Assembly (NCBI GenBank): GCA_028874795.1
Contig: JAPPHT010000070.1
Location: 3,519-67,518, forward strand
DNA from: Chloroflexota bacterium
Lineage (GTDB): Bacteria > Chloroflexota > Dehalococcoidia > Lucifugimonadales > Australimonadaceae
Direction: 5' to 3'
Length of the DNA: 64,000 nucleotides
In this document: positions 1 to 64,000 of the stretch, one piece after another
Layout: the number at the start of each line of letters is the position of its first letter
Numbering within the stretch: position 1 is the stretch's first letter
Position numbers and translations under genes: made by a program
The notes under the pieces: generated by a model
Told to the model about the DNA's origin: nothing
What the model saw: only the letters and a program-made list of their open reading frames with translations
The model's database searches: none

Positions 1-368
1 AGCGGCCCCTGGTTGCGGTCTTCGTGACCCTGAGGGCAGACGGTTCGCCGCACGCCATCCCGATCTGGTACGAGTACAGGGACGGCGACTTCCTCGTCTT
101 CACGAGCAGCAGGTCCCAGCGGGCGAGGAACCTCGAACGCAACAGTCGTGCGGCGATCACCATCTCGACCCACGACGAGCCGTACGTGTACGTCTCCGCG
201 GAGGGGCCGGTCGCCATCACAAGCGAGGGGGTGGAGGAGACGGGGCTGTCGATCGCGCAGCGCTACATGGGCAACAGAGGCCGGCAGTTCCTGGACGACG
301 TCTACGATGAGCACTCGGTGATCCTGCGGCTAACGCCCGAGCGCATCCTCACGTGGGCCGAGGACTAG
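1..368 (+). CDS. PPOX-class (pyridoxamine 5'-phosphate oxidase-like, FMN/F420-binding split-barrel) protein; 5' end outside the window
   Basis: The frame of ORF 24..368 stays open back to base 3 (RPLVAVF-VTLRADGSPHAIPIWY). The ADGSPH-x-IPIW core and LTPERI tail fit the PPOX/F420-dependent family. Confidence 0.7.
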   Translation, partial: RPLVAVFVTLRADGSPHAIPIWYEYRDGDFLVFTSSRSQRARNLERNSRAAITISTHDEPYVYVSAEGPVAITSEGVEETGLSIAQRYMGNRGRQFLDDVYDEHSVILRLTPERILTWAED

Positions 369-379
369 CGAAGTTGATT

Positions 380-450
380 CCCTCTCCTGGGGGAGAGGGT
401 TAGGGTGAGGGCCCTGCGCGTGGTTGGGAGGAAAGCCAGGATGGGGGTGA
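380..450. repeat. Intergenic repeat modules (R6-type hairpin CCCTCTCC/GGAGAGGG + GGGTGAGGG)
   Basis: Shares the CCTCTCC..GGAGAGG hairpin and GGGTGAGGG box with more than 10 other spacers in the window. Confidence 0.7.
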
Positions 451-463
451 GTCGGGCCGTCCC

Positions 464-955
464 TCACTCGCGGTAGTTGACGTACTGCAGGGGCTGCTCG
501 ATGCCCATCTCCTTGATGAAGGCGATGACCTCCTGCAGGTCGTCGCGCTTCTTGCCGGACACCCGGAGTTCGTCGCCCTGTATCGCCAGTTGGACCCGGA
601 TCTTCGTCCCCTTCACGGCCTTGACAATCTTCCGCGCTAGGTCGCCGTCGATGCCCTGCCGGATGATGACCTGCTGACGGAGGCTGTCGCCGGTGGCCTT
701 CTGCGGCGTCTCGAACGAGAGCGACCGGCTGTCCACGTCGCGGCGGGCGAAGTACGTGTGGAGCAGGTCGTGCACCTGGCGGAGCTGGAGGTCGTTGTCG
801 GCGGTGACGGTGAGCGCGCTGCCGGAGCGTTCGACGCCCGCACGGGTGCCTTTGAGGTCGAAGCGCTGCTGCGTCTCGCGTTTCACGCCGTTGACGGCGT
901 TGTCCACCTCCGTGAGATCGACCTTTGATACAACATCGAACGACGGCATCTGCAA
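464..955 (-). CDS. yajQ: YajQ-family nucleotide-binding protein (UPF0234)
   Basis: 163 aa. MPSFDVVSKVDLTEVDNAV...QLAIQGDELRVSGKKRDDLQ matches the YajQ family over its full length. Confidence 0.9.
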   Translation of the reverse strand: MQMPSFDVVSKVDLTEVDNAVNGVKRETQQRFDLKGTRAGVERSGSALTVTADNDLQLRQVHDLLHTYFARRDVDSRSLSFETPQKATGDSLRQQVIIRQGIDGDLARKIVKAVKGTKIRVQLAIQGDELRVSGKKRDDLQEVIAFIKEMGIEQPLQYVNYRE

Positions 956-964
956 ACCTCCGGT

Positions 965-1894
965 TCAGGCGTTCTTCGCTCTGCGGGCCTGCCGCTCATA
1001 GTAGCGCACGTAGGAGACGACGACGGGCATGTAGGAGCGGTCGGCCTTCGCGGGGTCGGCGAAGAGGTGGGTGCGGACCTCAACCTCCATCTCGGCCTCG
1101 CTCTTGCCCGCGGCCATGCCGTCCTTGATGAGCTCGCCGAGCTCGATGGTGATGCGCTCGACGGCGTCGATAGCGAAGGCGGGGTTGGAGGCGAGGAAGC
1201 CGGAGTGGACGGGCAGGAGGTACTTCGGGGCGAGCTCACGCGCCTTGCGGATGGAGGCGATGCTGGCGTCGACGTCGAAGTAGGGAAGCGTCATCGGCGG
1301 GTCCGGGAGAAAGCGGGGCGGCTTGTAGTTGCCGAGGCCGTGCCCGCAGTAGAGCGCCTCGTTCGCCTCGTCGTAGACGCCGATGTGGTCCAGCGAGTGA
1401 CCAGGCATGAAGACGATGCGGTATGGCGCGCCGCTGCCGAAATCGAGCGTGTCACCGTCCTCGACGGTCGCCATGCGCTCGTCCGGTACGGGGAGGATGT
1501 CGCCGAAGACAGCCTCCCACGTTTCGCCGAAGACGTCCGCGGTGCCCGCGATGAGCCGGGCGGGGTCGCGCATGAAGGGCGCGCCGCGCGTGTGGAAGAC
1601 GGCTTTCGCGCGGGGAAGCTCCCGCACGAGCCAGCCGCTGCCCCCTGCGTGGTCTATGTGGATGTGCGACGGCACGATCCACTCTATGGCGTCCGTGTCG
1701 TGGCCCAGCTTGCGGATGGCGTCGAGCAGCTCCTCGGCGATGGACGTGGGGCCGGGGTCGAGGATCGCGGGGTGGTCGCCCGCGACGAACCACGCCGCGT
1801 GGGGCATCGCTCCGTCGGTGAAGAGCTCGGCTGTATCGCGTCCGTACTCGGTGCGGAACTCCCACACGCCGGGGAATATGCGCTCGGTCTCCAA
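965..1894 (-). CDS. MBL-fold metallo-hydrolase
   Basis: HIHIDHAGG (HxHxDH) motif. I place the start at TTG 1894, preceded by AAGGAGG plus 8 nt. The ORF-track start at 1996 reads through a repeat module (EVPAFAGTT). Confidence 0.8.
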   Translation of the reverse strand: METERIFPGVWEFRTEYGRDTAELFTDGAMPHAAWFVAGDHPAILDPGPTSIAEELLDAIRKLGHDTDAIEWIVPSHIHIDHAGGSGWLVRELPRAKAVFHTRGAPFMRDPARLIAGTADVFGETWEAVFGDILPVPDERMATVEDGDTLDFGSGAPYRIVFMPGHSLDHIGVYDEANEALYCGHGLGNYKPPRFLPDPPMTLPYFDVDASIASIRKARELAPKYLLPVHSGFLASNPAFAIDAVERITIELGELIKDGMAAGKSEAEMEVEVRTHLFADPAKADRSYMPVVVSYVRYYERQARRAKNA

Positions 1895-1957
1895 GGGGCG
1901 GGCCTCCTTCGGTGGAAGGATAGCCCGTAACGGAAGCGTTGTGTAAACGGAGCGCGA

Positions 1958-2073
1958 CTCCGTCGTCCCTGCGAAGGCGGGGACCTCGCAGCCCACCTCT
2001 CCCTCTGGGAGAGAGTCTGCCCTGAGCTTGTCGAAAGGGTCGCCACCGCAGGGCGGCGGGTGAGGGTGAACCG
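1958..2073. repeat. Composite ~115-bp repeat unit (R2 hairpin + long R6), inverted orientation
   Basis: Aligns nearly base-for-base with 5126-5242 and with the reverse complement of 24575-24684. Confidence 0.85.
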
Positions 2074-2164
2074 GTGAAGGCCGCCCCTACCTACTCGCCT
2101 CCAACGCCTGTTTGCGCTATGCTTGGCACGTTAACGCCGACATCATCTCGAGAGGAGGCGCCTC

Positions 2165-3487
2165 ATGCTGACCGCAGAGCAGAACGAACGACTTACGCGC
2201 GTTGGCCCGGGCACGCCGATGGGCGAGCTCATGCGCCGATACTGGCACCCCATCGCCGCGAGCGTCGAGCTCGATGCCGATAACCCCACAAAGGAGGTGC
2301 GCCTCCTCGGCGAGGACCTCGTCCTCTACCGCGACGCCAGCGGCACCATCGGCCTCCTCGAACCCTCCTGCGCGCACCGCAAGGCCAACCTCTCCTACGG
2401 CATACCGGAAGAGAACGGCATCCGGTGCGCCTACCACGGCTGGATATTCAATGAGACCGGACAGTGCGTGGACCAGCCGTCCGAGCCCGAAGGCTCCAAG
2501 TTCAAGGAGAAGGTCCGCATCAAGGCGTACAACGTGCAGGAGCTCGGCGGCGTCGTCTTCGCCTACATGGGCCCCCAGCCTGCGCCGCTCCTGCCCCGTG
2601 TCGACGTCCTCATGTGGCCCGGCGTCCGCCGCACGCAGTCCATCATGTTGCCGTGCAACTGGCTGCAGTGCCACGAGAATTCGCTGGACCCGCTCCACTT
2701 CCAGTGGTTGCACCGCTACTGGGGCGGCTGGGTGATGAACCGCAACAAGCCCCCCGAAGTGCGCGACGCCTGGAACGCGCGCATAGGCTCCCGCGGCGCC
2801 GACCACCGCAGGATCGGTTTCGAGGTCACGGACTACGGCGTCATCAAGCGGAGGCTCGTCGGGGACGAGACCGAGGAGGACGACCACTGGCAGATGGGGC
2901 ACCCCATCCTCTTCCCCCACGTCCTGCACATCACCTCCAACCTCCAGTACCGGGTGCCCGTGGACGACACCCACACCCTCCACTTCGTCGTCGACCTGCA
3001 GCCGCTCGAGCCCGGACAGGAGCAGCCGGACGTGGTCACCCATGAACGCGTCCCCGTCTACAACGAGGACGGGCGCATCAAGGCCGACTGGGTGCTCGGA
3101 CAGGACCAGGCCGCCTGGATCATGCAGGGCCCCATCACCGACCGCACGACCGAACGGCTTGGCGTCTCAGACGTCGGCATCATCATGTTCCGGCGCATGC
3201 TGGAGGAGCAGATGCAGATCGTCGAGAGTGGCGGCGACCCGATGAACGTGCACCGCAACCCGGACGAGAACGAGATCCTCGTCTACCCGGTGGAGCACTT
3301 TGAATACCCCGGCTACGAGGGAGGATTCCGCGGGCCGTTCAAGGACATCGTCGTCAACAACACGGTCGAGGCCGAGCTCTCCGGCGCGGGCGCGAAGCTT
3401 GCGGAGTGGGACGGCATCGAGATAGACGACCCGGCGAAGCTGGGCTCGAAGGGGCGGCGCGGCCGCCTCGTCGGCGACGTCATCTAG
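2165..3487 (+). CDS. Rieske [2Fe-2S] non-heme iron oxygenase, alpha-only (phthalate/VanA-like class)
   Basis: Rieske motif CAHRKANLS...CAYHGW. NWLQCHENSLDPLHFQWLH mononuclear-iron region. GAGGAGG RBS before ATG 2165. Confidence 0.85.
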   Translation: MLTAEQNERLTRVGPGTPMGELMRRYWHPIAASVELDADNPTKEVRLLGEDLVLYRDASGTIGLLEPSCAHRKANLSYGIPEENGIRCAYHGWIFNETGQCVDQPSEPEGSKFKEKVRIKAYNVQELGGVVFAYMGPQPAPLLPRVDVLMWPGVRRTQSIMLPCNWLQCHENSLDPLHFQWLHRYWGGWVMNRNKPPEVRDAWNARIGSRGADHRRIGFEVTDYGVIKRRLVGDETEEDDHWQMGHPILFPHVLHITSNLQYRVPVDDTHTLHFVVDLQPLEPGQEQPDVVTHERVPVYNEDGRIKADWVLGQDQAAWIMQGPITDRTTERLGVSDVGIIMFRRMLEEQMQIVESGGDPMNVHRNPDENEILVYPVEHFEYPGYEGGFRGPFKDIVVNNTVEAELSGAGAKLAEWDGIEIDDPAKLGSKGRRGRLVGDVI

Positions 3488-3513
3488 CGCGCCGCACACA
3501 CTATGCTGAACAG

Positions 3514-3545
3514 GGGGCTCGCCGCACGGCGAGCCCCTTCCGTCA
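3514..3545 (+). terminator. Hairpin downstream of the Rieske oxygenase gene
   Basis: 10-bp perfect stem GGGGCTCGCC-GCAC-GGCGAGCCCC, 27 nt after the stop. Only a short T tract (TT) follows. Confidence 0.4.
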
Positions 3546-3658
3546 TCCAGCGAAGGCTGGGACCTCGCTCCCTCTCCCCTGGTCCCCTCCACTTGAACCG
3601 CCCTTCGCCGAACGGTACGCTGCCCGCGTTGTCGCGGTTGCCATGGAAGGAGGGCCGT

Positions 3659-4030
3659 ATGAAGGCAGAGACCATGCGTTCGTGGAACTTCAGCGTCGCC
3701 GACCTCGAGGACTCGGTGCGGTTCTACCAGGGGCTGTTCGGGGCCGAGATCACGACGAGGCACCAGGTGCGGGGAGTCGACGTCGTCAGGCTCCGCGTCG
3801 GCGACTTCGCCATCGGCCTGTTCGACGGCTCGGCCGGCGAGAATGAAGGCGTCCCGCACCACACCTTCGCGATCGACGGCCCGGACGACCCTGCCGAGCT
3901 GCAGCGCGAGCTCGAAGGACGCGGCTTCGTCGTCGACCACATCCGTGAGCACCGCGGCGGAGCGGGCTATTCGCTCTATGTCGACGACCCCAACGGCAAT
4001 CACCTGGAGCTGTCCGTCGGGCAAGGCTGA
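3659..4030 (+). CDS. VOC (glyoxalase/bleomycin-resistance/extradiol dioxygenase) family protein
   Basis: 123 aa from ATG 3659 (GGAAGGAGGG RBS). VADLEDSVRFYQGLFG...HHTFAI...GNHLEL is the typical VOC fold signature. Upstream ORF-track residues are repeat-derived. Confidence 0.75.
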   Translation: MKAETMRSWNFSVADLEDSVRFYQGLFGAEITTRHQVRGVDVVRLRVGDFAIGLFDGSAGENEGVPHHTFAIDGPDDPAELQRELEGRGFVVDHIREHRGGAGYSLYVDDPNGNHLELSVGQG

Positions 4031-4122
4031 TCCGTCGCCATGCCCCATCACCCGTCATTCCAGAGTGACCGTCAGGTCACGCGGTGGGGTGCGGGGGCGG
4101 TGTCTGTCGAAGGGGCGTCCCT

Positions 4123-5049
4123 GTGAACCAACCCCGTACTCCCATCATCGTGGTGCTCGGCAGCATCAACATGGACCTCATCGGGGCCGCTCCCCGGCTG
4201 CCGTCGCCCGGCGAGACCGTTCTGGGCGGCGACTTCTACACGGCGCCGGGCGGCAAGGGCGCCAACCAGGCGGTCGCAGCGGCCCTGCAGGGCGCATCGG
4301 TGAGCATGATCGGCCGCGTGGGCAGCGACGCATTCGGCCCTCAGCTCCTGGACAACCTGCGCGCCTGCGGCGTCGACGTGAGCGGCGTCATGCAGGACGC
4401 CGATGCCCCGTCCGGCGTTGCGATGATCCTCCTCGACGAGTCCCGCCAGAACCGTATCCTGGTTGCCAGCGGAGCGAACATGCGCTGCGACGATGCCCAG
4501 GTCGACGCCGCGGCGTCGGCGCTCCACGAGGCGGACGCCCTGATGCTCCAGTGCGAGATACCGGCTGCCGTGTCGCTGAGCGCCGCCCGCATCGCGAGGG
4601 AGAGGGGCGTGCGCGTCGTCTGGGACCCCGCGCCCGCCGACGCATTCCCGCCGGAGGCGTACGCCCTCGTCGACGTACTGACCCCGAACCAGGCCGAGGC
4701 AGCCGCGCTGACCGGCATCGACGTCACGGACGCGGCGTCTGCGGAAGCCGCGGCTCGCGCACTGCTCGACCGCGGCGTGCGCGCGGCCGTCGTGAAGATG
4801 GGCGAGGCCGGCGCGTTCTACCTGTCGGACGAGGGGAGCGGGTACGTGCCTCCCTTCGAGGTTCAGGCGGTCGACACCGTCGCGGCGGGCGACGCCTTCG
4901 GCGCTGCGATGACGTACGCCTTGGCCGAGGGCAGACCGCTGAGCGAAGCGGTCCGCCATGGCGCCGCCGCGGGAGCGCTGGCCGTCACCCGCCCCGGCGC
5001 CCAGGACGCCATGCCCACCCGCACGGAAGTGGAAACGCTCCTCGCCTGA
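4123..5049 (+). CDS. rbsK: Ribokinase (PfkB family)
   Basis: IIVVLGSINMDL...GETVLGGDFYTAPGGKGANQAVAAA...DTVAAGDAFGAA are ribokinase motifs. The GTG 4123 start (AAGGGG 7 nt upstream) is preferred over 4084, but the start is uncertain. Confidence 0.8.
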   Translation: MNQPRTPIIVVLGSINMDLIGAAPRLPSPGETVLGGDFYTAPGGKGANQAVAAALQGASVSMIGRVGSDAFGPQLLDNLRACGVDVSGVMQDADAPSGVAMILLDESRQNRILVASGANMRCDDAQVDAAASALHEADALMLQCEIPAAVSLSAARIARERGVRVVWDPAPADAFPPEAYALVDVLTPNQAEAAALTGIDVTDAASAEAAARALLDRGVRAAVVKMGEAGAFYLSDEGSGYVPPFEVQAVDTVAAGDAFGAAMTYALAEGRPLSEAVRHGAAAGALAVTRPGAQDAMPTRTEVETLLA

Positions 5050-5052
5050 TCT

Positions 5053-5242
5053 CCGTCATTCCAGCACCGACTGGAATCTAGGGTGCGCGGGCAGCGCACG
5101 ACGCGCCGCGAAGCGGACGCGCAACCTCCGTCGTTCCTGCGGAGGCAGGAACCTTGCAGCCCACCTCGCCCTCTGGGAGAGAGCCTGCCCTGAGCTTGCC
5201 GAACGGGTCGCCGCGCGACAGCGGCGAGTGAGGGTGAACCGG
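5053..5242. repeat. Repeat mosaic: inverted R1 (5053-5099) + composite R2/R6 unit (5126-5242)
   Basis: CGTCATTCCAGCACCGACTGGAATC hairpin, then CCGTCGTTCCTGCGGAGGCAGGAACC..CTCTGGGAGAGAG..CCTGAGCTTGCCGAACGGG..GAGTGAGGGTGAACCGG. Confidence 0.85.
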
Positions 5243-5327
5243 TGAGGTGTAGTGGGTGCGCGCTTGCGCGGCGGATGAGGGTTGGCGTGACGTGCTAATC
5301 TTCCCGCGCGGAGAAGGGGGTGTCGCC

Positions 5328-6581
5328 ATGCAACGATCGAATGGCTCGCTGACCATCCACGCGGGAAGAGTGCTAGACGGCACGGGCGCGGCAGCCGCAA
5401 CCAACGTCGTCGTGCGGATAGAGGGATCGCGCATCGCGTCGGTAGGCCCGGCTTCCGACGCCGAGCCCCCCGGCGGGCAGGTGCTCGACTTCCCAAACGC
5501 AACGCTCCTGCCCGGCCTGATCGACTGCCACACGCACACGAACATGCCGGGCGACGGCAGGCGCGGCGAGGACGTGCACCTCGTCGACGACGACGCCATC
5601 CGCCTGCTGCGCTCGGCGCACAACGTCGGGCGAGCCCTCGAGACCGGCGTCACAACCGTCTGCGACTGCGGAGGCTGGAACCAGACCACCTTCCGCCTCA
5701 AGGAAGGCCTGCAGCAGGGCGTGGTGCACGGCTCCCGGGTCCTCGCCTCCGGCCGCCCGATAACGGTCAGCGGCGGACACTGCTGGTTCATGGGCTCCGA
5801 GGCCGACGGCGTGGACGGCGTCCGGCACGCCGCGCGTCTGCTCATCAAGGAGGGCGCCGACTTCCTCAAGGTGATGGCGACCGGCGGCAGCACGCTCGGC
5901 AGCGACCCCTTCCGTCCCCAGTTCTCCCCAGAGGAGCTGACGACGATCTCGCTGGAAGGACACCGTCGCGACCGAAAGGTCGTCGCGCACTGCCGCTCGA
6001 ACGAGGCCATGCGGATGGTCGTCGACGCCGAATACGACGCGATCATGCACGGCTGGTTCACCGATGAACACGGCGCGCGGGTCTTCGACGAGCACCTGGC
6101 TGCCGACATCGCGTCTCGAGGCATCTGCGTGAACCCCACGCTGCAGATCACGCGCAGCCGCATTCCCATCCTCCAGGACCGCGTCGACCGCGGGGTTGCC
6201 ACCGATGAGGAGACGGCGATGCTGGACCGGATGCGCCGCGGCCACGCCACGACCCTCGAGCAGGTGGGCAAGTTGATCGAGCACGGCGTGCAGCTGATGG
6301 CCGGGTCCGACTGCGGATGGGGCGTTTACCCGTTCGGGCGCTTCGACCTGGAGCTCGCCGCGATGGTGGACGCGGGACTGACGCCCGCCGGAGCGGTCGC
6401 CTCAGCGACCGGAGGCAACGCCAGGGCGCTCGGCATCGACGATACGGTCGGCACCGTTGCGCCGGGCAAGGAGGCAGACCTGCTCATCGTCGACGGCAAC
6501 CCGGACGAACAGATCTCAGACGTCGCTCGCGTCCTCGCCGTCGTCAAGGCCGGACGGGTCGTCGTCAACAACGCCACCTGA
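5328..6581 (+). CDS. Amidohydrolase-family metal-dependent hydrolase
   Basis: LLPGLIDCHTHTN (HxH) plus later H/D ligands. ATG 5328 follows GAGAAGGGGG. Residues upstream in the ORF track lie in repeat DNA. Confidence 0.8.
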   Translation: MQRSNGSLTIHAGRVLDGTGAAAATNVVVRIEGSRIASVGPASDAEPPGGQVLDFPNATLLPGLIDCHTHTNMPGDGRRGEDVHLVDDDAIRLLRSAHNVGRALETGVTTVCDCGGWNQTTFRLKEGLQQGVVHGSRVLASGRPITVSGGHCWFMGSEADGVDGVRHAARLLIKEGADFLKVMATGGSTLGSDPFRPQFSPEELTTISLEGHRRDRKVVAHCRSNEAMRMVVDAEYDAIMHGWFTDEHGARVFDEHLAADIASRGICVNPTLQITRSRIPILQDRVDRGVATDEETAMLDRMRRGHATTLEQVGKLIEHGVQLMAGSDCGWGVYPFGRFDLELAAMVDAGLTPAGAVASATGGNARALGIDDTVGTVAPGKEADLLIVDGNPDEQISDVARVLAVVKAGRVVVNNAT

Positions 6582-6623
6582 TCCCTTCCCCTTGACGGGG
6601 GAAGGCGAGGATGGAGGTGAACC
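6582..6623. repeat. R4 module (inverted) directly after the amidohydrolase stop codon
   Basis: TCCCTTCCCCTTGACGGGGGAAGGCGAGGATGGAGGTGAACC. The same module occurs at 13416, 25982, 27580 and 31255. Confidence 0.85.
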
Positions 6624-6660
6624 GGCGGGGCTGCGGGAAGCAGGCCCGTTCAGACCAGCC

Positions 6661-7725
6661 CTAGGGCCGGAACAGCACCATGCACTTGTTGGAGTTGAAG
6701 ACGTACGTCTCGACGTAGTCGAGGACCTCCGGCTTCCGGTCCAGTTCGGCCATGGCGCCCAGGAGGCAGGCCCAGTTCAGCAGCTCCTGCTGACCTGCCG
6801 CCTCAATCTCCGGCGTGGAGACGCGGCTCCAGGCGTCGTAGTCGCCGGCCTGGAGCGACTCGAACATCATGCGGTCGGATTCCAGGTCCGGCCAAAGGAA
6901 GTAGTTCTTGTCCGTCAGGAAGGCGTGCGACCAGCTTGACGACGCCACCAGGGCCACGCGCCACGGGCTCTCCTGGATCGCCCGGGCGAGCGCCGCACCC
7001 ACCTGCATGCAGCGCCTGGGTGACGGCCCCGGAGGGTCGGGCTCCAGGAAGACGCCGTCCCGTTTCTGGGGTAGTGCTCCGCCCCGGTTGCTGATGACCT
7101 TGCTCCCGTAGCAGTTGACCATGAGCGGCACCACCGGTACGTCGAACCCCTCCCGGTCGTAGTCCAGGTACAGCAGCGTGTTCAGGATCGAGTGGGGCAA
7201 CCCGGGGGTGTGCAGCGGCTTGTAGGCGTAGGCCATGTCCACGCCCTGATCGATCATCTGGGCGGTGAGCCACCGGGCCGCCTGGGCGTGGCCCCGGTAG
7301 CTGAAGACCTTCTCCACCGGCTCGTTCCAGGCGTTGCGGCTGCCGGCTGCATAACCCCTCATGAAGGGAGTCGACTCAGAGTCTTCATACGCCAGGATGC
7401 AGAACGGCGGGATGATGTCGTCCCTGAAGTTCTCGTACTGGTCGTCCCCGACTACCAGGATGAAGTCAGGGTCGAAGGCTTCGATCTCCCTCTTGACCGC
7501 CCGGAAACTGCTCACCAGCCGCTCCCGGTGGGCGGTCGCCGAGGCGACGCCTTCGTCTTCCCCGTACTCCACGCGCATCGGTTCCGGCCAGTTGATCGGG
7601 CTCTTCATGTGCTCCGGAACGCGCTCGTCGTACTTGAGCGTGGTGTGGATGACGAACTTCTTCTCCTCATCGGCCACCAGCATCGGTGGGTAATGGGTCA
7701 CTCCAGCGCCGAATATCTCAGCCAT
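6661..7725 (-). CDS. LigB-family (class III) extradiol ring-cleavage dioxygenase
   Basis: GAGVTHYPPM N-terminus, FILVVGDDQYENF, VVPLMVNCYG. The overall pattern matches the catalytic LigB subunit family. Confidence 0.75.
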   Translation of the reverse strand: MAEIFGAGVTHYPPMLVADEEKKFVIHTTLKYDERVPEHMKSPINWPEPMRVEYGEDEGVASATAHRERLVSSFRAVKREIEAFDPDFILVVGDDQYENFRDDIIPPFCILAYEDSESTPFMRGYAAGSRNAWNEPVEKVFSYRGHAQAARWLTAQMIDQGVDMAYAYKPLHTPGLPHSILNTLLYLDYDREGFDVPVVPLMVNCYGSKVISNRGGALPQKRDGVFLEPDPPGPSPRRCMQVGAALARAIQESPWRVALVASSSWSHAFLTDKNYFLWPDLESDRMMFESLQAGDYDAWSRVSTPEIEAAGQQELLNWACLLGAMAELDRKPEVLDYVETYVFNSNKCMVLFRP

Positions 7726-7767
7726 CTCTGACCTCCGCTTTCTGCGTCCTCATGGCTCGGAGCCGTC

Positions 7768-8910
7768 TCAATAGACACCGGGGAAGATACGATACTTCAC
7801 CCGCGCCTTGTACTCTGCCCACTTCTCTTCGCCGTACTTCTCGGCGCAGTGCTTGTCGTCGTCGCGTTGGCGCGAGGTGAAGAGCGACACGATGAAGACG
7901 AAGTAGACCCACGCCCACGGATTGCCGAAGTGGCCGAACACCAGCGCGATCGAGAGCGACGCGAACCCCTCGCCCATGTAGTTGAAGTGCCGGGCAACGC
8001 CCCAGTAACCGCTGTACAGGATCTTGCGCTCACCGACCTCGATGTACTTCGGCTCGATGATGCCGAGGAACTTGCGGTCAGGGAACCGCTTGAACATGTA
8101 CTTCTGCATGTTCGCGCCGCGCGAAATGCTCCACCCGAACAGGAACAGCAGCGGCGTGCCGATGAGCCAGACGTACGTCCACGGCGCTGAGAACCCGGGG
8201 TCCGGGTGGGCGGCCATGCCCCACAGCGGAAGGATGAACAGCCATCCGTAGATGACGAGCCCGCCCCAGAACAGCATGAAGCCGAGCCGCTCGTGGATGA
8301 GGTCGTAGGTGTACAGCTGGACGCGCTCGAAGACGAAGTAGTCCGTGATGTAGAACGTGAAGAACGCCGCGTACAGGAACACGCCGGGGTTGGCGTCGGC
8401 GCCGAAGCGGTCGTAGTGGTACGCGGCCCCGGACAGCGCGTTGAGCGAGAGCATCGCCCCGCCGACGACGTAGAACCACATCTTGATGTCGAATCGGTCC
8501 TTGAACAGGGAGATCTCCCGCACCCGCCCGGTCCACAGCTCCGCCAGGGGGCCTTTCGTACTGTCGCCCTTCGGCTGGCTGAACACCGCCGCGATCGCGA
8601 AGATGAGCGTGAAGACCGTTCCGCCCGCCACAGAGTAGACCGACGCCCGGTAGAACCACTCGCGCGGCATCCCGGTGATCTCGGTAGCCCACACGACCAG
8701 CACGATAACGAACACCAGGAGGCCGTTCAGCCGGTAGTTGCGGGGTTGGCCGGTCGCCTCGTCGATGACGTAGCCGGGCACCCGCCGTGCGGGCAGGATG
8801 ATCTGCAACACGGCGAACACGGCGAAGATGATGAGCGGCGTGAAGAAACCCCAGACCGCTTCCGTCCCGGAAAGCTCGAAGAGGTGTTCGATGCCGAGCC
8901 ACTCAATCAT
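7768..8910 (-). CDS. ERG4/ERG24-type (sterol-reductase-like) polytopic membrane reductase
   Basis: 380 aa from ATG 8910 (GGAGG 8 nt upstream). Multi-TM. RFDIKMWF, LYSGYWGVARHFNYMGE and the C-terminal RQRDDDKHCAEKYGEEKWAEYKARVKYRIFPGVY resemble the ERG4/ERG24 signatures. Confidence 0.65.
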   Translation of the reverse strand: MIEWLGIEHLFELSGTEAVWGFFTPLIIFAVFAVLQIILPARRVPGYVIDEATGQPRNYRLNGLLVFVIVLVVWATEITGMPREWFYRASVYSVAGGTVFTLIFAIAAVFSQPKGDSTKGPLAELWTGRVREISLFKDRFDIKMWFYVVGGAMLSLNALSGAAYHYDRFGADANPGVFLYAAFFTFYITDYFVFERVQLYTYDLIHERLGFMLFWGGLVIYGWLFILPLWGMAAHPDPGFSAPWTYVWLIGTPLLFLFGWSISRGANMQKYMFKRFPDRKFLGIIEPKYIEVGERKILYSGYWGVARHFNYMGEGFASLSIALVFGHFGNPWAWVYFVFIVSLFTSRQRDDDKHCAEKYGEEKWAEYKARVKYRIFPGVY

Positions 8911-8984
8911 GGCGGGATACCTCCTCTCTCTCGACGCGGCCATTATGAGCGTGGGCACCGAGGCGGTCAACGACAGACGGAGCA

Positions 8985-9075
8985 TCGTCATGCTGAGCGA
9001 AGCCGGAGGCGAAGTCCTGCGCCTCAGCACGCAACATCCTCTCGGGTGCGTCCGTCGTTCTCGCGAGGCCCACGC
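8985..9075. repeat. Degenerate R3/R2-type modules in the divergent spacer
   Basis: CATCGTCATGCTGAGCGAAGCCGGAGG..CAACATCCTCTC is the reverse complement of the module family seen at 15925-16018. Confidence 0.6.
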
Positions 9076-9166
9076 GCAGCGGCGGGGCTGAGGGCCTGCC
9101 CCATCCCCCCTCGGTATCTTTGGTATGCTCGCTCCCGATGCCCATCTCCCATGACGGAGGTCCGCC

Positions 9167-10114
9167 ATGACCACGCGCCAACTGCCGACCGAAGAGGAAG
9201 TGCTCGGCTACTTCGAATCGCTCAGCAACTGGGGACGCTGGGGCGACGACGACCAACTCGGCACGCTCAACCTCGTCACGCCCGAGAAGCGCAGGCAGGC
9301 CGCGGCGCTCGTGAAGGAAGGCATCAGCATCGGCTGCGCGCGCCCGCTCAGCACCCAGTACGCGCTCGACCAGCCCGTAACGCCCGTCCACTTCATGGTG
9401 GACAGCGGCGAGGTCTACTGCCTCGACGACGACAGGGAGTGGACGACCCAGAGCTCGGGCGACTACTTCGGCATGGCGATCCACGGTCCCGGCCAGACCC
9501 ACCTGGACGCGCTCTGCCACCAGTTCTGGCAGGGCAGGATGTACAACGGACGCCCCTCCAGCCTCATATCGTCCGGCGGCAAGGCGGCGTTCGGAGCGGT
9601 GGACGGCATGAAGGACGGGCTCGTCACGAAGGGCGTGCTCCTCGACCTCGCGAAGATGCGCGACGTGCTCTGGTATGAGCCTGGCGAGGCCGCGTACGTT
9701 GACGACCTCGAGGCGGCGGTGAAGGCCCAGGGTGTTCGCGTCGAGGAGGGTGACGCGCTCCTGCTGCGGTTCGGCTGGTCGAAGCGGCGCTACATGCTCG
9801 GCCCCGTGCCCCGCGACGGCGGACGCGCCGGGCTTCACGCATCCTGCCTGCCGTGGCTGCACGAACGCGGCATCTCCGTGTTGGCGTGCGACAGCGCGCA
9901 GGAGGTGCGCCCGACCGGCTACGACCGGTTCTTCGGCCCCATCCATTCCGTCGGGCAGGTCGCGATGGGACTCTGGCTCGTGGACAACGCCGATTTCGAG
10001 GCGCTCGCGGAGGCGTGTGCACAGACGGGGCGCTACGAGTTCATGTTCACCGTGGCGCCGATGAACTTCCCGCTGGCGACCGGCTCGCCCCTGAACCCCA
10101 TTGCCGTCCTCTAG
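9167..10114 (+). CDS. Cyclase-family protein (kynurenine formamidase-like fold)
   Basis: SNWGRWGDDDQLGTLNLVTPE N-terminal motif typical of putative cyclases. GGAGG RBS. Confidence 0.8.
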   Translation: MTTRQLPTEEEVLGYFESLSNWGRWGDDDQLGTLNLVTPEKRRQAAALVKEGISIGCARPLSTQYALDQPVTPVHFMVDSGEVYCLDDDREWTTQSSGDYFGMAIHGPGQTHLDALCHQFWQGRMYNGRPSSLISSGGKAAFGAVDGMKDGLVTKGVLLDLAKMRDVLWYEPGEAAYVDDLEAAVKAQGVRVEEGDALLLRFGWSKRRYMLGPVPRDGGRAGLHASCLPWLHERGISVLACDSAQEVRPTGYDRFFGPIHSVGQVAMGLWLVDNADFEALAEACAQTGRYEFMFTVAPMNFPLATGSPLNPIAVL

Positions 10115-10163
10115 CGTGAACCCTTCGGTGGGCCGCCGGGACGCACGAGAAGGGCGGTAGCCG

Positions 10164-12170
10164 GTGGAATCCATCACGACCGCGCTCGGCTACCTGATCG
10201 ACCCCGTCTACTGGGCCGTGCTCCTCAGCGTGGTCCTGCTTGCCGCCTTGGCGAGCGCGATCCCCGGCATGAACGCCTTCCTGGTGATGGCGCTCGCCTT
10301 CCCGTTCATCCTCTTTGAGGTCGAGGAGCCGGCCATAGGACTCGTCGCCCTCGCCACCATCAGCGGCGTCAGCAATACCCTCGATTCGGTGCCCGCCATC
10401 CTCATCGGTCAACCGAGCGCCGCGACACAGGTGACGTTCCTGGAGGGGCACCAGCTCGCCCGGCGGGGGCGCGCCGCCCACACCCTGGGCGCGGTCTACG
10501 CCGTGTCCGCGCTGGGAGGCATCGTGGGGGCGGTGCTGCTCACCATCGCCATACCCGTCGCGCGTCCGTTCGTGCTGCGGTTCGGCTTCCCGGAGATAGC
10601 GGCGACCGGCATGGTCGGTATCGCGATGGTCATCGTGCTGAGCCGGGGCGCGATGGTGCGGGGCCTCATCTCGGCGCTCGTGGGGATGCTGCTCGGCATC
10701 ATCGGCACGATGGGCAGGCTCACCGTGGACCCGTTCGTGAGCATGCCGCTCGTGCCCTTCATCATCGGCCTGTTCGCGCTGCCTGAGCTGATCGACCTGA
10801 TGATGAGCCGACGGCCCGTGGCGGCGGAGGGCGCCAGCTTCGGCAGGAGCGAGGTGCTGCGCGGCGTGGGCTACGGCATCTCCCGCTGGAAGATAACAGT
10901 GCGCCAGTCCGCCTTCGGCGTCTTCCTCGGAGCCATCCCCGGAGTAGGCTCCGCAGTGGTCGACTGGCTGAGCTACGCGTTCGGCATCATCCTCACGAAG
11001 GACCGCTCGGAGTTTGGCAAGGGGTCGCTGGACGGCGTGCTCTTCGCCGAGTCCGCGCAGAACGCGAAGGAGGCGGGCGCGGCGCTCCCCACGCTGGCAC
11101 TCGGCGTTCCGGGCGCGCCGACGTGGGCCCTCGTCGTGGTAGCGATGATCCCGTATGGCATCGCGCCGGGCCCCGAGATGCTGGGCTCCCAGGCCCACAT
11201 CACCATCCTCCTCGTGATAACCCTGGCCCTGGCGAACCTCATCATCTCCGGCATCGGCGTGGGCGTCACCGGCTTCCTCGCCCGCCTGACCGCGGTTCCG
11301 TACCCCATCATCGGCGCCATCGTCATCCCTGTCGCGCTCCTCTCCACGTTCGTGGACACGACAAGCTGGCGAGGCATCCAGATCGCGCTCGGCGTCGGGG
11401 CGATGGGGCTCGTGATGAAGCGCTATAACTGGCCAAGACCGCCCATGATCCTCGGTTTCATCCTCGTGGACGTCATCGAGCGGAACCACTTCAACGGAGT
11501 GAGCATCCACGGCTACGCCGGCGCGCTCACTCGTCCGATCACCATCACCATCCTGATCATCGCAATCACCGTTGCGGCGGTGCTGCTCCGCTCGGTGGCG
11601 CGCATGGAGCGTGAGACGGAGATCGCTGTGGAAGAGGCGGACTCCGAAGGAGCGGCGCGCCGGGGATGGAAGGAGCGCCTCCTCCATCCGGATGTCCTCA
11701 TCCCGATCGTGGTCATTGCCGGTGTGGGTCTGCTGCTGTCGGACCACCTGCAGAACCCCGTGCAGGACCGTTGGCGTTTCACCACCTATCCGTTCTGGCT
11801 GTCCAGCATCGCACTGGTGCTGCTCGTCATCGAACTCGGACGGGGCGTCCTCGGCCGCCCGCGCGTCTCCTCCATCATGGACCTCGGGCTTGTCAGCAGC
11901 GGCATGGAAGGCGCACGAGGAGCGGCGCTGCGGATGCTGGGACTCTTCTTGCTGTTCCTCCTGGTCGGCACGACGGTGGGCCTCAAGTGGGGGGCGCTGG
12001 CGTTCGCGCTCGCCGGCCCGGTTGTGCTGCTGCGCGGGCACGGCCGGTGGCTCATGGCCCTCATCGCTGCGGCGGCGGTCTGGCTCTTCATCGCCATATT
12101 CCTGGACCGGGTCCTCTACATCATCTACCCGGAGCCGTTCCTTCGCGAATGGTTCATGGGTTCCGGCTAG
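10164..12170 (+). CDS. Tripartite tricarboxylate transporter TctA-family permease with a C-terminal TctB-like 4-TM extension
   Basis: 668 aa. LEGHQLARRGRAAHTLGA and FGVFLGAIPGVGSAVVDWLSYAF are TctA-like. About 170 extra C-terminal residues form about 4 TM helices. Confidence 0.8.
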   Translation: MESITTALGYLIDPVYWAVLLSVVLLAALASAIPGMNAFLVMALAFPFILFEVEEPAIGLVALATISGVSNTLDSVPAILIGQPSAATQVTFLEGHQLARRGRAAHTLGAVYAVSALGGIVGAVLLTIAIPVARPFVLRFGFPEIAATGMVGIAMVIVLSRGAMVRGLISALVGMLLGIIGTMGRLTVDPFVSMPLVPFIIGLFALPELIDLMMSRRPVAAEGASFGRSEVLRGVGYGISRWKITVRQSAFGVFLGAIPGVGSAVVDWLSYAFGIILTKDRSEFGKGSLDGVLFAESAQNAKEAGAALPTLALGVPGAPTWALVVVAMIPYGIAPGPEMLGSQAHITILLVITLALANLIISGIGVGVTGFLARLTAVPYPIIGAIVIPVALLSTFVDTTSWRGIQIALGVGAMGLVMKRYNWPRPPMILGFILVDVIERNHFNGVSIHGYAGALTRPITITILIIAITVAAVLLRSVARMERETEIAVEEADSEGAARRGWKERLLHPDVLIPIVVIAGVGLLLSDHLQNPVQDRWRFTTYPFWLSSIALVLLVIELGRGVLGRPRVSSIMDLGLVSSGMEGARGAALRMLGLFLLFLLVGTTVGLKWGALAFALAGPVVLLRGHGRWLMALIAAAAVWLFIAIFLDRVLYIIYPEPFLREWFMGSG

Positions 12171-12213
12171 TGTGTGCTATCATGTATCAGCAGCCACTTA
12201 GCCGCTGTAGAGA

Positions 12214-12480
12214 ATGGCCATGACTACCGAACCGCAGCAGCCCCGCCAACCGCAAGCTCCCGGTCAGGAAGCGATTCCGCAGTACTTCCTGGAGTTCGTG
12301 CAGGAGAACGCGCGTCAGCACACCGTCCTGGCCGATAGCATCTCCACTGTGCGCGAGTGCGTTGCCGAGGTGAAGGGCGCGGTGGGGGCCATCAGGAACT
12401 TCACGATCGCCACATTCGGCGCGATGTTCACACTCATGCTCATCGTCCTGACCGCAGCCCTTCGCGGAGACCTGCCGTAA
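12214..12480 (+). CDS. Hypothetical small protein with a C-terminal transmembrane anchor
   Basis: 88 aa. Q/P-rich N-terminus, a helical segment, then FTIATFGAMFTLMLIVLTAAL. Codon usage looks coding. No family recognised. Confidence 0.4.
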   Translation: MAMTTEPQQPRQPQAPGQEAIPQYFLEFVQENARQHTVLADSISTVRECVAEVKGAVGAIRNFTIATFGAMFTLMLIVLTAALRGDLP

Positions 12481-12490
12481 GCGGCCTGGG

Positions 12491-13489
12491 CTAGGCGCGG
12501 CGCAGTTCCGACAGCGCGTCGGATAGATCGTCCGCAAGCGGCGACTCGAATATCTTACGCTCTGTTTCGCCGGGAGGAAGCGCCACGTCCAGCCGCGCGG
12601 CGTGGAGGAAGTGCCGGGGCACCAGGGGCGAGCGTCTGCCGTAGACCGGGTCTCCCACGAGGGGGTGGCCGATGGAAGCGAGATGCACGCGTATCTGGTG
12701 CGTGCGCCCCGTGACCGGATGCGCCTCTACGAGCGTGAAGCTGCCGTGGGGCCCGCCGAAACGCTCCATCACCCGGTAGTGCGTGAGGGCAGAACGCCCT
12801 CCTTCCACGACCGCCATCTTCTTGCGCTCTTTCGGGTGCCTCCCTATCGGTGCGTCGATCTCGCCCTCTGCGTCGCGCATCGCCCCGGTCGTTAACGCGA
12901 CGTAAGACTTGTGGACGCTGCGTTCCTTCATCTGGCGCGAGAGGCTGCGGTGCGCCGCGTCGGTCTTGGCCACGACGATCAGGCCGGAGGTGTCCTTGTC
13001 CAGCCGGTGCACGATGCCGGGGCGCTCCACACCGCCGATGCCCGGCAGGTCCGGAACGAGCGCGAGCAGGGCGTTCACGAGCGTACCGTCCGGGTGCCCC
13101 GGCGCGGGGTGCACGGTGAGCCCGGCCGGTTTGTCCACCACGATGAGCTGGTCGTCTTCGTAGACGACGCCGACCGGGATGTCCTGCGGAGCGAGATCGA
13201 GTGGCGAAGGCGGAGGCACTACGACCACGACGACGTCGCCCCCTCGCACGACAGTCGACGGTTTGACGGGGCGCCCGTTCACCGTGACGCGTCCCTCCCG
13301 CGCAAGTGCGGCGGCCCGAGACCGGCTGAACGACGCATCCCGCGCCTGCACGAACGTGTCCACGCGGAAGCCGGCGTCGGCCTCGCTTGCGGTGAAGCGG
13401 ACTTCGCCTTCCGGCCCCTTCCCCCCCGATGGGGGAAGGTCAGGATGGGGGTGAACCGGCAGGATGGACGCGGTGTTACGCAAGGTCAT
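12491..13489 (-). CDS. rluD: RluA-family 23S rRNA pseudouridine synthase (RluD-type, with S4 domain)
   Basis: HRLDKDTSGL catalytic motif and S4-like SRSRAAALAREGRVTVNG. The ATG at 13489 overlaps the stop of the upstream gene (ATGA). The N-terminus contains a repeat module. Confidence 0.8.
   Translation of the reverse strand: MTLRNTASILPVHPHPDLPPSGGKGPEGEVRFTASEADAGFRVDTFVQARDASFSRSRAAALAREGRVTVNGRPVKPSTVVRGGDVVVVVVPPPSPLDLAPQDIPVGVVYEDDQLIVVDKPAGLTVHPAPGHPDGTLVNALLALVPDLPGIGGVERPGIVHRLDKDTSGLIVVAKTDAAHRSLSRQMKERSVHKSYVALTTGAMRDAEGEIDAPIGRHPKERKKMAVVEGGRSALTHYRVMERFGGPHGSFTLVEAHPVTGRTHQIRVHLASIGHPLVGDPVYGRRSPLVPRHFLHAARLDVALPPGETERKIFESPLADDLSDALSELRRA
13416..13457. repeat. R4 module lying inside the rluD coding sequence
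   Basis: CCCTTCCCCCCCGATGGGGGAAGGTCAGGATGGGGGTGAACC. Translated in frame as ..PVHPHPDLPPSGGKGP.. Confidence 0.8.
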
Positions 13490-14127
13490 CCCTGGCGATA
13501 CAGTCTGCGGATCTGGGACAGAAACTCCGGCTTTCCTCCGTGGCTGGGGTGCCTCACCTTGTGCAGTTCCACGCCGATGTCCATCTTCTTCATCACGTCA
13601 TGCGCAACATTGCCGACTCCAATGAGGCGCTGTGGCTTGAGCTCAACGATCAATTCTCCCAGCAGTCCCTTTCCTCTGTCGCGCTCCGCGCTGCGGACGT
13701 AGGAGCGGTTGCTCAATGGATCGCCTGGTTCGTGGGGATGCATGGGGAAGACATTCCAGAAGAAGACTTTCCCCTCGATGCCGTCCAGCGCCTCCCATAC
13801 TGCAGAAGCGCTATCTTCGCTGATCAACTTGCCATGAGTGGGTCGCTCAACCCGTACTCCCCATCGGTTGCCGTGGCGCTCGAGGGTGAAGTCGTCGGTG
13901 AATGCCAAGCCCGTTCGCCTGGCTCCCTTATGTCCGGGTGCCAAGCCAACCCACATGTCATCCACCCTCTGGGCTGAGGCGCTTTCGATTACGGCGAGCA
14001 GGTTTTCGCGCCTCTTTCCAGGAGCGCCATCAACGTCATGCGTCGGGTCTGTGTCAGTGTAGGGGTTGAATGCGTCTTCGAACGCCAGCCCCCTCAGCCT
14101 GTCCACGAAGTCTTCGGCGAGTCCCAT
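13486..14127 (-). CDS. Uracil-DNA glycosylase superfamily protein
   Basis: VGLAPGHKGARRTGLAFTDD (motif A-like) and VRHPSHGG (HPS motif B). Visibly less GC-rich than its neighbours. Confidence 0.6.
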   Translation of the reverse strand: MGLAEDFVDRLRGLAFEDAFNPYTDTDPTHDVDGAPGKRRENLLAVIESASAQRVDDMWVGLAPGHKGARRTGLAFTDDFTLERHGNRWGVRVERPTHGKLISEDSASAVWEALDGIEGKVFFWNVFPMHPHEPGDPLSNRSYVRSAERDRGKGLLGELIVELKPQRLIGVGNVAHDVMKKMDIGVELHKVRHPSHGGKPEFLSQIRRLYRQG

Positions 14128-14142
14128 TGCTCGTTCACCGGG

Positions 14143-14676
14143 TCAGGGACGGGACGCTTCCTGCTGGTCCGCGTACTCCTCGTCGCCGGGGATGCTCGTC
14201 GTGACGAGGGCGGGGCGAGGCGTCGGGCGGGTCAGCAGGAGGACCGCCCCGAAGATGATGATGCCGGTGACGATGGAGGCATCCGCCAGGTTGAAGATGT
14301 ACCACGGGCCGACGTCGATGAAGTCGGTGACATGTCCCTGGGTGACGCGGTCGGCCAGGTTCCCGAACGCGCCCGCGAACATCAGGCCCAGGCTCGTCTG
14401 CACCCAGATGCCCGGCGTGCCCTGCGAACGATAGAAGAGGATGAGCACGACGATGCCGACGGCGGAGGCGATGGTCAGCGGCAGGTTCTGCCCACCGAAC
14501 AGCCCGAATGCGCTGCCCGTATTCCAGACGTGCGTGAGGCGGAAGAAACCCTCCTCCGGCCAGGACGAATTCCTCGGCAGGAAGAGCACGATGCCGAGCT
14601 TGGAGAGTTGGTCCGCCGTGAACGCCAGGAGCGCCACGAAGATGACCAGCCCGTGCCTGTTCAGGAAGTTGACCAT
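14143..14676 (-). CDS. lspA: Lipoprotein signal peptidase II
   Basis: NTGSAFG, GNLADR, VTDFID and FNLADA motifs. I chose ATG 14676 (GGGGAG just upstream). ATG 14718 is the alternative. The long ORF to 15924 is antisense to ltaE. Confidence 0.85.
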   Translation of the reverse strand: MVNFLNRHGLVIFVALLAFTADQLSKLGIVLFLPRNSSWPEEGFFRLTHVWNTGSAFGLFGGQNLPLTIASAVGIVVLILFYRSQGTPGIWVQTSLGLMFAGAFGNLADRVTQGHVTDFIDVGPWYIFNLADASIVTGIIIFGAVLLLTRPTPRPALVTTSIPGDEEYADQQEASRP

Positions 14677-14742
14677 CGCTCCCCAGTTTACCAGCAGGCG
14701 CTGGTAGAATCGCCGCATCCCCGAGGTGAAGGACGAACGACG

Positions 14743-15795
14743 ATGGCGAACAACGGCACCGCGCCCCGCGTGATAGACCTGCGCAGCGACACGCTGACGA
14801 AACCCACTGACGCGATGCGCCGGGCGATGGCGGAGGCCGAGGTCGGTGACGATGTGTACGGGGAGGACCCGAGCGTCAACCGGCTTGAGCAGACCGCTGC
14901 GAGCCTCATGGGCAAGGAGGCCGGGCTGTATGTGACGAGCGGGACGATGGGCAACCTCGTCTCGGCGCTGTCGTGGTGCAACCGCGGCGACGAACTGGTC
15001 TGCGGCGTTGACGCGCACCTGCTCGTCAACGAGATGGGCGCCATCGCCACGTTCGGCGGCGTGCAGATGCGCTCGCTCCCGAACGACAAGCGCGGCCTGA
15101 TGGACCCGGACGACGTCGAGCTGATCGCCCCGCCGGGCGGCTTCTTCCCGCGCATGGCGCTGCTCACGCTCGAGAACACGCACAACCGGGGGAACGGGGC
15201 CGCCTACACGGTCGACCAGATGCAGCCGCTGATCGACGTGGCCCGCGCGAACGGCATGGCCGTGCACATGGACGGCGCGCGGATATTCAACGCCTCTGTC
15301 GCCCTCGGCGTCCCGCCGTCGGAGTTGGCGTCGGTCGCGGACTCGGTCACATTCTGCTTGTCGAAGGGGCTCTCCGCCCCGGTCGGCTCCGTCGTCACCG
15401 GCAGCCGGGAGTTCATCGCCCGGGCGCGGCGCATCCGCAAGATGGCGGGCGGCGGGATGCGGCAGGCGGGCGTGCTCGCCGCCGCGGGACTGGTCGCGCT
15501 CGACACCATGGTCGACCGGCTCGCGGAGGACCATGCGAACGCGAAGCGCCTCGCCGAGGGGCTGGCGAGCATCCCCGGCTTCCAGGTGGACCCCGCGACC
15601 ATCGAGACGAACATCGTCTACGCCGAGCTCGACGACGGGGACGGTCCCGGCACGTCGGCGCGGCTGAAGGAGCGCGGCGTCCTCGGCAACGGGCGCTTCA
15701 ACTGGGTGCGCTTCGTTCCGCATTACGGCATCACCGCCGAGGACATCGACGAGGCACTGGACGCCATCGAGAGCACAGTGAAGGCAGGGGTGTAG
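14743..15795 (+). CDS. ltaE: Low-specificity L-threonine aldolase
   Basis: IDLRSDTLTKPTDAMRRAMAEAEVGDDVYGEDPSVNRLE and a PLP-fold body. ATG 14743 follows GAGGTGAAGG. Confidence 0.85.
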   Translation: MANNGTAPRVIDLRSDTLTKPTDAMRRAMAEAEVGDDVYGEDPSVNRLEQTAASLMGKEAGLYVTSGTMGNLVSALSWCNRGDELVCGVDAHLLVNEMGAIATFGGVQMRSLPNDKRGLMDPDDVELIAPPGGFFPRMALLTLENTHNRGNGAAYTVDQMQPLIDVARANGMAVHMDGARIFNASVALGVPPSELASVADSVTFCLSKGLSAPVGSVVTGSREFIARARRIRKMAGGGMRQAGVLAAAGLVALDTMVDRLAEDHANAKRLAEGLASIPGFQVDPATIETNIVYAELDDGDGPGTSARLKERGVLGNGRFNWVRFVPHYGITAEDIDEALDAIESTVKAGV

Positions 15796-15801
15796 GCGGC
15801 G

Positions 15802-16018
15802 CTGTCGTTCCTGTGGAGGCAGGAACCCCGTCTCCGAGCCATGCCCCCCTCCCCAGGGCTGCGAGATTCCCGCCTTCGCGCGAATGACGGGTGGTCCGAC
15901 AGGCTCACCATGAGCGGGAGACACCAGAGAGGATGTTGCGCGCTAAAGCGCGGGACTCCGCCTGTGGCTACGCTCAACATGACAGGGCAAGGTCCTCCGG
16001 CTTCGCTCAGCATGACGA
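15802..16018. repeat. Repeat mosaic: R2 (inverted), R1, GTCCGACAGGCTCACCATGAGCGG box, R3-type modules
   Basis: CTGTCGTTCCTGTGGAGGCAGGAACC; GAGATTCCCGCCTTCGCGCGAATGACGG; two ..GCTCAACATGAC / GCTCAGCATGAC units. Confidence 0.8.
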
Positions 16019-17582
16019 TCACCACCACACCCCCACGCGGTTGACGGGGCCCTTCGGCGGAGTGTCGTCTTCGTCACCGGGCGGGGGAAGGCGGTAGCCG
16101 AGGCTGATCCTGTTCGGCGATGCGCGGTCGTCGTCGAGGAAGGGCTCCGTGCCTGTCCAGATGCCGAACGACGGCGGGACGAGGAACGCGAGTGCGAGAG
16201 CATCCGCCTTGTCCGGCGAAGGCAGGCCGCGCTTGCGCATCTCCTTCTTGCCCTGCAGCCGGACCTGCCCTGAACTCGATACGTCGTAGCGCAGCGACAG
16301 CAGTTGGCCCGCGAGCTCCTCGTCACGCGGCAGCGCGAGCAGGCCGTCGTTCAGGAGCATCCGGATCTCCCAGAAGAACTCGGAGCGCATGTTGAAGAAG
16401 CGCGTGCGGTGCGGCGCGCGCCCGCCGAAGTGCACGCCGTAGACCGGCGCGCCAAGCTCCCGCAGCCGGTCCACGACGCCCCCGCCGACGCCGCCCTCGT
16501 CCACAAAGACCGCCTCCGCGCCCGTCCACTCCACCGTCCGCAGCACCTCGTGGACGAGCCGCATCGTGTCCATCTTCGTGAACGAGCGCAGGTCCAGCAC
16601 GCGCTCGCCCTGCCGGACGCAGATAGCCGACTTATCGAAACCGAAGCGCCCCACGTCGACGCCCACGTAGACGGGTAAGCGGGGGTCGAGCAAACCCTCA
16701 CCCGCCGCGCTGCTGCGCGCCGACCTCTCCCCCGGGAAGAGGTGTGTCTGGCTCCCCTCGCCCTCTGGGAGAGGGGCCAGGGGTGAGGGTTGCTCCCCGC
16801 GCTCCATGGCGGCCTCGACCGCTTCGCGTCCGACGAGCGAGTCGTCCTGCGCATCCGGGAACTCGGCGAGGACGGCGGACGCGTAGTAGGGGTGGTCTTC
16901 CGACCAGTCGAGGGCCAACTCCTCGGCATCCTCGGGCGTGACGACCCCGGGGAGGCCGCCGTTCTCGCCGGTGAAGTTGGGCGTGTCGTAGGCGGAGATG
17001 TGGATGCGGTGGTAGCGCGCCCGCCGGGAGTGGTGGGACTCGTAGAACTCGCCGTCGAGCGACATGGCGTTGCCCACGAGCAGGAGACGCGTTGGGTGGA
17101 GGCGCTTGATGGCGTCCATCTGGTCCTGCGGCATGGCGTGGGCCTCCGTGACGACGACGAGCAATTCCGGTTGAGTGGAAGCCCTGGATGTTGCACGCCC
17201 TGTTGGTGGAGAAACCGAGCGCGAACCGTTTCTCATCGACGCGGTACGCGGACTTGAGCATGGCGCCGCTGAGGCGTTCCTCGGCCGCGGCGTAGGCTTC
17301 GCGCATCTCCTGCCAGACGATCTCCTCCACCTGGCGCTGCGTGGGGCCGGTGACGAGGGCCTTGGACTCCAGGCTCGTCTCGGTCCACCAGAGCACGGCG
17401 CGCGCCGCCGTCCAGTCCTTGCCGGAGCCGTTCGCGCCGACAACGGAGACGCGCCGGTGTTCCACGAAGGCTTCGAGCATCTCGGCCTGCTTTGAGTACG
17501 GCCTGCCGGCGTCGCCGAGCACGTCAGTCACGAAGCCGACGGGGTCGTCCCTGTATCGCGTGAGGTCTTCTGCCACGGGCAC
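16019..17582 (-). pseudogene. Phage terminase large subunit, disrupted by a frameshift and carrying an in-frame repeat insertion
   Basis: The N-terminal ATPase (VVGANGSGKDW Walker A ... NIQGFH) is in the frame of ORF 16698..17582. Walker B (LLVVVTEAH) and the RNaseH-like nuclease (VGVDVGRFGFDKSAI, FVDEGGVGG, SPDKADALALAF) are in the frame of ORF 16019..17443. The switch lies near 17165-17185. Confidence 0.7.
16691..16792. repeat. Head-to-head pair of R6 modules inserted in the terminase pseudogene
   Basis: AACCCTCACCC (16693-16703) and GGGTGAGGGTT (16781-16791) flank two CCTCTCCC/GGGAGAGG-type hairpins. 102 nt, in frame. Confidence 0.8.
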
Positions 17583-17650
17583 ACCTTCTCCACCCGGTTA
17601 CACCTTTCGTCACCCGGATAACCGCGGTCGCGTGACCGCTGTCACCCCGG

Positions 17651-17689
17651 TTAACGAGAAAGCCCCCTCTTGCTCTTCGCTGAGGGGGC
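17651..17689 (-). terminator. Intrinsic-terminator-like hairpin upstream of the terminase remnant
   Basis: On the minus strand: GCCCCCTC, a 12 nt loop, GAGGGGGC, then TTTCTCGTT. Confidence 0.4.
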
Positions 17690-17809
17690 AGCGTTCTTCC
17701 TGCGGCTCGTCCGCCAGGGTCAATGTGCGCTCTACACGTTGCGCCCTACCATCGTGCGGCACGGGCGGACGTTCACGCAAGGGGCGCGTGTCACAGCGGT
17801 GACGAAACG

Positions 17810-17815
17810 TATAAT
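17810..17815 (+). promoter_or_regulatory. -10 box candidate for the T5orf172 gene
   Basis: Perfect TATAAT 28 nt upstream of GTG 17844, in an AT-richer patch. No good -35. Confidence 0.35.
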
Positions 17816-17843
17816 GCAGCAATAGCTTCGGAGGGCGTAAGTA

Positions 17844-18284
17844 GTGGTCCAACAGAACAATCAGAGTGGAACAGAGAGCCAGACTCAACCCGGTGCTGTC
17901 TACGTGCTCTCAAACGAGAGAATGCCAGGCGTCGTCAAGATAGGCAGGGTGAAGGGAATCGCTCTAACGGACGTCCGCAGTCGCATTCGCGGATTCCAAG
18001 CGGGTTCACCCTCCCCTTACAACATTGAGTATGTCGCTCGTGTTGATGACGGCGTTTGGACAGAGCGAACCTTGCATCTCATACACGATGCGAACCGGAT
18101 ACGCGAGCCTGGTGGTGGAAGTGAGTGGTTCAGGATAAGCGTCAAGAGTGCAATAGCCACATTCGAGTTGGCAGGATTGAAACTGCTTGAAGAAGCCGGG
18201 GAGTCGCTGGAGCTAGACGACGAGCTTGCCGTACTGGCGGCTTGGAAGCGTAGTAGACTGCGCGGCGCGGCGAGGGCCGCGTGA
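17844..18284 (+). CDS. T5orf172 / Mug113 (GIY-YIG-superfamily) domain protein
   Basis: GAVYVLSNERMPGVVKIGRV...SPYNIEYVARVDD...ERTLHLIH...SEWFRISV follows the T5orf172 pattern. Lower GC. GGAGGG RBS before GTG. Confidence 0.7.
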   Translation: MVQQNNQSGTESQTQPGAVYVLSNERMPGVVKIGRVKGIALTDVRSRIRGFQAGSPSPYNIEYVARVDDGVWTERTLHLIHDANRIREPGGGSEWFRISVKSAIATFELAGLKLLEEAGESLELDDELAVLAAWKRSRLRGAARAA

Positions 18285-18308
18285 ACGAGAACCTACGGGA
18301 GGCGCGAG

Positions 18309-19370
18309 ATGCCCGTCATCGACGCAGACACGCACATCGACGAGCCGGAGGAAACCTGGCAGTACATGGAGGGAGCCGCGGCGCGGTTCCGTCCCGTCAC
18401 GATCTCTCCCCCCGAGGGCGTGGTCCCCGGCGGCATGGACGCTTCGGCCAGCCGCTGGTGGCTCGTGGACGGCAGGCTCCGCCAGCGGATGATCCGCAAC
18501 GACGAGCTGACCGGCACGACGCTGAACTCGCGCGAGCTGCTGGACGTCAACGAGCGGCTCGAGCACATGGACGCGCGGGGCGTCGACATCCACGTCATCT
18601 ACCCGACGTTCTTCCTCTCCTACGTCACCGGCAACCCGGAGGCGGAGCGCGCACTGGTCGACAGCTGGAGCCGCTACGTCTCCAGCAGGTGCGCGCCGAC
18701 CGAGGGCCGGCTGAGGTGGGTCGCGGTGCCGCCGCTGCTGGACATCGACGCGTCCGTGAGCTACCTGCGCTGGGCGAAGGAGAACGGGGCGGTGGGCGTG
18801 TTCAAGCGCGGACTGGAGCACGGCAGGCGCGTGAGCGACCCGTACTTCTTCCCGCTGTACGAGGAGGCGAGCGCGCTGGACATGCCTATCTGCATCCACA
18901 CGGGCAGCGGCAACCCGACCGAGGCGCGGCTCGGCCACGGCGACAGCCTGGGCGGCATCCCCATCATGGACGCGTTCCACGCGCTGGTGCTCTACGAGGT
19001 GCCGGACAAGTTCCCGAACATCCGCTGGGGCTTCATCGAGGCGGGCTCGACGTGGATACCGTACGTGGTGGACCGGCTGAAGGCCGAGAAGAAGCGGCGG
19101 TCGTGGATACGGAAGTTCGAGATGGGGGAGAACCTGTTCCGCAGGAACAAGTTCTTCGTCGCGGTGGACGCGGTCGAGGACATCTCGTACATCCTGACCT
19201 ACGGCACCGAGGACCACCTGATGATGGGCACCGACTACTCGCACTTCGACACGTCGGCGGAGCCCGACGCGATCGACGCGGTACGCAGGTGGGCGTCCGA
19301 GGGACGCATCAGCGACACCGCGGCCCGGAAGATCCTGGAGGACAACCCCAGGGAGTTCTACGGGCTGTAA
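18309..19370 (+). CDS. Amidohydrolase-2 family protein (ACMSD-like metal-dependent hydrolase/decarboxylase)
   Basis: MPVIDADTHIDEPEETW start, ICIHTGSG, GTDYSHFD. GGGAGG RBS. Confidence 0.8.
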   Translation: MPVIDADTHIDEPEETWQYMEGAAARFRPVTISPPEGVVPGGMDASASRWWLVDGRLRQRMIRNDELTGTTLNSRELLDVNERLEHMDARGVDIHVIYPTFFLSYVTGNPEAERALVDSWSRYVSSRCAPTEGRLRWVAVPPLLDIDASVSYLRWAKENGAVGVFKRGLEHGRRVSDPYFFPLYEEASALDMPICIHTGSGNPTEARLGHGDSLGGIPIMDAFHALVLYEVPDKFPNIRWGFIEAGSTWIPYVVDRLKAEKKRRSWIRKFEMGENLFRRNKFFVAVDAVEDISYILTYGTEDHLMMGTDYSHFDTSAEPDAIDAVRRWASEGRISDTAARKILEDNPREFYGL

Positions 19371-19404
19371 GAGGGGTCCAGCCCACTCACCGCGCTTCAG
19401 CGCG

Positions 19405-19660
19405 TGGTGAGGCCGATCACTGTCATTCCGGACGAAGCGCAGCGGAGTTGAGGAATCTCTCGGGGAACGCATCGCACACACGAACACCCGAGAGATGTTT
19501 CGACTCCGCCTCTGGCTCCGCTCAACATGACATCCCCGTCCACCTCCCCTCACCCCTGGGCGCCCACAAGGGACGCCCCTACACCCGGACCCATCCACCC
19601 TACCTCCTAACCCGTGCGGCCTGGCGGCCACTCTGGATTCCCGCTTTCGCGGGAATGACG
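19405..19660. repeat. Repeat mosaic: R3 (inverted) + R3 + R5 + R1
   Basis: R3 at 19487-19537, R5 GGGCGCCCACAAGGGACGCCCCTAC at 19558-19582, R1 at 19629-19660. Confidence 0.85.
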
Positions 19661-20145
19661 GATGGGGCGGGGATGTGGGAGATAACAGAAGTGCCGGAGT
19701 GGCCTCTCGACCGCTCCGGCACTGGTTGGTGCCCCGCGATTAGCGGGGCTCACCTTCCGCTCCGTTGCCGCTCCCGGCAATCACTACCGGACTCAGGCCG
19801 CCTCGGGCTCATCGAGCCGTTCCGGGCGCTTCTGCCTGCCTGCTTATAGCGGAGCTTCCGGCTTCCGTCTGCCCTCCTCCGGCAACGCTCAGGCCGCCGG
19901 GAGGGCCGTACAGGGGAAGTGCCACCGGTGATGCAGCACGTAGACCGCGCGTATGCCCATGGTGCACCTCCCTTCGTCAGTTCCGGTTCTTCGGAGGGGC
20001 GACCACCCACCGCCCGCTCCGTACCGTTCCACTCCACTGTAGGACTCGCCGCGGGGACATGCAACCCCTATGGAGGCGGATTTTCCTGCGGATTTCACGC
20101 AGATTTGTGAAATCGATAACGATTTCCGGGTCTTGACAGCTATCG

Positions 20146-20178
20146 CGCTCTGGATTCCAGCTTTCGCTGGAATGACGG
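20146..20178. repeat. R1 variant
   Basis: CGCTCTGGATTCCAGCTTTCGCTGGAATGACGG. Compensatory changes keep the stem. Confidence 0.8.
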
Positions 20179-20294
20179 AGAAGGCGCTGGAATACCGTGG
20201 CTGGGACGCGCTTCGCCTTTCCGCGGGGCTTGCAGCCGTAGGAGTACCCACTGCCCACAGCGACAGCGTGCGATGGCCGATGCCTCCAGCCGGC

Positions 20295-20303
20295 TGCTAT
20301 ACT
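20295..20303 (+). promoter_or_regulatory. Extended -10 promoter candidate for the DUF5678-like/protease cassette
   Basis: TGcTATACT, 71 nt upstream of ATG 20375. Confidence 0.35.
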
Positions 20304-20374
20304 GCTCCTGACACGTATGGGGCAACACCGTCCCGAATGCCGAGAACGATCGAGGCCACAGGGAGCGCTCGTCC

Positions 20375-20635
20375 ATGACCATCGAGATTCCAAACCGGGA
20401 AGAGCTGGACGCCCACTTTCGCCAGTTCTGTATCGACAGCGATTACCTCAACTCGATCTGGCCACAGGTCAAGAAGGATTACCCGGACCAGTACGTGGCC
20501 GTCTACAAGGGGGAGATCGTGGCCACGCACAAGAAACTGAAGAGGCTGCTGGCCATCATGAACGAGAAGGACGTCCCCCCAAACTACGCTGCCGTCCGGT
20601 TCGCAGCCAGCAAGCCCAGAAAGCTCATTCTGTGA
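20375..20635 (+). CDS. Small DUF5678-like protein (antitoxin-sized)
   Basis: 86 aa. KKDYPDQYVAVYKGEIVATHKKLKRLLAIM resembles the 'WVAI-x-GKVVA' core of DUF5678-type proteins. Lower GC. The downstream gene follows 1 nt after the stop. Confidence 0.5.
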   Translation: MTIEIPNREELDAHFRQFCIDSDYLNSIWPQVKKDYPDQYVAVYKGEIVATHKKLKRLLAIMNEKDVPPNYAAVRFAASKPRKLIL

Positions 20636-20636
20636 C

Positions 20637-21071
20637 GTGGCGATAGAAGGACACTATCGGGACGACAACCCGCCCGCTCCGTATGTCTACGGCGAGGTCT
20701 ACCTTCCCGACCTGCACCTCCATACAGGTGTGGCGTTCCTCGTGGACACGGGCGCCCATGCGACATCGCTGATGCCCGACGATGCGGCTGAGATGGGCTT
20801 AGACATACGGAACCTCGGAGGGCGGTACCAGAGAGTAGAAGGAGTGGGCGGCGAGGCCCGGTACAAGACGACGCGGGCCGTTCTCCGTTTTCAGGACCAT
20901 GACGCCTTCGGCCACTTCCAGGAGTTCGAGATCGACATCCACCTGACGAGGGGCCACGCATGGCAGCAGCTGCCGTCGCTGCTGGGGCGCGACATCCTCA
21001 ACGAGTGCGAGTGCATCCTCGACGGGGTCCGGGAGCGCGTCGCCATCAGGCGGCTGGCAGGCGGGGGCTGA
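20637..21071 (+). CDS. Retropepsin-like (clan AA) aspartic protease
   Basis: 144 aa. FLVDTGAHATSL (the DTGA active-site motif) and the late LLGRDILNE motif. Single-lobe size implies a homodimer. GTG start. Confidence 0.7.
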   Translation: MAIEGHYRDDNPPAPYVYGEVYLPDLHLHTGVAFLVDTGAHATSLMPDDAAEMGLDIRNLGGRYQRVEGVGGEARYKTTRAVLRFQDHDAFGHFQEFEIDIHLTRGHAWQQLPSLLGRDILNECECILDGVRERVAIRRLAGGG

Positions 21072-21077
21072 CGGCAC

Positions 21078-22442
21078 TCAGGCGCCTTCGCGCTTCACCT
21101 TTCCCCACCACGCCTCCAACCGCTGGCGCACCGTCTGCTCGTAGCCCTGGTCGCCGGGCTCGTAGAAGCGTTTGCCCGCGAGTTCGTCCGGCAGGTTCCG
21201 CTGGCCCGCGAAGTGCCCCTTGTAGTCGTGCGCGTACTTGTAGTCCTTGCCGTAGCCCAGGTTGCGCATGAGGCCGGTGACCGCATTGCGGAGGTGGAGG
21301 GGGACCGGGTGCTGGCGTCCAGTCCGCACCTCGTCCATGGCGCGGTTCAGCGCCATGTAGGACGCGTTGCTCTTGGGGGCCGTCGCGAGGTAGACGGCGG
21401 CCTCCGCCAACGGGATGGCGCCTTCCGGCAGCCCGACGAAGTGGACGGCCTGCTGCGCGGCGACGGCGACCGGCAGCGCGTGCGGGTCGGCCATGCCGAC
21501 GTCCTCCGCCGCGAGGATGACGACGCGCCGCGCGATGAAGAGCGGGTCCTCGCCCGCCTCGAGCATCCGCGCGAGCCAGTAGACCGCGGCGTCCGGGTCC
21601 GACGCACGCACCGACTTGATGAACGCGGAGATTGTGTCGTAGTGGCTGTCGCCCGCCTTGTCGTAGTGGAGCGCGCGGCGCTGGAGCGCCTCCTCCATCA
21701 GCGGGCGGTCGATCCGCTTCGTTCCGTCCGGGTAGCGGAGCGCGATCTCGGTGGCGAGCTCGATGCCGTTCAGCGCGACGCGGGCGTCGCCCGAGGCGAC
21801 CTCCTGCAGGAAGGCCAGCGCGTCGGGGTCGAGCGTCACGCGCTCGTTGCCGAGCCCGCGCTCGGTGTCGGCGAGCGCGCGGCGGACGACCTGTCCGACC
21901 TCATCGTCGCTGAGCGGATAGAGCGTCAGGACGCGCGTGCGTGACAGGAGCGCCGAGATGACCTCGAACGACGGGTTCTCGGTGGTCGCGCCGATGAAGG
22001 TGACAGTGCCGTTCTCGACGTGGGGAAGTATGGCGTCCTGCTGCGCCTTGTTGAAGCGGTGCACTTCGTCGACGAACAGGATGGTGCCCAGGTCCTCGGT
22101 GGCGCGTATCTCGCGGGCCTCCTCGACGGCCTGGCGGAGGTCGGCGACGCCGGAGGTGACGGCTGAGACGCCGATGAAGTGGGACTTCGTGAGCCCCGCG
22201 ACGAGCCGCGCGAGCGTTGTCTTGCCCGTGCCGGGCGGGCCCCAGAGCACCATCGACGGCACCTGGCCCGTGCGGATGGCGCGCTCCAACACGTGGCCCT
22301 CGCCGAGCAGGTGGCGCTGTCCGACGTATTCCTGGAGCGTGCGGGGGCGCATGCGGGCCGCGAGCGGAGCGTTCTCGTCCTCGTGCTGGCGGCGCACGTG
22401 CTCGAAGAGGGTCTGTTCCTTCCGCATGCCGCGCTGTGTCAT
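21078..22442 (-). CDS. rarA: Replication-associated recombination protein A (AAA+ ATPase)
   Basis: LWGPPGTGKTTLARL Walker A, ILFVDEVHRFNK, MgsA C-terminal domain (YDTISAFIKSVRASDPDAAVYW). Confidence 0.9.
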   Translation of the reverse strand: MTQRGMRKEQTLFEHVRRQHEDENAPLAARMRPRTLQEYVGQRHLLGEGHVLERAIRTGQVPSMVLWGPPGTGKTTLARLVAGLTKSHFIGVSAVTSGVADLRQAVEEAREIRATEDLGTILFVDEVHRFNKAQQDAILPHVENGTVTFIGATTENPSFEVISALLSRTRVLTLYPLSDDEVGQVVRRALADTERGLGNERVTLDPDALAFLQEVASGDARVALNGIELATEIALRYPDGTKRIDRPLMEEALQRRALHYDKAGDSHYDTISAFIKSVRASDPDAAVYWLARMLEAGEDPLFIARRVVILAAEDVGMADPHALPVAVAAQQAVHFVGLPEGAIPLAEAAVYLATAPKSNASYMALNRAMDEVRTGRQHPVPLHLRNAVTGLMRNLGYGKDYKYAHDYKGHFAGQRNLPDELAGKRFYEPGDQGYEQTVRQRLEAWWGKVKREGA

Positions 22443-22475
22443 GGCTGGAAGGTTACACCTCTCGCCCTGAAGCGG

Positions 22476-23501
22476 TCAGCGCGGCGTAAAGCTGCGCACC
22501 GTGAACCCCCGCTCTTCGTCGGCTATCGCGTCGTCGTAGTTGATGAAGAAGGTCGTGGGATAGGCGTACCGCTCGTCGTAGTTGACGTCGATGTTGTGCG
22601 CGCCCCGGTCGATGGCGTCCTGCAGCAGTTCGAACAGCTTCGCGATGGGGACGAACCGCTCCGGCACGGGGATGACGCCTATGCCCGGCTCCGCCGAGGA
22701 GACAGCCGTCACGACACCGTCGCGAACGCTGACGGCAGCCGTTGCGATGTAGTCCGCGGCGCAGAAGCAGATTTCCGCGCCGGTGTAGTCGTAGTTCACG
22801 AGGCCCCCGCGCTCCCACCTGCCCTGGTGACGGAGGAGGTCGGCCTGCTGCGAGCCTGGGTCGCGAACGAGGTAGACATCCTCGAACGCGGGGATATCGA
22901 TCTCAGCCTGTCCATTCCAGAAGTTGGCGAGCGCGGTGACGCGGCGGGCGTAGCGACCGTCCGGCAGGTCCGCGTCGATCAGTGGGACGTCCAGGTCGTT
23001 GAACGGCACCCCCAGGTTGCGGGCCGGCTCGGGCAGCCTGATGACCACGGCCTGTGAGTGCTCACCGCTGGTGAGCTCGATCCGCACCGAGTGGATCGGA
23101 ACGGAGAAGTCGCAGCCGCCGCCGTTGATGTCGTCGTATGCGGTGGGAATGCTGTCCTGGCCGATGACGGCCATGATGTACTCGTCCGAGTACGCCTCGG
23201 TCGTGATGCAGAGCGCCTCCGGTTCGCTGAGTGGCGTCGGGGTGGGCGTTGGCACAGATGTCGGCGTGGGGGTCGGCGGCGGATTCGCGGTGAGCGTTGG
23301 CGGTACGGGCGTTGCGGTCGCCGGCGGAGGCGTCGCGGTCGGCACGGACGGCGGCGGGAGGGGCGTCGGCGTGGCCGTTGCGGGAGGGGGCGTAGCGACG
23401 GGCGGTGGAGCATCCGTTGGGGTGGGTGTGGGTCCGGCGCCGCAGGCTGCGGTCCAGAGGGCGATGGTCAGCAGGACGGTTGGCAGTGCGATTCGGGGCA
23501 T
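22476..23501 (-). CDS. Lipoprotein with Pro/Thr-rich linker and a C-terminal domain of unknown function
   Basis: Signal peptide plus lipobox (LWTAAC), an ~80 aa PTPTP linker, and a globular C-terminal half ending ..YAYPTTFFINYDDAIADEERGFTV. Confidence 0.6.
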   Translation of the reverse strand: MPRIALPTVLLTIALWTAACGAGPTPTPTDAPPPVATPPPATATPTPLPPPSVPTATPPPATATPVPPTLTANPPPTPTPTSVPTPTPTPLSEPEALCITTEAYSDEYIMAVIGQDSIPTAYDDINGGGCDFSVPIHSVRIELTSGEHSQAVVIRLPEPARNLGVPFNDLDVPLIDADLPDGRYARRVTALANFWNGQAEIDIPAFEDVYLVRDPGSQQADLLRHQGRWERGGLVNYDYTGAEICFCAADYIATAAVSVRDGVVTAVSSAEPGIGVIPVPERFVPIAKLFELLQDAIDRGAHNIDVNYDERYAYPTTFFINYDDAIADEERGFTVRSFTPR

Positions 23502-23559
23502 GGGTGTTTGGTCTCCTTCATAGAATTATACGGGGCGGCGAGGGTCATGGTTCCGGGGG

Positions 23560-23700
23560 AGGGGGCGCGCTGAAGCGCGGGAGAGATTTCTCGACTCCGT
23601 TGCACTCCGCTCGAAATGACAAGCCCTGCTCCGGCCCGCCCGCCACAGGGCCCTCACCCGCCGCCTCCGGGCGGCCCTCTCCCTCATGAGAGGTAGGCGG
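23560..23700. repeat. Repeat mosaic: GCGCGCTGAAGCGCG hairpin + R3 + R6
   Basis: R3 at 23581-23626. R6 CCCTCACCCGCCGCC..CCCTCTCCCTCATGAGAGG at 23651-23693. Confidence 0.8.
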
Positions 23701-23733
23701 ACGCCCGGCCCTCCCCGCACATCGCCCGCAGTA

Positions 23734-23781
23734 CCCCCTCCCTAGCCCTCTCCCCTTGTAGGGAGAGGGCTAGGGAGGGGG
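23734..23781. repeat. Perfect 21-bp-arm palindrome immediately upstream of moaD-moaE
   Basis: CCCCCTCCCTAGCCCTCTCCC-cttgta-GGGAGAGGGCTAGGGAGGGGG. Followed directly by TATAAT (23782-23787). Confidence 0.9.
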
Positions 23782-23793
23782 TATAATCCGGGC

Positions 23794-24552
23794 ATGGACG
23801 TGCTCATACGCCTCTATGCGTCGTACAGGGAGACTGCGGGGATGGACCGGGTGACGCTGCCGCTGAGCGACGGCGCGGTCGTCGCGGACGCGGTCGCGGC
23901 GCTGCTCGCCGCCGCCCCCGCGCTGCCACGCGACTTCAAGCCGCACCTCATCGCGGTGAACGAGGAGTTCGGGAACCTCGCCTACCCGCTGTCCGACGGC
24001 GACGACGTTGCGTTCTACCCGCCGGTGAGCGGCGGTGTGGACGTGTGGGTCGGGACGGAGGAGATCGACGTCGGGGAGACGGCGGACGCCGTACGGCGGG
24101 CATTCAATGGCGCGGTGGTGACGTTCGAGGGAACGACGCGCGACAACACGGCCGGGCGTCCGGTGCTGCGGCTGGAGTACGAGGCCGACGAGCGGATGGC
24201 CGCGAAGGTCATCGCCCAGATCCTCGAGGAGACGATGGCGCGGTTCGACATTCCGGCGATGTCCGCGCGGCACCGCATCGGGCGGCTGGAGATCGGCGAC
24301 GTGAGCCTCGTGGTGGCTGCGGGCGCCCCACACCGGCTCGAGGCGTTCCTGGCGGGGCTGTACGTGGTCGACCGCATCAAGCACGTGGTGCCGGTGTGGA
24401 AGAAAGAGCACTTCGCGGACGGTGAGGTGTGGGTGGGAGCGGCATGCGACCCGGAGACGCACGCGCTGCACCTCTCAGAGGCGCCGTACGCGGGGTTCCT
24501 CGCGGAGCGCGAGGGGTCGGCGTCGCACGTGCACGCCCACGCGCACGTCTAG
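23794..24552 (+). CDS. Fused molybdopterin synthase MoaD-MoaE
   Basis: Residues 1-81 are MoaD-like, ending in ..AFYPPVSGG. The rest is MoaE-like (GAVVTFEGTTRD...HRIGRLEIGDVSLVVAAGAPHR...VPVWKKE). Confidence 0.85.
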   Translation: MDVLIRLYASYRETAGMDRVTLPLSDGAVVADAVAALLAAAPALPRDFKPHLIAVNEEFGNLAYPLSDGDDVAFYPPVSGGVDVWVGTEEIDVGETADAVRRAFNGAVVTFEGTTRDNTAGRPVLRLEYEADERMAAKVIAQILEETMARFDIPAMSARHRIGRLEIGDVSLVVAAGAPHRLEAFLAGLYVVDRIKHVVPVWKKEHFADGEVWVGAACDPETHALHLSEAPYAGFLAEREGSASHVHAHAHV

Positions 24553-24574
24553 GCAACCCTTACTCCCAGCGGAT

Positions 24575-24933
24575 CCACCCTCACCCGCTGCGCAAGCGCA
24601 TAGACCCGTTGACAAGCTCAGGGCAGGCCCTTCCCTGAGGGCGAGGTGAGCTGCGAGGTTCCTGCCTTCGCAGGAACGATGAGGAACCCCGAGAGATTTC
24701 TCGACTCCGCTGCGCTCCGCTCGAAAATGACAAGCCCTGCCCCACGTCCCCGCGGAGGACCCTCACCCGCCGCGCAAGCGCGTCGACCCGTTCGGCAAGC
24801 TCAGGGCAGGCTCTCTCCCCGAGGGAGAGGTGGCAGGCACCCCCTCCCCAAGCCATCCCGCCGTGTGGCCTGACGGCCACTCTGGATTCGCGCCTTCGCG
24901 AGAATGACGGTGAAGGGCAGGAACGACGAGGTC
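24575..24933. repeat. Repeat mosaic: composite R6/R2 unit + R3 + long R6 + R1 + partial R2
   Basis: 24575-24684 composite, 24691-24737 R3, 24760-24838 long R6, 24877-24910 R1. The whole 380-bp spacer is repeat-derived. Confidence 0.85.
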
Positions 24934-24934
24934 C

Positions 24935-25672
24935 CTAGTGAAGCAGGCCGCCGCCGTCGACGACGATGGACTGGCCGGAGATCATGGAGGCGTCGTCGCT
25001 GGCGAGGAAGGCGATCAGCGCGGCGAGGTGCTCCGGGTATACGCGAGCCTTGATCGCCTGGTTCTGCATCGTGCGGTTGAACATCTCCTCGTCGTTGTAC
25101 TCCAGCGTACCGGGGGTCGCGACCTGGCCCGGCATCACGGCGTTGACAGTGATGTTGTCGCCGCCGAGCTCCTTGGCCATGTTCCAGCTCAGGCCGATGA
25201 CGGCGCCCTTCGCTGAGACGTAGGGCGTCTGGCCGGGGTTGCCCATGAAGAAGGTGCGGGATGCGACGTTGATGATGCGCCCGCGCCCGCTCGCCTTGAG
25301 GTAGGGGTGGGCGGCCTTGATGGTGAGGAAGTAGCCGATGTAGTTCACCTGGGCGAACCGCTCCACCTCCTCTTTCGTCCACGTCGCCCAGTCTTTGCGT
25401 TGCGCGATGAGGCCGGCGTTGTTGACGAGGACGTCGATGCCGCCGAACGCGGCGTTGACGCCCTCGCACGCTGCAGCGAGCTGCGCCTCGTACGTGGTGT
25501 CGCACTGGAACGCCACTCCGCCGATGGCCTGCGCGACCTCGTTCGCCTCGTCGCCGCGCAGGTCGAGGATGCCGACCTTCACGCCTTCTTCGGCCAGCCG
25601 CTCAGCAGCGGCCTTGCCCAGGCCCCGCGCTCCGCCGGTGACGACTGCCCTTCGTCCTTCGAGTCCTCGCAT
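24935..25672 (-). CDS. Short-chain dehydrogenase/reductase (SDR)
   Basis: VVTGGARGLGKA, NNAG and YVSAKGA motifs. ATG 25672 has an AAGGAG RBS. The ORF-track N-terminal extension to 25972 is repeat DNA. Confidence 0.85.
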   Translation of the reverse strand: MRGLEGRRAVVTGGARGLGKAAAERLAEEGVKVGILDLRGDEANEVAQAIGGVAFQCDTTYEAQLAAACEGVNAAFGGIDVLVNNAGLIAQRKDWATWTKEEVERFAQVNYIGYFLTIKAAHPYLKASGRGRIINVASRTFFMGNPGQTPYVSAKGAVIGLSWNMAKELGGDNITVNAVMPGQVATPGTLEYNDEEMFNRTMQNQAIKARVYPEHLAALIAFLASDDASMISGQSIVVDGGGLLH

Positions 25673-25696
25673 CGCTGTCTCCTTCGTTCGTTGCGT

Positions 25697-26097
25697 AGTT
25701 CTTCCCACCCACCCGCCCGGTACGTTGTGGGGGACACCCCTCACACCGCGGGCTAAAGCCCGTGGCAAAGGGGTCCCCCTCTGCACTCCCCGGTTCCCCT
25801 CACCGCGCGCTGAAGCGCGTTGCCCTCTCCCTTCAAAGGAGAGGGGGCCGGACCGGGCGCCCACGAGGGACGCCCCTACATCGGACGCCGCCCAGCCACG
25901 CCACCGAGGGACCTCACCCACGCGCTGAAGCGCGTCCCCCTCTCCCTCAGGAGAGGGGGTCAGGCGCCCCACCCCGCGCCCGGTTCACCCCCAATCCTAA
26001 CCTTCCCCCATCAAGGGGGAAGGGACCAGGCACTCCCACACCCCACCAATCGTGTGCGCTGGCACGCACTCTGGATTCCCGGCTTCGCGGGAATGAC
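25697..26097. repeat. Repeat mosaic: R7 + R6 + R5 + R6 + R4 + R1
   Basis: R7 GTAGTTCTTCCCACCCACCCGCCC (also at about 31153), R6 at 25797-25848 and 25908-25955, R5 at 25855-25879, R4 at 25982-26030, R1 at 26067-26097. Confidence 0.85.
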
Positions 26098-26103
26098 AAA
26101 GTC

Positions 26104-27300
26104 CTAGTCCGGGGCGGTACGTGGTCGGAAGAGAGCGAAAGAGCTCGTGTAGCCGTGGAGGTAAGTCGTCCCGGCCACGGGCCCGATCTCGCCGTTGCAG
26201 AAGAAGCCGCCGAGCGGCAGGCCGCCCACCACGTCGCGGAAGATGTCGGTGTCGTGGTCCGGCCTGCCGTACAGGTAGCGCCCGCGCCCGGTGCAGGAGA
26301 ACATCAGCGCGCCCGCTGCCGTTCGCTCCCCCGCGGCGTCCAGGTAGCTGGCGAGCGAGTGCTGGAGGTCCTCGCCGGACGTCTGCGCGTCGCGGACGTG
26401 GAACTGGACGAGCTGCCCTTCGCGCACGAGCGCACCGACCGCAAGCGCTCCGCTGTCCTGGTTGACGCCCAGCACGTTACGGATGAGGAAGCCGCCTGCC
26501 GCGTCGCCCAGTGCAAGCGGGTCCATGGCTATGCCCATGAAGAGGTTGTGACGCATGAGCCCCTGGTCGCGCGGGGACGCCGCCGCGTAGATGCCCTGGA
26601 GGCATTCCATGGGCGGGACGCCGTCCAGCGCCTCGATCATGTTGCCCTCCGCGCCGGTGACGTGCATCGCTTCGCCGATGGGGCGGCAGCCCTGCGCGAC
26701 AACGCTGTCGATGACGACGTTGCCCGAAAGGGCGACGCCCACCGCGCCGTCCCGGTGCATGGCGCTGTTGAGAACGAGGCTGTGCGGGGAGAAGCGTCCG
26801 CCGCCGCTGGCGAGTCCGCCAACCTTGACCGCGCCCGGGTAGGCGTAGTCCAACCCTGCGAGGAGAGCGTCGCCGTCCATCGTGAACGGCTCGGCCAGCA
26901 CGATGAAGTCCGGGGCGACGTCCGGCGGAACGCCCAGCAGGGCGTGCCAGGCGTCGGGCGGGGCGTCGGGTGACGGGAGGTCATCCCTGCGCACATGGAA
27001 GGCGCTCAGCGCGACGCCGGGCATGGCTCCGGCGGTGACGGAGAGCGCGGGCGCTTCCTCTTCTTCGCGACCCGAGCCGATGACACCTGAGCCGGAGCAG
27101 CCGATGACGACCGCGTTGGGAAAGCGTTCGCTCACGGCGGCAGGGAGTGTTTCGGTCTGCGGGCCGTAGTGGTGCGACGTGAACACTGCGACGAAGCTGA
27201 CGTCGCTGGCGTCGTCGACCACGGCGCTGATGGACGCTATGCACTCGTCCAGCGCCACGTTCAGATCGGCGTGGCGCGAGAGGCCGGATCCCCATTGCAT
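26104..27300 (-). CDS. FIST-domain (FIST_N + FIST_C) sensory protein
   Basis: 398 aa. The layout and motifs (FVAVFTSHH.., VVIGCSGSGVIG.., GGFFCNGEIGP) are typical of FIST proteins. Confidence 0.7.
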   Translation of the reverse strand: MQWGSGLSRHADLNVALDECIASISAVVDDASDVSFVAVFTSHHYGPQTETLPAAVSERFPNAVVIGCSGSGVIGSGREEEEAPALSVTAGAMPGVALSAFHVRRDDLPSPDAPPDAWHALLGVPPDVAPDFIVLAEPFTMDGDALLAGLDYAYPGAVKVGGLASGGGRFSPHSLVLNSAMHRDGAVGVALSGNVVIDSVVAQGCRPIGEAMHVTGAEGNMIEALDGVPPMECLQGIYAAASPRDQGLMRHNLFMGIAMDPLALGDAAGGFLIRNVLGVNQDSGALAVGALVREGQLVQFHVRDAQTSGEDLQHSLASYLDAAGERTAAGALMFSCTGRGRYLYGRPDHDTDIFRDVVGGLPLGGFFCNGEIGPVAGTTYLHGYTSSFALFRPRTAPD

Positions 27301-27384
27301 GACGCTCTCCTTTCGCCGGTGACCGCGAGGCGCCCAGTATAGAGCAAGGCGTGGGGAGGAGGTGCAAGGGGGCAGCCCTCACCC

Positions 27385-27655
27385 GCCGAGCCCAGCCCCG
27401 CCGTGTGCCCTGCGGGCACGCTGGATGTCAGCCTTCGCTGGCATGACGGGGGGCTGCGCCCCGCGTCTGGTTCGCCCTCACCCGCCGCGCAAGCGCGCCG
27501 ACCTCTCCCATGGGGCGACGTGGGTCAGACAGGGCGCCCACAAGGGACGCCCCTACGCCAGACAACCCACCGCTCCGCCGGTTCACCCCCATCCTAACCT
27601 TCCCCCGTCGAGGGGGAAGGGATCAGGCGAGGTTCCTGCCTGCGCAGGAACGACG
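27385..27655. repeat. Repeat mosaic: R1 variant + R6 + R5 + R4 + R2
   Basis: 27417-27449, 27475-27524, 27532-27556, 27580-27627, 27631-27655. Confidence 0.85.
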
Positions 27656-27661
27656 AAGTTC

Positions 27662-28153
27662 CTACGCGTCGTTGAGGGCGTCGCGGAGGTAGCGGAGGGT
27701 GCGGGTGGCGAACTCGGCCATGTTGGCCCGGCGGTCGTCGATGCCGGTCTCGATGACCTCGGTGCGGGTGACGGGGCCGGCAACACTGAGCGTGGTGCGT
27801 CCCGCGGCAAAGCCGAAGCGGCTGCGGCCCGGGCCCGCGACACCGGACTCGGCGATGCACCACGTGGCGCCCAGGCGTTCGCGCATCGCCTCCGCAAGCG
27901 CGGCGAGCATCTCCGGTGTCGTGCCGCGGTAGTTGGCGTAGGTCTCCGCCGGCACGCCGGCGAGCGCCGTGCGCGAGTTCAGGGTATAGAGCACGCCGCC
28001 TCCGGCGTAGTAGCGCGATGCGCCCGCGACCGCCAGCAACGCCGCCGATACGAGCCCACCGGTCGTGGATTCCGAGACGGCGACGGTCTCGCCGCGGGCG
28101 ATGAGGCGCTCCGCGATGTCGTTCGCGAGCTGGGACTGTTCGTCGTTGAGCAT
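27662..28153 (-). CDS. pncC: CinA C-terminal domain protein / nicotinamide-nucleotide amidohydrolase
   Basis: VAVSESTTGGLVSAAL and WCIAESGVAGP motifs. ATG 28153 has an AGGAGG RBS. Confidence 0.75.
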   Translation of the reverse strand: MLNDEQSQLANDIAERLIARGETVAVSESTTGGLVSAALLAVAGASRYYAGGGVLYTLNSRTALAGVPAETYANYRGTTPEMLAALAEAMRERLGATWCIAESGVAGPGRSRFGFAAGRTTLSVAGPVTRTEVIETGIDDRRANMAEFATRTLRYLRDALNDA

Positions 28154-28195
28154 GGACGTCCTCCTTAACGAGGCCTCAGGCAGGAGGGACGAAGA

Positions 28196-28386
28196 GGGCA
28201 CCCACGAGGGACGCCCCTACACCAGGCCCCCAGCCCACACCCCAAGGGCCCTCACCCGCCGCTTCGCGGCACCCTCTCCCTCAGGAGAGGGAATCGGACA
28301 CCCTCCCCACTCCACCGCGAGCGGCCCGCTGTGAGCGCTGTATGCCCTGGCGGGCACTCTGGATTCCCGCCTTCGCGGGAATGACG
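28196..28386. repeat. Repeat mosaic: R5 + R6 + R1
   Basis: 28196-28220, 28249-28291, 28355-28386 (preceded by the GCCC-TGGC-GGGC hairpin). Confidence 0.85.
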
Positions 28387-28392
28387 AGGACC

Positions 28393-28737
28393 TCAGCGTT
28401 GCAGGCCGCGCCACTTGTGCGGGTCGACTCCCCTGGAGCGGAACCAGTAGTAGATGCCGTCCCAGTAGGGTTCAGGGTCGACGTGCGTGACCTCGCCGGT
28501 GGGCAGGCGCACGAGCACGAGCTTCCCCCACTGCTCGGGGTCGCGCTGGTCCGCGTCGACCTCCAGGCTGACGACCGCCGTGTCCAGGCCCTCCATGTCG
28601 TTCAGGAAGTCGGCGAGCACGTCGGAATCGGCGTCCCACGTCCGCAGGACGGTGTTGCTGTCCTCGCCGAACTCGCCCACGTACAGGAGCGCGTCGTTGC
28701 CCCTGCCTCTGGTCCTCCACTCGATGCGTGCTGCCAT
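28393..28737 (-). CDS. Hypothetical protein, last gene of the dioxygenase operon
   Basis: 114 aa. No Cys and no recognisable motif. Starts 9 nt after the beta-subunit stop on the same strand. Confidence 0.4.
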   Translation of the reverse strand: MAARIEWRTRGRGNDALLYVGEFGEDSNTVLRTWDADSDVLADFLNDMEGLDTAVVSLEVDADQRDPEQWGKLVLVRLPTGEVTHVDPEPYWDGIYYWFRSRGVDPHKWRGLQR

Positions 28738-28746
28738 GGTGCACTC

Positions 28747-29280
28747 CTAGAGGAAGGTGTTGAGCACCTTGGGGAGCATGACGTTCTGGGCGAGGATGAG
28801 TTTGCGGAAGACGAGTTTGAAGCCAGTCTCCGGGTCGCGGCGCAGAAGGTCTTCCCTGCGCCCGACGAAGTGGTTCACCTCGTCCTGGAGGCGGTTCTGG
28901 TAGCAGAAGAACTTGCTGTTGACCCTGATCTCGTCGCCCTCGACGCTCACGAGTTCCACGTTGGAGACGATGTGCTCGAACCGGGAGACGGGCTCCTCCG
29001 GCCAGTGGACGCCCGTCTTCAGTTGCCGGATGCGCCCGGCGAGGATGTCCTTCCCTTCGTCGAACCAGTTGATCTCCTCGTCCATGCTGGTGAACTCGAG
29101 GTCCCAGTCGCCGAACTTGATGTTGCGGCGCATGGGCATCCAGTAGTGGAGGTCTTCGGCAAGCAGATCGAGCCACTCCTCGAGCCTGCGCTCGTCGAGC
29201 AGCCGCGCCTCTTTGTAGAGGAACTGCTCGAGCTCATGCTTGAGGACCACTTCCTCCAGCGCGTTCCGAGTCTCAACCAT
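28747..29280 (-). CDS. Aromatic ring-hydroxylating dioxygenase beta subunit (NTF2/SnoaL-like)
   Basis: VEQFLYKEARLLDERRLEEWLDLLAEDLHYWMP...RFEHIVSNVEL is the classic RHO small-subunit pattern. Confidence 0.8.
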   Translation of the reverse strand: MVETRNALEEVVLKHELEQFLYKEARLLDERRLEEWLDLLAEDLHYWMPMRRNIKFGDWDLEFTSMDEEINWFDEGKDILAGRIRQLKTGVHWPEEPVSRFEHIVSNVELVSVEGDEIRVNSKFFCYQNRLQDEVNHFVGRREDLLRRDPETGFKLVFRKLILAQNVMLPKVLNTFL

Positions 29281-29317
29281 CGCCTACCCTCCTCAGCTTG
29301 TGGGGATGCCCCCCATC

Positions 29318-29397
29318 GGGCGCCCACGAGGGACGCCCCTGCACCGAACAGATCGTGCCCCGCGCCGAGGGCCGTCTCCCTCAGGAGAGGGGGACCA
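29318..29397. repeat. R5 + partial R6 inside the dioxygenase operon
   Basis: GGGCGCCCACGAGGGACGCCCCTGC and CCGTCTCCCTCAGGAGAGGGGG, between the 76-aa ORF and the beta-subunit gene. Confidence 0.8.
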
Positions 29398-29401
29398 AGT
29401 G

Positions 29402-29632
29402 CTACTCCGTCGCCTCGCGGACCTCGTTGAAGAAGACGAACTCCTCCGTACCCACCACTGCCGGGTCCCGGTGCTCCGTGAACCGCACGAGCACGTATGC
29501 TCCGTCTCCGGGGTTCGCCGTAATCTCCCCGGCGCCCTCGTATATGGTGGTGATCTTCGTCCCCTCCGGCAGGTTGCGGAAGGTGTCAGCCCCGTTGGGG
29601 CCGCTCAGTACGTACTTCTTCGGTTCCGTCAC
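29402..29632 (-). CDS. Hypothetical small protein between the dioxygenase alpha and beta genes
   Basis: 76 aa, no Cys so not a ferredoxin. Starts 9 nt after the alpha-subunit stop. Confidence 0.4.
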   Translation of the reverse strand: MTEPKKYVLSGPNGADTFRNLPEGTKITTIYEGAGEITANPGDGAYVLVRFTEHRDPAVVGTEEFVFFNEVREATE

Positions 29633-29641
29633 GGTTCCCCT

Positions 29642-31042
29642 CTACCAGATGCGGTGGTCGGCGGTCTTGTTGACAGGGTAGAGGTCGTCCCAGCTGGTGG
29701 CCTCCATAAAGGCGAGCCACCGGCTGAAGCGCGCGCGCTGGGCTTCCTCCGTGTAAGAGCCGTTGAAGACGACGCCCGGCAGCCGGTCGTTGTACTTGCC
29801 GAGCCTGATGCCGTTGGCGAAGAAGTAGTCGAGCTTCCGTGCCCTCGCGCCCTGGCTGGCCGGGAAGACGTAGTTCCAGTTCTCCATGTCGTCGGACTCG
29901 AAGAAGCCGACCGGGCCGTTGAAGCGCTCCGAGTAGTGGCGGACGGCGTCCCGCACGTGCTTGGGCGCGGTCTTGTCGACGCCGGAGAGCGTCCAGCGCT
30001 CGACGACGCCGACGGAGTGGGGCTGCCACCAGCGGAGCCGCCAGCTGTCCACCATGACGCTGGGGAAGATGGCGAAGTGGCCGCCGCCCCAGCCGTGGGG
30101 CGCCATGATCTTGTCGGCCAGCAGCTTGCTCTTGCGTTCGGTCGCCTCGCGGAAGTAGTCGTCGACGCCAGCCTCGTACCACTCCTCCTCGTACTCGGGG
30201 ACGCCGGGCTGGTGGTAGAGGGTGCACATGCCGCCGTGGCCCAGGTTGTGGTCGCCGATGGCGTACTTGCTCATGGGGAACGGGGCGGCGGCCCGCGCCC
30301 GGTCGCGCCCGCCCTTCGAGCCGCGGTCCTGTTGGAGCTTGGCGGCGGCGGCGGAGCGGTGGGTCATCGCCGTGTGGGTGAGGTCGGTGACGGAGGTGAA
30401 GCCGGGGACCTTCCAGTTGGTGGGGAGACGGTGGCGCTGGAACGGAGTGAACATGTCCAGGCCGGCGTCCGTGCCGTCGCTGGCCTGGAGGCAGTGGCGA
30501 AGGCTCTCGGTGAAGGGGCCGAGGTACTCCTCGAACGATGGCGCCTTCGGGTCCCAGGTCGCCCAGAGGGAGCCGTAGAAGTTCTTGAACTGGGCGACCT
30601 CGGCGAGGCCCCACTCCTCCTTCGGGAGCGTCCCGCAGTAGGCCTCGGGCGAGTGCTGGAAGCCCGCGCCCACGAGGCGTCCCGTGGTGTCGTACGTCCA
30701 GGCGTGGAAGGGGCAGGTGAAGATGAGGGAGTTGCCCTGGTCGTAGCGGACGACTTTCATGCCGCGGTGCCTGCAGGAGTTGAGGAAGGCGCGTATCTGG
30801 TGGTCCTTCCGGTCCCGCACCACAATGACTTCCTCGGTGCCCATGCGGCTGATGACGAAGTCTCCCGGATTGGGGACCTGGCTCTCGTGGCCGAGGAACA
30901 GCCAGCAGCGCTGGAATATCTGCTCCATCTCCTGTTCGAAGATGTCCGGGTTGACGTAGAGCTCCCTGCTGACGGTGCCGCGCTCGGGGTCGATGTAGTC
31001 GCGGATCGAGCGGTCCCCTCGTGCTCGAATGATGGCCACCAT
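29642..31042 (-). CDS. Aromatic ring-hydroxylating dioxygenase alpha subunit (Rieske)
   Basis: CRHRGMKV...CPFHAW Rieske motif and a catalytic domain with GHGG.., DxxH-type ligands. GGAGG RBS. Confidence 0.9.
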   Translation of the reverse strand: MVAIIRARGDRSIRDYIDPERGTVSRELYVNPDIFEQEMEQIFQRCWLFLGHESQVPNPGDFVISRMGTEEVIVVRDRKDHQIRAFLNSCRHRGMKVVRYDQGNSLIFTCPFHAWTYDTTGRLVGAGFQHSPEAYCGTLPKEEWGLAEVAQFKNFYGSLWATWDPKAPSFEEYLGPFTESLRHCLQASDGTDAGLDMFTPFQRHRLPTNWKVPGFTSVTDLTHTAMTHRSAAAAKLQQDRGSKGGRDRARAAAPFPMSKYAIGDHNLGHGGMCTLYHQPGVPEYEEEWYEAGVDDYFREATERKSKLLADKIMAPHGWGGGHFAIFPSVMVDSWRLRWWQPHSVGVVERWTLSGVDKTAPKHVRDAVRHYSERFNGPVGFFESDDMENWNYVFPASQGARARKLDYFFANGIRLGKYNDRLPGVVFNGSYTEEAQRARFSRWLAFMEATSWDDLYPVNKTADHRIW

Positions 31043-31149
31043 GGCTGCCCTCCTTGCGAATCCGTCCGTGCCTGTCTGTTGCTGGTGCGAATCGTAATCA
31101 TTCGCAAGCGCGCTGTCTACGGAGTTGGAGGGGTGTGCTCACCCGCTCG

Positions 31150-31460
31150 GCGGGAGTAGTTCTTCCCACCCACCCGCCCTGAACGCTGTGGCGGTACCCC
31201 TGCTCCCCCGGCAGAGGGGTTCCTCTGCACTGCCCGGCCATACGCCGACTCACCGGTTCACCCCCATCATGGCCTTTCTCCATCAAAGGGGAAGGGACCG
31301 GGAGAGGATGCGAGGTTCCTGCCTCCGCAGGAACGACGGAGCACCCCCACTACTACCTCGCCGCCACAGGGCCCTCACCCTGACGCTCTCCCCTTGTAAG
31401 GAGAGGGGACCAGGCCCCGAGAGATTCCTCGGCTGTGCTCGCGGTGACGGGGCTCGTTTC
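31150..31460. repeat. Repeat mosaic: R7 + R4 + R2 + R6 + R3 upstream of nusA
   Basis: R4 at 31255-31302, R2 at 31314-31339, R6 at 31374-31410, R3-like at 31426-31460. Confidence 0.8.
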
Positions 31461-31525
31461 CGATACCAAGAATCGGTGCGCTACGAGTGGACGGCGGGCG
31501 CTTTAAGGAGTAGTATGGGAGTGCT

Positions 31526-31556
31526 GAGAGTGGGCATCGCCCACTCTCGCGCTTTC
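31526..31556 (+). terminator. Terminator/attenuator-like hairpin in the nusA leader
   Basis: 10-bp stem GAGAGTGGGC / GCCCACTCTC with loop ATC, then GCGCTTTCT. Lies 41 nt before the nusA ATG and inside a 21-codon uORF. Confidence 0.4.
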
Positions 31557-31589
31557 TGGGAACGCCGATGCTGGAGGTAGAAGGGACGC

Positions 31590-33179
31590 ATGAAGAGCGA
31601 CTTTCTCATCGCCGTTACGCAGCTCGCGGCTGAACGCAACCTGCCGCAGGATATGGTGGTCTCGGCCGTGGAGGCGGCCCTCGCCTCCGCATACCGCAGA
31701 GACGGAGCATCCGGCAGCCAAAGCAATATCCGCGTCCACCTGGACCCCAACACCGGGGAGGTGGAGGTCTACCAGATCAGGACGGTGGTCGAGGAGGTCA
31801 CCAACGAACTCGCGGAGATCACCCTCGGCGATGCGAAGCGCCTCACCAGGAACCAGGGCCTCAGCATAGGCGACACGCTGGAGGAGCAACTCTCGGCCCA
31901 CGCGGCCGGGCGCATCGCGGCGCAGACCGCCAAGCAGGTGGTGTTCCAGCGCCTCCGCGAGGCCGAGCGCGAGCTGGTCTACGCCGAGTTCGCCGAGAAG
32001 AGCGGCGAGGTCTACACGGCGACGGTGCAGCGTTCGTTCGGCGGCGCCATCACCATGGACCTCAACGGGCGCGCATCGGCCACGCTCCCTCCCACCGAGC
32101 AGTCGCCGATGGAGCGCTACCGCCCCGGCATGAAGCTCAAGGTGATTATCACGGAGGTAACGCGCACCCAGCGGGGCCCCGAGATCATCGTTTCCCGCAC
32201 GCACCCGGACCTCCTCCGCCGCTTGTTCGAGATGGAGGTGCCAGAGATCTACAACGGCATCGTGGAGATACGCGGCATCGCCCGGGAGCCGGGCTCGCGC
32301 TCCAAGGTTGCCGTGTTCGCGAGGCAGGACGGCGTCGACCCGGTGGGGGCGTGCGTGGGCCTGCGCGGCATCCGCATCCAGAACATCGTCAACGAGCTGC
32401 AGGGCGAGAAGATCGACGTCATCCAGTGGTCGCGTGATCTCTCCATCTACATCTCGCACGCGCTCAGCCCCGCCCAGCCGCTCCGCGTGGACCTGAACGA
32501 GGCCGAACAGGCCGCGACCATCGTCGTTCCGGACCGGCAACTCTCGCTCGCCATCGGACGCGAGGGGCAGAACGCGCGCCTCGCCGCCAAGCTCACGAAC
32601 TGGAAGATAGACATCAAGAGCTCGACCGAGATCGAGATCGAGCGCATGCGCGTACAGATCGAGGGCGTTGTCGCGGGACGGGAATCGGAGGAAGCGGAGG
32701 TGGTGGAGGCTGTCGCCGTCGTTCCCGATGAGGCCGGAGAAGACACGGTCGAGAAGCGCGCAGCCGCGATAGCAGCGGAAGAGGCCGCCATCATGGCGGA
32801 ACTGGAGGCCGAAGCAACTGCCGCGCAACAGGTCCAGGAGGCCGAGCAGATCGCGGGCGGGCTGAGTCCGGAGGAGATGCTCGCGCTGGAATCGCTCGAT
32901 CAGGTGGATGAGGAGATCGAAGAGATCATCGTGGAAGAGGTGGAGGAGGACTTCGGAGAGGACGACATCTGGAAGGTGCCGGAACCCATCGGCGGCGGCC
33001 CGACGATCCGGTTCGCCGAGGACATACTGGGAGCGCCCCAGGGCAACCGCCGTGGAGGCGGCCGACGCCGCGGAGGCGCCGGCCCGCGGCGTTCCAACGC
33101 CCCCAACCGCGGCGGCGGACGGCGACCGGGAGGCCCCGCGACCACCGGAACGCCCGGGGGTGACGACTTAGGGGGGTAA
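31590..33179 (+). CDS. nusA: Transcription termination/antitermination factor NusA
   Basis: [23 protein letters not shown].., S1 and KH domains ([31 protein letters not shown]), acidic/RG-rich tail. Confidence 0.95.
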
Positions 33180-33198
33180 GCCCCGCGCGGAGGGAACG

Positions 33199-33498
33199 AT
33201 GCGGAATCGCCACGTACCGCAGCGCACCTGCGTGATCTGCGGCATGAAGACCTCCAAGCGCGAACTGGTCAGGGTAGTGATGACTCCGGAGCGTGAGTGC
33301 GCCGTGGACGACACGGGCAAACGCTCAGGGCGCGGAGCGTACCTGTGTCAGCAGCCCGCGTGCTGGGACGCGGCGCTCCGCGGAGGGCGCCTCGCCGCCG
33401 CCCTGCGCGGCCGTATCGGGCAGGACGACCACGAACGGCTGGCTGAGTTCGCGGAAGGCATACGAGCGGCAGCGGGGGCTGCCGGGACCACCGGATAG
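33199..33498 (+). CDS. ylxR: YlxR/RnpM (DUF448) RNA-binding protein
   Basis: [21 protein letters not shown]...GRGAYLC motif. Canonical position between nusA and infB. Confidence 0.85.
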
Positions 33499-33506
33499 GA
33501 GAGCAG

Positions 33507-35285
33507 ATGGCCGAAGAACCACAGAGGTCGGCAACCGCCACCCGCCGGGTAACGCTCCGCGCGCTTCCCATAGGCGAGGCCGTAGCGGTGGGGGTGCTCG
33601 CGGAGCGCATGCGCGTCGAGCCCGTGCAGGTGATCAAGCAACTCATGCGCGGCGGCGTGTTCGCGAGCATCAACCAGAACATCGACTTCGAGACGGCCTC
33701 GGCCGTGGCTCGCGTGTTCGGGTACGCCGCGCGCAAGGTGGAGGACGCCGTCAGCGCCGCAGGCGGTTCCGTCGCCGAGGAAGACTCCGCCGACCTGGAG
33801 ACCCGTCCTGCCGTCGTCACGGTCCTCGGACACGTCGACCACGGCAAGACGACGCTGCTGGACGCCATCCGCAGGACGAACGTCGTCGCCAGGGAGGCGG
33901 GCGGCATCACGCAGCACATCGGGGCGTACCAGGTGGTGCACAACGGCACGCCCATCACCTTCATCGACACACCGGGCCACGAGGCGTTCACCGCCATGCG
34001 GGCACGGGGCGCCCAGGTCACGGACATCGCCGTCCTCGTCGTCGCCGCCGACGACGGCGTCATGCCGCAGACCGTGGAGGCGATAGACCACATCAAGGCC
34101 GCGGACGTGCCCATCATCGTCGCCATCAACAAGATGGACAGCGCCAATGCCGACGCCGAACGCGTGCGCCGCCAGCTCTCCGAGCGCGAGTTCGTGGTCG
34201 AGAAGTGGGGCGGCGACGTGATCGACGTCGAGGTATCCGCGAGGCAGGGCGACGGCATCGACGACCTGCTCGAGAGCATCGAGCTCGTTGCCGAGGTTGC
34301 GGAGCTCAAGGCGAACCCCAGGCGTCCGGGCGTGGGCGTCGTCGTGGAAGCGCAGCTGGACCGGAACAGGGGCGTGCTGGCGCGCGTGCTCGTGCAGACC
34401 GGGACGTTGAGAGTGGGCGACCATATCGTCGTCGGCTCGACGCGCGGACGTGTGAAGGCGCTCGTCAACGCGGAGGGGAAACGCACGCACAACGCGGGGC
34501 CGTCCACGCCGGTCGAGGTGCTGGGGCTCAGCGAGCTTCCCGGCGCCGGAGACAGGCTGGTCGTCGTACCGGACGAGAAGACGGCGCGCTCGACGGTTGC
34601 TGAGCGGCTGCGCCGCGAAGACCTGAACCGCGCGCGAGGCGCGACGCTGGAGGAGATCGGCGCGCGCATCTCCGCGGGCCAGGCCAAGGAGCTGCGCCTC
34701 ATCCTCAAGACGGACGTGCAGGGCAGCGTCGCCGCCGTCAAGCAGGCGCTGGAGCAGTTGAGCACCACGGAAGCGCAGATCCGGCTGATCCACACCGGCA
34801 CCGGCGCGGTCACCGAGAGCGACGTGATGCTCGCGGTGGCGTCGGACGCCATCATCGTCGGGTTCAACGTTCGCCCGGACCAGGGCGCGCAACGCCTCGC
34901 CGACCAGGACAACGTACAGATACGGCGCTACGACATCATCTACCGCCTTACGGAGGACGTGGAGAAGGCGCTCCACGGCCTGCTGGAACCGACAATCGAG
35001 GACGTCACGGAAGGCTCGGCGGAGGTGCGCGCGGTCTTCTCCCTGGGGCGCAACCGCAGGAGCGCGGGCTGCTACGTCACGGACGGACGGCTCACGCGCG
35101 GCGCGCGGGGGCGTGTCATCCGCGGCGGCGAGGTAATCTTCGACGGCCCCATCGCCGGGCTGCGCCGCTTCAAGGACGACGTGCGCGAGGTCGCCACCGG
35201 CTACGAGTGCGGCGTATCGCTCGAAGGGTTCAACGACTTCGCGGAAGGCGACGTCATCGAGTCGCACCGCCAGCAGCGCGCGTGA
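33507..35285 (+). CDS. infB: Translation initiation factor IF-2
   Basis: [25 protein letters not shown] and NKMD GTPase motifs. Full-length IF-2 C-terminal domains. Confidence 0.95.
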
Positions 35286-35316
35286 GCCCCGGCTCCCCGC
35301 GGACATCGAGCGACCC

Positions 35317-35664
35317 ATGACCCGGAGGACGGACCGCATAGCGGGACTGCTGCAGAGCGAGATCGGCAGGCTGACCACCGGCAGGCTGAAGGACCCCAGG
35401 CTGGCGCGCCTGGTCACGCTCGCGCACGTCAAGGTCAGCGCGGACCTCGCTCACGCCACGGTGGCGGTCACCGTCGCGGGGACGCAGGAGGACGCTCGCG
35501 AGGCGCTGGCCGGTCTGAGGTCGGCATCCGGGTACATCAAGCGGGAGCTGCACCAGCGGCTCAACTTGAAACGCACGCCGGAGCTGCACTTCGTCCACGA
35601 CACCGCCATCGAAGAGGGCGACCGCGTGCTCGGCCTGCTGGACGGGATCAAGGAACAGGGATGA
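35317..35664 (+). CDS. rbfA: Ribosome-binding factor A
   Basis: RTDRIAGLLQSEIGRL...VKVSADLAHATV...TPELHFVHD. Confidence 0.9.
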   Translation: MTRRTDRIAGLLQSEIGRLTTGRLKDPRLARLVTLAHVKVSADLAHATVAVTVAGTQEDAREALAGLRSASGYIKRELHQRLNLKRTPELHFVHDTAIEEGDRVLGLLDGIKEQG

Positions 35665-36602
35665 GTGGAACGACAACAAGGGTCGAGGCCGACGGGGCGC
35701 TCATCATCAACAAGCCGAAGGCCGTGACGTCCATGGACGTGGTCCGGGCGGTGCGGCGCGTCACGCGCGTGAAGCGCGTGGGGCATGCCGGCACGCTCGA
35801 CCCGATAGCGCAGGGCGTGCTTCCCGTCTGCCTCGGGCAGGCGACCCGGTTCATGGACTACCTCGTCGACAGCGGCAAGACGTACGTTGGCGAGATCACG
35901 TTCGGCGCGGCAACGGACACGTACGACGCGGAAGGTCAGCAGACGGCGACCGGCGACTACGCTTCCCTCACGCGCGAGCAGATCGAGGAACAACTCCCAC
36001 GCTTCACCGGCGTCGTGCTGCAACGGCCGCCGATGTACTCCGCCGTGAAGCACGAGGGCCAGCGACTGTATGACCTGGCGCGCGCGGGCGTGGAGGTGGA
36101 ACGCCCGGAGCGCGAGGTGGTGGTCCACCGGCTGAGCATCCGGGAGTGGGAGCCGCCCCGCGTCGTGATGGAGGTGGACTGCGGCAAGGGGTTCTACATG
36201 CGCAGCCTCGCGCACGACCTGGGCGAGGCCGTCGGCTGCCCCGCTCACCTGAGCGCGCTCACCCGCACCCGCGTTGGGCCGTTCTCACTGGACGACGCGC
36301 TGACCATCGAGGAGCTTGAAGCGGAGGAGGACTGGGAAGGGCTGCTGGAGCCGCCGGATGCCGCGCTGCGGGAAGTGCCCGGCCTCCTCGTGCCAGCGGC
36401 CGGCGAGCGGCACCTGCGCAACGGACAGCCGATCAACCTGCCGGGCTCCGCCCCGTACGCGAAGCACCTGGAACCCCGCCGCGCCTATGCGGAGGACGGA
36501 CGCTTCCTCGGTCTGGTGCGTTTCAACCGTGCGGAGAGCTCCTGGAAGCCGGAGAAGATGCTGGCGAGACCTGTCCTCTCCCGCTATGCGCCGGAGCCGT
36601 AG
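35661..36602 (+). CDS. truB: tRNA pseudouridine(55) synthase
   Basis: GHAGTLDPIAQGVLPV catalytic motif. ATGA overlap with rbfA. Confidence 0.9.
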   Translation: MSGTTTRVEADGALIINKPKAVTSMDVVRAVRRVTRVKRVGHAGTLDPIAQGVLPVCLGQATRFMDYLVDSGKTYVGEITFGAATDTYDAEGQQTATGDYASLTREQIEEQLPRFTGVVLQRPPMYSAVKHEGQRLYDLARAGVEVERPEREVVVHRLSIREWEPPRVVMEVDCGKGFYMRSLAHDLGEAVGCPAHLSALTRTRVGPFSLDDALTIEELEAEEDWEGLLEPPDAALREVPGLLVPAAGERHLRNGQPINLPGSAPYAKHLEPRRAYAEDGRFLGLVRFNRAESSWKPEKMLARPVLSRYAPEP

Positions 36603-36605
36603 GCG

Positions 36606-36812
36606 ATGCGCTGGGAGTACCGCGCCGTTGCGCTCTGGCCGCGGCTCGGTGACGGCGCTGACGCCATGAACGACACGGGAGACGTCACCGGACTGCTGAA
36701 CGCCCTCGGCGCCGAGGGATGGGAACTGGCCGCGGTCGAGTGGCTGGCCGATGCAAACGCTCCTGGGAACCGGATGCTCACGGCGTTCATGAAGCGCCCC
36801 GTTGCGGGGTGA
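36606..36812 (+). CDS. DUF4177-like small protein
   Basis: 68 aa. MRWEYRAV...LLNALGAEGWELAAV...FMKRP matches the DUF4177 pattern. Confidence 0.55.
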   Translation: MRWEYRAVALWPRLGDGADAMNDTGDVTGLLNALGAEGWELAAVEWLADANAPGNRMLTAFMKRPVAG

Positions 36813-36833
36813 CCCTTACCCGCCGACAGCCGC

Positions 36834-37020
36834 GAGCCCTCTCGACTCCGCTGCGCTCCGCTCGAAGTGACAAGCCCGCCCCAGTCGCTGCCGCGAGCCC
36901 TCACCGCCCACCCATCCCCCGACCAAGTACCCTCACCCGCCGCGCAAGCGCGTCGACCTCTCCCCGAGGGAGAGGTGGGCAAGGGAGGGATGCGTGGTTC
37001 CTGACTTCGCAGGAACGACG
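36834..37020. repeat. Repeat mosaic: R3 + R6 + R2
   Basis: 36834-36877, 36930-36980, 36996-37020. Confidence 0.85.
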
Positions 37021-37084
37021 GGGACGGGGGAACGGCATATACTGAGCGGGCCGTCCGCGAGCGGACGGGGGGACGTACGAGCAC

Positions 37085-38275
37085 TTGGTCGAGACAGCCA
37101 CGCCCGCCCATCCCGAGCGACCGCGCTCGGAGAACCACGCGGCGCTGAAGATAGCGCTCGTCTCGCCCTACGACTTCGGTACGCCGGGAGGCGTGAACGA
37201 CCACGTCAACAACCTCGCCCGCGAACTGCGGGCGAAGGGTCACTCCGTCACCGTCATCGGTCCGCTGGCGAACTCCCGGGAGCGTAGCCTGGAACCGGGG
37301 TTCATACCGATGGGCAGGCCCGTCCCCGTGCCAAGCGGCGGCGCGGTCGCCCGCATCACCTTCTCCGTGTGGCTGGAGCCGAATGTGCGCCGGCTGCTGC
37401 GCCGGGAGCGGTTCGATATCGTCCACCTGCACGAACCTATGACACCGGCGTTGCCGTTCGCTTTCCTCCACAACTCGACCGCGGTGAACGTCGGCACGTT
37501 CCACACGTTCAACGGCTCGCGCTTCTACCGGGCTTGGCGGTACCTGAGCCGTCGCTGGTTCCGCAAGCTGGACGGGCGCATCGCGGTCTCCAAGCCCGCC
37601 ATGGACTTCGTCAGCAAGTTCTACCCCGGCGAGTACGACATCATCCCCAACGGCGTTGACATCGACCGGTTCGAGAACGCCCAGCCCTTTGAGCGGTTCA
37701 ACGACGGGAAGATCAACATCCTCTTCCTCGGCCGGATGGAGCGGCGCAAGGGCCTGAAGTACCTCGTCATGGCGTACAGCAGGCTGAAGTGGCGCTACCC
37801 GGACATCCGGCTCATCATCGCCGGGGGCGGCAATCCGGGCGAGGAGGTGCTCTCGCTCATCGGCGAGCGCGACCTGCAGGACGTCGAATTCACCGGCCTC
37901 GTCCCCTACCAGGACGTGCCGCGCTACTACCAGTCCGCGCACATCTACTGCGCGCCGAACACCGGGCGAGAGAGCTTCGGCATCGTGCTCCTGGAGGCGA
38001 TGTCCGCCGGCAAACCCATCGCTGCATCCCGCATCGACGGCTTCAGCAGAGTGCTTTCCAATGGAGTCGAGGGGTTGCTGGTCAAGCCGAAGGACGATGC
38101 GGCGCTCGCGAACGCGCTCGAACGGCTCATCGTTGGCGGGGAGTTGCGGCGCGAGATGGGCGCGCGCGGGCGCATCACGGCGGAGCAGTATCGTTGGGAG
38201 CGCGTCGCGGACCGCGTTCTCGCGTACTACCGGATGCTCCTCTGGCGCCGGGCGCAGCGGGACGCAGCGGGATGA
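37085..38275 (+). CDS. GT4-family glycosyltransferase (PimA-like)
   Basis: [18 protein letters not shown]-terminal domain and the E-x7-E region ([21 protein letters not shown]). The TTG start at 37085 is uncertain. Confidence 0.8.
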
Positions 38276-38865
38276 AGGGCCTCGCACCGCGGCTGCGCGC
38301 GCGGGAGATGGCCGAGCGCTACTTCGCGCATCCGATCGCGCGCGTGCTCATCGCCCTCAAGGTGTCGCCGGACCTGCTGACGCTCGCCGGGTTCGGCGTC
38401 GCGGTTGTTGCGGCCTGGCTCATAGCGGACGGACGGTTGCTGGCGGGTGGCATCGTGATGCTCGCCGGAGCGGCGATGGACATGCTGGACGGCGCGGTCG
38501 CGCGGCTCTCCGGCAAGGCGTCCACCTTCGGCGCGTTCTTCGACTCGGTGATGGACCGCCTGGGCGAGGCTGCGGTGTTGTTCGGGCTTGCGGTCTTCTA
38601 CATGCGCGACGCACACGCGCTGGGCGTCTACCTGGCCTTCGGCGCGCTCACCGCGTCGCTCATGGTGAGCTACCTGAGGGCGCGCGCGGAAGGGCTGAAC
38701 ATACCGGGCGACGTGGGGTTCCTGGGCAGGCCGGAGCGGGTGGTGGTGCTCGGCGTGGCGCTGCTCGCGGGATACCCGGCGTACGGGCTCGGCGTCATCG
38801 CCGTTCTCGGCGCGCTCACCATGTTGCAGCGCGCCTGGCACGTCCGCAGAGCAACGCGGGGCTAG
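38272..38865 (+). CDS. CDP-alcohol phosphatidyltransferase (PgsA1-type phosphatidylinositol-phosphate synthase-like)
   Basis: [27 protein letters not shown] fits D-x2-DG-x2-AR-x8-G-x3-D-x3-D. ATGA overlap with the glycosyltransferase gene. Confidence 0.8.
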
Positions 38866-38974
38866 GAGGCCAGCGGCGCAACGGCTCCGCGCGTGGTCGA
38901 GAGCGGTGTTCCTACGGGCCGCGCACGAACGAGGGAGGCTCCTGCATCATCCTCGAGCTGCCGTCAAGGCAGCG

Positions 38975-41056
38975 TTACCGCGGCCCCCGCACGAACTCGA
39001 ACGTCAGTATCCACACTCCGGTGGCGTTGATGGTGAGGGTCTGCCTGCCGCGTTCCGCATGGTCCGTCTCCGCTGTGCCTATCCGTACCGTCACGGTCTG
39101 ATGCAGCTCGACCACGGCGTTGGCGTTGGCCTGGGTGCGGTCCACGAGCACCCGGGCATCGTCACCTTCACCAATCGTGACTTTGAAGTCAGCGGGAGTA
39201 CCGGCGCAGTCGCTGGGGTTGGTGCAGTTATCGATCAGGTAGATCTTGAGGTTCCAGACGCCTTCGTCCAGGACGATGTTGGAGCGTTCGCAGCCGTCGG
39301 TGTCCGCGCAGTCGGCCACGCGGTTGCCGCTCACACTCTCCGGTCGCGGCGTCGGGGTGGGCTTCGGAGCGGAGAAGGGCGGCCAGTTCTGGTCGTGCGA
39401 GTTGTCGCCCCAGCAGACCGGGGTGCTGTCCGGGCGTATCGCGCAGGAGTGGAAGGCCCCGGCGCGGATGAAGTCGAATACCTCGTCGCGCGGTGCGCCC
39501 GTCTGGCCGGTGTGGTTGTTGCCCCAGCACATCGGCGTACCGTCCAGGCGGAGCGCGCAGGTATGCCGTTCGCCCGCGGTGATTACGCTGAAGGCTTCTC
39601 CCTCCGGCGGCGTGGCCTGCCGGTAGTTGCTGCGGCCCCAGCAGACGGGCATGCCGTCCTCCCGCAGCCCGCAGGCGTGGTCCCCGCCGGTGGTGAGGGA
39701 GACGAGACGCTCATCCTGCGGCGTGGGGATGGTCCAGCGGTCGATGTCGCCCCAGCACATCGGTGCGCCATCGGGCAGCAGTCCGCAGGTGAACCGATAG
39801 CCCGCGCTGATGGTCGTGAACGTCGTGTCACGGGGGACGAACGACTGCCATTCCGAGTTGTCACCCCAGCACTCCGCCTCGCCGTTCGGCAGCAGGGCGC
39901 ACGTGTGGTCGAACCCCGCGCTGATGGAGATGTAGATGGCGCGTGGCGCGTACAGGATGGACTGCGTCTGGTCCGCCGGGCGCGTTTCGGTCACGGGATA
40001 GGACGCGGAGAACGACCAGTGCAACCTGTTCAGCGACGGCGGCTCACTCCGAAGCGTGATGCGGACGACGCGTCCGCCGGGATCGTCCGCGACGTACTCC
40101 ACATCAAAGTTGTGGCTGCCGTACGTGCCCGAATCGATTGTCCACGCGGGGAGTCCGCTGCGGCTCTGATCGAGGGTCACCGATAGCATGAACGTCTGCG
40201 GTGTGAGCGAGTTGCGGCTGGCGACGGGAATCCCCGTGAGGGTGAAGGTGAGGTCTCCGGCCAGGTTTCCGGGTACCGCGAACGTGAGTTGCTGTCCGTT
40301 GCTCCTGAGCTCTCCCGCGGGCGCGCCACCGGTCGTGAGCAGTGGGCGCCTGGACGTGGTGACGACTGTCCGCTCGCCCTGCCCTTCAGCGCCCCAGCAG
40401 ACCGCGATGCCGTTGGGCTGCAGCCCGCAGGTGTGGTTGTAGGAGCTGCTGATGGAGGTGAGCCGCAGGTTGGGAGGAGGCGCAGCCTGGAGGTATTCGT
40501 TGTTGCCCCAGCAGAGGACCGAGCCGTTCACACGCAGGCCACAGGAGTGCGTGAGCCCGCCGACCATGCTGACGAAGTGGTCGAACGGCACCGGAGTGGG
40601 AGTAGCCGTCGGCCCCTGCGCCGGGGTCGGCGTCTCAGTCGGCTCCGGGAAGGGCGTGAAGTGGGGGAGTGGAGCGTCGCTCGACGGCGCCGGGCCGGGC
40701 GTCGGCGTGGACGTAGGCGCGGGAGGCGGTGTGGGCGTGGGCGTCAGGGTCGGCCGAGGCGTGACTGTCGGCGTCGGAGTCGGTATGGAGGTCGGCGTCG
40801 GGGTTGTCGTCGGCGTTGCCGTCGGGGCGTGCGTCGGCGAGGCCGTCGGCGTGGCGGTTGGCGTCGAGGTCGGTGTGGCCGTTGGCGTCGCGGTGGGCGT
40901 GGACGTGGGCATCGCCCCCGGCGTAGGCGTGTCCCTGGGGACCACCGGCAAGAGCGTCGGCTCCACACTGGAGCACGCGCCGATCAACGCCATCACCGTG
41001 ATGAGGGACGCGGCGAACCAGAAGCCGGGGTTCGTTCTGAACAGGCGCATAGGCAC
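38975..41056 (-). CDS. RCC1-repeat lipoprotein with Pro/Thr-rich linker
   Basis: Lipobox LIGACSS, an ~90 aa TPTATPT linker, and repeated ..H(T/A/S)C(G/A)L....G...CWG.. blades (RCC1/ATS1-like). Confidence 0.7.
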   Translation of the reverse strand: MPMRLFRTNPGFWFAASLITVMALIGACSSVEPTLLPVVPRDTPTPGAMPTSTPTATPTATPTSTPTATPTASPTHAPTATPTTTPTPTSIPTPTPTVTPRPTLTPTPTPPPAPTSTPTPGPAPSSDAPLPHFTPFPEPTETPTPAQGPTATPTPVPFDHFVSMVGGLTHSCGLRVNGSVLCWGNNEYLQAAPPPNLRLTSISSSYNHTCGLQPNGIAVCWGAEGQGERTVVTTSRRPLLTTGGAPAGELRSNGQQLTFAVPGNLAGDLTFTLTGIPVASRNSLTPQTFMLSVTLDQSRSGLPAWTIDSGTYGSHNFDVEYVADDPGGRVVRITLRSEPPSLNRLHWSFSASYPVTETRPADQTQSILYAPRAIYISISAGFDHTCALLPNGEAECWGDNSEWQSFVPRDTTFTTISAGYRFTCGLLPDGAPMCWGDIDRWTIPTPQDERLVSLTTGGDHACGLREDGMPVCWGRSNYRQATPPEGEAFSVITAGERHTCALRLDGTPMCWGNNHTGQTGAPRDEVFDFIRAGAFHSCAIRPDSTPVCWGDNSHDQNWPPFSAPKPTPTPRPESVSGNRVADCADTDGCERSNIVLDEGVWNLKIYLIDNCTNPSDCAGTPADFKVTIGEGDDARVLVDRTQANANAVVELHQTVTVRIGTAETDHAERGRQTLTINATGVWILTFEFVRGPR

Positions 41057-41180
41057 TCGTCCGGTTATCGTACCGCATACGGCACTCGCTGCCTCGTGGT
41101 TAGGGATGCGTGCTAAGCCGTATCCCGTGGCCCGCAGGCGTCCGGTTGTGCCGCCCCCGGCAGGGGCTTAGCCTTTCTGC

Positions 41181-42482
41181 ATGGCCGTCCTCACTCCACG
41201 CGGAAAGCCGTTCTACGGGTGGACCGTCGTCAGCGTGCTCGGTGTGTTCGGGGCCGTGGGGGTTGGCCTCGCGGGTCCGAACTTCGCGCTGTTCATCGTC
41301 CCGGTGTCGGAGGAGCTCGGGTGGAAGTCATCGACTTTCGGCTGGGCATTCTTCCTTCGATTCCTCATGGTCCTCGCCGCGGGCCCGCTGATCGGACGGC
41401 TGATAGACCTCCGGGGGCCGCGCCTGCCGGTCGTCGGCGCGCTGCTCGTGGCGGGAGGCGCGGTGCTCTGGCTGTCGCGCATCGCGGCCGCCTGGGAGCT
41501 GATGGCGGCGTTCATGCTCATCGGGCTGGTGGGCATGGGGCGCGCGAACGACCTGCAGGCCGGCGCGTCGATAGCCAAGTGGTTCGTCCGGCGACGCGGG
41601 CTCGCCATGGGCATCGCTCTCGGAGGCACGCCGCTCGGCGTGGCGGTCTACTACCCGCTCACGCAGCTGCTGATCGACAACGCGGGTTGGAGGGGCGCGT
41701 TGGTGTGGCTCGCGGTCTCGGGTATAGCCGTCGCCGTACCGCTGTCCCTGTTGCTCCGGCGTCAGCCGGAAGACGTGGGGCTGCTTCCCGACGGGGACGC
41801 ACCGTCGTCCGGTGCGTCCTCAGGCGCCAGCGGCGCTCCGCTGCGCGCAGCTCCTTCCGAGGAGCGGTCGCTTACGCGCAGGGAGGCGATGCGCACGGGG
41901 CGATTCTGGCTGATGCTGGGCGGCTTCACGGCGATGACCTACGGCGTGTCCACGCTCGCCATCTTTCGCGTGCCGCACTTCGTCGAGCGCGGGCTCGACC
42001 CCGGGCTCGTGGCTATCGCCATCTCCGTAGACGCGGTCATCGCCGTCGTTGCGAGCGTGCTGCTCGGCAGGGTGCTGGACCGCGCGCCGGTGCGCACGGT
42101 ACTCCTGGGCGGCATCGCGATCGGGGCTCTCTGCGCAGTGGGGCTGCTCGTCGCGGGGAGCGTCTTCTGGCTGTTCGCGGCGAACATCTTCTATGCGCTT
42201 GGATTCCAGAGCACGCACGTTGCCCAGAGCGTCATGTGGGCGAACCAGTTCGGCAGGAGGCACCAGGGCGACCTGCGCGGGTTCACCATACCGGTTACAG
42301 TGGGCGTGGGGGCGGTGGCGTTCCCGGTGACGGGGTACCTTCGGGACGCCGCGGACACCTACACGCCCGCGTGGTTCGTTGCCATAGGCGCGCTGGCTGT
42401 TGCGGGGGTGCTGCTGATGGCGGTCCGTCCGGTCCACCCTCACCCGCCGCTGCGCGGCGGGCTCTCCCCTGGGGAGAGGTGA
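41181..42482 (+). CDS. MFS transporter
   Basis: 433 aa, about 12 TM, KPFYGWTVV N-terminus, PLIGRLIDLRGPR loop motif. Confidence 0.8.
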   Translation: MAVLTPRGKPFYGWTVVSVLGVFGAVGVGLAGPNFALFIVPVSEELGWKSSTFGWAFFLRFLMVLAAGPLIGRLIDLRGPRLPVVGALLVAGGAVLWLSRIAAAWELMAAFMLIGLVGMGRANDLQAGASIAKWFVRRRGLAMGIALGGTPLGVAVYYPLTQLLIDNAGWRGALVWLAVSGIAVAVPLSLLLRRQPEDVGLLPDGDAPSSGASSGASGAPLRAAPSEERSLTRREAMRTGRFWLMLGGFTAMTYGVSTLAIFRVPHFVERGLDPGLVAIAISVDAVIAVVASVLLGRVLDRAPVRTVLLGGIAIGALCAVGLLVAGSVFWLFAANIFYALGFQSTHVAQSVMWANQFGRRHQGDLRGFTIPVTVGVGAVAFPVTGYLRDAADTYTPAWFVAIGALAVAGVLLMAVRPVHPHPPLRGGLSPGER

Positions 42483-42484
42483 GC

Positions 42485-42633
42485 GAAGGGACACCCACAA
42501 GGGGCGCTCTGACACCGGACGAGGTTACGCGCCAAAGCGCGGGCCTTCGCAGGAACAACGGAACCTCTCAACCCTGCCTCGCCCCGTGTGCCCTGCCCGG
42601 GCACGCTGGATTCCCGCCGGTGCGGGAATGACG
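42485..42633. repeat. Repeat mosaic: degenerate R5 + partial R2 + R1 upstream of ffh
   Basis: R1 CACGCTGGATTCCCGCCGGTGCGGGAATGACG at 42602-42633, preceded by the GTGCCC-TGCCC-GGGCAC hairpin. Confidence 0.8.
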
Positions 42634-42679
42634 AGACCAGGCCCGCGTCGTGCAGGGTCTCTGGTAGCCTTAGGCGGCT

Positions 42680-44020
42680 ATGTTCGACACGCTGACCGAC
42701 AAGCTGACCGCGGTCTTCAACCGCGTCGGCAACAAGGGACGCCTGACCGACGAGGACGTCGACGAGGCCTTGCGCGAGGTGCGCCTCGCGCTGCTGGAGG
42801 CCGACGTCAACTTCCGGGTCGCGCGCGATTTCACGGCGAAGGTGAAGGAGCGGGCAGCCGGCAGCGACCTCCTGCGCGGCGTCTCACCGGGGCAGCAGGT
42901 CGTCAAGCTGGTGCACGATCAGCTCGTCGAACTGCTCGGCGAAGGCGACAGGTCGCTCACTCCGGGCCCCACGCTCCCCGCCGTCCTGATGCTGGTCGGT
43001 CTGCAGGGCTCCGGCAAGACGACGGCTGCCGCCAAGCTCGCCCTCCTGCTCCGCAAGCGGCAGGAGCGGTCGCTCCTCATCGCCGGCGACCTGCGGCGGC
43101 CCGCCGCGATGGACCAGCTCGAAACGCTGGGCCGCCAGCTGGACATCCCTGTCTATCGCGAGAACGCAGGGCCGGACTCGGCCCCGAGTGTCGTGCAGAA
43201 CGGCCTCCGCAGGGCCCGGGAGATGGGCGTGAAGTGGGCCCTGGTGGACACCGGAGGGCGCATCCACGCCGATGAAGAGCTGATGGAGGAACTGGCGGAG
43301 ATGCGCCGCGTCCTCCAGCCTGCCGAGGTGCTCATGGTGCTCGATGCCATGACCGGCCAGGACGCGGTGAACGCGGCGGTTCAGTTCAACGAGCGCATCG
43401 CGCTGACCGGCCTCATCCTCTCCAAGCTGGACGGCGACGCCCGCGGCGGCGCCGCGCTTTCTGCCACACACGTCACGGGCGTGCCGGTCAAGTTCGCGGG
43501 GACCGGGGAGAAGCCCGACGCGCTGGAGCCGTTCCACCCGGAGCGCATGGCATCCCGCATCCTCGGGATGGGCGACATCGTCACGCTGGTCGAGCGGGCG
43601 CAGGAGCAGACCACGGAGGAGCAGGCCGCGGAACTCGAGCGCAAGATGCGCCGCGCCGAGCTCGACCTCAACGACTTCCTCAACCAGCTCCGCCAGTTGC
43701 AACGGATGGGACCGCTGTCCTCGATCCTCGAGATGGTCCCCGGCGCGCGCGGCCTGCGGTCGAGACTGCCCGCCGGCGCTGAAGGAGAGCAGCGACTGCG
43801 GCGCACCGAGGCGATCATCTCCTCGATGACGATGTGGGAGAGACGCCACCCCGAGCGCATCAACGGCAGCCGGCGGAAGCGCATCGCTGTCGGCAGCGGC
43901 ACGAACCCATCGGACGTGAACCAGGTGCTCAGCCAGTTCCAGCAGATGCGGAAGATGATGAAACAGCTCGCATCCGGCAGAAAGGGGAGTCTCCGCGGTC
44001 TGGGGTTGCCGGGGTTCTAG
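42680..44020 (+). CDS. ffh: Signal recognition particle protein Ffh
   Basis: MFDTLTDKLTAVFNRV.., GLQGSGKTTAAAKLA, DTGGRIH, and an M-domain with a Met-rich C-terminus. Confidence 0.95.
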   Translation: MFDTLTDKLTAVFNRVGNKGRLTDEDVDEALREVRLALLEADVNFRVARDFTAKVKERAAGSDLLRGVSPGQQVVKLVHDQLVELLGEGDRSLTPGPTLPAVLMLVGLQGSGKTTAAAKLALLLRKRQERSLLIAGDLRRPAAMDQLETLGRQLDIPVYRENAGPDSAPSVVQNGLRRAREMGVKWALVDTGGRIHADEELMEELAEMRRVLQPAEVLMVLDAMTGQDAVNAAVQFNERIALTGLILSKLDGDARGGAALSATHVTGVPVKFAGTGEKPDALEPFHPERMASRILGMGDIVTLVERAQEQTTEEQAAELERKMRRAELDLNDFLNQLRQLQRMGPLSSILEMVPGARGLRSRLPAGAEGEQRLRRTEAIISSMTMWERRHPERINGSRRKRIAVGSGTNPSDVNQVLSQFQQMRKMMKQLASGRKGSLRGLGLPGF

Positions 44021-44039
44021 GTAGGGGCCGCCAGGCAGG

Positions 44040-44142
44040 GCGAGGCACCTGCCTCCGCAAGAACGACGGGGTTGCGCGCCCGCCTCGCGGCGCGTCGTGC
44101 GCTGCCCGCGCACCTTGGATTCCCGCCGGTGCGGGAATGACG
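44040..44142. repeat. Degenerate R2 + R1 downstream of ffh
   Basis: GGCACCTGCCTCCGCAAGAACGACGG and CACCTTGGATTCCCGCCGGTGCGGGAATGACGG (44111-44142). Confidence 0.8.
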
Positions 44143-44143
44143 G

Positions 44144-45076
44144 TCAGTTGCCTCGCTTCGCGGCTTCGCGGGCGACGCGCTCCTGGCGGACGCGTGAGAA
44201 GAGGTAGGTGACGGCGAGGCCGCGGTATGGCTTCCAGCGCTCCTCCGCGAACCGCTCCAGTTCCTGCTCTGTGAGGCGCTTCCCCCCGAAGTAGTAGTCG
44301 CCGACGACGCGCTGGAGCGCGAGATCGCCTGCCGGAAGCGCATCCGGCCGTCCGAGCGCACGCATGAGCGTCCACTGCGCGGTCCAGCGTCCAACGCCTC
44401 GGATGCCGCTCAACGCCGCAACCGCCTCCTCATCGCTCAACGGCACGAGGGTCTCGTGGTCGAGGTCGCCCTGAAGGGCGGCTTCCGCGATGCCGAGCAC
44501 GTACTCGGCCTTGCGGGCGCTGAGCTTGAGCGCCCGCAGGGCGTCGTGGCCCGCTTCCAGCAGCGTCTGGGGCCGGGGGAAGGCGTGCACGACGTGCCCG
44601 TCGATGCGAACCTCAGAGCCGTACTCGGTCACGATGCCGTCGCGTATCACGCGCGCCACGATGCCGGACACCTGCTGCCCCACGACGGCGTGCACCAGCG
44701 CCTCCCACACGGTCTCAGTCCGGGTGTGGCGCAGCCCGCGCAACGAGCCAACCGCATCGAAGAGGACAGGGTCATTCGACAGCATCTCGTAGAAGCCTTC
44801 CATGCCGACGTCGAGTCCAAGCAGCCACGCGACGCGCTCCGCGGCAGCATCGAGCGTCGACATCGGGCCTCCGTTCGGCAAGGAGACCTCGATGCCGCCG
44901 GCAGCCGGGCGGGCCGCAACGCCGAGAGGCTGGTCGTCCATCCAGAGGGCGCGGTAGTACACGCCGTCCGCGAACAGGTCGGACCCGGCCTTGCCCCGGT
45001 AGTTGGTCTGGTGTCCGGCGGCGAGCGCGAAGTCGAACGGCTGCGGGGCGGGGATGACCCTGGCGGCGACGGCCAT
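44144..45076 (-). CDS. alkA: DNA-3-methyladenine glycosylase II (HhH-GPD family)
   Basis: GIRGVGRWTAQWTLMRALGRPDALPAGDLAL HhH-GPD motif. Start placed at the ATG overlapping the mutM stop (TGATG). The longer ORF-track start would overlap mutM by 100 nt. Confidence 0.7.
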   Translation of the reverse strand: MAVAARVIPAPQPFDFALAAGHQTNYRGKAGSDLFADGVYYRALWMDDQPLGVAARPAAGGIEVSLPNGGPMSTLDAAAERVAWLLGLDVGMEGFYEMLSNDPVLFDAVGSLRGLRHTRTETVWEALVHAVVGQQVSGIVARVIRDGIVTEYGSEVRIDGHVVHAFPRPQTLLEAGHDALRALKLSARKAEYVLGIAEAALQGDLDHETLVPLSDEEAVAALSGIRGVGRWTAQWTLMRALGRPDALPAGDLALQRVVGDYYFGGKRLTEQELERFAEERWKPYRGLAVTYLFSRVRQERVAREAAKRGN

Positions 45077-45900
45077 CAGTTCCGCACCAGGCCGCCCGGC
45101 TGGCAGGCGCGGCACCAACTCGTGATCTTCTGGTTCGGGCCGATCTCGGAGATGGACGCGCCGCAGCGGGGGCATGGCTCGCCGCCCTTGCGGTGCACCT
45201 TGAGAAAGTCCCGCACCTTCACATGGATGTTCGGAGGCATACGTTCCCGGACCACGTCCGTGGCCTCGTTCAGTACCCTGGGGATGGCGTCGAACAGGCT
45301 CCGCAGCTCGTCGTCCGAGAGCGAGCGGCGCTTGCGGAACGGAGATACACCAGCTTCCCAGAGGATCTCGTCCACATAGGCGTTCCCGATGCCCGCGACC
45401 ACCTTGCCCCGCGCTATGACGCCCTTGATCTCGCCGGTGTAGGGGCGAAGGCGTTCTACGAAGTCCTCATAGGTGCCGTCCGGATCGAGCGCGTCCGGGC
45501 CCTGCTCCTGCAGGCGGCGTATCTCTCCGAGCTGGTCCGTGTTCACGTAGTTGATGCGGCCCATGGACTTGTCGTCCAGGTAGCGCAGGTCCATCTCCTC
45601 TGTGCCGAGGAGGAAGAACACGCGCTTGGACGGCCTTGTCGAAGGCTCCGTGTACTGGAAGCGTCCCGTGAGCATGAGGTTGGCCACGAGCACGCGGTCG
45701 CCGCTCAGGGGGAAGAGCAGGTCCTTGCCCTTGCGCAGGATGCGACCGAACGTGCGGCCCACGACGTCGGAGAGGAAGTCGTCCGCGGCGAGGGAGCGGA
45801 CGATCCACGGCTTCGGAGCCTCGGCACGGACGATCTCCTGTCCGGCGATGCGCTCGTTCAGGAACTCGCGTATGACTTCCAGGTCCGGTATCTCGGGCAA
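45076..45900 (-). CDS. mutM: Formamidopyrimidine/Nei-family DNA glycosylase
   Basis: MPEIPDLEV N-terminus (catalytic P2/E3), H2TH region, and C-terminal zinc finger CPRCG-x16-CRAC. Confidence 0.8.
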   Translation of the reverse strand: MPEIPDLEVIREFLNERIAGQEIVRAEAPKPWIVRSLAADDFLSDVVGRTFGRILRKGKDLLFPLSGDRVLVANLMLTGRFQYTEPSTRPSKRVFFLLGTEEMDLRYLDDKSMGRINYVNTDQLGEIRRLQEQGPDALDPDGTYEDFVERLRPYTGEIKGVIARGKVVAGIGNAYVDEILWEAGVSPFRKRRSLSDDELRSLFDAIPRVLNEATDVVRERMPPNIHVKVRDFLKVHRKGGEPCPRCGASISEIGPNQKITSWCRACQPGGLVRN

Positions 45901-46004
45901 GCTGCGCCTCGCTTACGGCCGGTCGGGGAGGCCGTGGCCGCGAGTATAGCAACGTGCGCCGGGTGGACGGCGGGGCGGACGCCCACTAGGATGAAAGCGC
46001 TCCG

Positions 46005-46760
46005 ATGAACGCTCCCGGTCCCGACCCCCAGCCGCTCACGCCAGCCGCGGAACTCCTCGGCGAGGCGCTGAGGGTGTACGCACGCAACGCACTCATGCTG
46101 ATAGCGGTCGCGGCTGCGGGAGCGCTGGCGGGAAACCTGATCGGACTCCTGGTCTCTCCGGTGACCGATGCCCGGTTCGATCTGGTGGACCTTGTCATCG
46201 TTGTGCTGTTCGCCGGGCTTGCCTTCGGGCTCCTGGCCCCGGTCTGGCTGCTGGCGATGCTCGCCCTCAGGCAAGAGCCGCTCACCGCCGTCGCAGTCCT
46301 CTACGGCTTTGTCACGCTCTCACCCAGGTTCTTCACTCTGGGCCTGCTCCTCGGCACAGGCGTCGGAGCATTGGTGCTCCTGTCGGTCTACGTGGAGCTG
46401 TTGTCGCTGCCCGCGCTCGCCGTGCTGATCTTCCTCGGCGTCCGCCTTTCGCTGGTGGGCCCGGTGATCGCACAGGAGGGCGGCACTCCGTTGCGGGCGC
46501 TCGTGCGCAGCTGGCGGCTGGTGGAGGGTCACTGGTGGCGCACGTTCGTCATCCAGCTCCCGGTCGGTGTCTTTGCGTTCATCCTCTCGGAGTTTGCAGG
46601 AAGGGTGGCGGGGGGAGCGGATGCCACGATCGTAGTGATCCTGGTGAGCGCGGCCACGCTGGGTGTGAGCGCACCGCTCATCGCCCTGGTGGAGACGGCG
46701 TTGTACCAGGAATACAGCGGCCAACGGCCGCCTGCGGTTGAGGCCGGCCCGCCCGGATAG
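46005..46760 (+). CDS. Hypothetical polytopic membrane protein
   Basis: 251 aa, about 6 TM helices. No family motif recognised. Confidence 0.5.
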   Translation: MNAPGPDPQPLTPAAELLGEALRVYARNALMLIAVAAAGALAGNLIGLLVSPVTDARFDLVDLVIVVLFAGLAFGLLAPVWLLAMLALRQEPLTAVAVLYGFVTLSPRFFTLGLLLGTGVGALVLLSVYVELLSLPALAVLIFLGVRLSLVGPVIAQEGGTPLRALVRSWRLVEGHWWRTFVIQLPVGVFAFILSEFAGRVAGGADATIVVILVSAATLGVSAPLIALVETALYQEYSGQRPPAVEAGPPG

Positions 46761-46812
46761 AGAAGAGGGGCGCCTGCCCCTCTTCTTCTCGGTGGACGGA
46801 TGCGGTCGCGTC

Positions 46813-48525
46813 TTACTCCAGGAAGTCGCGCAGGAGACGCGAGCGGCTGGGGTGGCGGAGCTTGCGGAGCGCCTTCGCCTCTATCTGGCGTATGCGTTCG
46901 CGCGTGACGCCGAAGTCGCGCCCGACCTCTTCCAGCGTCCGGCTGCGGCCGTCGTCGATGCCGAACCGCAGCTGCAGGACGCGGCGCTCACGTTCGCTCA
47001 ACGTGCCGAGCGCGCGTGCGACCTCCTCGCGGCGGAGCTGGGCCGTCGCGGCTTCGGGCGGAGCGGGAGCGTTGCGGTCCTCGATGAAGTCGCCGAGGTG
47101 GGAGTCCTCCTCCTCGCCGATGGGGGTCTCGAGCGAAACGGGTTCCTGGGCAACCTTCAGGATCTCCCGGACGCGTTCGGGGGGCACCTCCATCCCTTCC
47201 GCGATCTCCTGCGTCGTGGGCTCGCGCCCGTACTCCTGGACGAGACGGCGACTGACGCGCATGAGCTTGTTGATGGTCTCCACCATGTGAACGGGGACAC
47301 GGATCGTACGCGCCTGGTCAGCGATGGCACGCGTGATGGCCTGACGTATCCACCACGTGGCGTACGTGGAGAACTTGTATCCCTTGCGGTAGTCGAACTT
47401 CTCGACCGCCCGGATCAGCCCGATGTTTCCCTCCTGGATGAGGTCCAGAAGGGACATGCCCCGGCCTATGTACTTCTTGGCGACGCTCACGACGAGGCGG
47501 AGGTTCGCTTCCGCGAGGTGACGCTGCGCCTTGATGCCCTGGTCCTCCACCTCCCTGAAATGGCGGTGCAGGATGAACTCGTGGCTCTCCATGTTCTGGC
47601 CGATGTCCGCGTCTTCGATGACGTCCGGCAGGTCGGCTACCGCCACGTCCGCACCAACGATGTCGAGGATCTCGTCCGGCAGGACGTGGCTGTTCAGCGC
47701 AAGCTGGATGATCTGCTGGCCGACCTCAACCGGCTCCACCTGGTAGCGCGCCGCAAGGGTCTCCAGCATCTCCGGGTTCAGCTCGCCGTCCACGTTCGCC
47801 CGGAGTTTCTCGTTGTGGAGCAACTCACCGAGCGTTATCTCCTCTTCGATAGCCAGCCATTCCGTGACAGCTTCCAGCAGGTCGCGCTGCTCATGGATGC
47901 GGCGCAGCAGCTGTTTCGCAAGCTCGGTGTCCCGGGGGTTGCGCTGCGATTCCGCGCGCAACTCGTTCTGGCATTTCTCAACGTGTTTGTAGGACGCCCG
48001 CTGCAGGGCCAGGCGGCGTTCGTCCGCGGCGGTCAGCAGTGTCACCCGGCCGATCTCGCGCAGGTACATGCGGACCGGGTCGTCGATGACGTCTCCCTCA
48101 ACCTCCTCCTGCTGAGCGTCGGTGATGGCCTCTTTGGCCTCCTCCTCGGTTGCCTTGATCTCCTCCGCGTCCGGCTCGTCGGTGGGCTTGTCGAGCACGA
48201 CGGACGCGACCGCGACGGCGGATGCATACGCCTCGCTCATCTCAGCGGTCGCCGCTCCATTCACACCGTTGGCGGAGTGCGCCCCCGTGTCGACAACGGC
48301 GACGGCTGCTTCCGTGCCGTTCGCCTCAACCTCCCCGGGCGCCTGGCCGACCGCGCCGTTCCTGGCGCGGAAACGGGGCCGCGCCGCCCTCGGTGCGGGC
48401 CTGGCCAGCGGCGTCCTCGACATGGTCTTCACGGCGCTCCTGACGCGGCTCTTCGCCGGGGCGTTGCTCGTTGTAGCGGTGCTCTTCCGAGCGGTGGTGG
48501 TCTTCTGCCTGGTTGCCAAATGCAT
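46813..48525 (-). CDS. rpoD: RNA polymerase primary sigma factor
   Basis: [27 protein letters not shown], region 4 ([20 protein letters not shown]). Start set at ATG 48525, downstream of the dnaG stop. The ORF-track start at 48753 overlaps dnaG. The exact start is uncertain. Confidence 0.9.
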
Positions 48526-48563
48526 CCTCCTCGATGGGGAGAGGGTCTTGCGCTCCGGGCGGA

Positions 48564-50402
48564 TCAGTCGGGACCCCTGTTGAAGATATCCCGCAGTCGT
48601 TCGTTGATCTCCAGGGCCTGCCGCTGCACGGCCTGCACGTATTCGGGGTCTTCCGGGGCGTCGCCGACGGCGTCCGAGGAGAACGCTGCCGCCTCTTGCG
48701 CTTTCAGATCGCGGAGGCGCCTCTCCTCGAGCCTCCGCAAACAACCATCCCATTCCTCGGTGCGCTGCTTCCGATCGGCGGGAGGAAGCGCCTCCAGCGA
48801 GTGCCTGACCAGACGGTCGGCAAGTTGGCCGTCGAGCTGCGCTAACGCACCTTCCATCGTACCAGCATCCCTGAGGGCGAACAAGACGGCCCGGTTCTCA
48901 GGACGGACGAATGTTTCGGGCTCAACCTCGCCCACACGCGCCAGGAGCTCTTCGTCCTGGGACGCCAGGGCGAGCACGCGCTCCTCCAGCGGGTCGTGCT
49001 CTGCGATGGAGAATACGGACTCCACCTGCCCGTTCCCGGCCTCAGGAGCGGGGCGCCTGCCGGCTCGCTGCGTGCGCAGCGGTCCCTGCAGGCGGCCAAC
49101 CGCAGCCTCCAACGTGGAGACCGGTACGCCGACTATCCCGGCGAGACGCGTGAAGTAGTGTTCCTGGTCCGCCCAGTCCGGCATCGCGAATATGACCGGC
49201 AGGAGCCGCTCCACCAGTGCCGACTTCCCCTGCGCAGTGCCGATGTCCAGGCGAGCGGCCTCGGCATGCATGAGGAACTCCACGGCCGGGACGGCGTCGG
49301 ACAGCAGCCTCTGCCATTGACCGGGGTCTGTGCGGATCAGCTCGTCCGGGTCCTTGCCCGTCGTGATGAGGGCGATCCGCAGCGAGGAGATGTCGTCCGG
49401 GCGGTTCAGCACCTCCGTGCGCCTGCGACCCGCCGCAACGCTCCCCACGAGCTCCCACGTCGTTCGCAGGGACTGGAGCATGGCCTCCTGCCCCGCGGCG
49501 TCGGCGTCGAGCGCGAGAACGATGCGCTGCGCGCGCGCCTTCAGCAGCGAGACCTGGGTCTCGGTAAGGGCCGTGCCCATGGACGCAACGACGTTCCTGT
49601 AGCCGTGCTCGTGCGCGGCGATGACGTCCATGTAGCCTTCCACGACCACTGCCTCGCCCTCGGCGCCGATGGCCTCCCGGGCGCGGTCGAGCGCGTAGAG
49701 CATCCGCCCCTTGTCGAACACCGAGGTCTGCGGCGTGTTGATGTACTTCGGGTCGGAGCCGTCCAGCGAGCGCCCGGCGAACCCGGCGATGCGCCCGTCG
49801 GTGTCCCGGAGCGGAAACATCAGCCGACCGCGGAACATGTCCCGCGACGGAATCCCGTCGTCACCCCGCAGGACGAGCCCGGACCGGAGCAGGAGGTCAT
49901 CGCCGAAGCCGAGTGCGCCAAGGCTCCGCAGCAGCTCGCTGCCGGTGGACGGGGCGTAACCGATGCCGAAACGGGCAACAGCCTCTTCCCCGATGTGCCG
50001 TGCTCCTACATATGTACGTGCATACGCCCCACGTTCAGCGATAAAGGACTGCCTGAAGAACTGCTGCGCAGAATCGTTGAGGGCGTAGAGCGGGTCGTCG
50101 TCGTTCCGCTGCCGGCGCTCCTCGATGCGGACGCCGGCCTGCGCGGCGAGCAGCCGCATCGCCCCGTTGAAGTCCGTGTCCTCCCTCCGCATGACGAACG
50201 AGAACATGTCTCCGCCGGTGGCGCATCCGCCGAAGCAGCGCCAGGTCTGGCTCGTGGGGAACACGACGAAGGAGGGAGTGTTCTCCTGGTGGAAGGGGCA
50301 GCGCGCCTTGTAGCTCGAGCCCGTTCGCTTCAGGTCCGGGACGTAGCCGGAGACGACATCGACGATGTCGAGGCGCGCCCTGATGTCGTCCACGGTGCTC
50401 AT
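48564..50402 (-). CDS. dnaG: DNA primase
   Basis: [13 protein letters not shown] zinc-binding motif and Toprim ([10 protein letters not shown]). ATG 50402 has a GGGGGAG RBS. Upstream ORF residues are repeat DNA. Confidence 0.9.
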
Positions 50403-50496
50403 GCTCCCCCACTTGATTCTACGTCCTGGGGCCCGCCGGGGTTGCACGTTTTTGGCCGCTCTATGCGCACAGGAACCGGTAGCGTAACCTGCCCGC

Positions 50497-50525
50497 CAGA
50501 GATTCCCGCCTTCGCGGGGATGACG
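50497..50525. repeat. R1 module abutting the MFS reading frame
   Basis: CAGAGATTCCCGCCTTCGCGGGGATGACG. Its TGA (50521-50523) is the stop that opens the MFS frame. Confidence 0.8.
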
Positions 50526-50535
50526 AGAGAAGACC

Positions 50536-51846
50536 ATCACGAACCCGAAACCCAGGCCCCGCATCTTCTACGGCTGGTACATCCTTGGCGTCATCCTGCT
50601 GACCGGGCTGTTCGCAGGCCCCACGAGCCAGGTATTCATCGGCGTGCTGGTCCGCCCCATCAGCGAGGACACGGGTTGGAGCGCGACCGCCATCGCGGGA
50701 GCCGTGACGGTCGGCGGAGTGCTGGCAGGCGTGGGCGCCCCGTTGGTGGGGTTCATGGCCGACCGTTACAGCCCCCGCATCCTCATGACGCTCGGCGTCG
50801 TACTCATGGGAGCGTCGTTCTTCTTTATCGCCGCGGCGCCAAGCGTCTGGGTGCTGGTGGTCGGCTATGCGGTTGCACGGGGGATCGCGCAGAACATGAT
50901 CGCGGGCGTCGTCCCGCGCGTCATCGTCGTCAACTGGTTCCGCCGCATGCGCGGGCGCGCCATCGGACTCGTCGGCACCGCTCATCCCATCGGAACGTTC
51001 GTCCTGGGGCCTGTCGCGCTGTTCATCATCGGCACGGGGCTGGGCTGGCGCGGCGTGTGGGTCATCTTCGGCATCGCCGTCATCGTTCTCCTCGTGCTGC
51101 CGAACGCGCTGGTCATCCGGCGAACGCCCGAAGAGATGGGGCTGCTGCCGGACGGCGACCTTGCGGCGGACGGGGGCCAGGATGCGGCGATAGCGGCGAG
51201 TGCCCGGGAAGCTGAGCAGTCCTGGACCTTCGGCGAGGCGGTACGCACTCGGGCGCTCACGCTCATCATCCTCTCCATCGTGCTCGCGAACTACGGCGGC
51301 GGCGGGCTGCCGTTCCACATGCCGCAGATCTACGCGGACCAGGGCCTCGGAGAGGCGACGGGAGTCGCCGCCGTCAGCATGTTCGCCATCTCCGGCGCGT
51401 TCGCCAACACGCTCTGGGGCTTCCTGGCGGAGCGCATCTCGGAGCGCCTCCTGGGCATCTTCACGATGCTCATGGGCGCGGTGCTCGCGCTGTGCTTCCC
51501 GTTCGTCTCACACCCCATAGCGGCGGTGAGTTACGGCATGTTGCTCGGCGTGGCCATGAGGGGCGAAGCCTCCATCCTCTTGATCCTGGTAGCCAACTAC
51601 TACGGCAGGCGTTCCTACGGCGCCATCTCCGGCCTCGTGCAGACCGCGATCCTCGTCGGCCTCGCGCTCGGTCCGGTCATCATGGCGCAGGTGCGGGAGT
51701 CGACAGACTCCTACCTGCCCGTCTTCTACTCCGGGGCTGTAACCTTCACCATCGCAGCCGTGCTGCTGGCATTCGCCACGAAACCGGAGCGTCCGCTGCG
51801 CCCGTCGACAAGCGCAACCACGACAGCAGGGGGGAACCAGCCATGA
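50536..51846 (+). CDS. MFS transporter; no canonical start codon upstream of TM1
   Basis: The frame is open from 50524 and encodes ..KPRPRIFYGWYILGVILLTGLFAG (TM1). The first ATG/GTG/TTG in frame is GTG 50644. 50536 is an ATC codon. See findings. Confidence 0.7.
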   Translation: MTNPKPRPRIFYGWYILGVILLTGLFAGPTSQVFIGVLVRPISEDTGWSATAIAGAVTVGGVLAGVGAPLVGFMADRYSPRILMTLGVVLMGASFFFIAAAPSVWVLVVGYAVARGIAQNMIAGVVPRVIVVNWFRRMRGRAIGLVGTAHPIGTFVLGPVALFIIGTGLGWRGVWVIFGIAVIVLLVLPNALVIRRTPEEMGLLPDGDLAADGGQDAAIAASAREAEQSWTFGEAVRTRALTLIILSIVLANYGGGGLPFHMPQIYADQGLGEATGVAAVSMFAISGAFANTLWGFLAERISERLLGIFTMLMGAVLALCFPFVSHPIAAVSYGMLLGVAMRGEASILLILVANYYGRRSYGAISGLVQTAILVGLALGPVIMAQVRESTDSYLPVFYSGAVTFTIAAVLLAFATKPERPLRPSTSATTTAGGNQP

Positions 51847-52589
51847 CAACGTCCACCGACGTAGAAGCGCTGAAGCGCCAGGTAGCCGAGAGTTCGCATG
51901 TACTGGACCACCAGGGACTGGTGGACTTCCACGGCCACATCAGCGCGCGCGTGCCGGGCACGCGCGTGCTCTACATCAAGCCGGTGCTCCGAGCCCACAA
52001 CCAGATACGCCCGGAGGACATCATCGCAGTCGACATCGATGCCTACCTCGCGGGCGGCGACGCGCAGTGGACGCCGGACGACCAGCGCGGCCGGACGATA
52101 GACGCACCCGTTCCGCCCAGGGAGACCGCGCTGCACGCCGCCATCATGCGGGCGAGGCCGGACGTCAACTCCGTCGTCCATACGCATCAGCTCGTGGCGA
52201 CGGCCGTCGGAGCGGGCAACGTTCCGATCAGGGTGCTGTACAACCAGGCCGTACCGTTCGCGCCGGAGACGCCCATCTACGAGAAGCCGGACCTCATCAC
52301 GACGACCGCCCAGGGGGAAGAGGTCGCCGCGGCGCTCGGGGACCGGGGCGCGGCGCTGCTTCGCGGCCATGGCGTCGTTGTGGTCGGCGAGTCGATGGAC
52401 CACTCGGTCTCGAACACGATCTACCTGGAGCGCGCCGCGATCATCCAGGTCATCGCTTCGATCGTGGGAACGCCGACGCCGCTCACGGACGAGTACGCGG
52501 CGCGGTTCGGCGCGGACTGGTCACGCCGCGCGTCGCACGCCTACGAATACTTCCGCTCGCTCGTGCCGAGCCTCAAGACGCTGGAGTAG
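51843..52589 (+). CDS. Class II aldolase/adducin-family protein
   Basis: DFHGHISARVPG.., SVVHTHQLVATA, LLRGHGVVVVGES. ATGA overlap with the MFS gene. Confidence 0.8.
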   Translation: MTTSTDVEALKRQVAESSHVLDHQGLVDFHGHISARVPGTRVLYIKPVLRAHNQIRPEDIIAVDIDAYLAGGDAQWTPDDQRGRTIDAPVPPRETALHAAIMRARPDVNSVVHTHQLVATAVGAGNVPIRVLYNQAVPFAPETPIYEKPDLITTTAQGEEVAAALGDRGAALLRGHGVVVVGESMDHSVSNTIYLERAAIIQVIASIVGTPTPLTDEYAARFGADWSRRASHAYEYFRSLVPSLKTLE

Positions 52590-52825
52590 AGGGAGACCCA
52601 CAGGGGACGTGTGGGTGATGACGCATTCCAAAGCTGAGGTGAACCTGCGCGGCTCTGGACCGGAGGTCACGAGTTGCCTGGAGGCGTAAAGTATGTCTCC
52701 GAACACCCGTAAACCATGTCTCCGTTCCATACACCTCCAGGGAGTGAGGGCCGGAACCCTATGCCTCTCCCCACCGCGTGCGCTGTCGCGCACCCCGGAT
52801 CTCCGCGCTCGCGGGAATGCGAACC

Positions 52826-53581
52826 CTAGCGCTGGGCGAGGGCGGCGTAGTGGCGCCAGATGCCGCTGGGCTTGCGGGGCGTGGGAGCCACCTCCGGCGT
52901 GAGATGGTCCGCTTCCGGCATGGAGCGCATGTTCGCGGCGAACTCGGCGCGTTGCTCCGGCGTGAGCACGGCGTGTCCGCTGCCGACGGCGCAGAACGCG
53001 AGGTAGTTCATGCGCGCCTGCTCCTCCAGGTGCAGCATGTTGACCATGGCGTCCTCCATGTCCCCGCCGACGGTCGCGGCGCCGTGTCCCTGGAGGAGGA
53101 TGGCGCTGTGCCCGCCCATGAGACGCGCGACCTCCGCGCCGTCCTTCTCGTGGATGATGAGACGCGGGCTGGGGAACATGGGCAGCGGCTCCGCGAAGAG
53201 CGGCATCCCCTCGATGCACATCGGGCCCATCTGCTCCTGCAGCACACTCATCAGCACGGTGTAGCGCGGGTGGACGTGCACGACCGAGTTCACGTCCGGG
53301 CGCTCGCGCAGCAGGCAGGAGTGCATCTTCACCTCGTTGGGGAGGTTCAGCTCCTTCGGGCCGCCGGCCTTGTAGCCGTTCACGTCCACAACCACCATAT
53401 GCTCCGCGTAGGTCTGTGAGAGCGCTGGGCCCAGCGACTTGATGACGAACCTGTCCGGCTCGTCCGGCAGGCGGAAGCTCACGTGCCCCCGTTCGATGGT
53501 GGAGGCGTCGGCGAGCCCCATCTCATACAGCATCCGGTTCGCCAGAGCGACCTCTTCCATGAGTTCGTTCAGGTCTGGCAT
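52826..53581 (-). CDS. Class II aldolase/adducin-family protein (second copy)
   Basis: GHVSFRLPD.., SVVHVHPRYTVL, LLQGHGAATVGG. Confidence 0.8.
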   Translation of the reverse strand: MPDLNELMEEVALANRMLYEMGLADASTIERGHVSFRLPDEPDRFVIKSLGPALSQTYAEHMVVVDVNGYKAGGPKELNLPNEVKMHSCLLRERPDVNSVVHVHPRYTVLMSVLQEQMGPMCIEGMPLFAEPLPMFPSPRLIIHEKDGAEVARLMGGHSAILLQGHGAATVGGDMEDAMVNMLHLEEQARMNYLAFCAVGSGHAVLTPEQRAEFAANMRSMPEADHLTPEVAPTPRKPSGIWRHYAALAQR

Positions 53582-53644
53582 CGTTGGCCTCCTTGTTGTC
53601 GTTCGAGCGAGTAGGGCAAGCCCTCTCCGTTCCCCGACGGGGAA

Positions 53645-55054
53645 TCACCCCAGCGGGGGCTGACGCAGGTGCCAGTCGGTCGCCGCCTGGTAGGTGTGCA
53701 CGGCGCGGAGCACGAGAGCGTCGTCCAGTCGCGCGCCTCCCAGCATGAGGCCGATGGGCAAGGCGTCCGGCGAGAACCCGCACGGCACGGACGCGCTCGG
53801 CATGCGCGCCAGATTGAAGACGCGGGTGAGGCGCAGCAGCGCCTCCCTCGACGATATCTCGACGCCCCCGAGCGTGAGCATGTCCTGCTCCGCCAGCGGC
53901 GCCGGCGTGGCCACGGTGGGCATCGCGATCAGGTCGACGCGCGTGAGTGCCTGCGCGACTGCCCGCGCATACTTGACGCGGGCCCGCTGCGCCTTCGCGT
54001 ACGCCGTGGCGGGGACGAAGAACCCGGACTCGAAGCGGCGGCGCGTCACCTGGTCCATCCGGTCGCCGTGTTCCAGCACGCGCGCGCCGTGCGCCATCGT
54101 TGCCTCGGCGATCGTGATGCCGGCTGCCACGGGCGGCGTCCACTCCAGCTCCGGCAGCGATATCTCCATCACCTGCGCGCCGAGCCCCTCCAGCGTCCGC
54201 ATAGCGGCCTCGAACGCGAGAGCCACGTCCGTGTCCAGCGGCTCCCAGACGTACTGCACGGGCACCCCGACGCGCAGCCCGCCGATGCCGCCCTGCAGCG
54301 ACGCGACGTAGTCCACCCTGGGAGCAGTGATGGAGACAGGGTCGCGCTCGTCCGGCCCAGCGAGGACGTTCAGCATCAGCGCGAGGTCCTCGACCGTGCG
54401 CGCCATCGGGCCGGCGGTGTCGAGCGAGTGCGACAGCGGCGTCACACCGTACCTGCTCACGAGCCCGAACGTGGGCTTGATGCCGGAGATGCCGCAGAGG
54501 GCGGACGGGATGCGGATGGAGCCGCCCGTGTCGGAGCCCAGCCCCATCGGAAAGAAGCCCGAGGCGACGCCCGCGCCCGTGCCGCTGGACGAGCCCCCCG
54601 GCATGCGGCCCTCGCCCCACGGGTTGCGCGGCATGCCGTAGGTGGCGTTCTGACCCGTGGGCCCGAACGCGAACTCGACGGTGTTGACCTTGCCCACGGG
54701 TATCGCACCCGCCTCGCGGAGCAGCCGAACGGCGGTGGCGTCCTCGTCCGGTACGAACTCGGCGTCGAGCGCGGAGCCGGATGTCGTGGGTATGCCGGCG
54801 CTCCAGTAGATGTCCTTGACGCCGAACGGCACGCCGTGCAGCGGGCCACGCGGCCGCCCCGCGGCGAGCTCGGTGTCGGCGGTGCGGGCGTCGGCCATCG
54901 CCTGCTCGAAGGTGGGCGTGATGAACACGCGTACCTCCGGCCCGAGGGCGTCGGCGTGGGCCACGAACGCGCCCACGGCCTCCGTCGAGGAGATCTCCTT
55001 CGCGGCTATGCGCCCCGCCAGGTCGGATGCAGGGAGAGAAGTGATGTCCGTCAT
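53645..55054 (-). CDS. Amidase-signature (AS) family amidase
   Basis: GGSSSGTGAGVASG...GSDTGGSIRIPSALCG signature and the upstream Lys (GVKDIY). Confidence 0.85.
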   Translation of the reverse strand: MTDITSLPASDLAGRIAAKEISSTEAVGAFVAHADALGPEVRVFITPTFEQAMADARTADTELAAGRPRGPLHGVPFGVKDIYWSAGIPTTSGSALDAEFVPDEDATAVRLLREAGAIPVGKVNTVEFAFGPTGQNATYGMPRNPWGEGRMPGGSSSGTGAGVASGFFPMGLGSDTGGSIRIPSALCGISGIKPTFGLVSRYGVTPLSHSLDTAGPMARTVEDLALMLNVLAGPDERDPVSITAPRVDYVASLQGGIGGLRVGVPVQYVWEPLDTDVALAFEAAMRTLEGLGAQVMEISLPELEWTPPVAAGITIAEATMAHGARVLEHGDRMDQVTRRRFESGFFVPATAYAKAQRARVKYARAVAQALTRVDLIAMPTVATPAPLAEQDMLTLGGVEISSREALLRLTRVFNLARMPSASVPCGFSPDALPIGLMLGGARLDDALVLRAVHTYQAATDWHLRQPPLG

Positions 55055-55236
55055 TCCAGGCCTCCGACCGCCTGTTCTATGGGGATGTCGTCGACCGGGA
55101 TGGCATCGAGCGGAGCGAGGCGTCCGGCCAATGCCTCCACCTCCGGGCGCAGCTTCTCCAGGTGTTCAGGGTCGGCATTCAGCCCCACGGCGCGCGCCCA
55201 CGCCGAGAAAGCGTCCGGGGTCAGTTCGGGGGCCAT
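55051..55236 (-). CDS. Small AtzG/GatC-like amidase partner protein (DUF4089-like)
   Basis: 61 aa from ATG 55236 (GGAG about 10 nt upstream). Its stop overlaps the amidase start (ATGA). MAPELTPDAFSAWARAVGLNADPEHLEKLRPEVEAL resembles AtzG-type helper proteins. Confidence 0.55.
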   Translation of the reverse strand: MAPELTPDAFSAWARAVGLNADPEHLEKLRPEVEALAGRLAPLDAIPVDDIPIEQAVGGLE

Positions 55237-55304
55237 GGCACACTCCGTCGGACAGGCTGCGCGCAAGTATAGTCGCGCGAGACGTTCGTGATGGAGTGCG
55301 TCCC

Positions 55305-55341
55305 CAGAGATTGCTCGACTCCGCTGAGAATGACAGTCGCC
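55305..55341. repeat. Shortened R3 module
   Basis: CAGAGATTGCTCGACTCCGCTGAGAATGACAGTCGCC. Confidence 0.7.
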
Positions 55342-55405
55342 CTACCTACCTTGGAGTACTCTCTCCATTGGAAGCAGTGGGAGCGACGAGGCATATAATG
55401 CGGAG

Positions 55406-56074
55406 GTGAGTATCCCCTTCCGCGCCATCGTCTTCGATTTCGACGGACTGATAGTCGACTCCGAGCAGCCCATCTACGAGGCGTACCGTACCCTCTTTGC
55501 GGAGCTTGGCGCGACGCTGCCGTTGAGCGTCTGGCAGGACGTGATAGGCAGCAGCACCGCGAACGCCGCGGCCTTCGTCCACCTGGAGAACAGCATCGGG
55601 CGGAAGGTCGATCGAGAGGCGATGCGCCAGCAGGCGCGGGCGATCCGCGGGGAAGGGACGCTCACGCTTCCACCGCGTGAGGGCGTCGCCGAACTCATCT
55701 CCGAAGCGAAGCAGGCCGGACTCACGCTCGCGGTGGCGTCGAGCTCGACGTTCGCGTGGGTGAACGGCCACCTCGACCGACTGGGGCTGCTCTCGTCGTT
55801 CGACGCCCTCTGCACACGAGAGGATGTGGAGGAGACGAAGCCACACCCCGCGCTCTACCAACTTGCGCTCGAACGGCTGGGCATGGCGCCGCACGAGGCG
55901 TTCGCCATCGAAGACTCGCCGAACGGCGTGACGGCGGCGAAGTCGGCAGGGCTGCGCTGCGTCGCCGCGCCGAACCCGATCACCGCGGGCATGGACCTGC
56001 GCCACGCGGACCACGTGCTGCCGTCGCTCGCGGGCGTCTCGCTCGCACAGGTCGTCGCGGGGCTGGTGGGATAG
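55406..56074 (+). CDS. HAD-superfamily hydrolase (subfamily IA, beta-phosphoglucomutase-like)
   Basis: IVFDFDGLIVDSE (DxDG), VASSS, EDSPNGVTAAKSAG motifs. Confidence 0.8.
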   Translation: MSIPFRAIVFDFDGLIVDSEQPIYEAYRTLFAELGATLPLSVWQDVIGSSTANAAAFVHLENSIGRKVDREAMRQQARAIRGEGTLTLPPREGVAELISEAKQAGLTLAVASSSTFAWVNGHLDRLGLLSSFDALCTREDVEETKPHPALYQLALERLGMAPHEAFAIEDSPNGVTAAKSAGLRCVAAPNPITAGMDLRHADHVLPSLAGVSLAQVVAGLVG

Positions 56075-56082
56075 AGCAACCC

Positions 56083-57357
56083 CTACTTCGTCGGCGACGG
56101 CGCCCAGAAGGCGAGACGCCCCTCGCCGATGGGGCGTGGGTCTTCACTGCCGACCGCGTCCACGACCCAGACCTGCCGAGCGGCGCCCCGCTCGATCACG
56201 CCAGAGAACACCAGCGTCGTAGAGTCGGCCGACCAGACAAGGTGCGACGGCGCGAACTGGTCGAAGAACTGCACGTGGGTGAGGAAGTCCGCGGACGGGA
56301 TGAACCGGGCACGCCGACGCGATTCCCCTGAGGTGAGGTCGATCACCCGCCATTCCATGGGACCATCGACGGTCACGTAGGCGATGCGGGAGCCGTCCGG
56401 CGACCAGTAGAAGGCCGCCACCCGTTCGCGCACGAGCGGCTCATTCGCTCCTGCGCCGTCCCCGTCGACGACGTGGAGGTCGTCGTACAGCACGGCGGAG
56501 AACCCCTTGGTGCCGACAGCGACGCTCCCGCCGCCGGGCGACCACGCGAACGCGGCCTCGCCGGGGATGTCCATCAGCGGGACGCGGTCGCTCCCGTCGA
56601 GGTTCGATGTGACGAGCCGGCCTGCGCCGTCCTCCTCGACGACGTAGGCGATGCGATCGCCGTCCGGGCTGAACGCGGGAACGCGGTAGCGGAGCGAGTC
56701 CGCGCCGAGGTCCGTCGTGGAGCGGTCGCGGGTGTCGTGGAGCAGCAGCTCCCCCCGGCGGTGAACGAGGATGTACCTCCCGTCCGGCGACCACACGTGG
56801 TAGAGCGGCGCGTCGGCCGCGACCTCGTAGGGTCCGCCGTCGCCGGGCCGGACGACGAAGAGGCCGAGCCCCTGGCCGGGGCCTCGCGGCGCGACGAACG
56901 AGAGGGTCTCCGAGGTCGGGGCCCAGAGGGCGTAGTGCGGAGCGCCGGTGGCGACGAGGGGAATGGCGAGCGGGTGCGTCTCGTGCAGCGGCCGCGCCGC
57001 CGAGCCTTCGGCGTCGAACAGCACGAGGCTGGCAAGCGCTCCTCCGCCGATGCCCGGCGTGCGCGAAACGGCGACGCTCCCCCCATCCGGTGACCACGTT
57101 GGCCAGGTGTAACGGACGCGCTGCTCCTGCTGCGACCGGAGCGCAACGTCGGTGCCGGTGACGCCGGGCGTGCGCCCGCCGGTGAGACGTGCCGGATTGC
57201 TGCCGTCGCCCTGCACGGTCCAGATGTCGAACCGTGGCCCGACGAAGACGATCCGCTGGCTGCCGGAGGGTTCCGGGGGTGCGGGCTCGCCGCTGCTGCA
57301 CGCCGCTACGGCGAACAGACCGGCAGCGATGAGCGCGGTGCGCGGCAGTAGCCTCAA
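56083..57357 (-). CDS. TolB-like beta-propeller (PD40/WD40-like repeat) lipoprotein
   Basis: Repeated ..WSPDG..IAY.. blades. Start set at TTG 57357 (AGGAGA 8 nt upstream), giving MRLLPRTALIAAGLFAVAACSS with a lipobox. The ORF-track start at 57438 lies in repeat DNA. Confidence 0.7.
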   Translation of the reverse strand: MRLLPRTALIAAGLFAVAACSSGEPAPPEPSGSQRIVFVGPRFDIWTVQGDGSNPARLTGGRTPGVTGTDVALRSQQEQRVRYTWPTWSPDGGSVAVSRTPGIGGGALASLVLFDAEGSAARPLHETHPLAIPLVATGAPHYALWAPTSETLSFVAPRGPGQGLGLFVVRPGDGGPYEVAADAPLYHVWSPDGRYILVHRRGELLLHDTRDRSTTDLGADSLRYRVPAFSPDGDRIAYVVEEDGAGRLVTSNLDGSDRVPLMDIPGEAAFAWSPGGGSVAVGTKGFSAVLYDDLHVVDGDGAGANEPLVRERVAAFYWSPDGSRIAYVTVDGPMEWRVIDLTSGESRRRARFIPSADFLTHVQFFDQFAPSHLVWSADSTTLVFSGVIERGAARQVWVVDAVGSEDPRPIGEGRLAFWAPSPTK

Positions 57358-57371
57358 CCTGGCCGTCTCCT

Positions 57372-57503
57372 GAGAGATGCTTCGAATGCGCCTCAAGGCT
57401 ACGCCCTTCGGCTTCGCCCGGCATGACAGCCCCCACACCCCGCTCCGCCGTGGAGAGCCCTCGCCGCGCGCCGGAGCGCGTTGCCTGCTCCGTCAGGAGA
57501 GGG
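57372..57503. repeat. R3 variant + R6 variant
   Basis: GAGAGATGCTTCGAATGCGCC..GCATGACAGCCCCC and CCCTCGCCGCGCGCCGGAGCGCG..CTCCGTCAGGAGAGGG. Confidence 0.7.
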
Positions 57504-57545
57504 AACCAGCAGCCACGTCTCTCGGCCGCCGGCGCGACGCGGGGC

Positions 57546-58400
57546 TCATCCCGCCACGCGGACCTCCAGGCTGATGTCCAGCGCGGTGACCGAGTGGGTC
57601 ACCGCCCCGCTGGAGAGCAGGTCGACCCCACTCTCGGCGACGTCACGCACGGTGTCGATAGTGATGCCGCCGGACGCCTCGGTGAGCGCGCGTCCCTTGC
57701 AGATGGCGACGCCCTCGCGCATCTGCTCCGGCGTCATGTTGTCGAACAGGATGATGTCCGCACCCGCCTCCACCGCCTCGCGCACCTGGTCGAGCGTGTC
57801 GCACTCGACCTCGATGCGGATCGTGTGCGCGGCGTCGTGCTTCGCGCGTTGGATCAGCTCGGTCATGCTCTCGCCGCGGGTGGCCATCGCCGCGATGTGG
57901 TTGTCCTTGATGAGGATGCCGTCGCCGGTGCTCATGCGGTGGTTGTGGCCGCCGCCCATGCGCACGGCGTACTTGTCCAGCAGCCGCCAGCCCGGGAGCG
58001 TCTTGCGGGTGTCGATCATCTGCGTGGGCAGGCCGTCGAGCGCGCGCACGAAGCCGTTCACCGCCGTGGCGATGCCGCTCATGCGCTGCACGAAGTTGAG
58101 GGCGGTGCGCTCCGCCCGGAGGATGCTCGACATCCGTCCGCGGACCGCGGCGACGTACATACCGCGCTCGACGGGCGAGCCGTCGTCGACGAGGCGGGAC
58201 GTCTCGAGCGTGGGGTCGGTCTCGCGGAAGACCTCGAGCGCAACGTCGACGCCGGCGAGGATGCCGTTCGCCTTCGGCATCATCAGCGCCTCGCTCGTGA
58301 GATCGTCGGGCAGCAGCGACGACGTGGGGTCGTAGGCGACCTCGTCCTCGGCCAGCGCCATGCGTATCAGTTGGCGTGTCCCGTGCCAGTGGTGGAGCAT
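57546..58400 (-). CDS. nadC: Nicotinate-nucleotide pyrophosphorylase (quinolinate phosphoribosyltransferase)
   Basis: ALAEDEVAYDPTS.., RKTLPGWRLLDKYAVRMGGGHNHR, IEVECDTLDQV. Confidence 0.9.
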   Translation of the reverse strand: MLHHWHGTRQLIRMALAEDEVAYDPTSSLLPDDLTSEALMMPKANGILAGVDVALEVFRETDPTLETSRLVDDGSPVERGMYVAAVRGRMSSILRAERTALNFVQRMSGIATAVNGFVRALDGLPTQMIDTRKTLPGWRLLDKYAVRMGGGHNHRMSTGDGILIKDNHIAAMATRGESMTELIQRAKHDAAHTIRIEVECDTLDQVREAVEAGADIILFDNMTPEQMREGVAICKGRALTEASGGITIDTVRDVAESGVDLLSSGAVTHSVTALDISLEVRVAG

Positions 58401-58496
58401 GCTTCACCTCGCGCCAGGTGGGTGTCCGGTCGTGTGGGAAGGAATTCTACGGCGGCGCAAGGGGTACTTTGTGACGAAATGCACAAAGGGGAGGGC

Positions 58497-59336
58497 TCAG
58501 GCATCCATGGCGCGTTCGCGGGCGAGTTGCTGCTGCTGCTCGTAGCGGACCGCGTAGTAGAGGGAGAGGAGGAGGGCCGCCGCAACAACGAACGAGCCGG
58601 GTATCCACATGGTGACGCCGCCGATCTGCTGGTCCTCGAGCGCGGTGAGGCCGTAGGCAGGCGCGGTTGCCTCGTAGTGGGGGTAGAAGGCGTTCGGAGC
58701 GAAGGTGAGGAAGGCGCCGAGGACGAAGGTGGGGACGATGGTGATGAACACGAACGGCACCCTCGCGAGGTAGGAGAGGCTCGCGCGGAGCGGGGCGGGG
58801 TCTATGACATTCCACCACCAGAGGTACGCGCCGAGCGCGAAGGTGAGGTGTTCGACCAGGTGGATGGCCTCGTTCCTGAGCGCGGCCTCGTAGGCGACGG
58901 GGAAGTGCCAGCCGATGACGACGCCGATGAATAGCGGCCACGCGATGAGCGGCCGGAAGAGGTTTCGGAGCGCGCTGCGCACGAGGGGAGACTTGAATAT
59001 GGGGATGGCGACCCGTTTGCGGAGCGGGCGGGGGATGCCGCGCATCAGCGGGATGACCGGTGCGCCGATCTGGATGGCGGGAACGGCGAAGAACATGAGC
59101 AGCATGTGCTGTCCCATGTGGGCGAGGAAGAGCTCGTCCGACAGCGCGTCGAGGGGACTGACGAGGGCGACGAAGAGCGCGATGAGGCCGATATAGAACG
59201 CCGCGGCGCGGCGCTTGTCGTGGATGCGCCAGCGTTCGAGGCTGCGCAGACCGCGCGCGTAGAGGATGGCCGCAAGGGGGATGCCGATGAGGGCGGTGGG
59301 GTCGGCGCTCCAGGCGAGCCAGAGAGAGTCGTTCAC
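58497..59336 (-). CDS. ctaG: Cytochrome c oxidase assembly factor CtaG (caa3 type)
   Basis: 279 aa polytopic protein with HMGQHMLL and IHLVEHLTF motifs. Last gene of the oxidase operon. Confidence 0.75.
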   Translation of the reverse strand: MNDSLWLAWSADPTALIGIPLAAILYARGLRSLERWRIHDKRRAAAFYIGLIALFVALVSPLDALSDELFLAHMGQHMLLMFFAVPAIQIGAPVIPLMRGIPRPLRKRVAIPIFKSPLVRSALRNLFRPLIAWPLFIGVVIGWHFPVAYEAALRNEAIHLVEHLTFALGAYLWWWNVIDPAPLRASLSYLARVPFVFITIVPTFVLGAFLTFAPNAFYPHYEATAPAYGLTALEDQQIGGVTMWIPGSFVVAAALLLSLYYAVRYEQQQQLARERAMDA

Positions 59337-59392
59337 GGCGTCCCTCCGGTGTCACGGAGAGGGCTGTTGGCGTTCATCGGGGGCGGGTGCGC

Positions 59393-59710
59393 TTATCGGG
59401 TGAGATTGAAGAAGAGCGCCATGAGGACGACGGCGATGCTCACCATGATGAGGAAGGGGGCGAAGAACAGCCCCGAGAAGCGTACGTCGTCGAACTTGAG
59501 GTGCATGAAGTAGCCGACCACGAGCAGGAATTTGGAGGACGAGAGCACCAGGATGATCCAGGTCATCAGCGCGGGGTCGATCGAGAGGTAGAAGACGCCG
59601 AACTCGATAAGCGTGATGACGGCGAGGATCGCGCCGATGATGACGTACTGGCGCGGCCCCGGGTGGTTGTGCTCCTCGACGTGTACGTGTTCGGTAGCCA
59701 TGCTCTCCAC
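59393..59710 (-). CDS. ctaF: Cytochrome c oxidase subunit IV (prokaryotic COX4 family)
   Basis: 105 aa, 3 TM, HPGPRQYVIIGAILAVITLIEF. Position after subunit III. Confidence 0.75.
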   Translation of the reverse strand: MESMATEHVHVEEHNHPGPRQYVIIGAILAVITLIEFGVFYLSIDPALMTWIILVLSSSKFLLVVGYFMHLKFDDVRFSGLFFAPFLIMVSIAVVLMALFFNLTR

Positions 59711-59716
59711 TCCCGC

Positions 59717-60373
59717 TTAGCCGATGCCTACTGCGCGTGCCGCGTGGTGGGCGTCCTCCAGCGCGCGGCCTTCCGCGCCGTAGGCGCCGATGAGGTAGAC
59801 GACGCCGAAGATGACGATCCAGACGATGTCCACGAAGTGCCAGTAGAGGCCGGCGATCTCCACCTGCAGGGAGTTGCCCTGGTGGATCTTGCCCTTGTAG
59901 GAGGCGAACAGGATGGACCAGAGCCAGAGGATGCCGACCGCCACGTGCGTACCGTGGAACCCGGTCATGACGAGGAAGGTGCTGCCGAAGAGGTTGGTGC
60001 GCGGCGTGAGGCCGTAGTGCGCGGCGAACTCCGTGAACTCGAACATCTGGAAGCCGATGAAGATGGAGCCGAAGATGCAGACGATGGCAGTCCAGAAGCG
60101 GAACTGGCCCATGTTGCCGCGCTGGATCCCGGCGAGGGCGAGCACCATCGCGAGACTGCTCATCAGCAGGACGAAGGTGCTGATGGTGGTGATGGGGATG
60201 CTGAGTATCTCTTCCTGCGGGCCGGAGAGGTTGCGGTTGCGGTAGATGAGGTGGGTGCCGATGAGCGTGCCGAAGAACATCACGTCCGAGCCGAGGAAGG
60301 CCCACATGAGCATCTTCCGGTTGTCGAGCCCGGTAGAGGTGCGATGGTCGTCTATGCCCGATAGATACTGCAT
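59717..60373 (-). CDS. ctaE: Cytochrome c oxidase subunit III
   Basis: FFGTLIGTHL.., TGFHGTHVAVG.., WHFVDIVWI motifs. Confidence 0.9.
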   Translation of the reverse strand: MQYLSGIDDHRTSTGLDNRKMLMWAFLGSDVMFFGTLIGTHLIYRNRNLSGPQEEILSIPITTISTFVLLMSSLAMVLALAGIQRGNMGQFRFWTAIVCIFGSIFIGFQMFEFTEFAAHYGLTPRTNLFGSTFLVMTGFHGTHVAVGILWLWSILFASYKGKIHQGNSLQVEIAGLYWHFVDIVWIVIFGVVYLIGAYGAEGRALEDAHHAARAVGIG

Positions 60374-60409
60374 CCGTTGTTTCTGGTCCCTTCCGTTGGT
60401 GCGCCCGCG

Positions 60410-62269
60410 CTAGTGGTGGGCGTGAACGCGCTCCGCGCTCTCCTCGGCGACAGGCTCGAACACCCAGCCGTAGATGCCGCGTATGCCGATGAAGCCGGAG
60501 ACGGCGATGACGAACAGCCCGACCCAGGTGGTGGCCTGCCAGATGAGCAGTCCGCCGGCGACCATCGTGATGCCGAACGCGACGACGATGGGCCAGTAGG
60601 AGGGATCCGGCATGTGGGGCTCGCCGTGCTCGGGCAGCGGCGGGGGCTCGACGGCGTTCGCTTCCTCGTCCCAGAGCGGGTGCTGGCTGCGGACGGTCGG
60701 GATCATAGCGAAGTTGTAGTGCGGCGGCGGAGAGGGGATGGCCCACTCGAGCGTCGCGCCGGCCCACGGGTTCATGCCCGCGACCTCGCCCTTCCTCACG
60801 GAGCGGACGATGTTGACGATGAGGAGCGCTATGGAGATGGCGATGATGAACGCTCCGATGCTGACGAAGAGGTTGAGTCCTGCCCAGTTCTGGTCGATCG
60901 AGTAGGTATAGACGCGGCGCGGCATGCCGAGGACACCGAGGATGTGCATGGGCATGAACGTTGCGTTGAAGCCGATGAACATGAGCCAGAAGTGCCACTT
61001 GCCGATGCGCTCGCTGAGCATGCGCCCGGTCATCTTGGGGAACCAGTAGTAGATACCGGCGGTGAGGCCGAAGATGCTGCCGCCGAACAGGACGTAGTGG
61101 AAGTGGGCGACGATGAAGTAGGTGTCCTGCTGCTGCGTGTCGACCGGGACGGCGGCGTGCATGACGCCGCTGAGCCCGCCGAGCATGAACATGCTGATGA
61201 AGCCGAGGGCGAAGAGCAAGGGCGTCTTGAACTGGATGGAGCCGCCCCAGAGTGTGGCAAGCCAGTTGAAGACCTTGACGCCGGTGGGCACGCCGATGGC
61301 CATGGTCGCACCCGCGAACGCGGCGGTTGCCCACGCGCCGAGGCCGGTGGTGAACATGTGGTGCGCCCAGACGCCGAAGCCGAGGAACGCGATGACCGCC
61401 CCCGCGAAAACGACGGTGGTGTAGCCGAAGAGCGGCTTGCGGGAGAAGGTGGGCAGCACGTCCGAGACGATGCCCATGGCCGGAAGGATGAGGATGTAGA
61501 CCTCCGGGTGGCCGAAGATCCAGAACAGGTGTTGCCAGAGGAGCGGGTCCGCCCCCGCGCCTGCGGTGTCGAAGAAGTTCGTGCCGAAGAAGCGGTCGAA
61601 CAGGAGGAGGGTGAGGGCGATGGTCAGGGGCGGGAAGGCGAAGATGATGAGGAAGGAGACGATGAGCGTCATCCAGGGGAAGAGGGGCATGCGCATGAGG
61701 GTCATGCCTGGCGCCCGCATGTTGAGGATGGTGATGACGAAATTGAATCCCGCCGCGGTGGTGCCGATCCCCATGATCTGGAGTCCCAGCACCCAGTAGT
61801 CGGTGCTGCTGGAGAGCGTGTACTCGGAGGTGGTGAGCGGCGCGTAGCCGAACCATCCCACGTCCGGGAAGGCGGCCTTGAAGAAGCTGAAGTTCATGAG
61901 GATGGCGCCGAAGATGAAGAGCCAGTAGCTCAGCGCGTTCAGCCGCGGGAAGGCGACGTCGCGCGCGCCGATCATCAGCGGCACGAGGAAGTTGAAGAAG
62001 GCGGCTCCGGCAGGCATGACGACCATGAAGACCATGGTGGTGCCGTGCATCGTGAAGAGCGCGTTGAAGGTGCCCGCGTCTACGAACGTGCTCTCGGGTT
62101 GCGCGAGCTGGACGCGCATGAGGAGCGCCTCGATGCCGCCGATGAGAAAGAAGATGAAGGCGGACACACCGTAGAGGATGCCGATGCGCTTGTGGTCAAC
62201 GGTGGTGATCCATCCCCACACGCCTTCAGTGGAGACGGGGCGCTTCAGGATGCCTATGTTCGCTGCCAT
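60410..62269 (-). CDS. ctaD: Cytochrome c oxidase subunit I
   Basis: WFFGHPEVYILILP, HHMFT and VAHFHYV heme/CuB ligand motifs. 619 aa. Confidence 0.95.
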   Translation of the reverse strand: MAANIGILKRPVSTEGVWGWITTVDHKRIGILYGVSAFIFFLIGGIEALLMRVQLAQPESTFVDAGTFNALFTMHGTTMVFMVVMPAGAAFFNFLVPLMIGARDVAFPRLNALSYWLFIFGAILMNFSFFKAAFPDVGWFGYAPLTTSEYTLSSSTDYWVLGLQIMGIGTTAAGFNFVITILNMRAPGMTLMRMPLFPWMTLIVSFLIIFAFPPLTIALTLLLFDRFFGTNFFDTAGAGADPLLWQHLFWIFGHPEVYILILPAMGIVSDVLPTFSRKPLFGYTTVVFAGAVIAFLGFGVWAHHMFTTGLGAWATAAFAGATMAIGVPTGVKVFNWLATLWGGSIQFKTPLLFALGFISMFMLGGLSGVMHAAVPVDTQQQDTYFIVAHFHYVLFGGSIFGLTAGIYYWFPKMTGRMLSERIGKWHFWLMFIGFNATFMPMHILGVLGMPRRVYTYSIDQNWAGLNLFVSIGAFIIAISIALLIVNIVRSVRKGEVAGMNPWAGATLEWAIPSPPPHYNFAMIPTVRSQHPLWDEEANAVEPPPLPEHGEPHMPDPSYWPIVVAFGITMVAGGLLIWQATTWVGLFVIAVSGFIGIRGIYGWVFEPVAEESAERVHAHH

Positions 62270-62326
62270 CGTATGCCTTCTCTCTCAGTCGCCGAACGCC
62301 GGACAGTCTGGCGCTCCTCCCTCAGA

Positions 62327-63466
62327 TTACCGCAACTTGAGGCTCTTCAGGTAGGCCACCACCTGGTCAACCTGGGCCTCGGTGAGCTGGTCCACGTCCG
62401 GGTCGCCGACGTAGAAGGTCGGCATTGCGTCGGTGGTGTCGAGGACCGGCTTGATGCTCCTGATGTCGGCGACCCACGCCTTCACGTTCTCGGGCGTGCT
62501 GTCGAGGATGCCCGCGCCTACGGTGGCACGGTCGCCGAAGAGGGTGAGGTTGGGGCCGATCTCTTCGGTGGAGACGCCGTAGATGGTGTGACAGCGCGCG
62601 CAGAAGTTGCCGAAGACCCGCGCGCCCGATGCCTCCACGCTGCCCGCCACGGGCTCCTCGGGTTCGGCGTTCATGCTGTCGACCCAGCGGTCGAAGTCGG
62701 CGTGCGAGTCGACGTGGACGCGGAAGCGCATGAGCGCGTGGGCGGAGCCGCAGAACTCGGCGCACTGGCCGTAGAAGGTGCCGATCTCCGTGGCGGTGAA
62801 CTTCTCCAGGATGTTGGTCCTGCCGGGCACCATGTCCGTCTTCCCGACGAGCTGGGGCACCCAGAAGGAGTGGATGACGTCCTTCGCTTCGAGGGTGATG
62901 GCGACCTGGCGGCCGACGGGGATGCGGAGCTCGTTCGCGGTAACGAGGTCTCCGCCGTCCGGGCCCAGGCCGGCATAGCGGAACTCGAACCACCACTGGT
63001 GGCCGACGGCCTCTATGTGGAGCGCGTCCTCGTCCGGTTCGGCCGTCGTGCCCGCGATCCAGACGATGGTGGGGATGGCGATGGCGACGAGGATGAGGAT
63101 GGGGATGACCGTCCAGGTGATCTCCAGCGTGGTGTTGCCGTGGATCTGCTGGGCGGTGTGTCCCGGACGCTCGCGGTACTTCCAGAGGATGTAGGCCATC
63201 GCCGCGAGGACGAGGAAGCCGACGATGCTCGCGGCGACGATGACGAAGATGTAGATGGTGTGGACGCGCTGCGCGGCGTCGGAGCGGGGCTCGAACGTCG
63301 TGAGCGGGGTGTCGCAGGAAGCGAGCACGGCGACGAGCGCAGCGGCGGCAAGTGCGAAGAAGAGAAGCCGCCGGAGGGTCGCTGCCAGGTTGTGCGGATG
63401 AGCGGTGGGTGTCGTCACGTGTTTTGCGTATCCCCGCGCCAGTGGGGCGATTGTTACGCATATCAC
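62327..63466 (-). CDS. ctaC: Cytochrome c oxidase subunit II with fused cytochrome c domain (caa3 type)
   Basis: CuA site HSFWVP...CAEFCGSAHALM and C-terminal heme-c motif CARCH. Start uncertain (GTG 63466 or GTG 63418). Confidence 0.9.
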   Translation of the reverse strand: MICVTIAPLARGYAKHVTTPTAHPHNLAATLRRLLFFALAAAALVAVLASCDTPLTTFEPRSDAAQRVHTIYIFVIVAASIVGFLVLAAMAYILWKYRERPGHTAQQIHGNTTLEITWTVIPILILVAIAIPTIVWIAGTTAEPDEDALHIEAVGHQWWFEFRYAGLGPDGGDLVTANELRIPVGRQVAITLEAKDVIHSFWVPQLVGKTDMVPGRTNILEKFTATEIGTFYGQCAEFCGSAHALMRFRVHVDSHADFDRWVDSMNAEPEEPVAGSVEASGARVFGNFCARCHTIYGVSTEEIGPNLTLFGDRATVGAGILDSTPENVKAWVADIRSIKPVLDTTDAMPTFYVGDPDVDQLTEAQVDQVVAYLKSLKLR

Positions 63467-63530
63467 AGACGGGGCTCAGGGGTCAAGGGCGCGGGAGGCC
63501 GTGGGAGCCGGAAGGGGGTCTTAGTTGTGG

Positions 63531-63560
63531 TTGACACCGTTCGAGCCGGCTGCATATACT
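63531..63560 (+). promoter_or_regulatory. Sigma-70-type promoter for the 23S rRNA transcript
   Basis: TTGACA (63531-63536), an 18 nt spacer, then TATACT (63555-63560), about 200 nt upstream of the mature 23S 5' end. Confidence 0.6.
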
Positions 63561-63661
63561 CATGGAACCGCCATTTCGGGAGGCCGAGCAGGCAGGATGG
63601 GGAACGCATAGTGGCAGTGCCGCTGAGCACGTAGGACCGATCTGGCGTCGCAATGCTACCG

Positions 63662-63707
63662 AAAGGCGGTGGCGCGCCGAAGTGCCACCGCCTTTGCACG
63701 TTAACAA
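63662..63707 (+). promoter_or_regulatory. rRNA leader antitermination-like element (boxB-type hairpin followed by a boxA-like sequence)
   Basis: Perfect 12-bp stem AAAGGCGGTGGC / GCCACCGCCTTT (63662-63673 / 63684-63695). It is followed directly by GCACGTTAACAA (63696-63707), close to the boxA consensus GCTCTTTAACAA. Confidence 0.5.
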
Positions 63708-63765
63708 GGGAATATCGAGCGAGTACGAGCCAAGGAAGGTCCGCCGGAAGGTGGACCGAGCGTGA

Positions 63766-64000
63766 GGTCAAGTTATTAAGGGCCCACGGAGGATGCCTTG
63801 GCGTCAAGGGCCGATGAAGGGCGTAGCACGGCTGCGATAAGCCTCGGGTAGCTGCCAAGCAAGCTTAGCCGGGGATTCCCGAATCGGGGAACCGGTCTCG
63901 GTAAAGCCGGGACATCCTCAGCTGAACACATAGGCTGAGGGGGGTAACCAGGGGAACTGAAACATCTCATTACCCTGAGGAACAGAAAGCAACCGCGATT
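63766..64000 (+). rRNA. rrl: 23S ribosomal RNA, 5' end (continues beyond the window)
   Basis: GGTCAAGTTATTAAGGGCCCACGGAGGATGCCTTGGCG...GATGAAGGGCGT...GCGATAAGCC...GGGGAACTGAAACATCTCATTACCCTGAGGAACAGAAAGCAACCGCGATT aligns by eye with the conserved bacterial 23S 5' domain. Confidence 0.95.

Follow-up and report, generated by a model that had tools for sequence, protein, structure and literature searches.

Mosaic intergenic arrays of short hairpin repeats have already been named, as NIMEs in Neisseria and as BIMEs in E. coli and other enterobacteria. In NIMEs, dRS3 repeats bracket each RS unit, and dRS3-type hairpins are mixed with short repeats of many other families (PMC1797815). CGTC-1 REPs lie scattered between genes in many phyla; CGTC REPs are described mainly as head-to-head dimers, and the survey that covered them turned up no transposase dedicated to them (Di Nocera et al. 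2013, PMC3733652). GTAG REPs, the class of REPINs and BIMEs, have a 5' GTAG guide tetranucleotide at the foot of a short G+C-rich hairpin and are associated with the RAYT (TnpA-REP) transposase (PMC2817692, PMC3333891, PMC6006769); REP sequences are usually called species-specific. A similar hairpin-plus-guide architecture is used by IS200/IS605 in 'peel and paste' single-strand transposition, and the orientation of these elements is biased by replication direction, a result of their single-strand transposition at the fork (PMC3971601, PMC3333891). The modules of the window, a 64,000-nt stretch from a Dehalococcoidia bacterium of 67% GC, are REPs (short DNA hairpins that encode nothing and carry an unpaired tag at one foot) in mosaic arrays of the NIME and BIME kind. 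The repeats are real, yet their class is already known; what is new is a near-uniform orientation along the chromosome that follows replication strand asymmetry.

The sequence-only reading knew of no assigned function for the modules, R1 to R7, but the family does have a name: R1, R2 and R5 fall within the published CGTC- and GTAG-tagged REP definitions (PMC3733652). The reverse complement of R1 reads CGTC-ATTCCCGC-GAAG-GCGGGAAT-CCA: after the CGTC tag comes a stem of 8 bp that opens with AT (A-T/T-A) and encloses a loop of 4 nt, and CCA forms the tail. Because this matches the text definition of CGTC-1 REPs (PMC3733652), and the hairpin also fits the Neisseria dRS3 consensus ATTCCC-N8-GGGAAT (PMC1797815), R1 is, judged by its sequence, a REP of CGTC-1/dRS3 type that has one more hairpin upstream. 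That second hairpin, GTGSCC-N3-4-GGSCAC, had been noticed in front of R1; it covaries and sets R1 apart from CGTC-1 REPs, as do the mostly single, co-oriented copies of the window. R2 is a CGTC/TGTC variant whose stem starts G-C, and R3 is probably another. In the reverse complement of R5, GTAG is joined to a stem of 8 bp, one of them a T.G pair, with a 5-nt loop. This motif makes R5 a GTAG-tagged REP, although in the window it is single and co-oriented rather than in inverted doublets. R4 and R6 are related to each other, both combining a C-rich head with a polypyrimidine/polypurine hairpin, and R7 is a linker of C-run type. Like NIMEs, the arrays are intergenic, combine dRS3-type hairpins with other short repeats and differ between related genomes at syntenic sites, but the window has tagged hairpins of several types head to tail, and replication-strand polarity is not known to have been described for NIMEs. 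Within the same phylum, GTAG-23 of Thermomicrobium roseum (PMC3733652), compared by its description only, also comprises clustered GTAG elements, with associated G+C-rich palindromes CCGSSCC-N3-4-GGSSCGG that resemble the front hairpin of R1; as described there, it lies in a few large blocks, whereas clusters of the window occur across most spacers.

Copies were recovered by mismatch scans, profile HMMs or a covariance model, giving a non-redundant catalogue of 61 modules in 26 clusters (Table 1). All the R1 to R7 copies listed before were found again within about 5 nt of their given coordinates, including weaker ones at 4053, 19487, 55305 and 57372. Shuffled controls gave approximately zero matches for R1, R3, R4 and R7. 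The short R6b half-motif has 54 matches against 23 expected and is not significant alone; with the complete R6 profile, 14 hits reach E<0.05. Module bases amount to 2.46 kb (3.8% of the window) and cluster spans with linkers to 3.41 kb (5.3%), close to an eye estimate of about 4 kb or 6%. The modules had also been said to fill most intergenic spacers, which holds when spacers are counted (23 of the 38 that measure 40 nt or more) but not by bases: the modules account for approximately 25% of the non-coding DNA (9.85 kb). False N-terminal extensions over repeats are real, as in the ORF at 24935-25972, where the called gene spans 24935-25672. Copies are dispersed, each with unique flanks, and one module can sit within another. 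Exact R5 and R1 sequences were found in many phyla, on contigs of 29% to 72% GC, including the other uncultured high-GC lineages where recurrence had been suspected; in contrast to the species-specificity usual for REPs, the exact R5 25-mer is common to at least eight phyla.

Table 1. Modules and module clusters along the window
Position	Strand	Feature	Basis or remark
377..411	-	R4/R6-type unit: hairpin CCCTCTCC-TGG-GGGAGAGGG plus GGGTGAGGG head	HMM hit; 13 external matches
1960..2067	-	Cluster R2 (CGTC-tagged), R6 long form; divergent spacer	Scans, HMM, catalogue
3540..3567	-	R2-like CGTC REP; Rieske/glyoxalase gene spacer	HMM E=2e-5; gene calls
4049..4084	-	R1, partial	Covariance model, E=1.4e-6
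5053..5282	-	Cluster R1, R2, R6 long form, R6 head	Scan, HMM, catalogue
6577..6618	-	R4; convergent spacer	Scan, HMM
8987..9016	-	R3, partial	HMM E=5e-5
13411..13452	-	R4, within probable false N-terminal extension of pseudouridine synthase ORF	Scan, HMM
15804..15890	.	Inverted pair, tags outward: R2(-) 15804-15830, R1-type(+) 15862-15890	At polarity switch
15954..16016	+	R3 x2, both partial	HMM
16694..16790	.	R6 inverted pair (CCCTCACCC ... GGGTGAGGG), inside terminase-like ORF	Comparison with relatives
19421..19661	+	Cluster: inverted pair R3(-)/R3(+), then R5, R1	Scan, HMM, catalogue
20145..20178	+	R1 variant, compensated stem ATTCCAGC/GCTGGAAT	Scan, covariance model
23581..23694	+	R3, R6; divergent spacer	Scan, HMM
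23731..23784	.	24-bp perfect palindrome, R4/R6 type, upstream of moaE/thiS gene	DNA fold z=-7.2
24577..24910	+	Cluster R6 long, R2, R3, R6 long, R1; convergent spacer	HMM, catalogue
25695..26097	+	Cluster R7, R6/R4, R5, R6, R4, R1; flanked by two minus-strand genes	HMM, catalogue
27403..27655	+	Cluster R1, R6 short, R5, R4, R2	HMM, catalogue
28194..28386	+	Cluster R5, R6, R1	HMM, catalogue
29315..29344	+	Lone R5, tag variant CTGC	Scan, HMM
31156..31413	+	Cluster R7, R4, R2, R4	HMM, catalogue; ortholog comparison
36833..37021	+	Cluster R3, R6, R2	HMM; ortholog comparison
42436..42633	+	Cluster R6, degenerate R5/R2, R1 (loop CGGT)	Scan, HMM, covariance model
44041..44143	+	R2, R1; convergent spacer	Scans, HMM
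50499..50525	+	CGTC REP, R1/R2-type; divergent spacer	Scan, HMM, covariance model
52777..52819	+	R1, divergent copy, both hairpins present	HMM; covariance model E=1e-13
55306..55335	+	R3, partial	HMM E=1e-5
57372..57428	+	R3 carrying internal insertion	HMM E=3e-8

Of all cells in 100 distinct R1/R2 copies, 96.3% are paired, whereas shuffles give 80.5% and slid controls 32-54%; two-sided changes occur at 12 of 14 pairs (147 cells). DNA folds of R1, R2, R5 and short R6 give z of -2.5 to -4. Stems are thus kept through compensatory changes, as had been proposed, and the modules are a structured family rather than low-complexity drift. The further claim of selection on structure stands insofar as the hairpin is maintained; covariation does not imply selection on an RNA. 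Host-selected RNA elements, with hairpins that would terminate transcripts, stabilise their 3' ends or mark where they are processed, are a reading suggested by these stable, covarying stems, by the many copies downstream of genes and by such roles proposed for REPs (PMC3733652), but we regard it as improbable. Copies are equally frequent in divergent, promoter-bearing spacers (7 of 10) and convergent ones (6 of 8), T-tracts are absent, terminator-like sites are not enriched (8 found, 6.4 expected), an Rfam search matched no family, and close relatives differ in module content at the same gene ends. Module orientation in the window shows no link to gene strand or spacer type, so transcripts would carry either sense. 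Since orientation ignores transcription direction, and modules lie equally in divergent, convergent and tandem spacers, action at the DNA level is indicated.

The modules had been described as shuffled and in both orientations, which is misleading, as orientation depends on position, with a single switch of polarity at ~15.8 kb. To the left of this point 13 of 13 copies are on the minus strand, and to the right 46 of 48 are on the plus strand (Fisher p=1.6e-11); the pattern extends 3.5 kb past the left edge of the window, and orientation is uniform across tens of kilobases. With the coding-strand effect removed, orientation predicts the sign of GC3 skew at 36 of 41 genome loci (p=7e-6), and the same agreement was seen at 14 of 16 independent metagenome loci picked via a different module (p=0.012), for 50 of 57 external loci combined (p=4e-9). 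In the window itself, skew is weak on the left arm (r ~-0.03) compared with the right (+0.09), where the 23S rRNA gene is co-oriented with the modules. Replication direction was inferred from skew and rRNA orientation only. The form in which the sequence-only reading wrote the modules (hairpin, then 3' CTAC or GACG) lies on the G-rich, presumably leading, strand; the canonical tag-first form (5' GTAG or CGTC, then hairpin) lies on the C-rich strand, the presumed leading-strand template.

Such polarity would also be expected if the modules, or the portions of them rich in G or C, were retained as markers of replichore direction, used by a DNA translocase, by a recombination system (KOPS/Chi-like) or in fork handling. 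Consistent with this, 9 of the 10 C-run quadruplex-type motifs in the window fall in clusters, whose sequence on the G-rich strand is strongly C-rich, and R4 contains GGGAAGGG, which fits the E. coli KOPS consensus GGGNAGGG. Known polar signals, however, are short, conserved and mostly intragenic, whereas the modules are of many kinds, form hairpins, keep to spacers and are quickly replaced between relatives, with identical modules in phyla of very different composition. We know of no protein partner for them and consider a signalling role quite unlikely.

Turnover is fast, since orthologous spacers of relatives hold different modules, varying by presence or absence or by module-for-module replacement. 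To illustrate, in L176, whose flanking genes are 86-92% identical, two orthologous spacers differ in content with orientation unchanged: R1, R3, R5 and R6 stand in place of the modules at 31156..31413, and at 36833..37021 R1 replaces R3, with R6 and R2 retained. In L213, the cluster at 15796-16056 is missing and the orthologous spacer is 50 nt. At the terminase-like gene site (16694..16790), L213, L127, L164 and L160 carry other modules, so that five genomes have five module sets, one with a GTAG element within the loop of a CGTC element. Whole-module swaps between conserved neighbours recall NIME-type cassette exchange, in which recombination with incoming DNA, not single-strand transposition, would enlarge and alter the arrays. 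The dRS3 consensus fits R1, and the polarity switch has a phage-type terminase gene next to it, as well as a variable island. In Neisseria, syntenic arrays vary in how many repeats they hold and which ones, and dRS3 is where a phage recombinase integrates (PMC1797815). Exchange is nevertheless a rather doubtful explanation: a double-strand site-specific recombinase alone leaves unexplained an orientation that follows skew over tens of kilobases in many genomes, no recombinase gene is present in the window, and most modules (R4, R5, R6) lack flanking dRS3-like sites. Classical MITEs, insertion-sequence deletion derivatives moved by a DDE transposase, are likewise small, non-coding, dispersed and polymorphic. 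They are a most improbable source, since the units here are single hairpins of 25-75 nt tagged at one end, whereas MITEs are elements of 100-400 bp bounded by terminal inverted repeats; no target-site duplications were seen at the polymorphic junctions examined, and a parent insertion sequence is absent from the window.

We therefore favour, as a probable though far from certain reading, REP mosaic arrays of non-autonomous hairpins subject to strand-specific insertion, in the manner of IS200/IS605 elements, or retention at the replication fork. An enzyme whose gene lies at another place in the genome would act on the modules as hairpins of single-stranded DNA, and the likeliest candidate is a Y1 HUH transposase (RAYT/IS200 type); one particular strand at the fork would receive or retain them, preferably beside or inside resident hairpins. 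Clusters of uniform orientation and polarity on the replichore scale would both follow from this, although the polarity could instead stem from orientation-dependent loss. Unlike IS200/IS605 elements, the modules are non-coding. The sequence-only reading saw no transposase or RAYT gene in the window, and searches of the window likewise found neither a transposase nor a Y1/RAYT gene; in ~2.6 Mb of fetched loci, a motif scan and phmmer found no Y1/RAYT gene either, the weak phmmer hits being without Pfam support. In a simple IS608 analogy the active strand is expected on the lagging-strand template; the tag-first strand of the modules lies opposite, on the presumed leading-strand template, which counts against the mechanism.

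Other arrangements of these elements occur outside the window. Two relatives, L197 and L198, have tandem arrays of alternating REP pairs, as in BIME-2, and R5 occurs in inverted doublets at Gemmatimonadota loci.

The palindromic modules R1 to R7 are real and structured. Mismatch scans, profile HMMs derived from copies in the window, or a covariance model recovered, to within a few bases, every copy that the sequence-only reading had listed, and R1, R3, R4 and R7 have essentially no matches in shuffled sequence. The non-redundant catalogue comprises 61 modules in 26 clusters, and there are arrays of three to six different modules. Modules add up to 2.46 kb; with their linkers the clusters reach 3.41 kb (5.3% of the window), close to the first estimate of about 4 kb (6%). 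The statement that repeats fill most intergenic spacers holds by count (23 of the 38 spacers of at least 40 nt) but not by bases, since they make up about one quarter of the 9.85 kb of non-coding DNA. Folded as single-stranded DNA, R1, R2, R5 and the short form of R6 give z-scores from -2.5 to -4, and R3 folds weakly (z=-0.8). A covariance model of R1 that includes both hairpins finds 104 matches in the window and Chloroflexota loci. Among 100 distinct rows, 96.3% of cells are paired, versus 80.5% in column shuffles and 32-54% when the partners are slid; the alignment was fitted to its own model, so these figures are somewhat inflated, with the slid controls still far lower. Changes on both sides occur in 12 of 14 R1 pairs (147 cells). 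This covariation supports the earlier claim that the hairpins are maintained, and fits RNA or DNA as the relevant molecule alike.

The sequence-only reading knew of no assigned function for the modules. They belong to described superfamilies of REPs, hairpin DNA repeats with an unpaired tag at one foot. Di Nocera et al. (PMC3733652) define the CGTC-1 REP by CGTC at one end (TGTC in some cases, with CCTC also admitted), a stem of 8 bp that opens with two A-T pairs, a loop of 4 nt and a short CCA tail, and equate it with Neisseria dRS3, the consensus of which is ATTCCC-N8-GGGAAT (PMC1797815). R1, ATTCCCGC / CTTC / GCGGGAAT, has an 8-bp stem with A-T as first and second pairs and a 4-nt loop, and its hairpin fits the dRS3 consensus exactly. 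On the other strand it reads CGTC-ATTCCCGC-GAAG-GCGGGAAT-CCA, with the unpaired terminal tag at one end and a short unpaired CCA-type tail opposite the tag (...GGGAAT-CCAGAG in the R1 reverse complement). On the plus strand 10 of the 11 R1 copies end in GACG, that is, CGTC on the other strand, and one ends in GACA. R2 (GTTCCTGC), which ends in GACG, GATG or GACA, also has an 8-bp stem and 4-nt loop but a G-C first pair, and so is a variant of the CGTC-1 plan. The reverse complement of R3 starts TGTC-ATTTC with a compensating GAAAT, so R3 is probably a long-loop CGTC variant. R5 in reverse complement is GTAG-GGGCGTCC-CTYGT-GGGCGCCC, with the tag GTAG in four of five copies and GCAG in one. GTAG REPs have GT[AG]G on the 5' side of a short, completely paired hairpin with a stem of 6-13 bp and a loop of 2-5 nt, and R5 is a standard GTAG REP, in which a guide tetranucleotide sits at the hairpin foot (PMC6006769). 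R4 and R6 are built alike: a C-rich head (CCCTCACCC or TTCACCCCC) precedes a CCYTCYCC-N3-5-GGRGARGG hairpin, a design for which we found no published name. R7 includes CCCACCCACCCGCCC, which on the other strand is a textbook G-quadruplex motif; nine of the ten C-run quadruplex-type motifs in the window fall inside REP clusters, which are C-rich (skew -0.137) on an otherwise G-rich strand. A perfect palindrome (see table) lies 57 nt upstream of a moaE/thiS fusion gene, with TATAAT directly after it.

As in NIMEs and BIMEs, REP-type hairpins are here intergenic, interleaved with other short motifs and variable among relatives; in NIMEs, dRS3 arrays are interleaved with many other repeat families and differ between strains (PMC1797815). 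The mosaics also match the clustered elements recorded in Thermomicrobium roseum, Neisseria and other organisms. The alternating orientation of BIMEs and the dRS3 bracketing of NIMEs are, however, absent from the window, where arrays run head to tail. CGTC-1 REPs are mainly head-to-head dimers, whereas the window has one such pair (15804/15862), the rest being single and co-oriented. Nor are inverted REPIN doublets the main form, since the five R5 copies of the window all stand alone on the plus strand; R5 doublets about 80 nt apart are present in Gemmatimonadota loci. In relatives, alternating tandem arrays exist (L198 and L190); the long composite-REP arrays and the arrays of inverted R3 pairs of L197, L198, L127 and L190 resemble BIME-2 amplification. 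Because the repeats fit described REPs in NIME- or BIME-like mosaics, the family is of a known kind; new here are the strict head-to-tail replication-strand polarity, the turnover at hot spots and the host lineage.

Other classes were considered and set aside. The units are single tagged hairpins with no target-site duplication visible at the junctions read, unlike MITEs, which carry such duplications and the terminal inverted repeats of a parent insertion sequence. The regular R5 arrays of L197, L198 and L127 (57-, 75- and 95-nt periods) have identical 'spacers', which makes them tandem duplications and not CRISPRs, and the window clusters are irregular. Between 15 and 32 kb there are eight terminator-like sites versus 6.4 expected, none of which is a module hairpin, and the modules carry no T-tracts of intrinsic terminators. 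A search of the whole window with Rfam at gathering thresholds gave no match for the repeats; at E<=1, the segment from 19.3 to 31.6 kb gave only spurious microRNA matches on a long palindrome. An ARAGORN tRNA-Ser(tga) call covers a stretch of R6, R4 and R5 hairpins where Rfam finds no tRNA even at E<=1, and is probably a false call due to the repeats. As had been suspected, the arrays also produce false N-terminal extensions and spurious ORFs, and they are likely to break short-read assemblies. A literature search for the repeat-derived peptide strings gave nothing.

The modules had been described as recurring in both orientations; orientation in fact splits by position, with a single switch. 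Left of about 15.84 kb, 13 of 13 modules are on the minus strand, and right of it 46 of 48 are on the plus strand (Fisher p=1.6e-11), the two exceptions being one arm of an inverted R3 pair and a perfect palindrome. The minus orientation persists for 3.5 kb past the left edge of the window (L091). Modules of external 8-kb loci mostly share one orientation, and among those loci with at least three modules, 20 of 33 are pure in orientation. Plus-oriented modules are flanked by plus-strand genes at some sites and by minus-strand genes at others, divergent (7/10) and convergent (6/8) spacers carry modules with similar frequency, and in the external loci module orientation is unrelated to gene strand (p=0.48). 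Roles at the RNA level, with which paired stems alone would agree, fit poorly, since the orientation and spacer data are discordant with them and T-tracts are lacking.

The raw GC skew of the window mostly reflects the coding strand and, at 58-63 kb, membrane-protein genes, and for this reason GC3 skew with the coding-strand term removed was used. Module orientation predicts the sign of this residual skew at 36 of 41 genome loci (p=7e-6), where the effect, about +/-0.10, is larger than that of the coding strand. Independent metagenome loci, chosen by R1 and not by R5, are concordant in 14 of 16 cases (p=0.012), for a combined 50 of 57 loci concordant with replication-type GC3 skew (p=4e-9). 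In the window itself the residual is about -0.03 on the left, weak but of the expected sign, and +0.09 on the right, where the 23S rRNA gene runs in the same direction as the modules. The form in which the modules were first written lies on the G-rich strand. The strand preference follows replication asymmetry, not transcription. We found no report of replichore polarity of REPs in the literature searched. Pseudomonas REPs occur in inverted pairs. Those of E. coli do so too, with one REP per strand (PMC3333891). Inverted pairs put a REP on each strand, so a strand preference would be hidden in both; it is visible in this lineage because the REPs are single and co-oriented.

RAYTs are REP-associated relatives of the IS200/IS605 Y1 HUH transposase, and a cognate RAYT gene in the same genome, usually flanked by REPs, is a trait of GTAG REPs and REPINs. 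The IS200/IS605 enzyme acts on single-stranded hairpins at the replication fork (PMC3971601, PMC6006769), and the orientation bias of these elements is an established consequence linked to replication (PMC3971601). The modules share this bias by replication direction, a likeness in how they work and not in membership. On the simplest reading, they would be handled in trans in the same manner, as single-stranded hairpins at the fork and by a Y1 HUH-type enzyme, and would land preferentially beside or within resident hairpins. The tag-first strand is the C-rich strand, opposite to what a direct analogy with IS608 predicts. As the sequence-only reading had it, the window holds no RAYT or Y1 HUH gene by Pfam on large ORFs or on gene calls. 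Across 2.6 Mb of external loci a strict HUH...Y regular expression had no match and a relaxed one had a single, irrelevant candidate, and phmmer searches of the external loci with RayT and IS608 TnpA queries gave only weak matches without Pfam support. CGTC REPs have no known transposase (PMC3733652), and a recent TnpA-REP paper calls the mechanisms of REP dissemination poorly understood (PMC8266576). Orientation-dependent loss, instead of oriented insertion, could also be the source of the polarity pattern.

At the polarity switch, orientation passes from minus to plus and the sign of GC3 skew changes in the same way, the pattern expected at a replication origin. A recent inversion is ruled out, as gene order across the switch is kept in the relatives L213, L214 and L215; L213 has the same switch. 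No DnaA-box cluster of a canonical oriC and no dif-like site was found at the switch. L215, colinear through the site, has none of the modules, and its GC skew stays uniformly at about -0.3 over 21 kb; in that relative the site is therefore not a conserved origin. This locus of extreme skew lies on a 2.39 Mb contig (ENA ERZ24894574 ctg6912c), and its aldolase has 79% protein identity to that of the window. A comparable switch, of modules as well as GC3 skew and seen over few genes, adjoins homologues of the terminase-like gene in L164 and L127, where the gene context differs; L160 has no switch.

Comparison of orthologous sites reveals rapid change. The relative L176 has 86-92% nucleotide identity in flanking genes, yet the spacer at 31.1-31.5 kb holds R7, R4, R2 and R4 in the window versus R1, R3, R5 and R6 in L176; at 36.8 kb, R6 and R2 are common to both and R3 of the window is replaced by R1. 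A cluster next to the switch is missing from the orthologous spacer of L213, whose aldolase (P0002) has 94% protein identity to that of the window. To illustrate further, a lone phage terminase-like gene shares 80-85% nucleotide identity with its copies in other MAGs (among them L160), and midway along its ORF is a REP insertion hot spot, with five different module sets in five genomes (see table). At hot spots, modules are thus added, removed or exchanged for others, and one module can insert into another. The main rival to fork-coupled movement, NIME-style exchange by a site-specific recombinase at dRS3-like hairpins, accounts for such swaps but leaves the polarity unexplained. In the window, the terminase-like ORF has no in-frame call beyond 17134. 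It lies in a variable island with a DUF5678 gene, a retropepsin-like gene and two blocks of non-coding DNA (1.2 kb and 1.0 kb) that include the most AT-rich sequence of the window; the corresponding site holds a DNA methyltransferase in L214 and an OLD/AAA_15-type pair in L215. One non-coding segment of the island resembles DNA of L215, is strongly structured on the minus strand and has no Rfam match; it may represent a structured element, RNA or DNA, that is yet to be described.

Coordinates of features in the window and in external loci
Feature	Locus	Position	Strand	Remarks
ERG4/ERG24-family sterol reductase homologue	window	7768-8910	-	eukaryote-like family
Variable island	window	15796-21077		between threonine-aldolase-like gene and mgsA
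REP cluster	window	15796-16056		orthologous spacer in L213 is 50 nt
Phage terminase-large-subunit-like gene	window	16019-17527	-	phrog_2, E=6.6e-18
Terminase-like homologue	L213	11062-12609
Terminase-ORF hot spot	window			R6 inverted pair
Terminase-ORF hot spot	L213			CGTC pair
Terminase-ORF hot spot	L127			R2/R5 tandem array
Terminase-ORF hot spot	L160			two R3 copies
Terminase-ORF hot spot	L164			GTAG element nested in loop of CGTC element
Non-coding segment	window	19689-19971		minus-strand RNA fold z=-4.0
Similar segment	L215	14075-14348		72.6% identity; just downstream of mgsA
24-bp perfect palindrome	window	23731-23784		TACCCCCTCCCTAGCCCTCTCCCC-TTGTAG-...; DNA fold z=-7.2
R7 copies	window	25695-25718, 31156-31179
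tRNA-Ser(tga) call	window	25795-25870	-	ARAGORN
RCC1-repeat protein	window	38975-41056	-	eukaryote-like family
23S rRNA gene	window	63766-64000	+	no 16S gene upstream
Leucine-rich-repeat protein, 890 aa	L184	2351-5020		eukaryote-like family
Long tandem composite-REP arrays	L197; L198; L127	5400-5780; 3830-4430; 540-800		periods 57, 95, 75 nt
Array grouped with these	L190	4650-6300

The sequence-only reading had placed similar repeat-derived peptide strings in other uncultured high-GC lineages, and the repeat sequences themselves do occur across phyla. Among the matches listed, the R5 25-mer occurs in MAGs of Dehalococcoidia, other Chloroflexota, Latescibacterota, Gemmatimonadota, Acidobacteriota, Armatimonadota, Planctomycetota, Omnitrophota and Bacteroidota, a list that includes many sponge symbionts; unique flanks mark its copies as dispersed within each genome. 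The R1 31-mer is found in metagenome contigs of 29% to 72% GC, and its exact 26-mer core in 88 contigs of a viral collection. Identical REPs of 25-31 nt are thus common to at least eight phyla. Chloroflexota loci hold all module types together, and those of other phyla hold R5 alone or in inverted doublets. L160, a 19-kb contig binned as Palauibacter, resembles Dehalococcoidia DNA. L273 and L280, metagenome contigs of about 30% GC, carry five co-oriented copies of a TGTC-type R1 hairpin 39-90 nt apart, the G+C-rich element being almost unchanged despite the very AT-rich composition of its host.

Taken jointly, that REP polarity extends over whole replichores and is fork-coupled, that the switch at about 14-16 kb is an origin and that the mover enzyme has spread between phyla is a tentative proposal, to which we would give rather less than an even chance. 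If true, replichore-wide polarity in these Dehalococcoidia, and probably in other lineages too, would be a natural trace of strand-specific, fork-coupled REP spread, and identical REPs in so many phyla would imply passage of the mover enzyme between them. Polarity, if upheld on complete chromosomes, argues for a single-strand, fork-coupled mechanism and would provide a cheap marker of replication direction for uncultured genomes.

The DNA around the repeats is that of an ordinary chromosome, with a GC content of 64-71% over the 64 kb and genes for NusA, IF-2, TruB, Ffh, DnaG, RpoD, Fpg, MgsA and cytochrome oxidase, as well as many ring-cleaving and amidohydrolase enzymes. Contig DAOUIU010000034.1 (MAG GCA_034423295.1) matches positions 11078-32442 at 99.99% identity, and the close relatives come from sponge-metagenome assemblies. 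The eukaryote-like proteins of the window and of L184, a relative, fit a host-associated (sponge) lifestyle. The 6 kb before the 23S rRNA gene consist of minus-strand cytochrome oxidase genes, and the lack of an upstream 16S gene suggests that the rRNA genes are unlinked.
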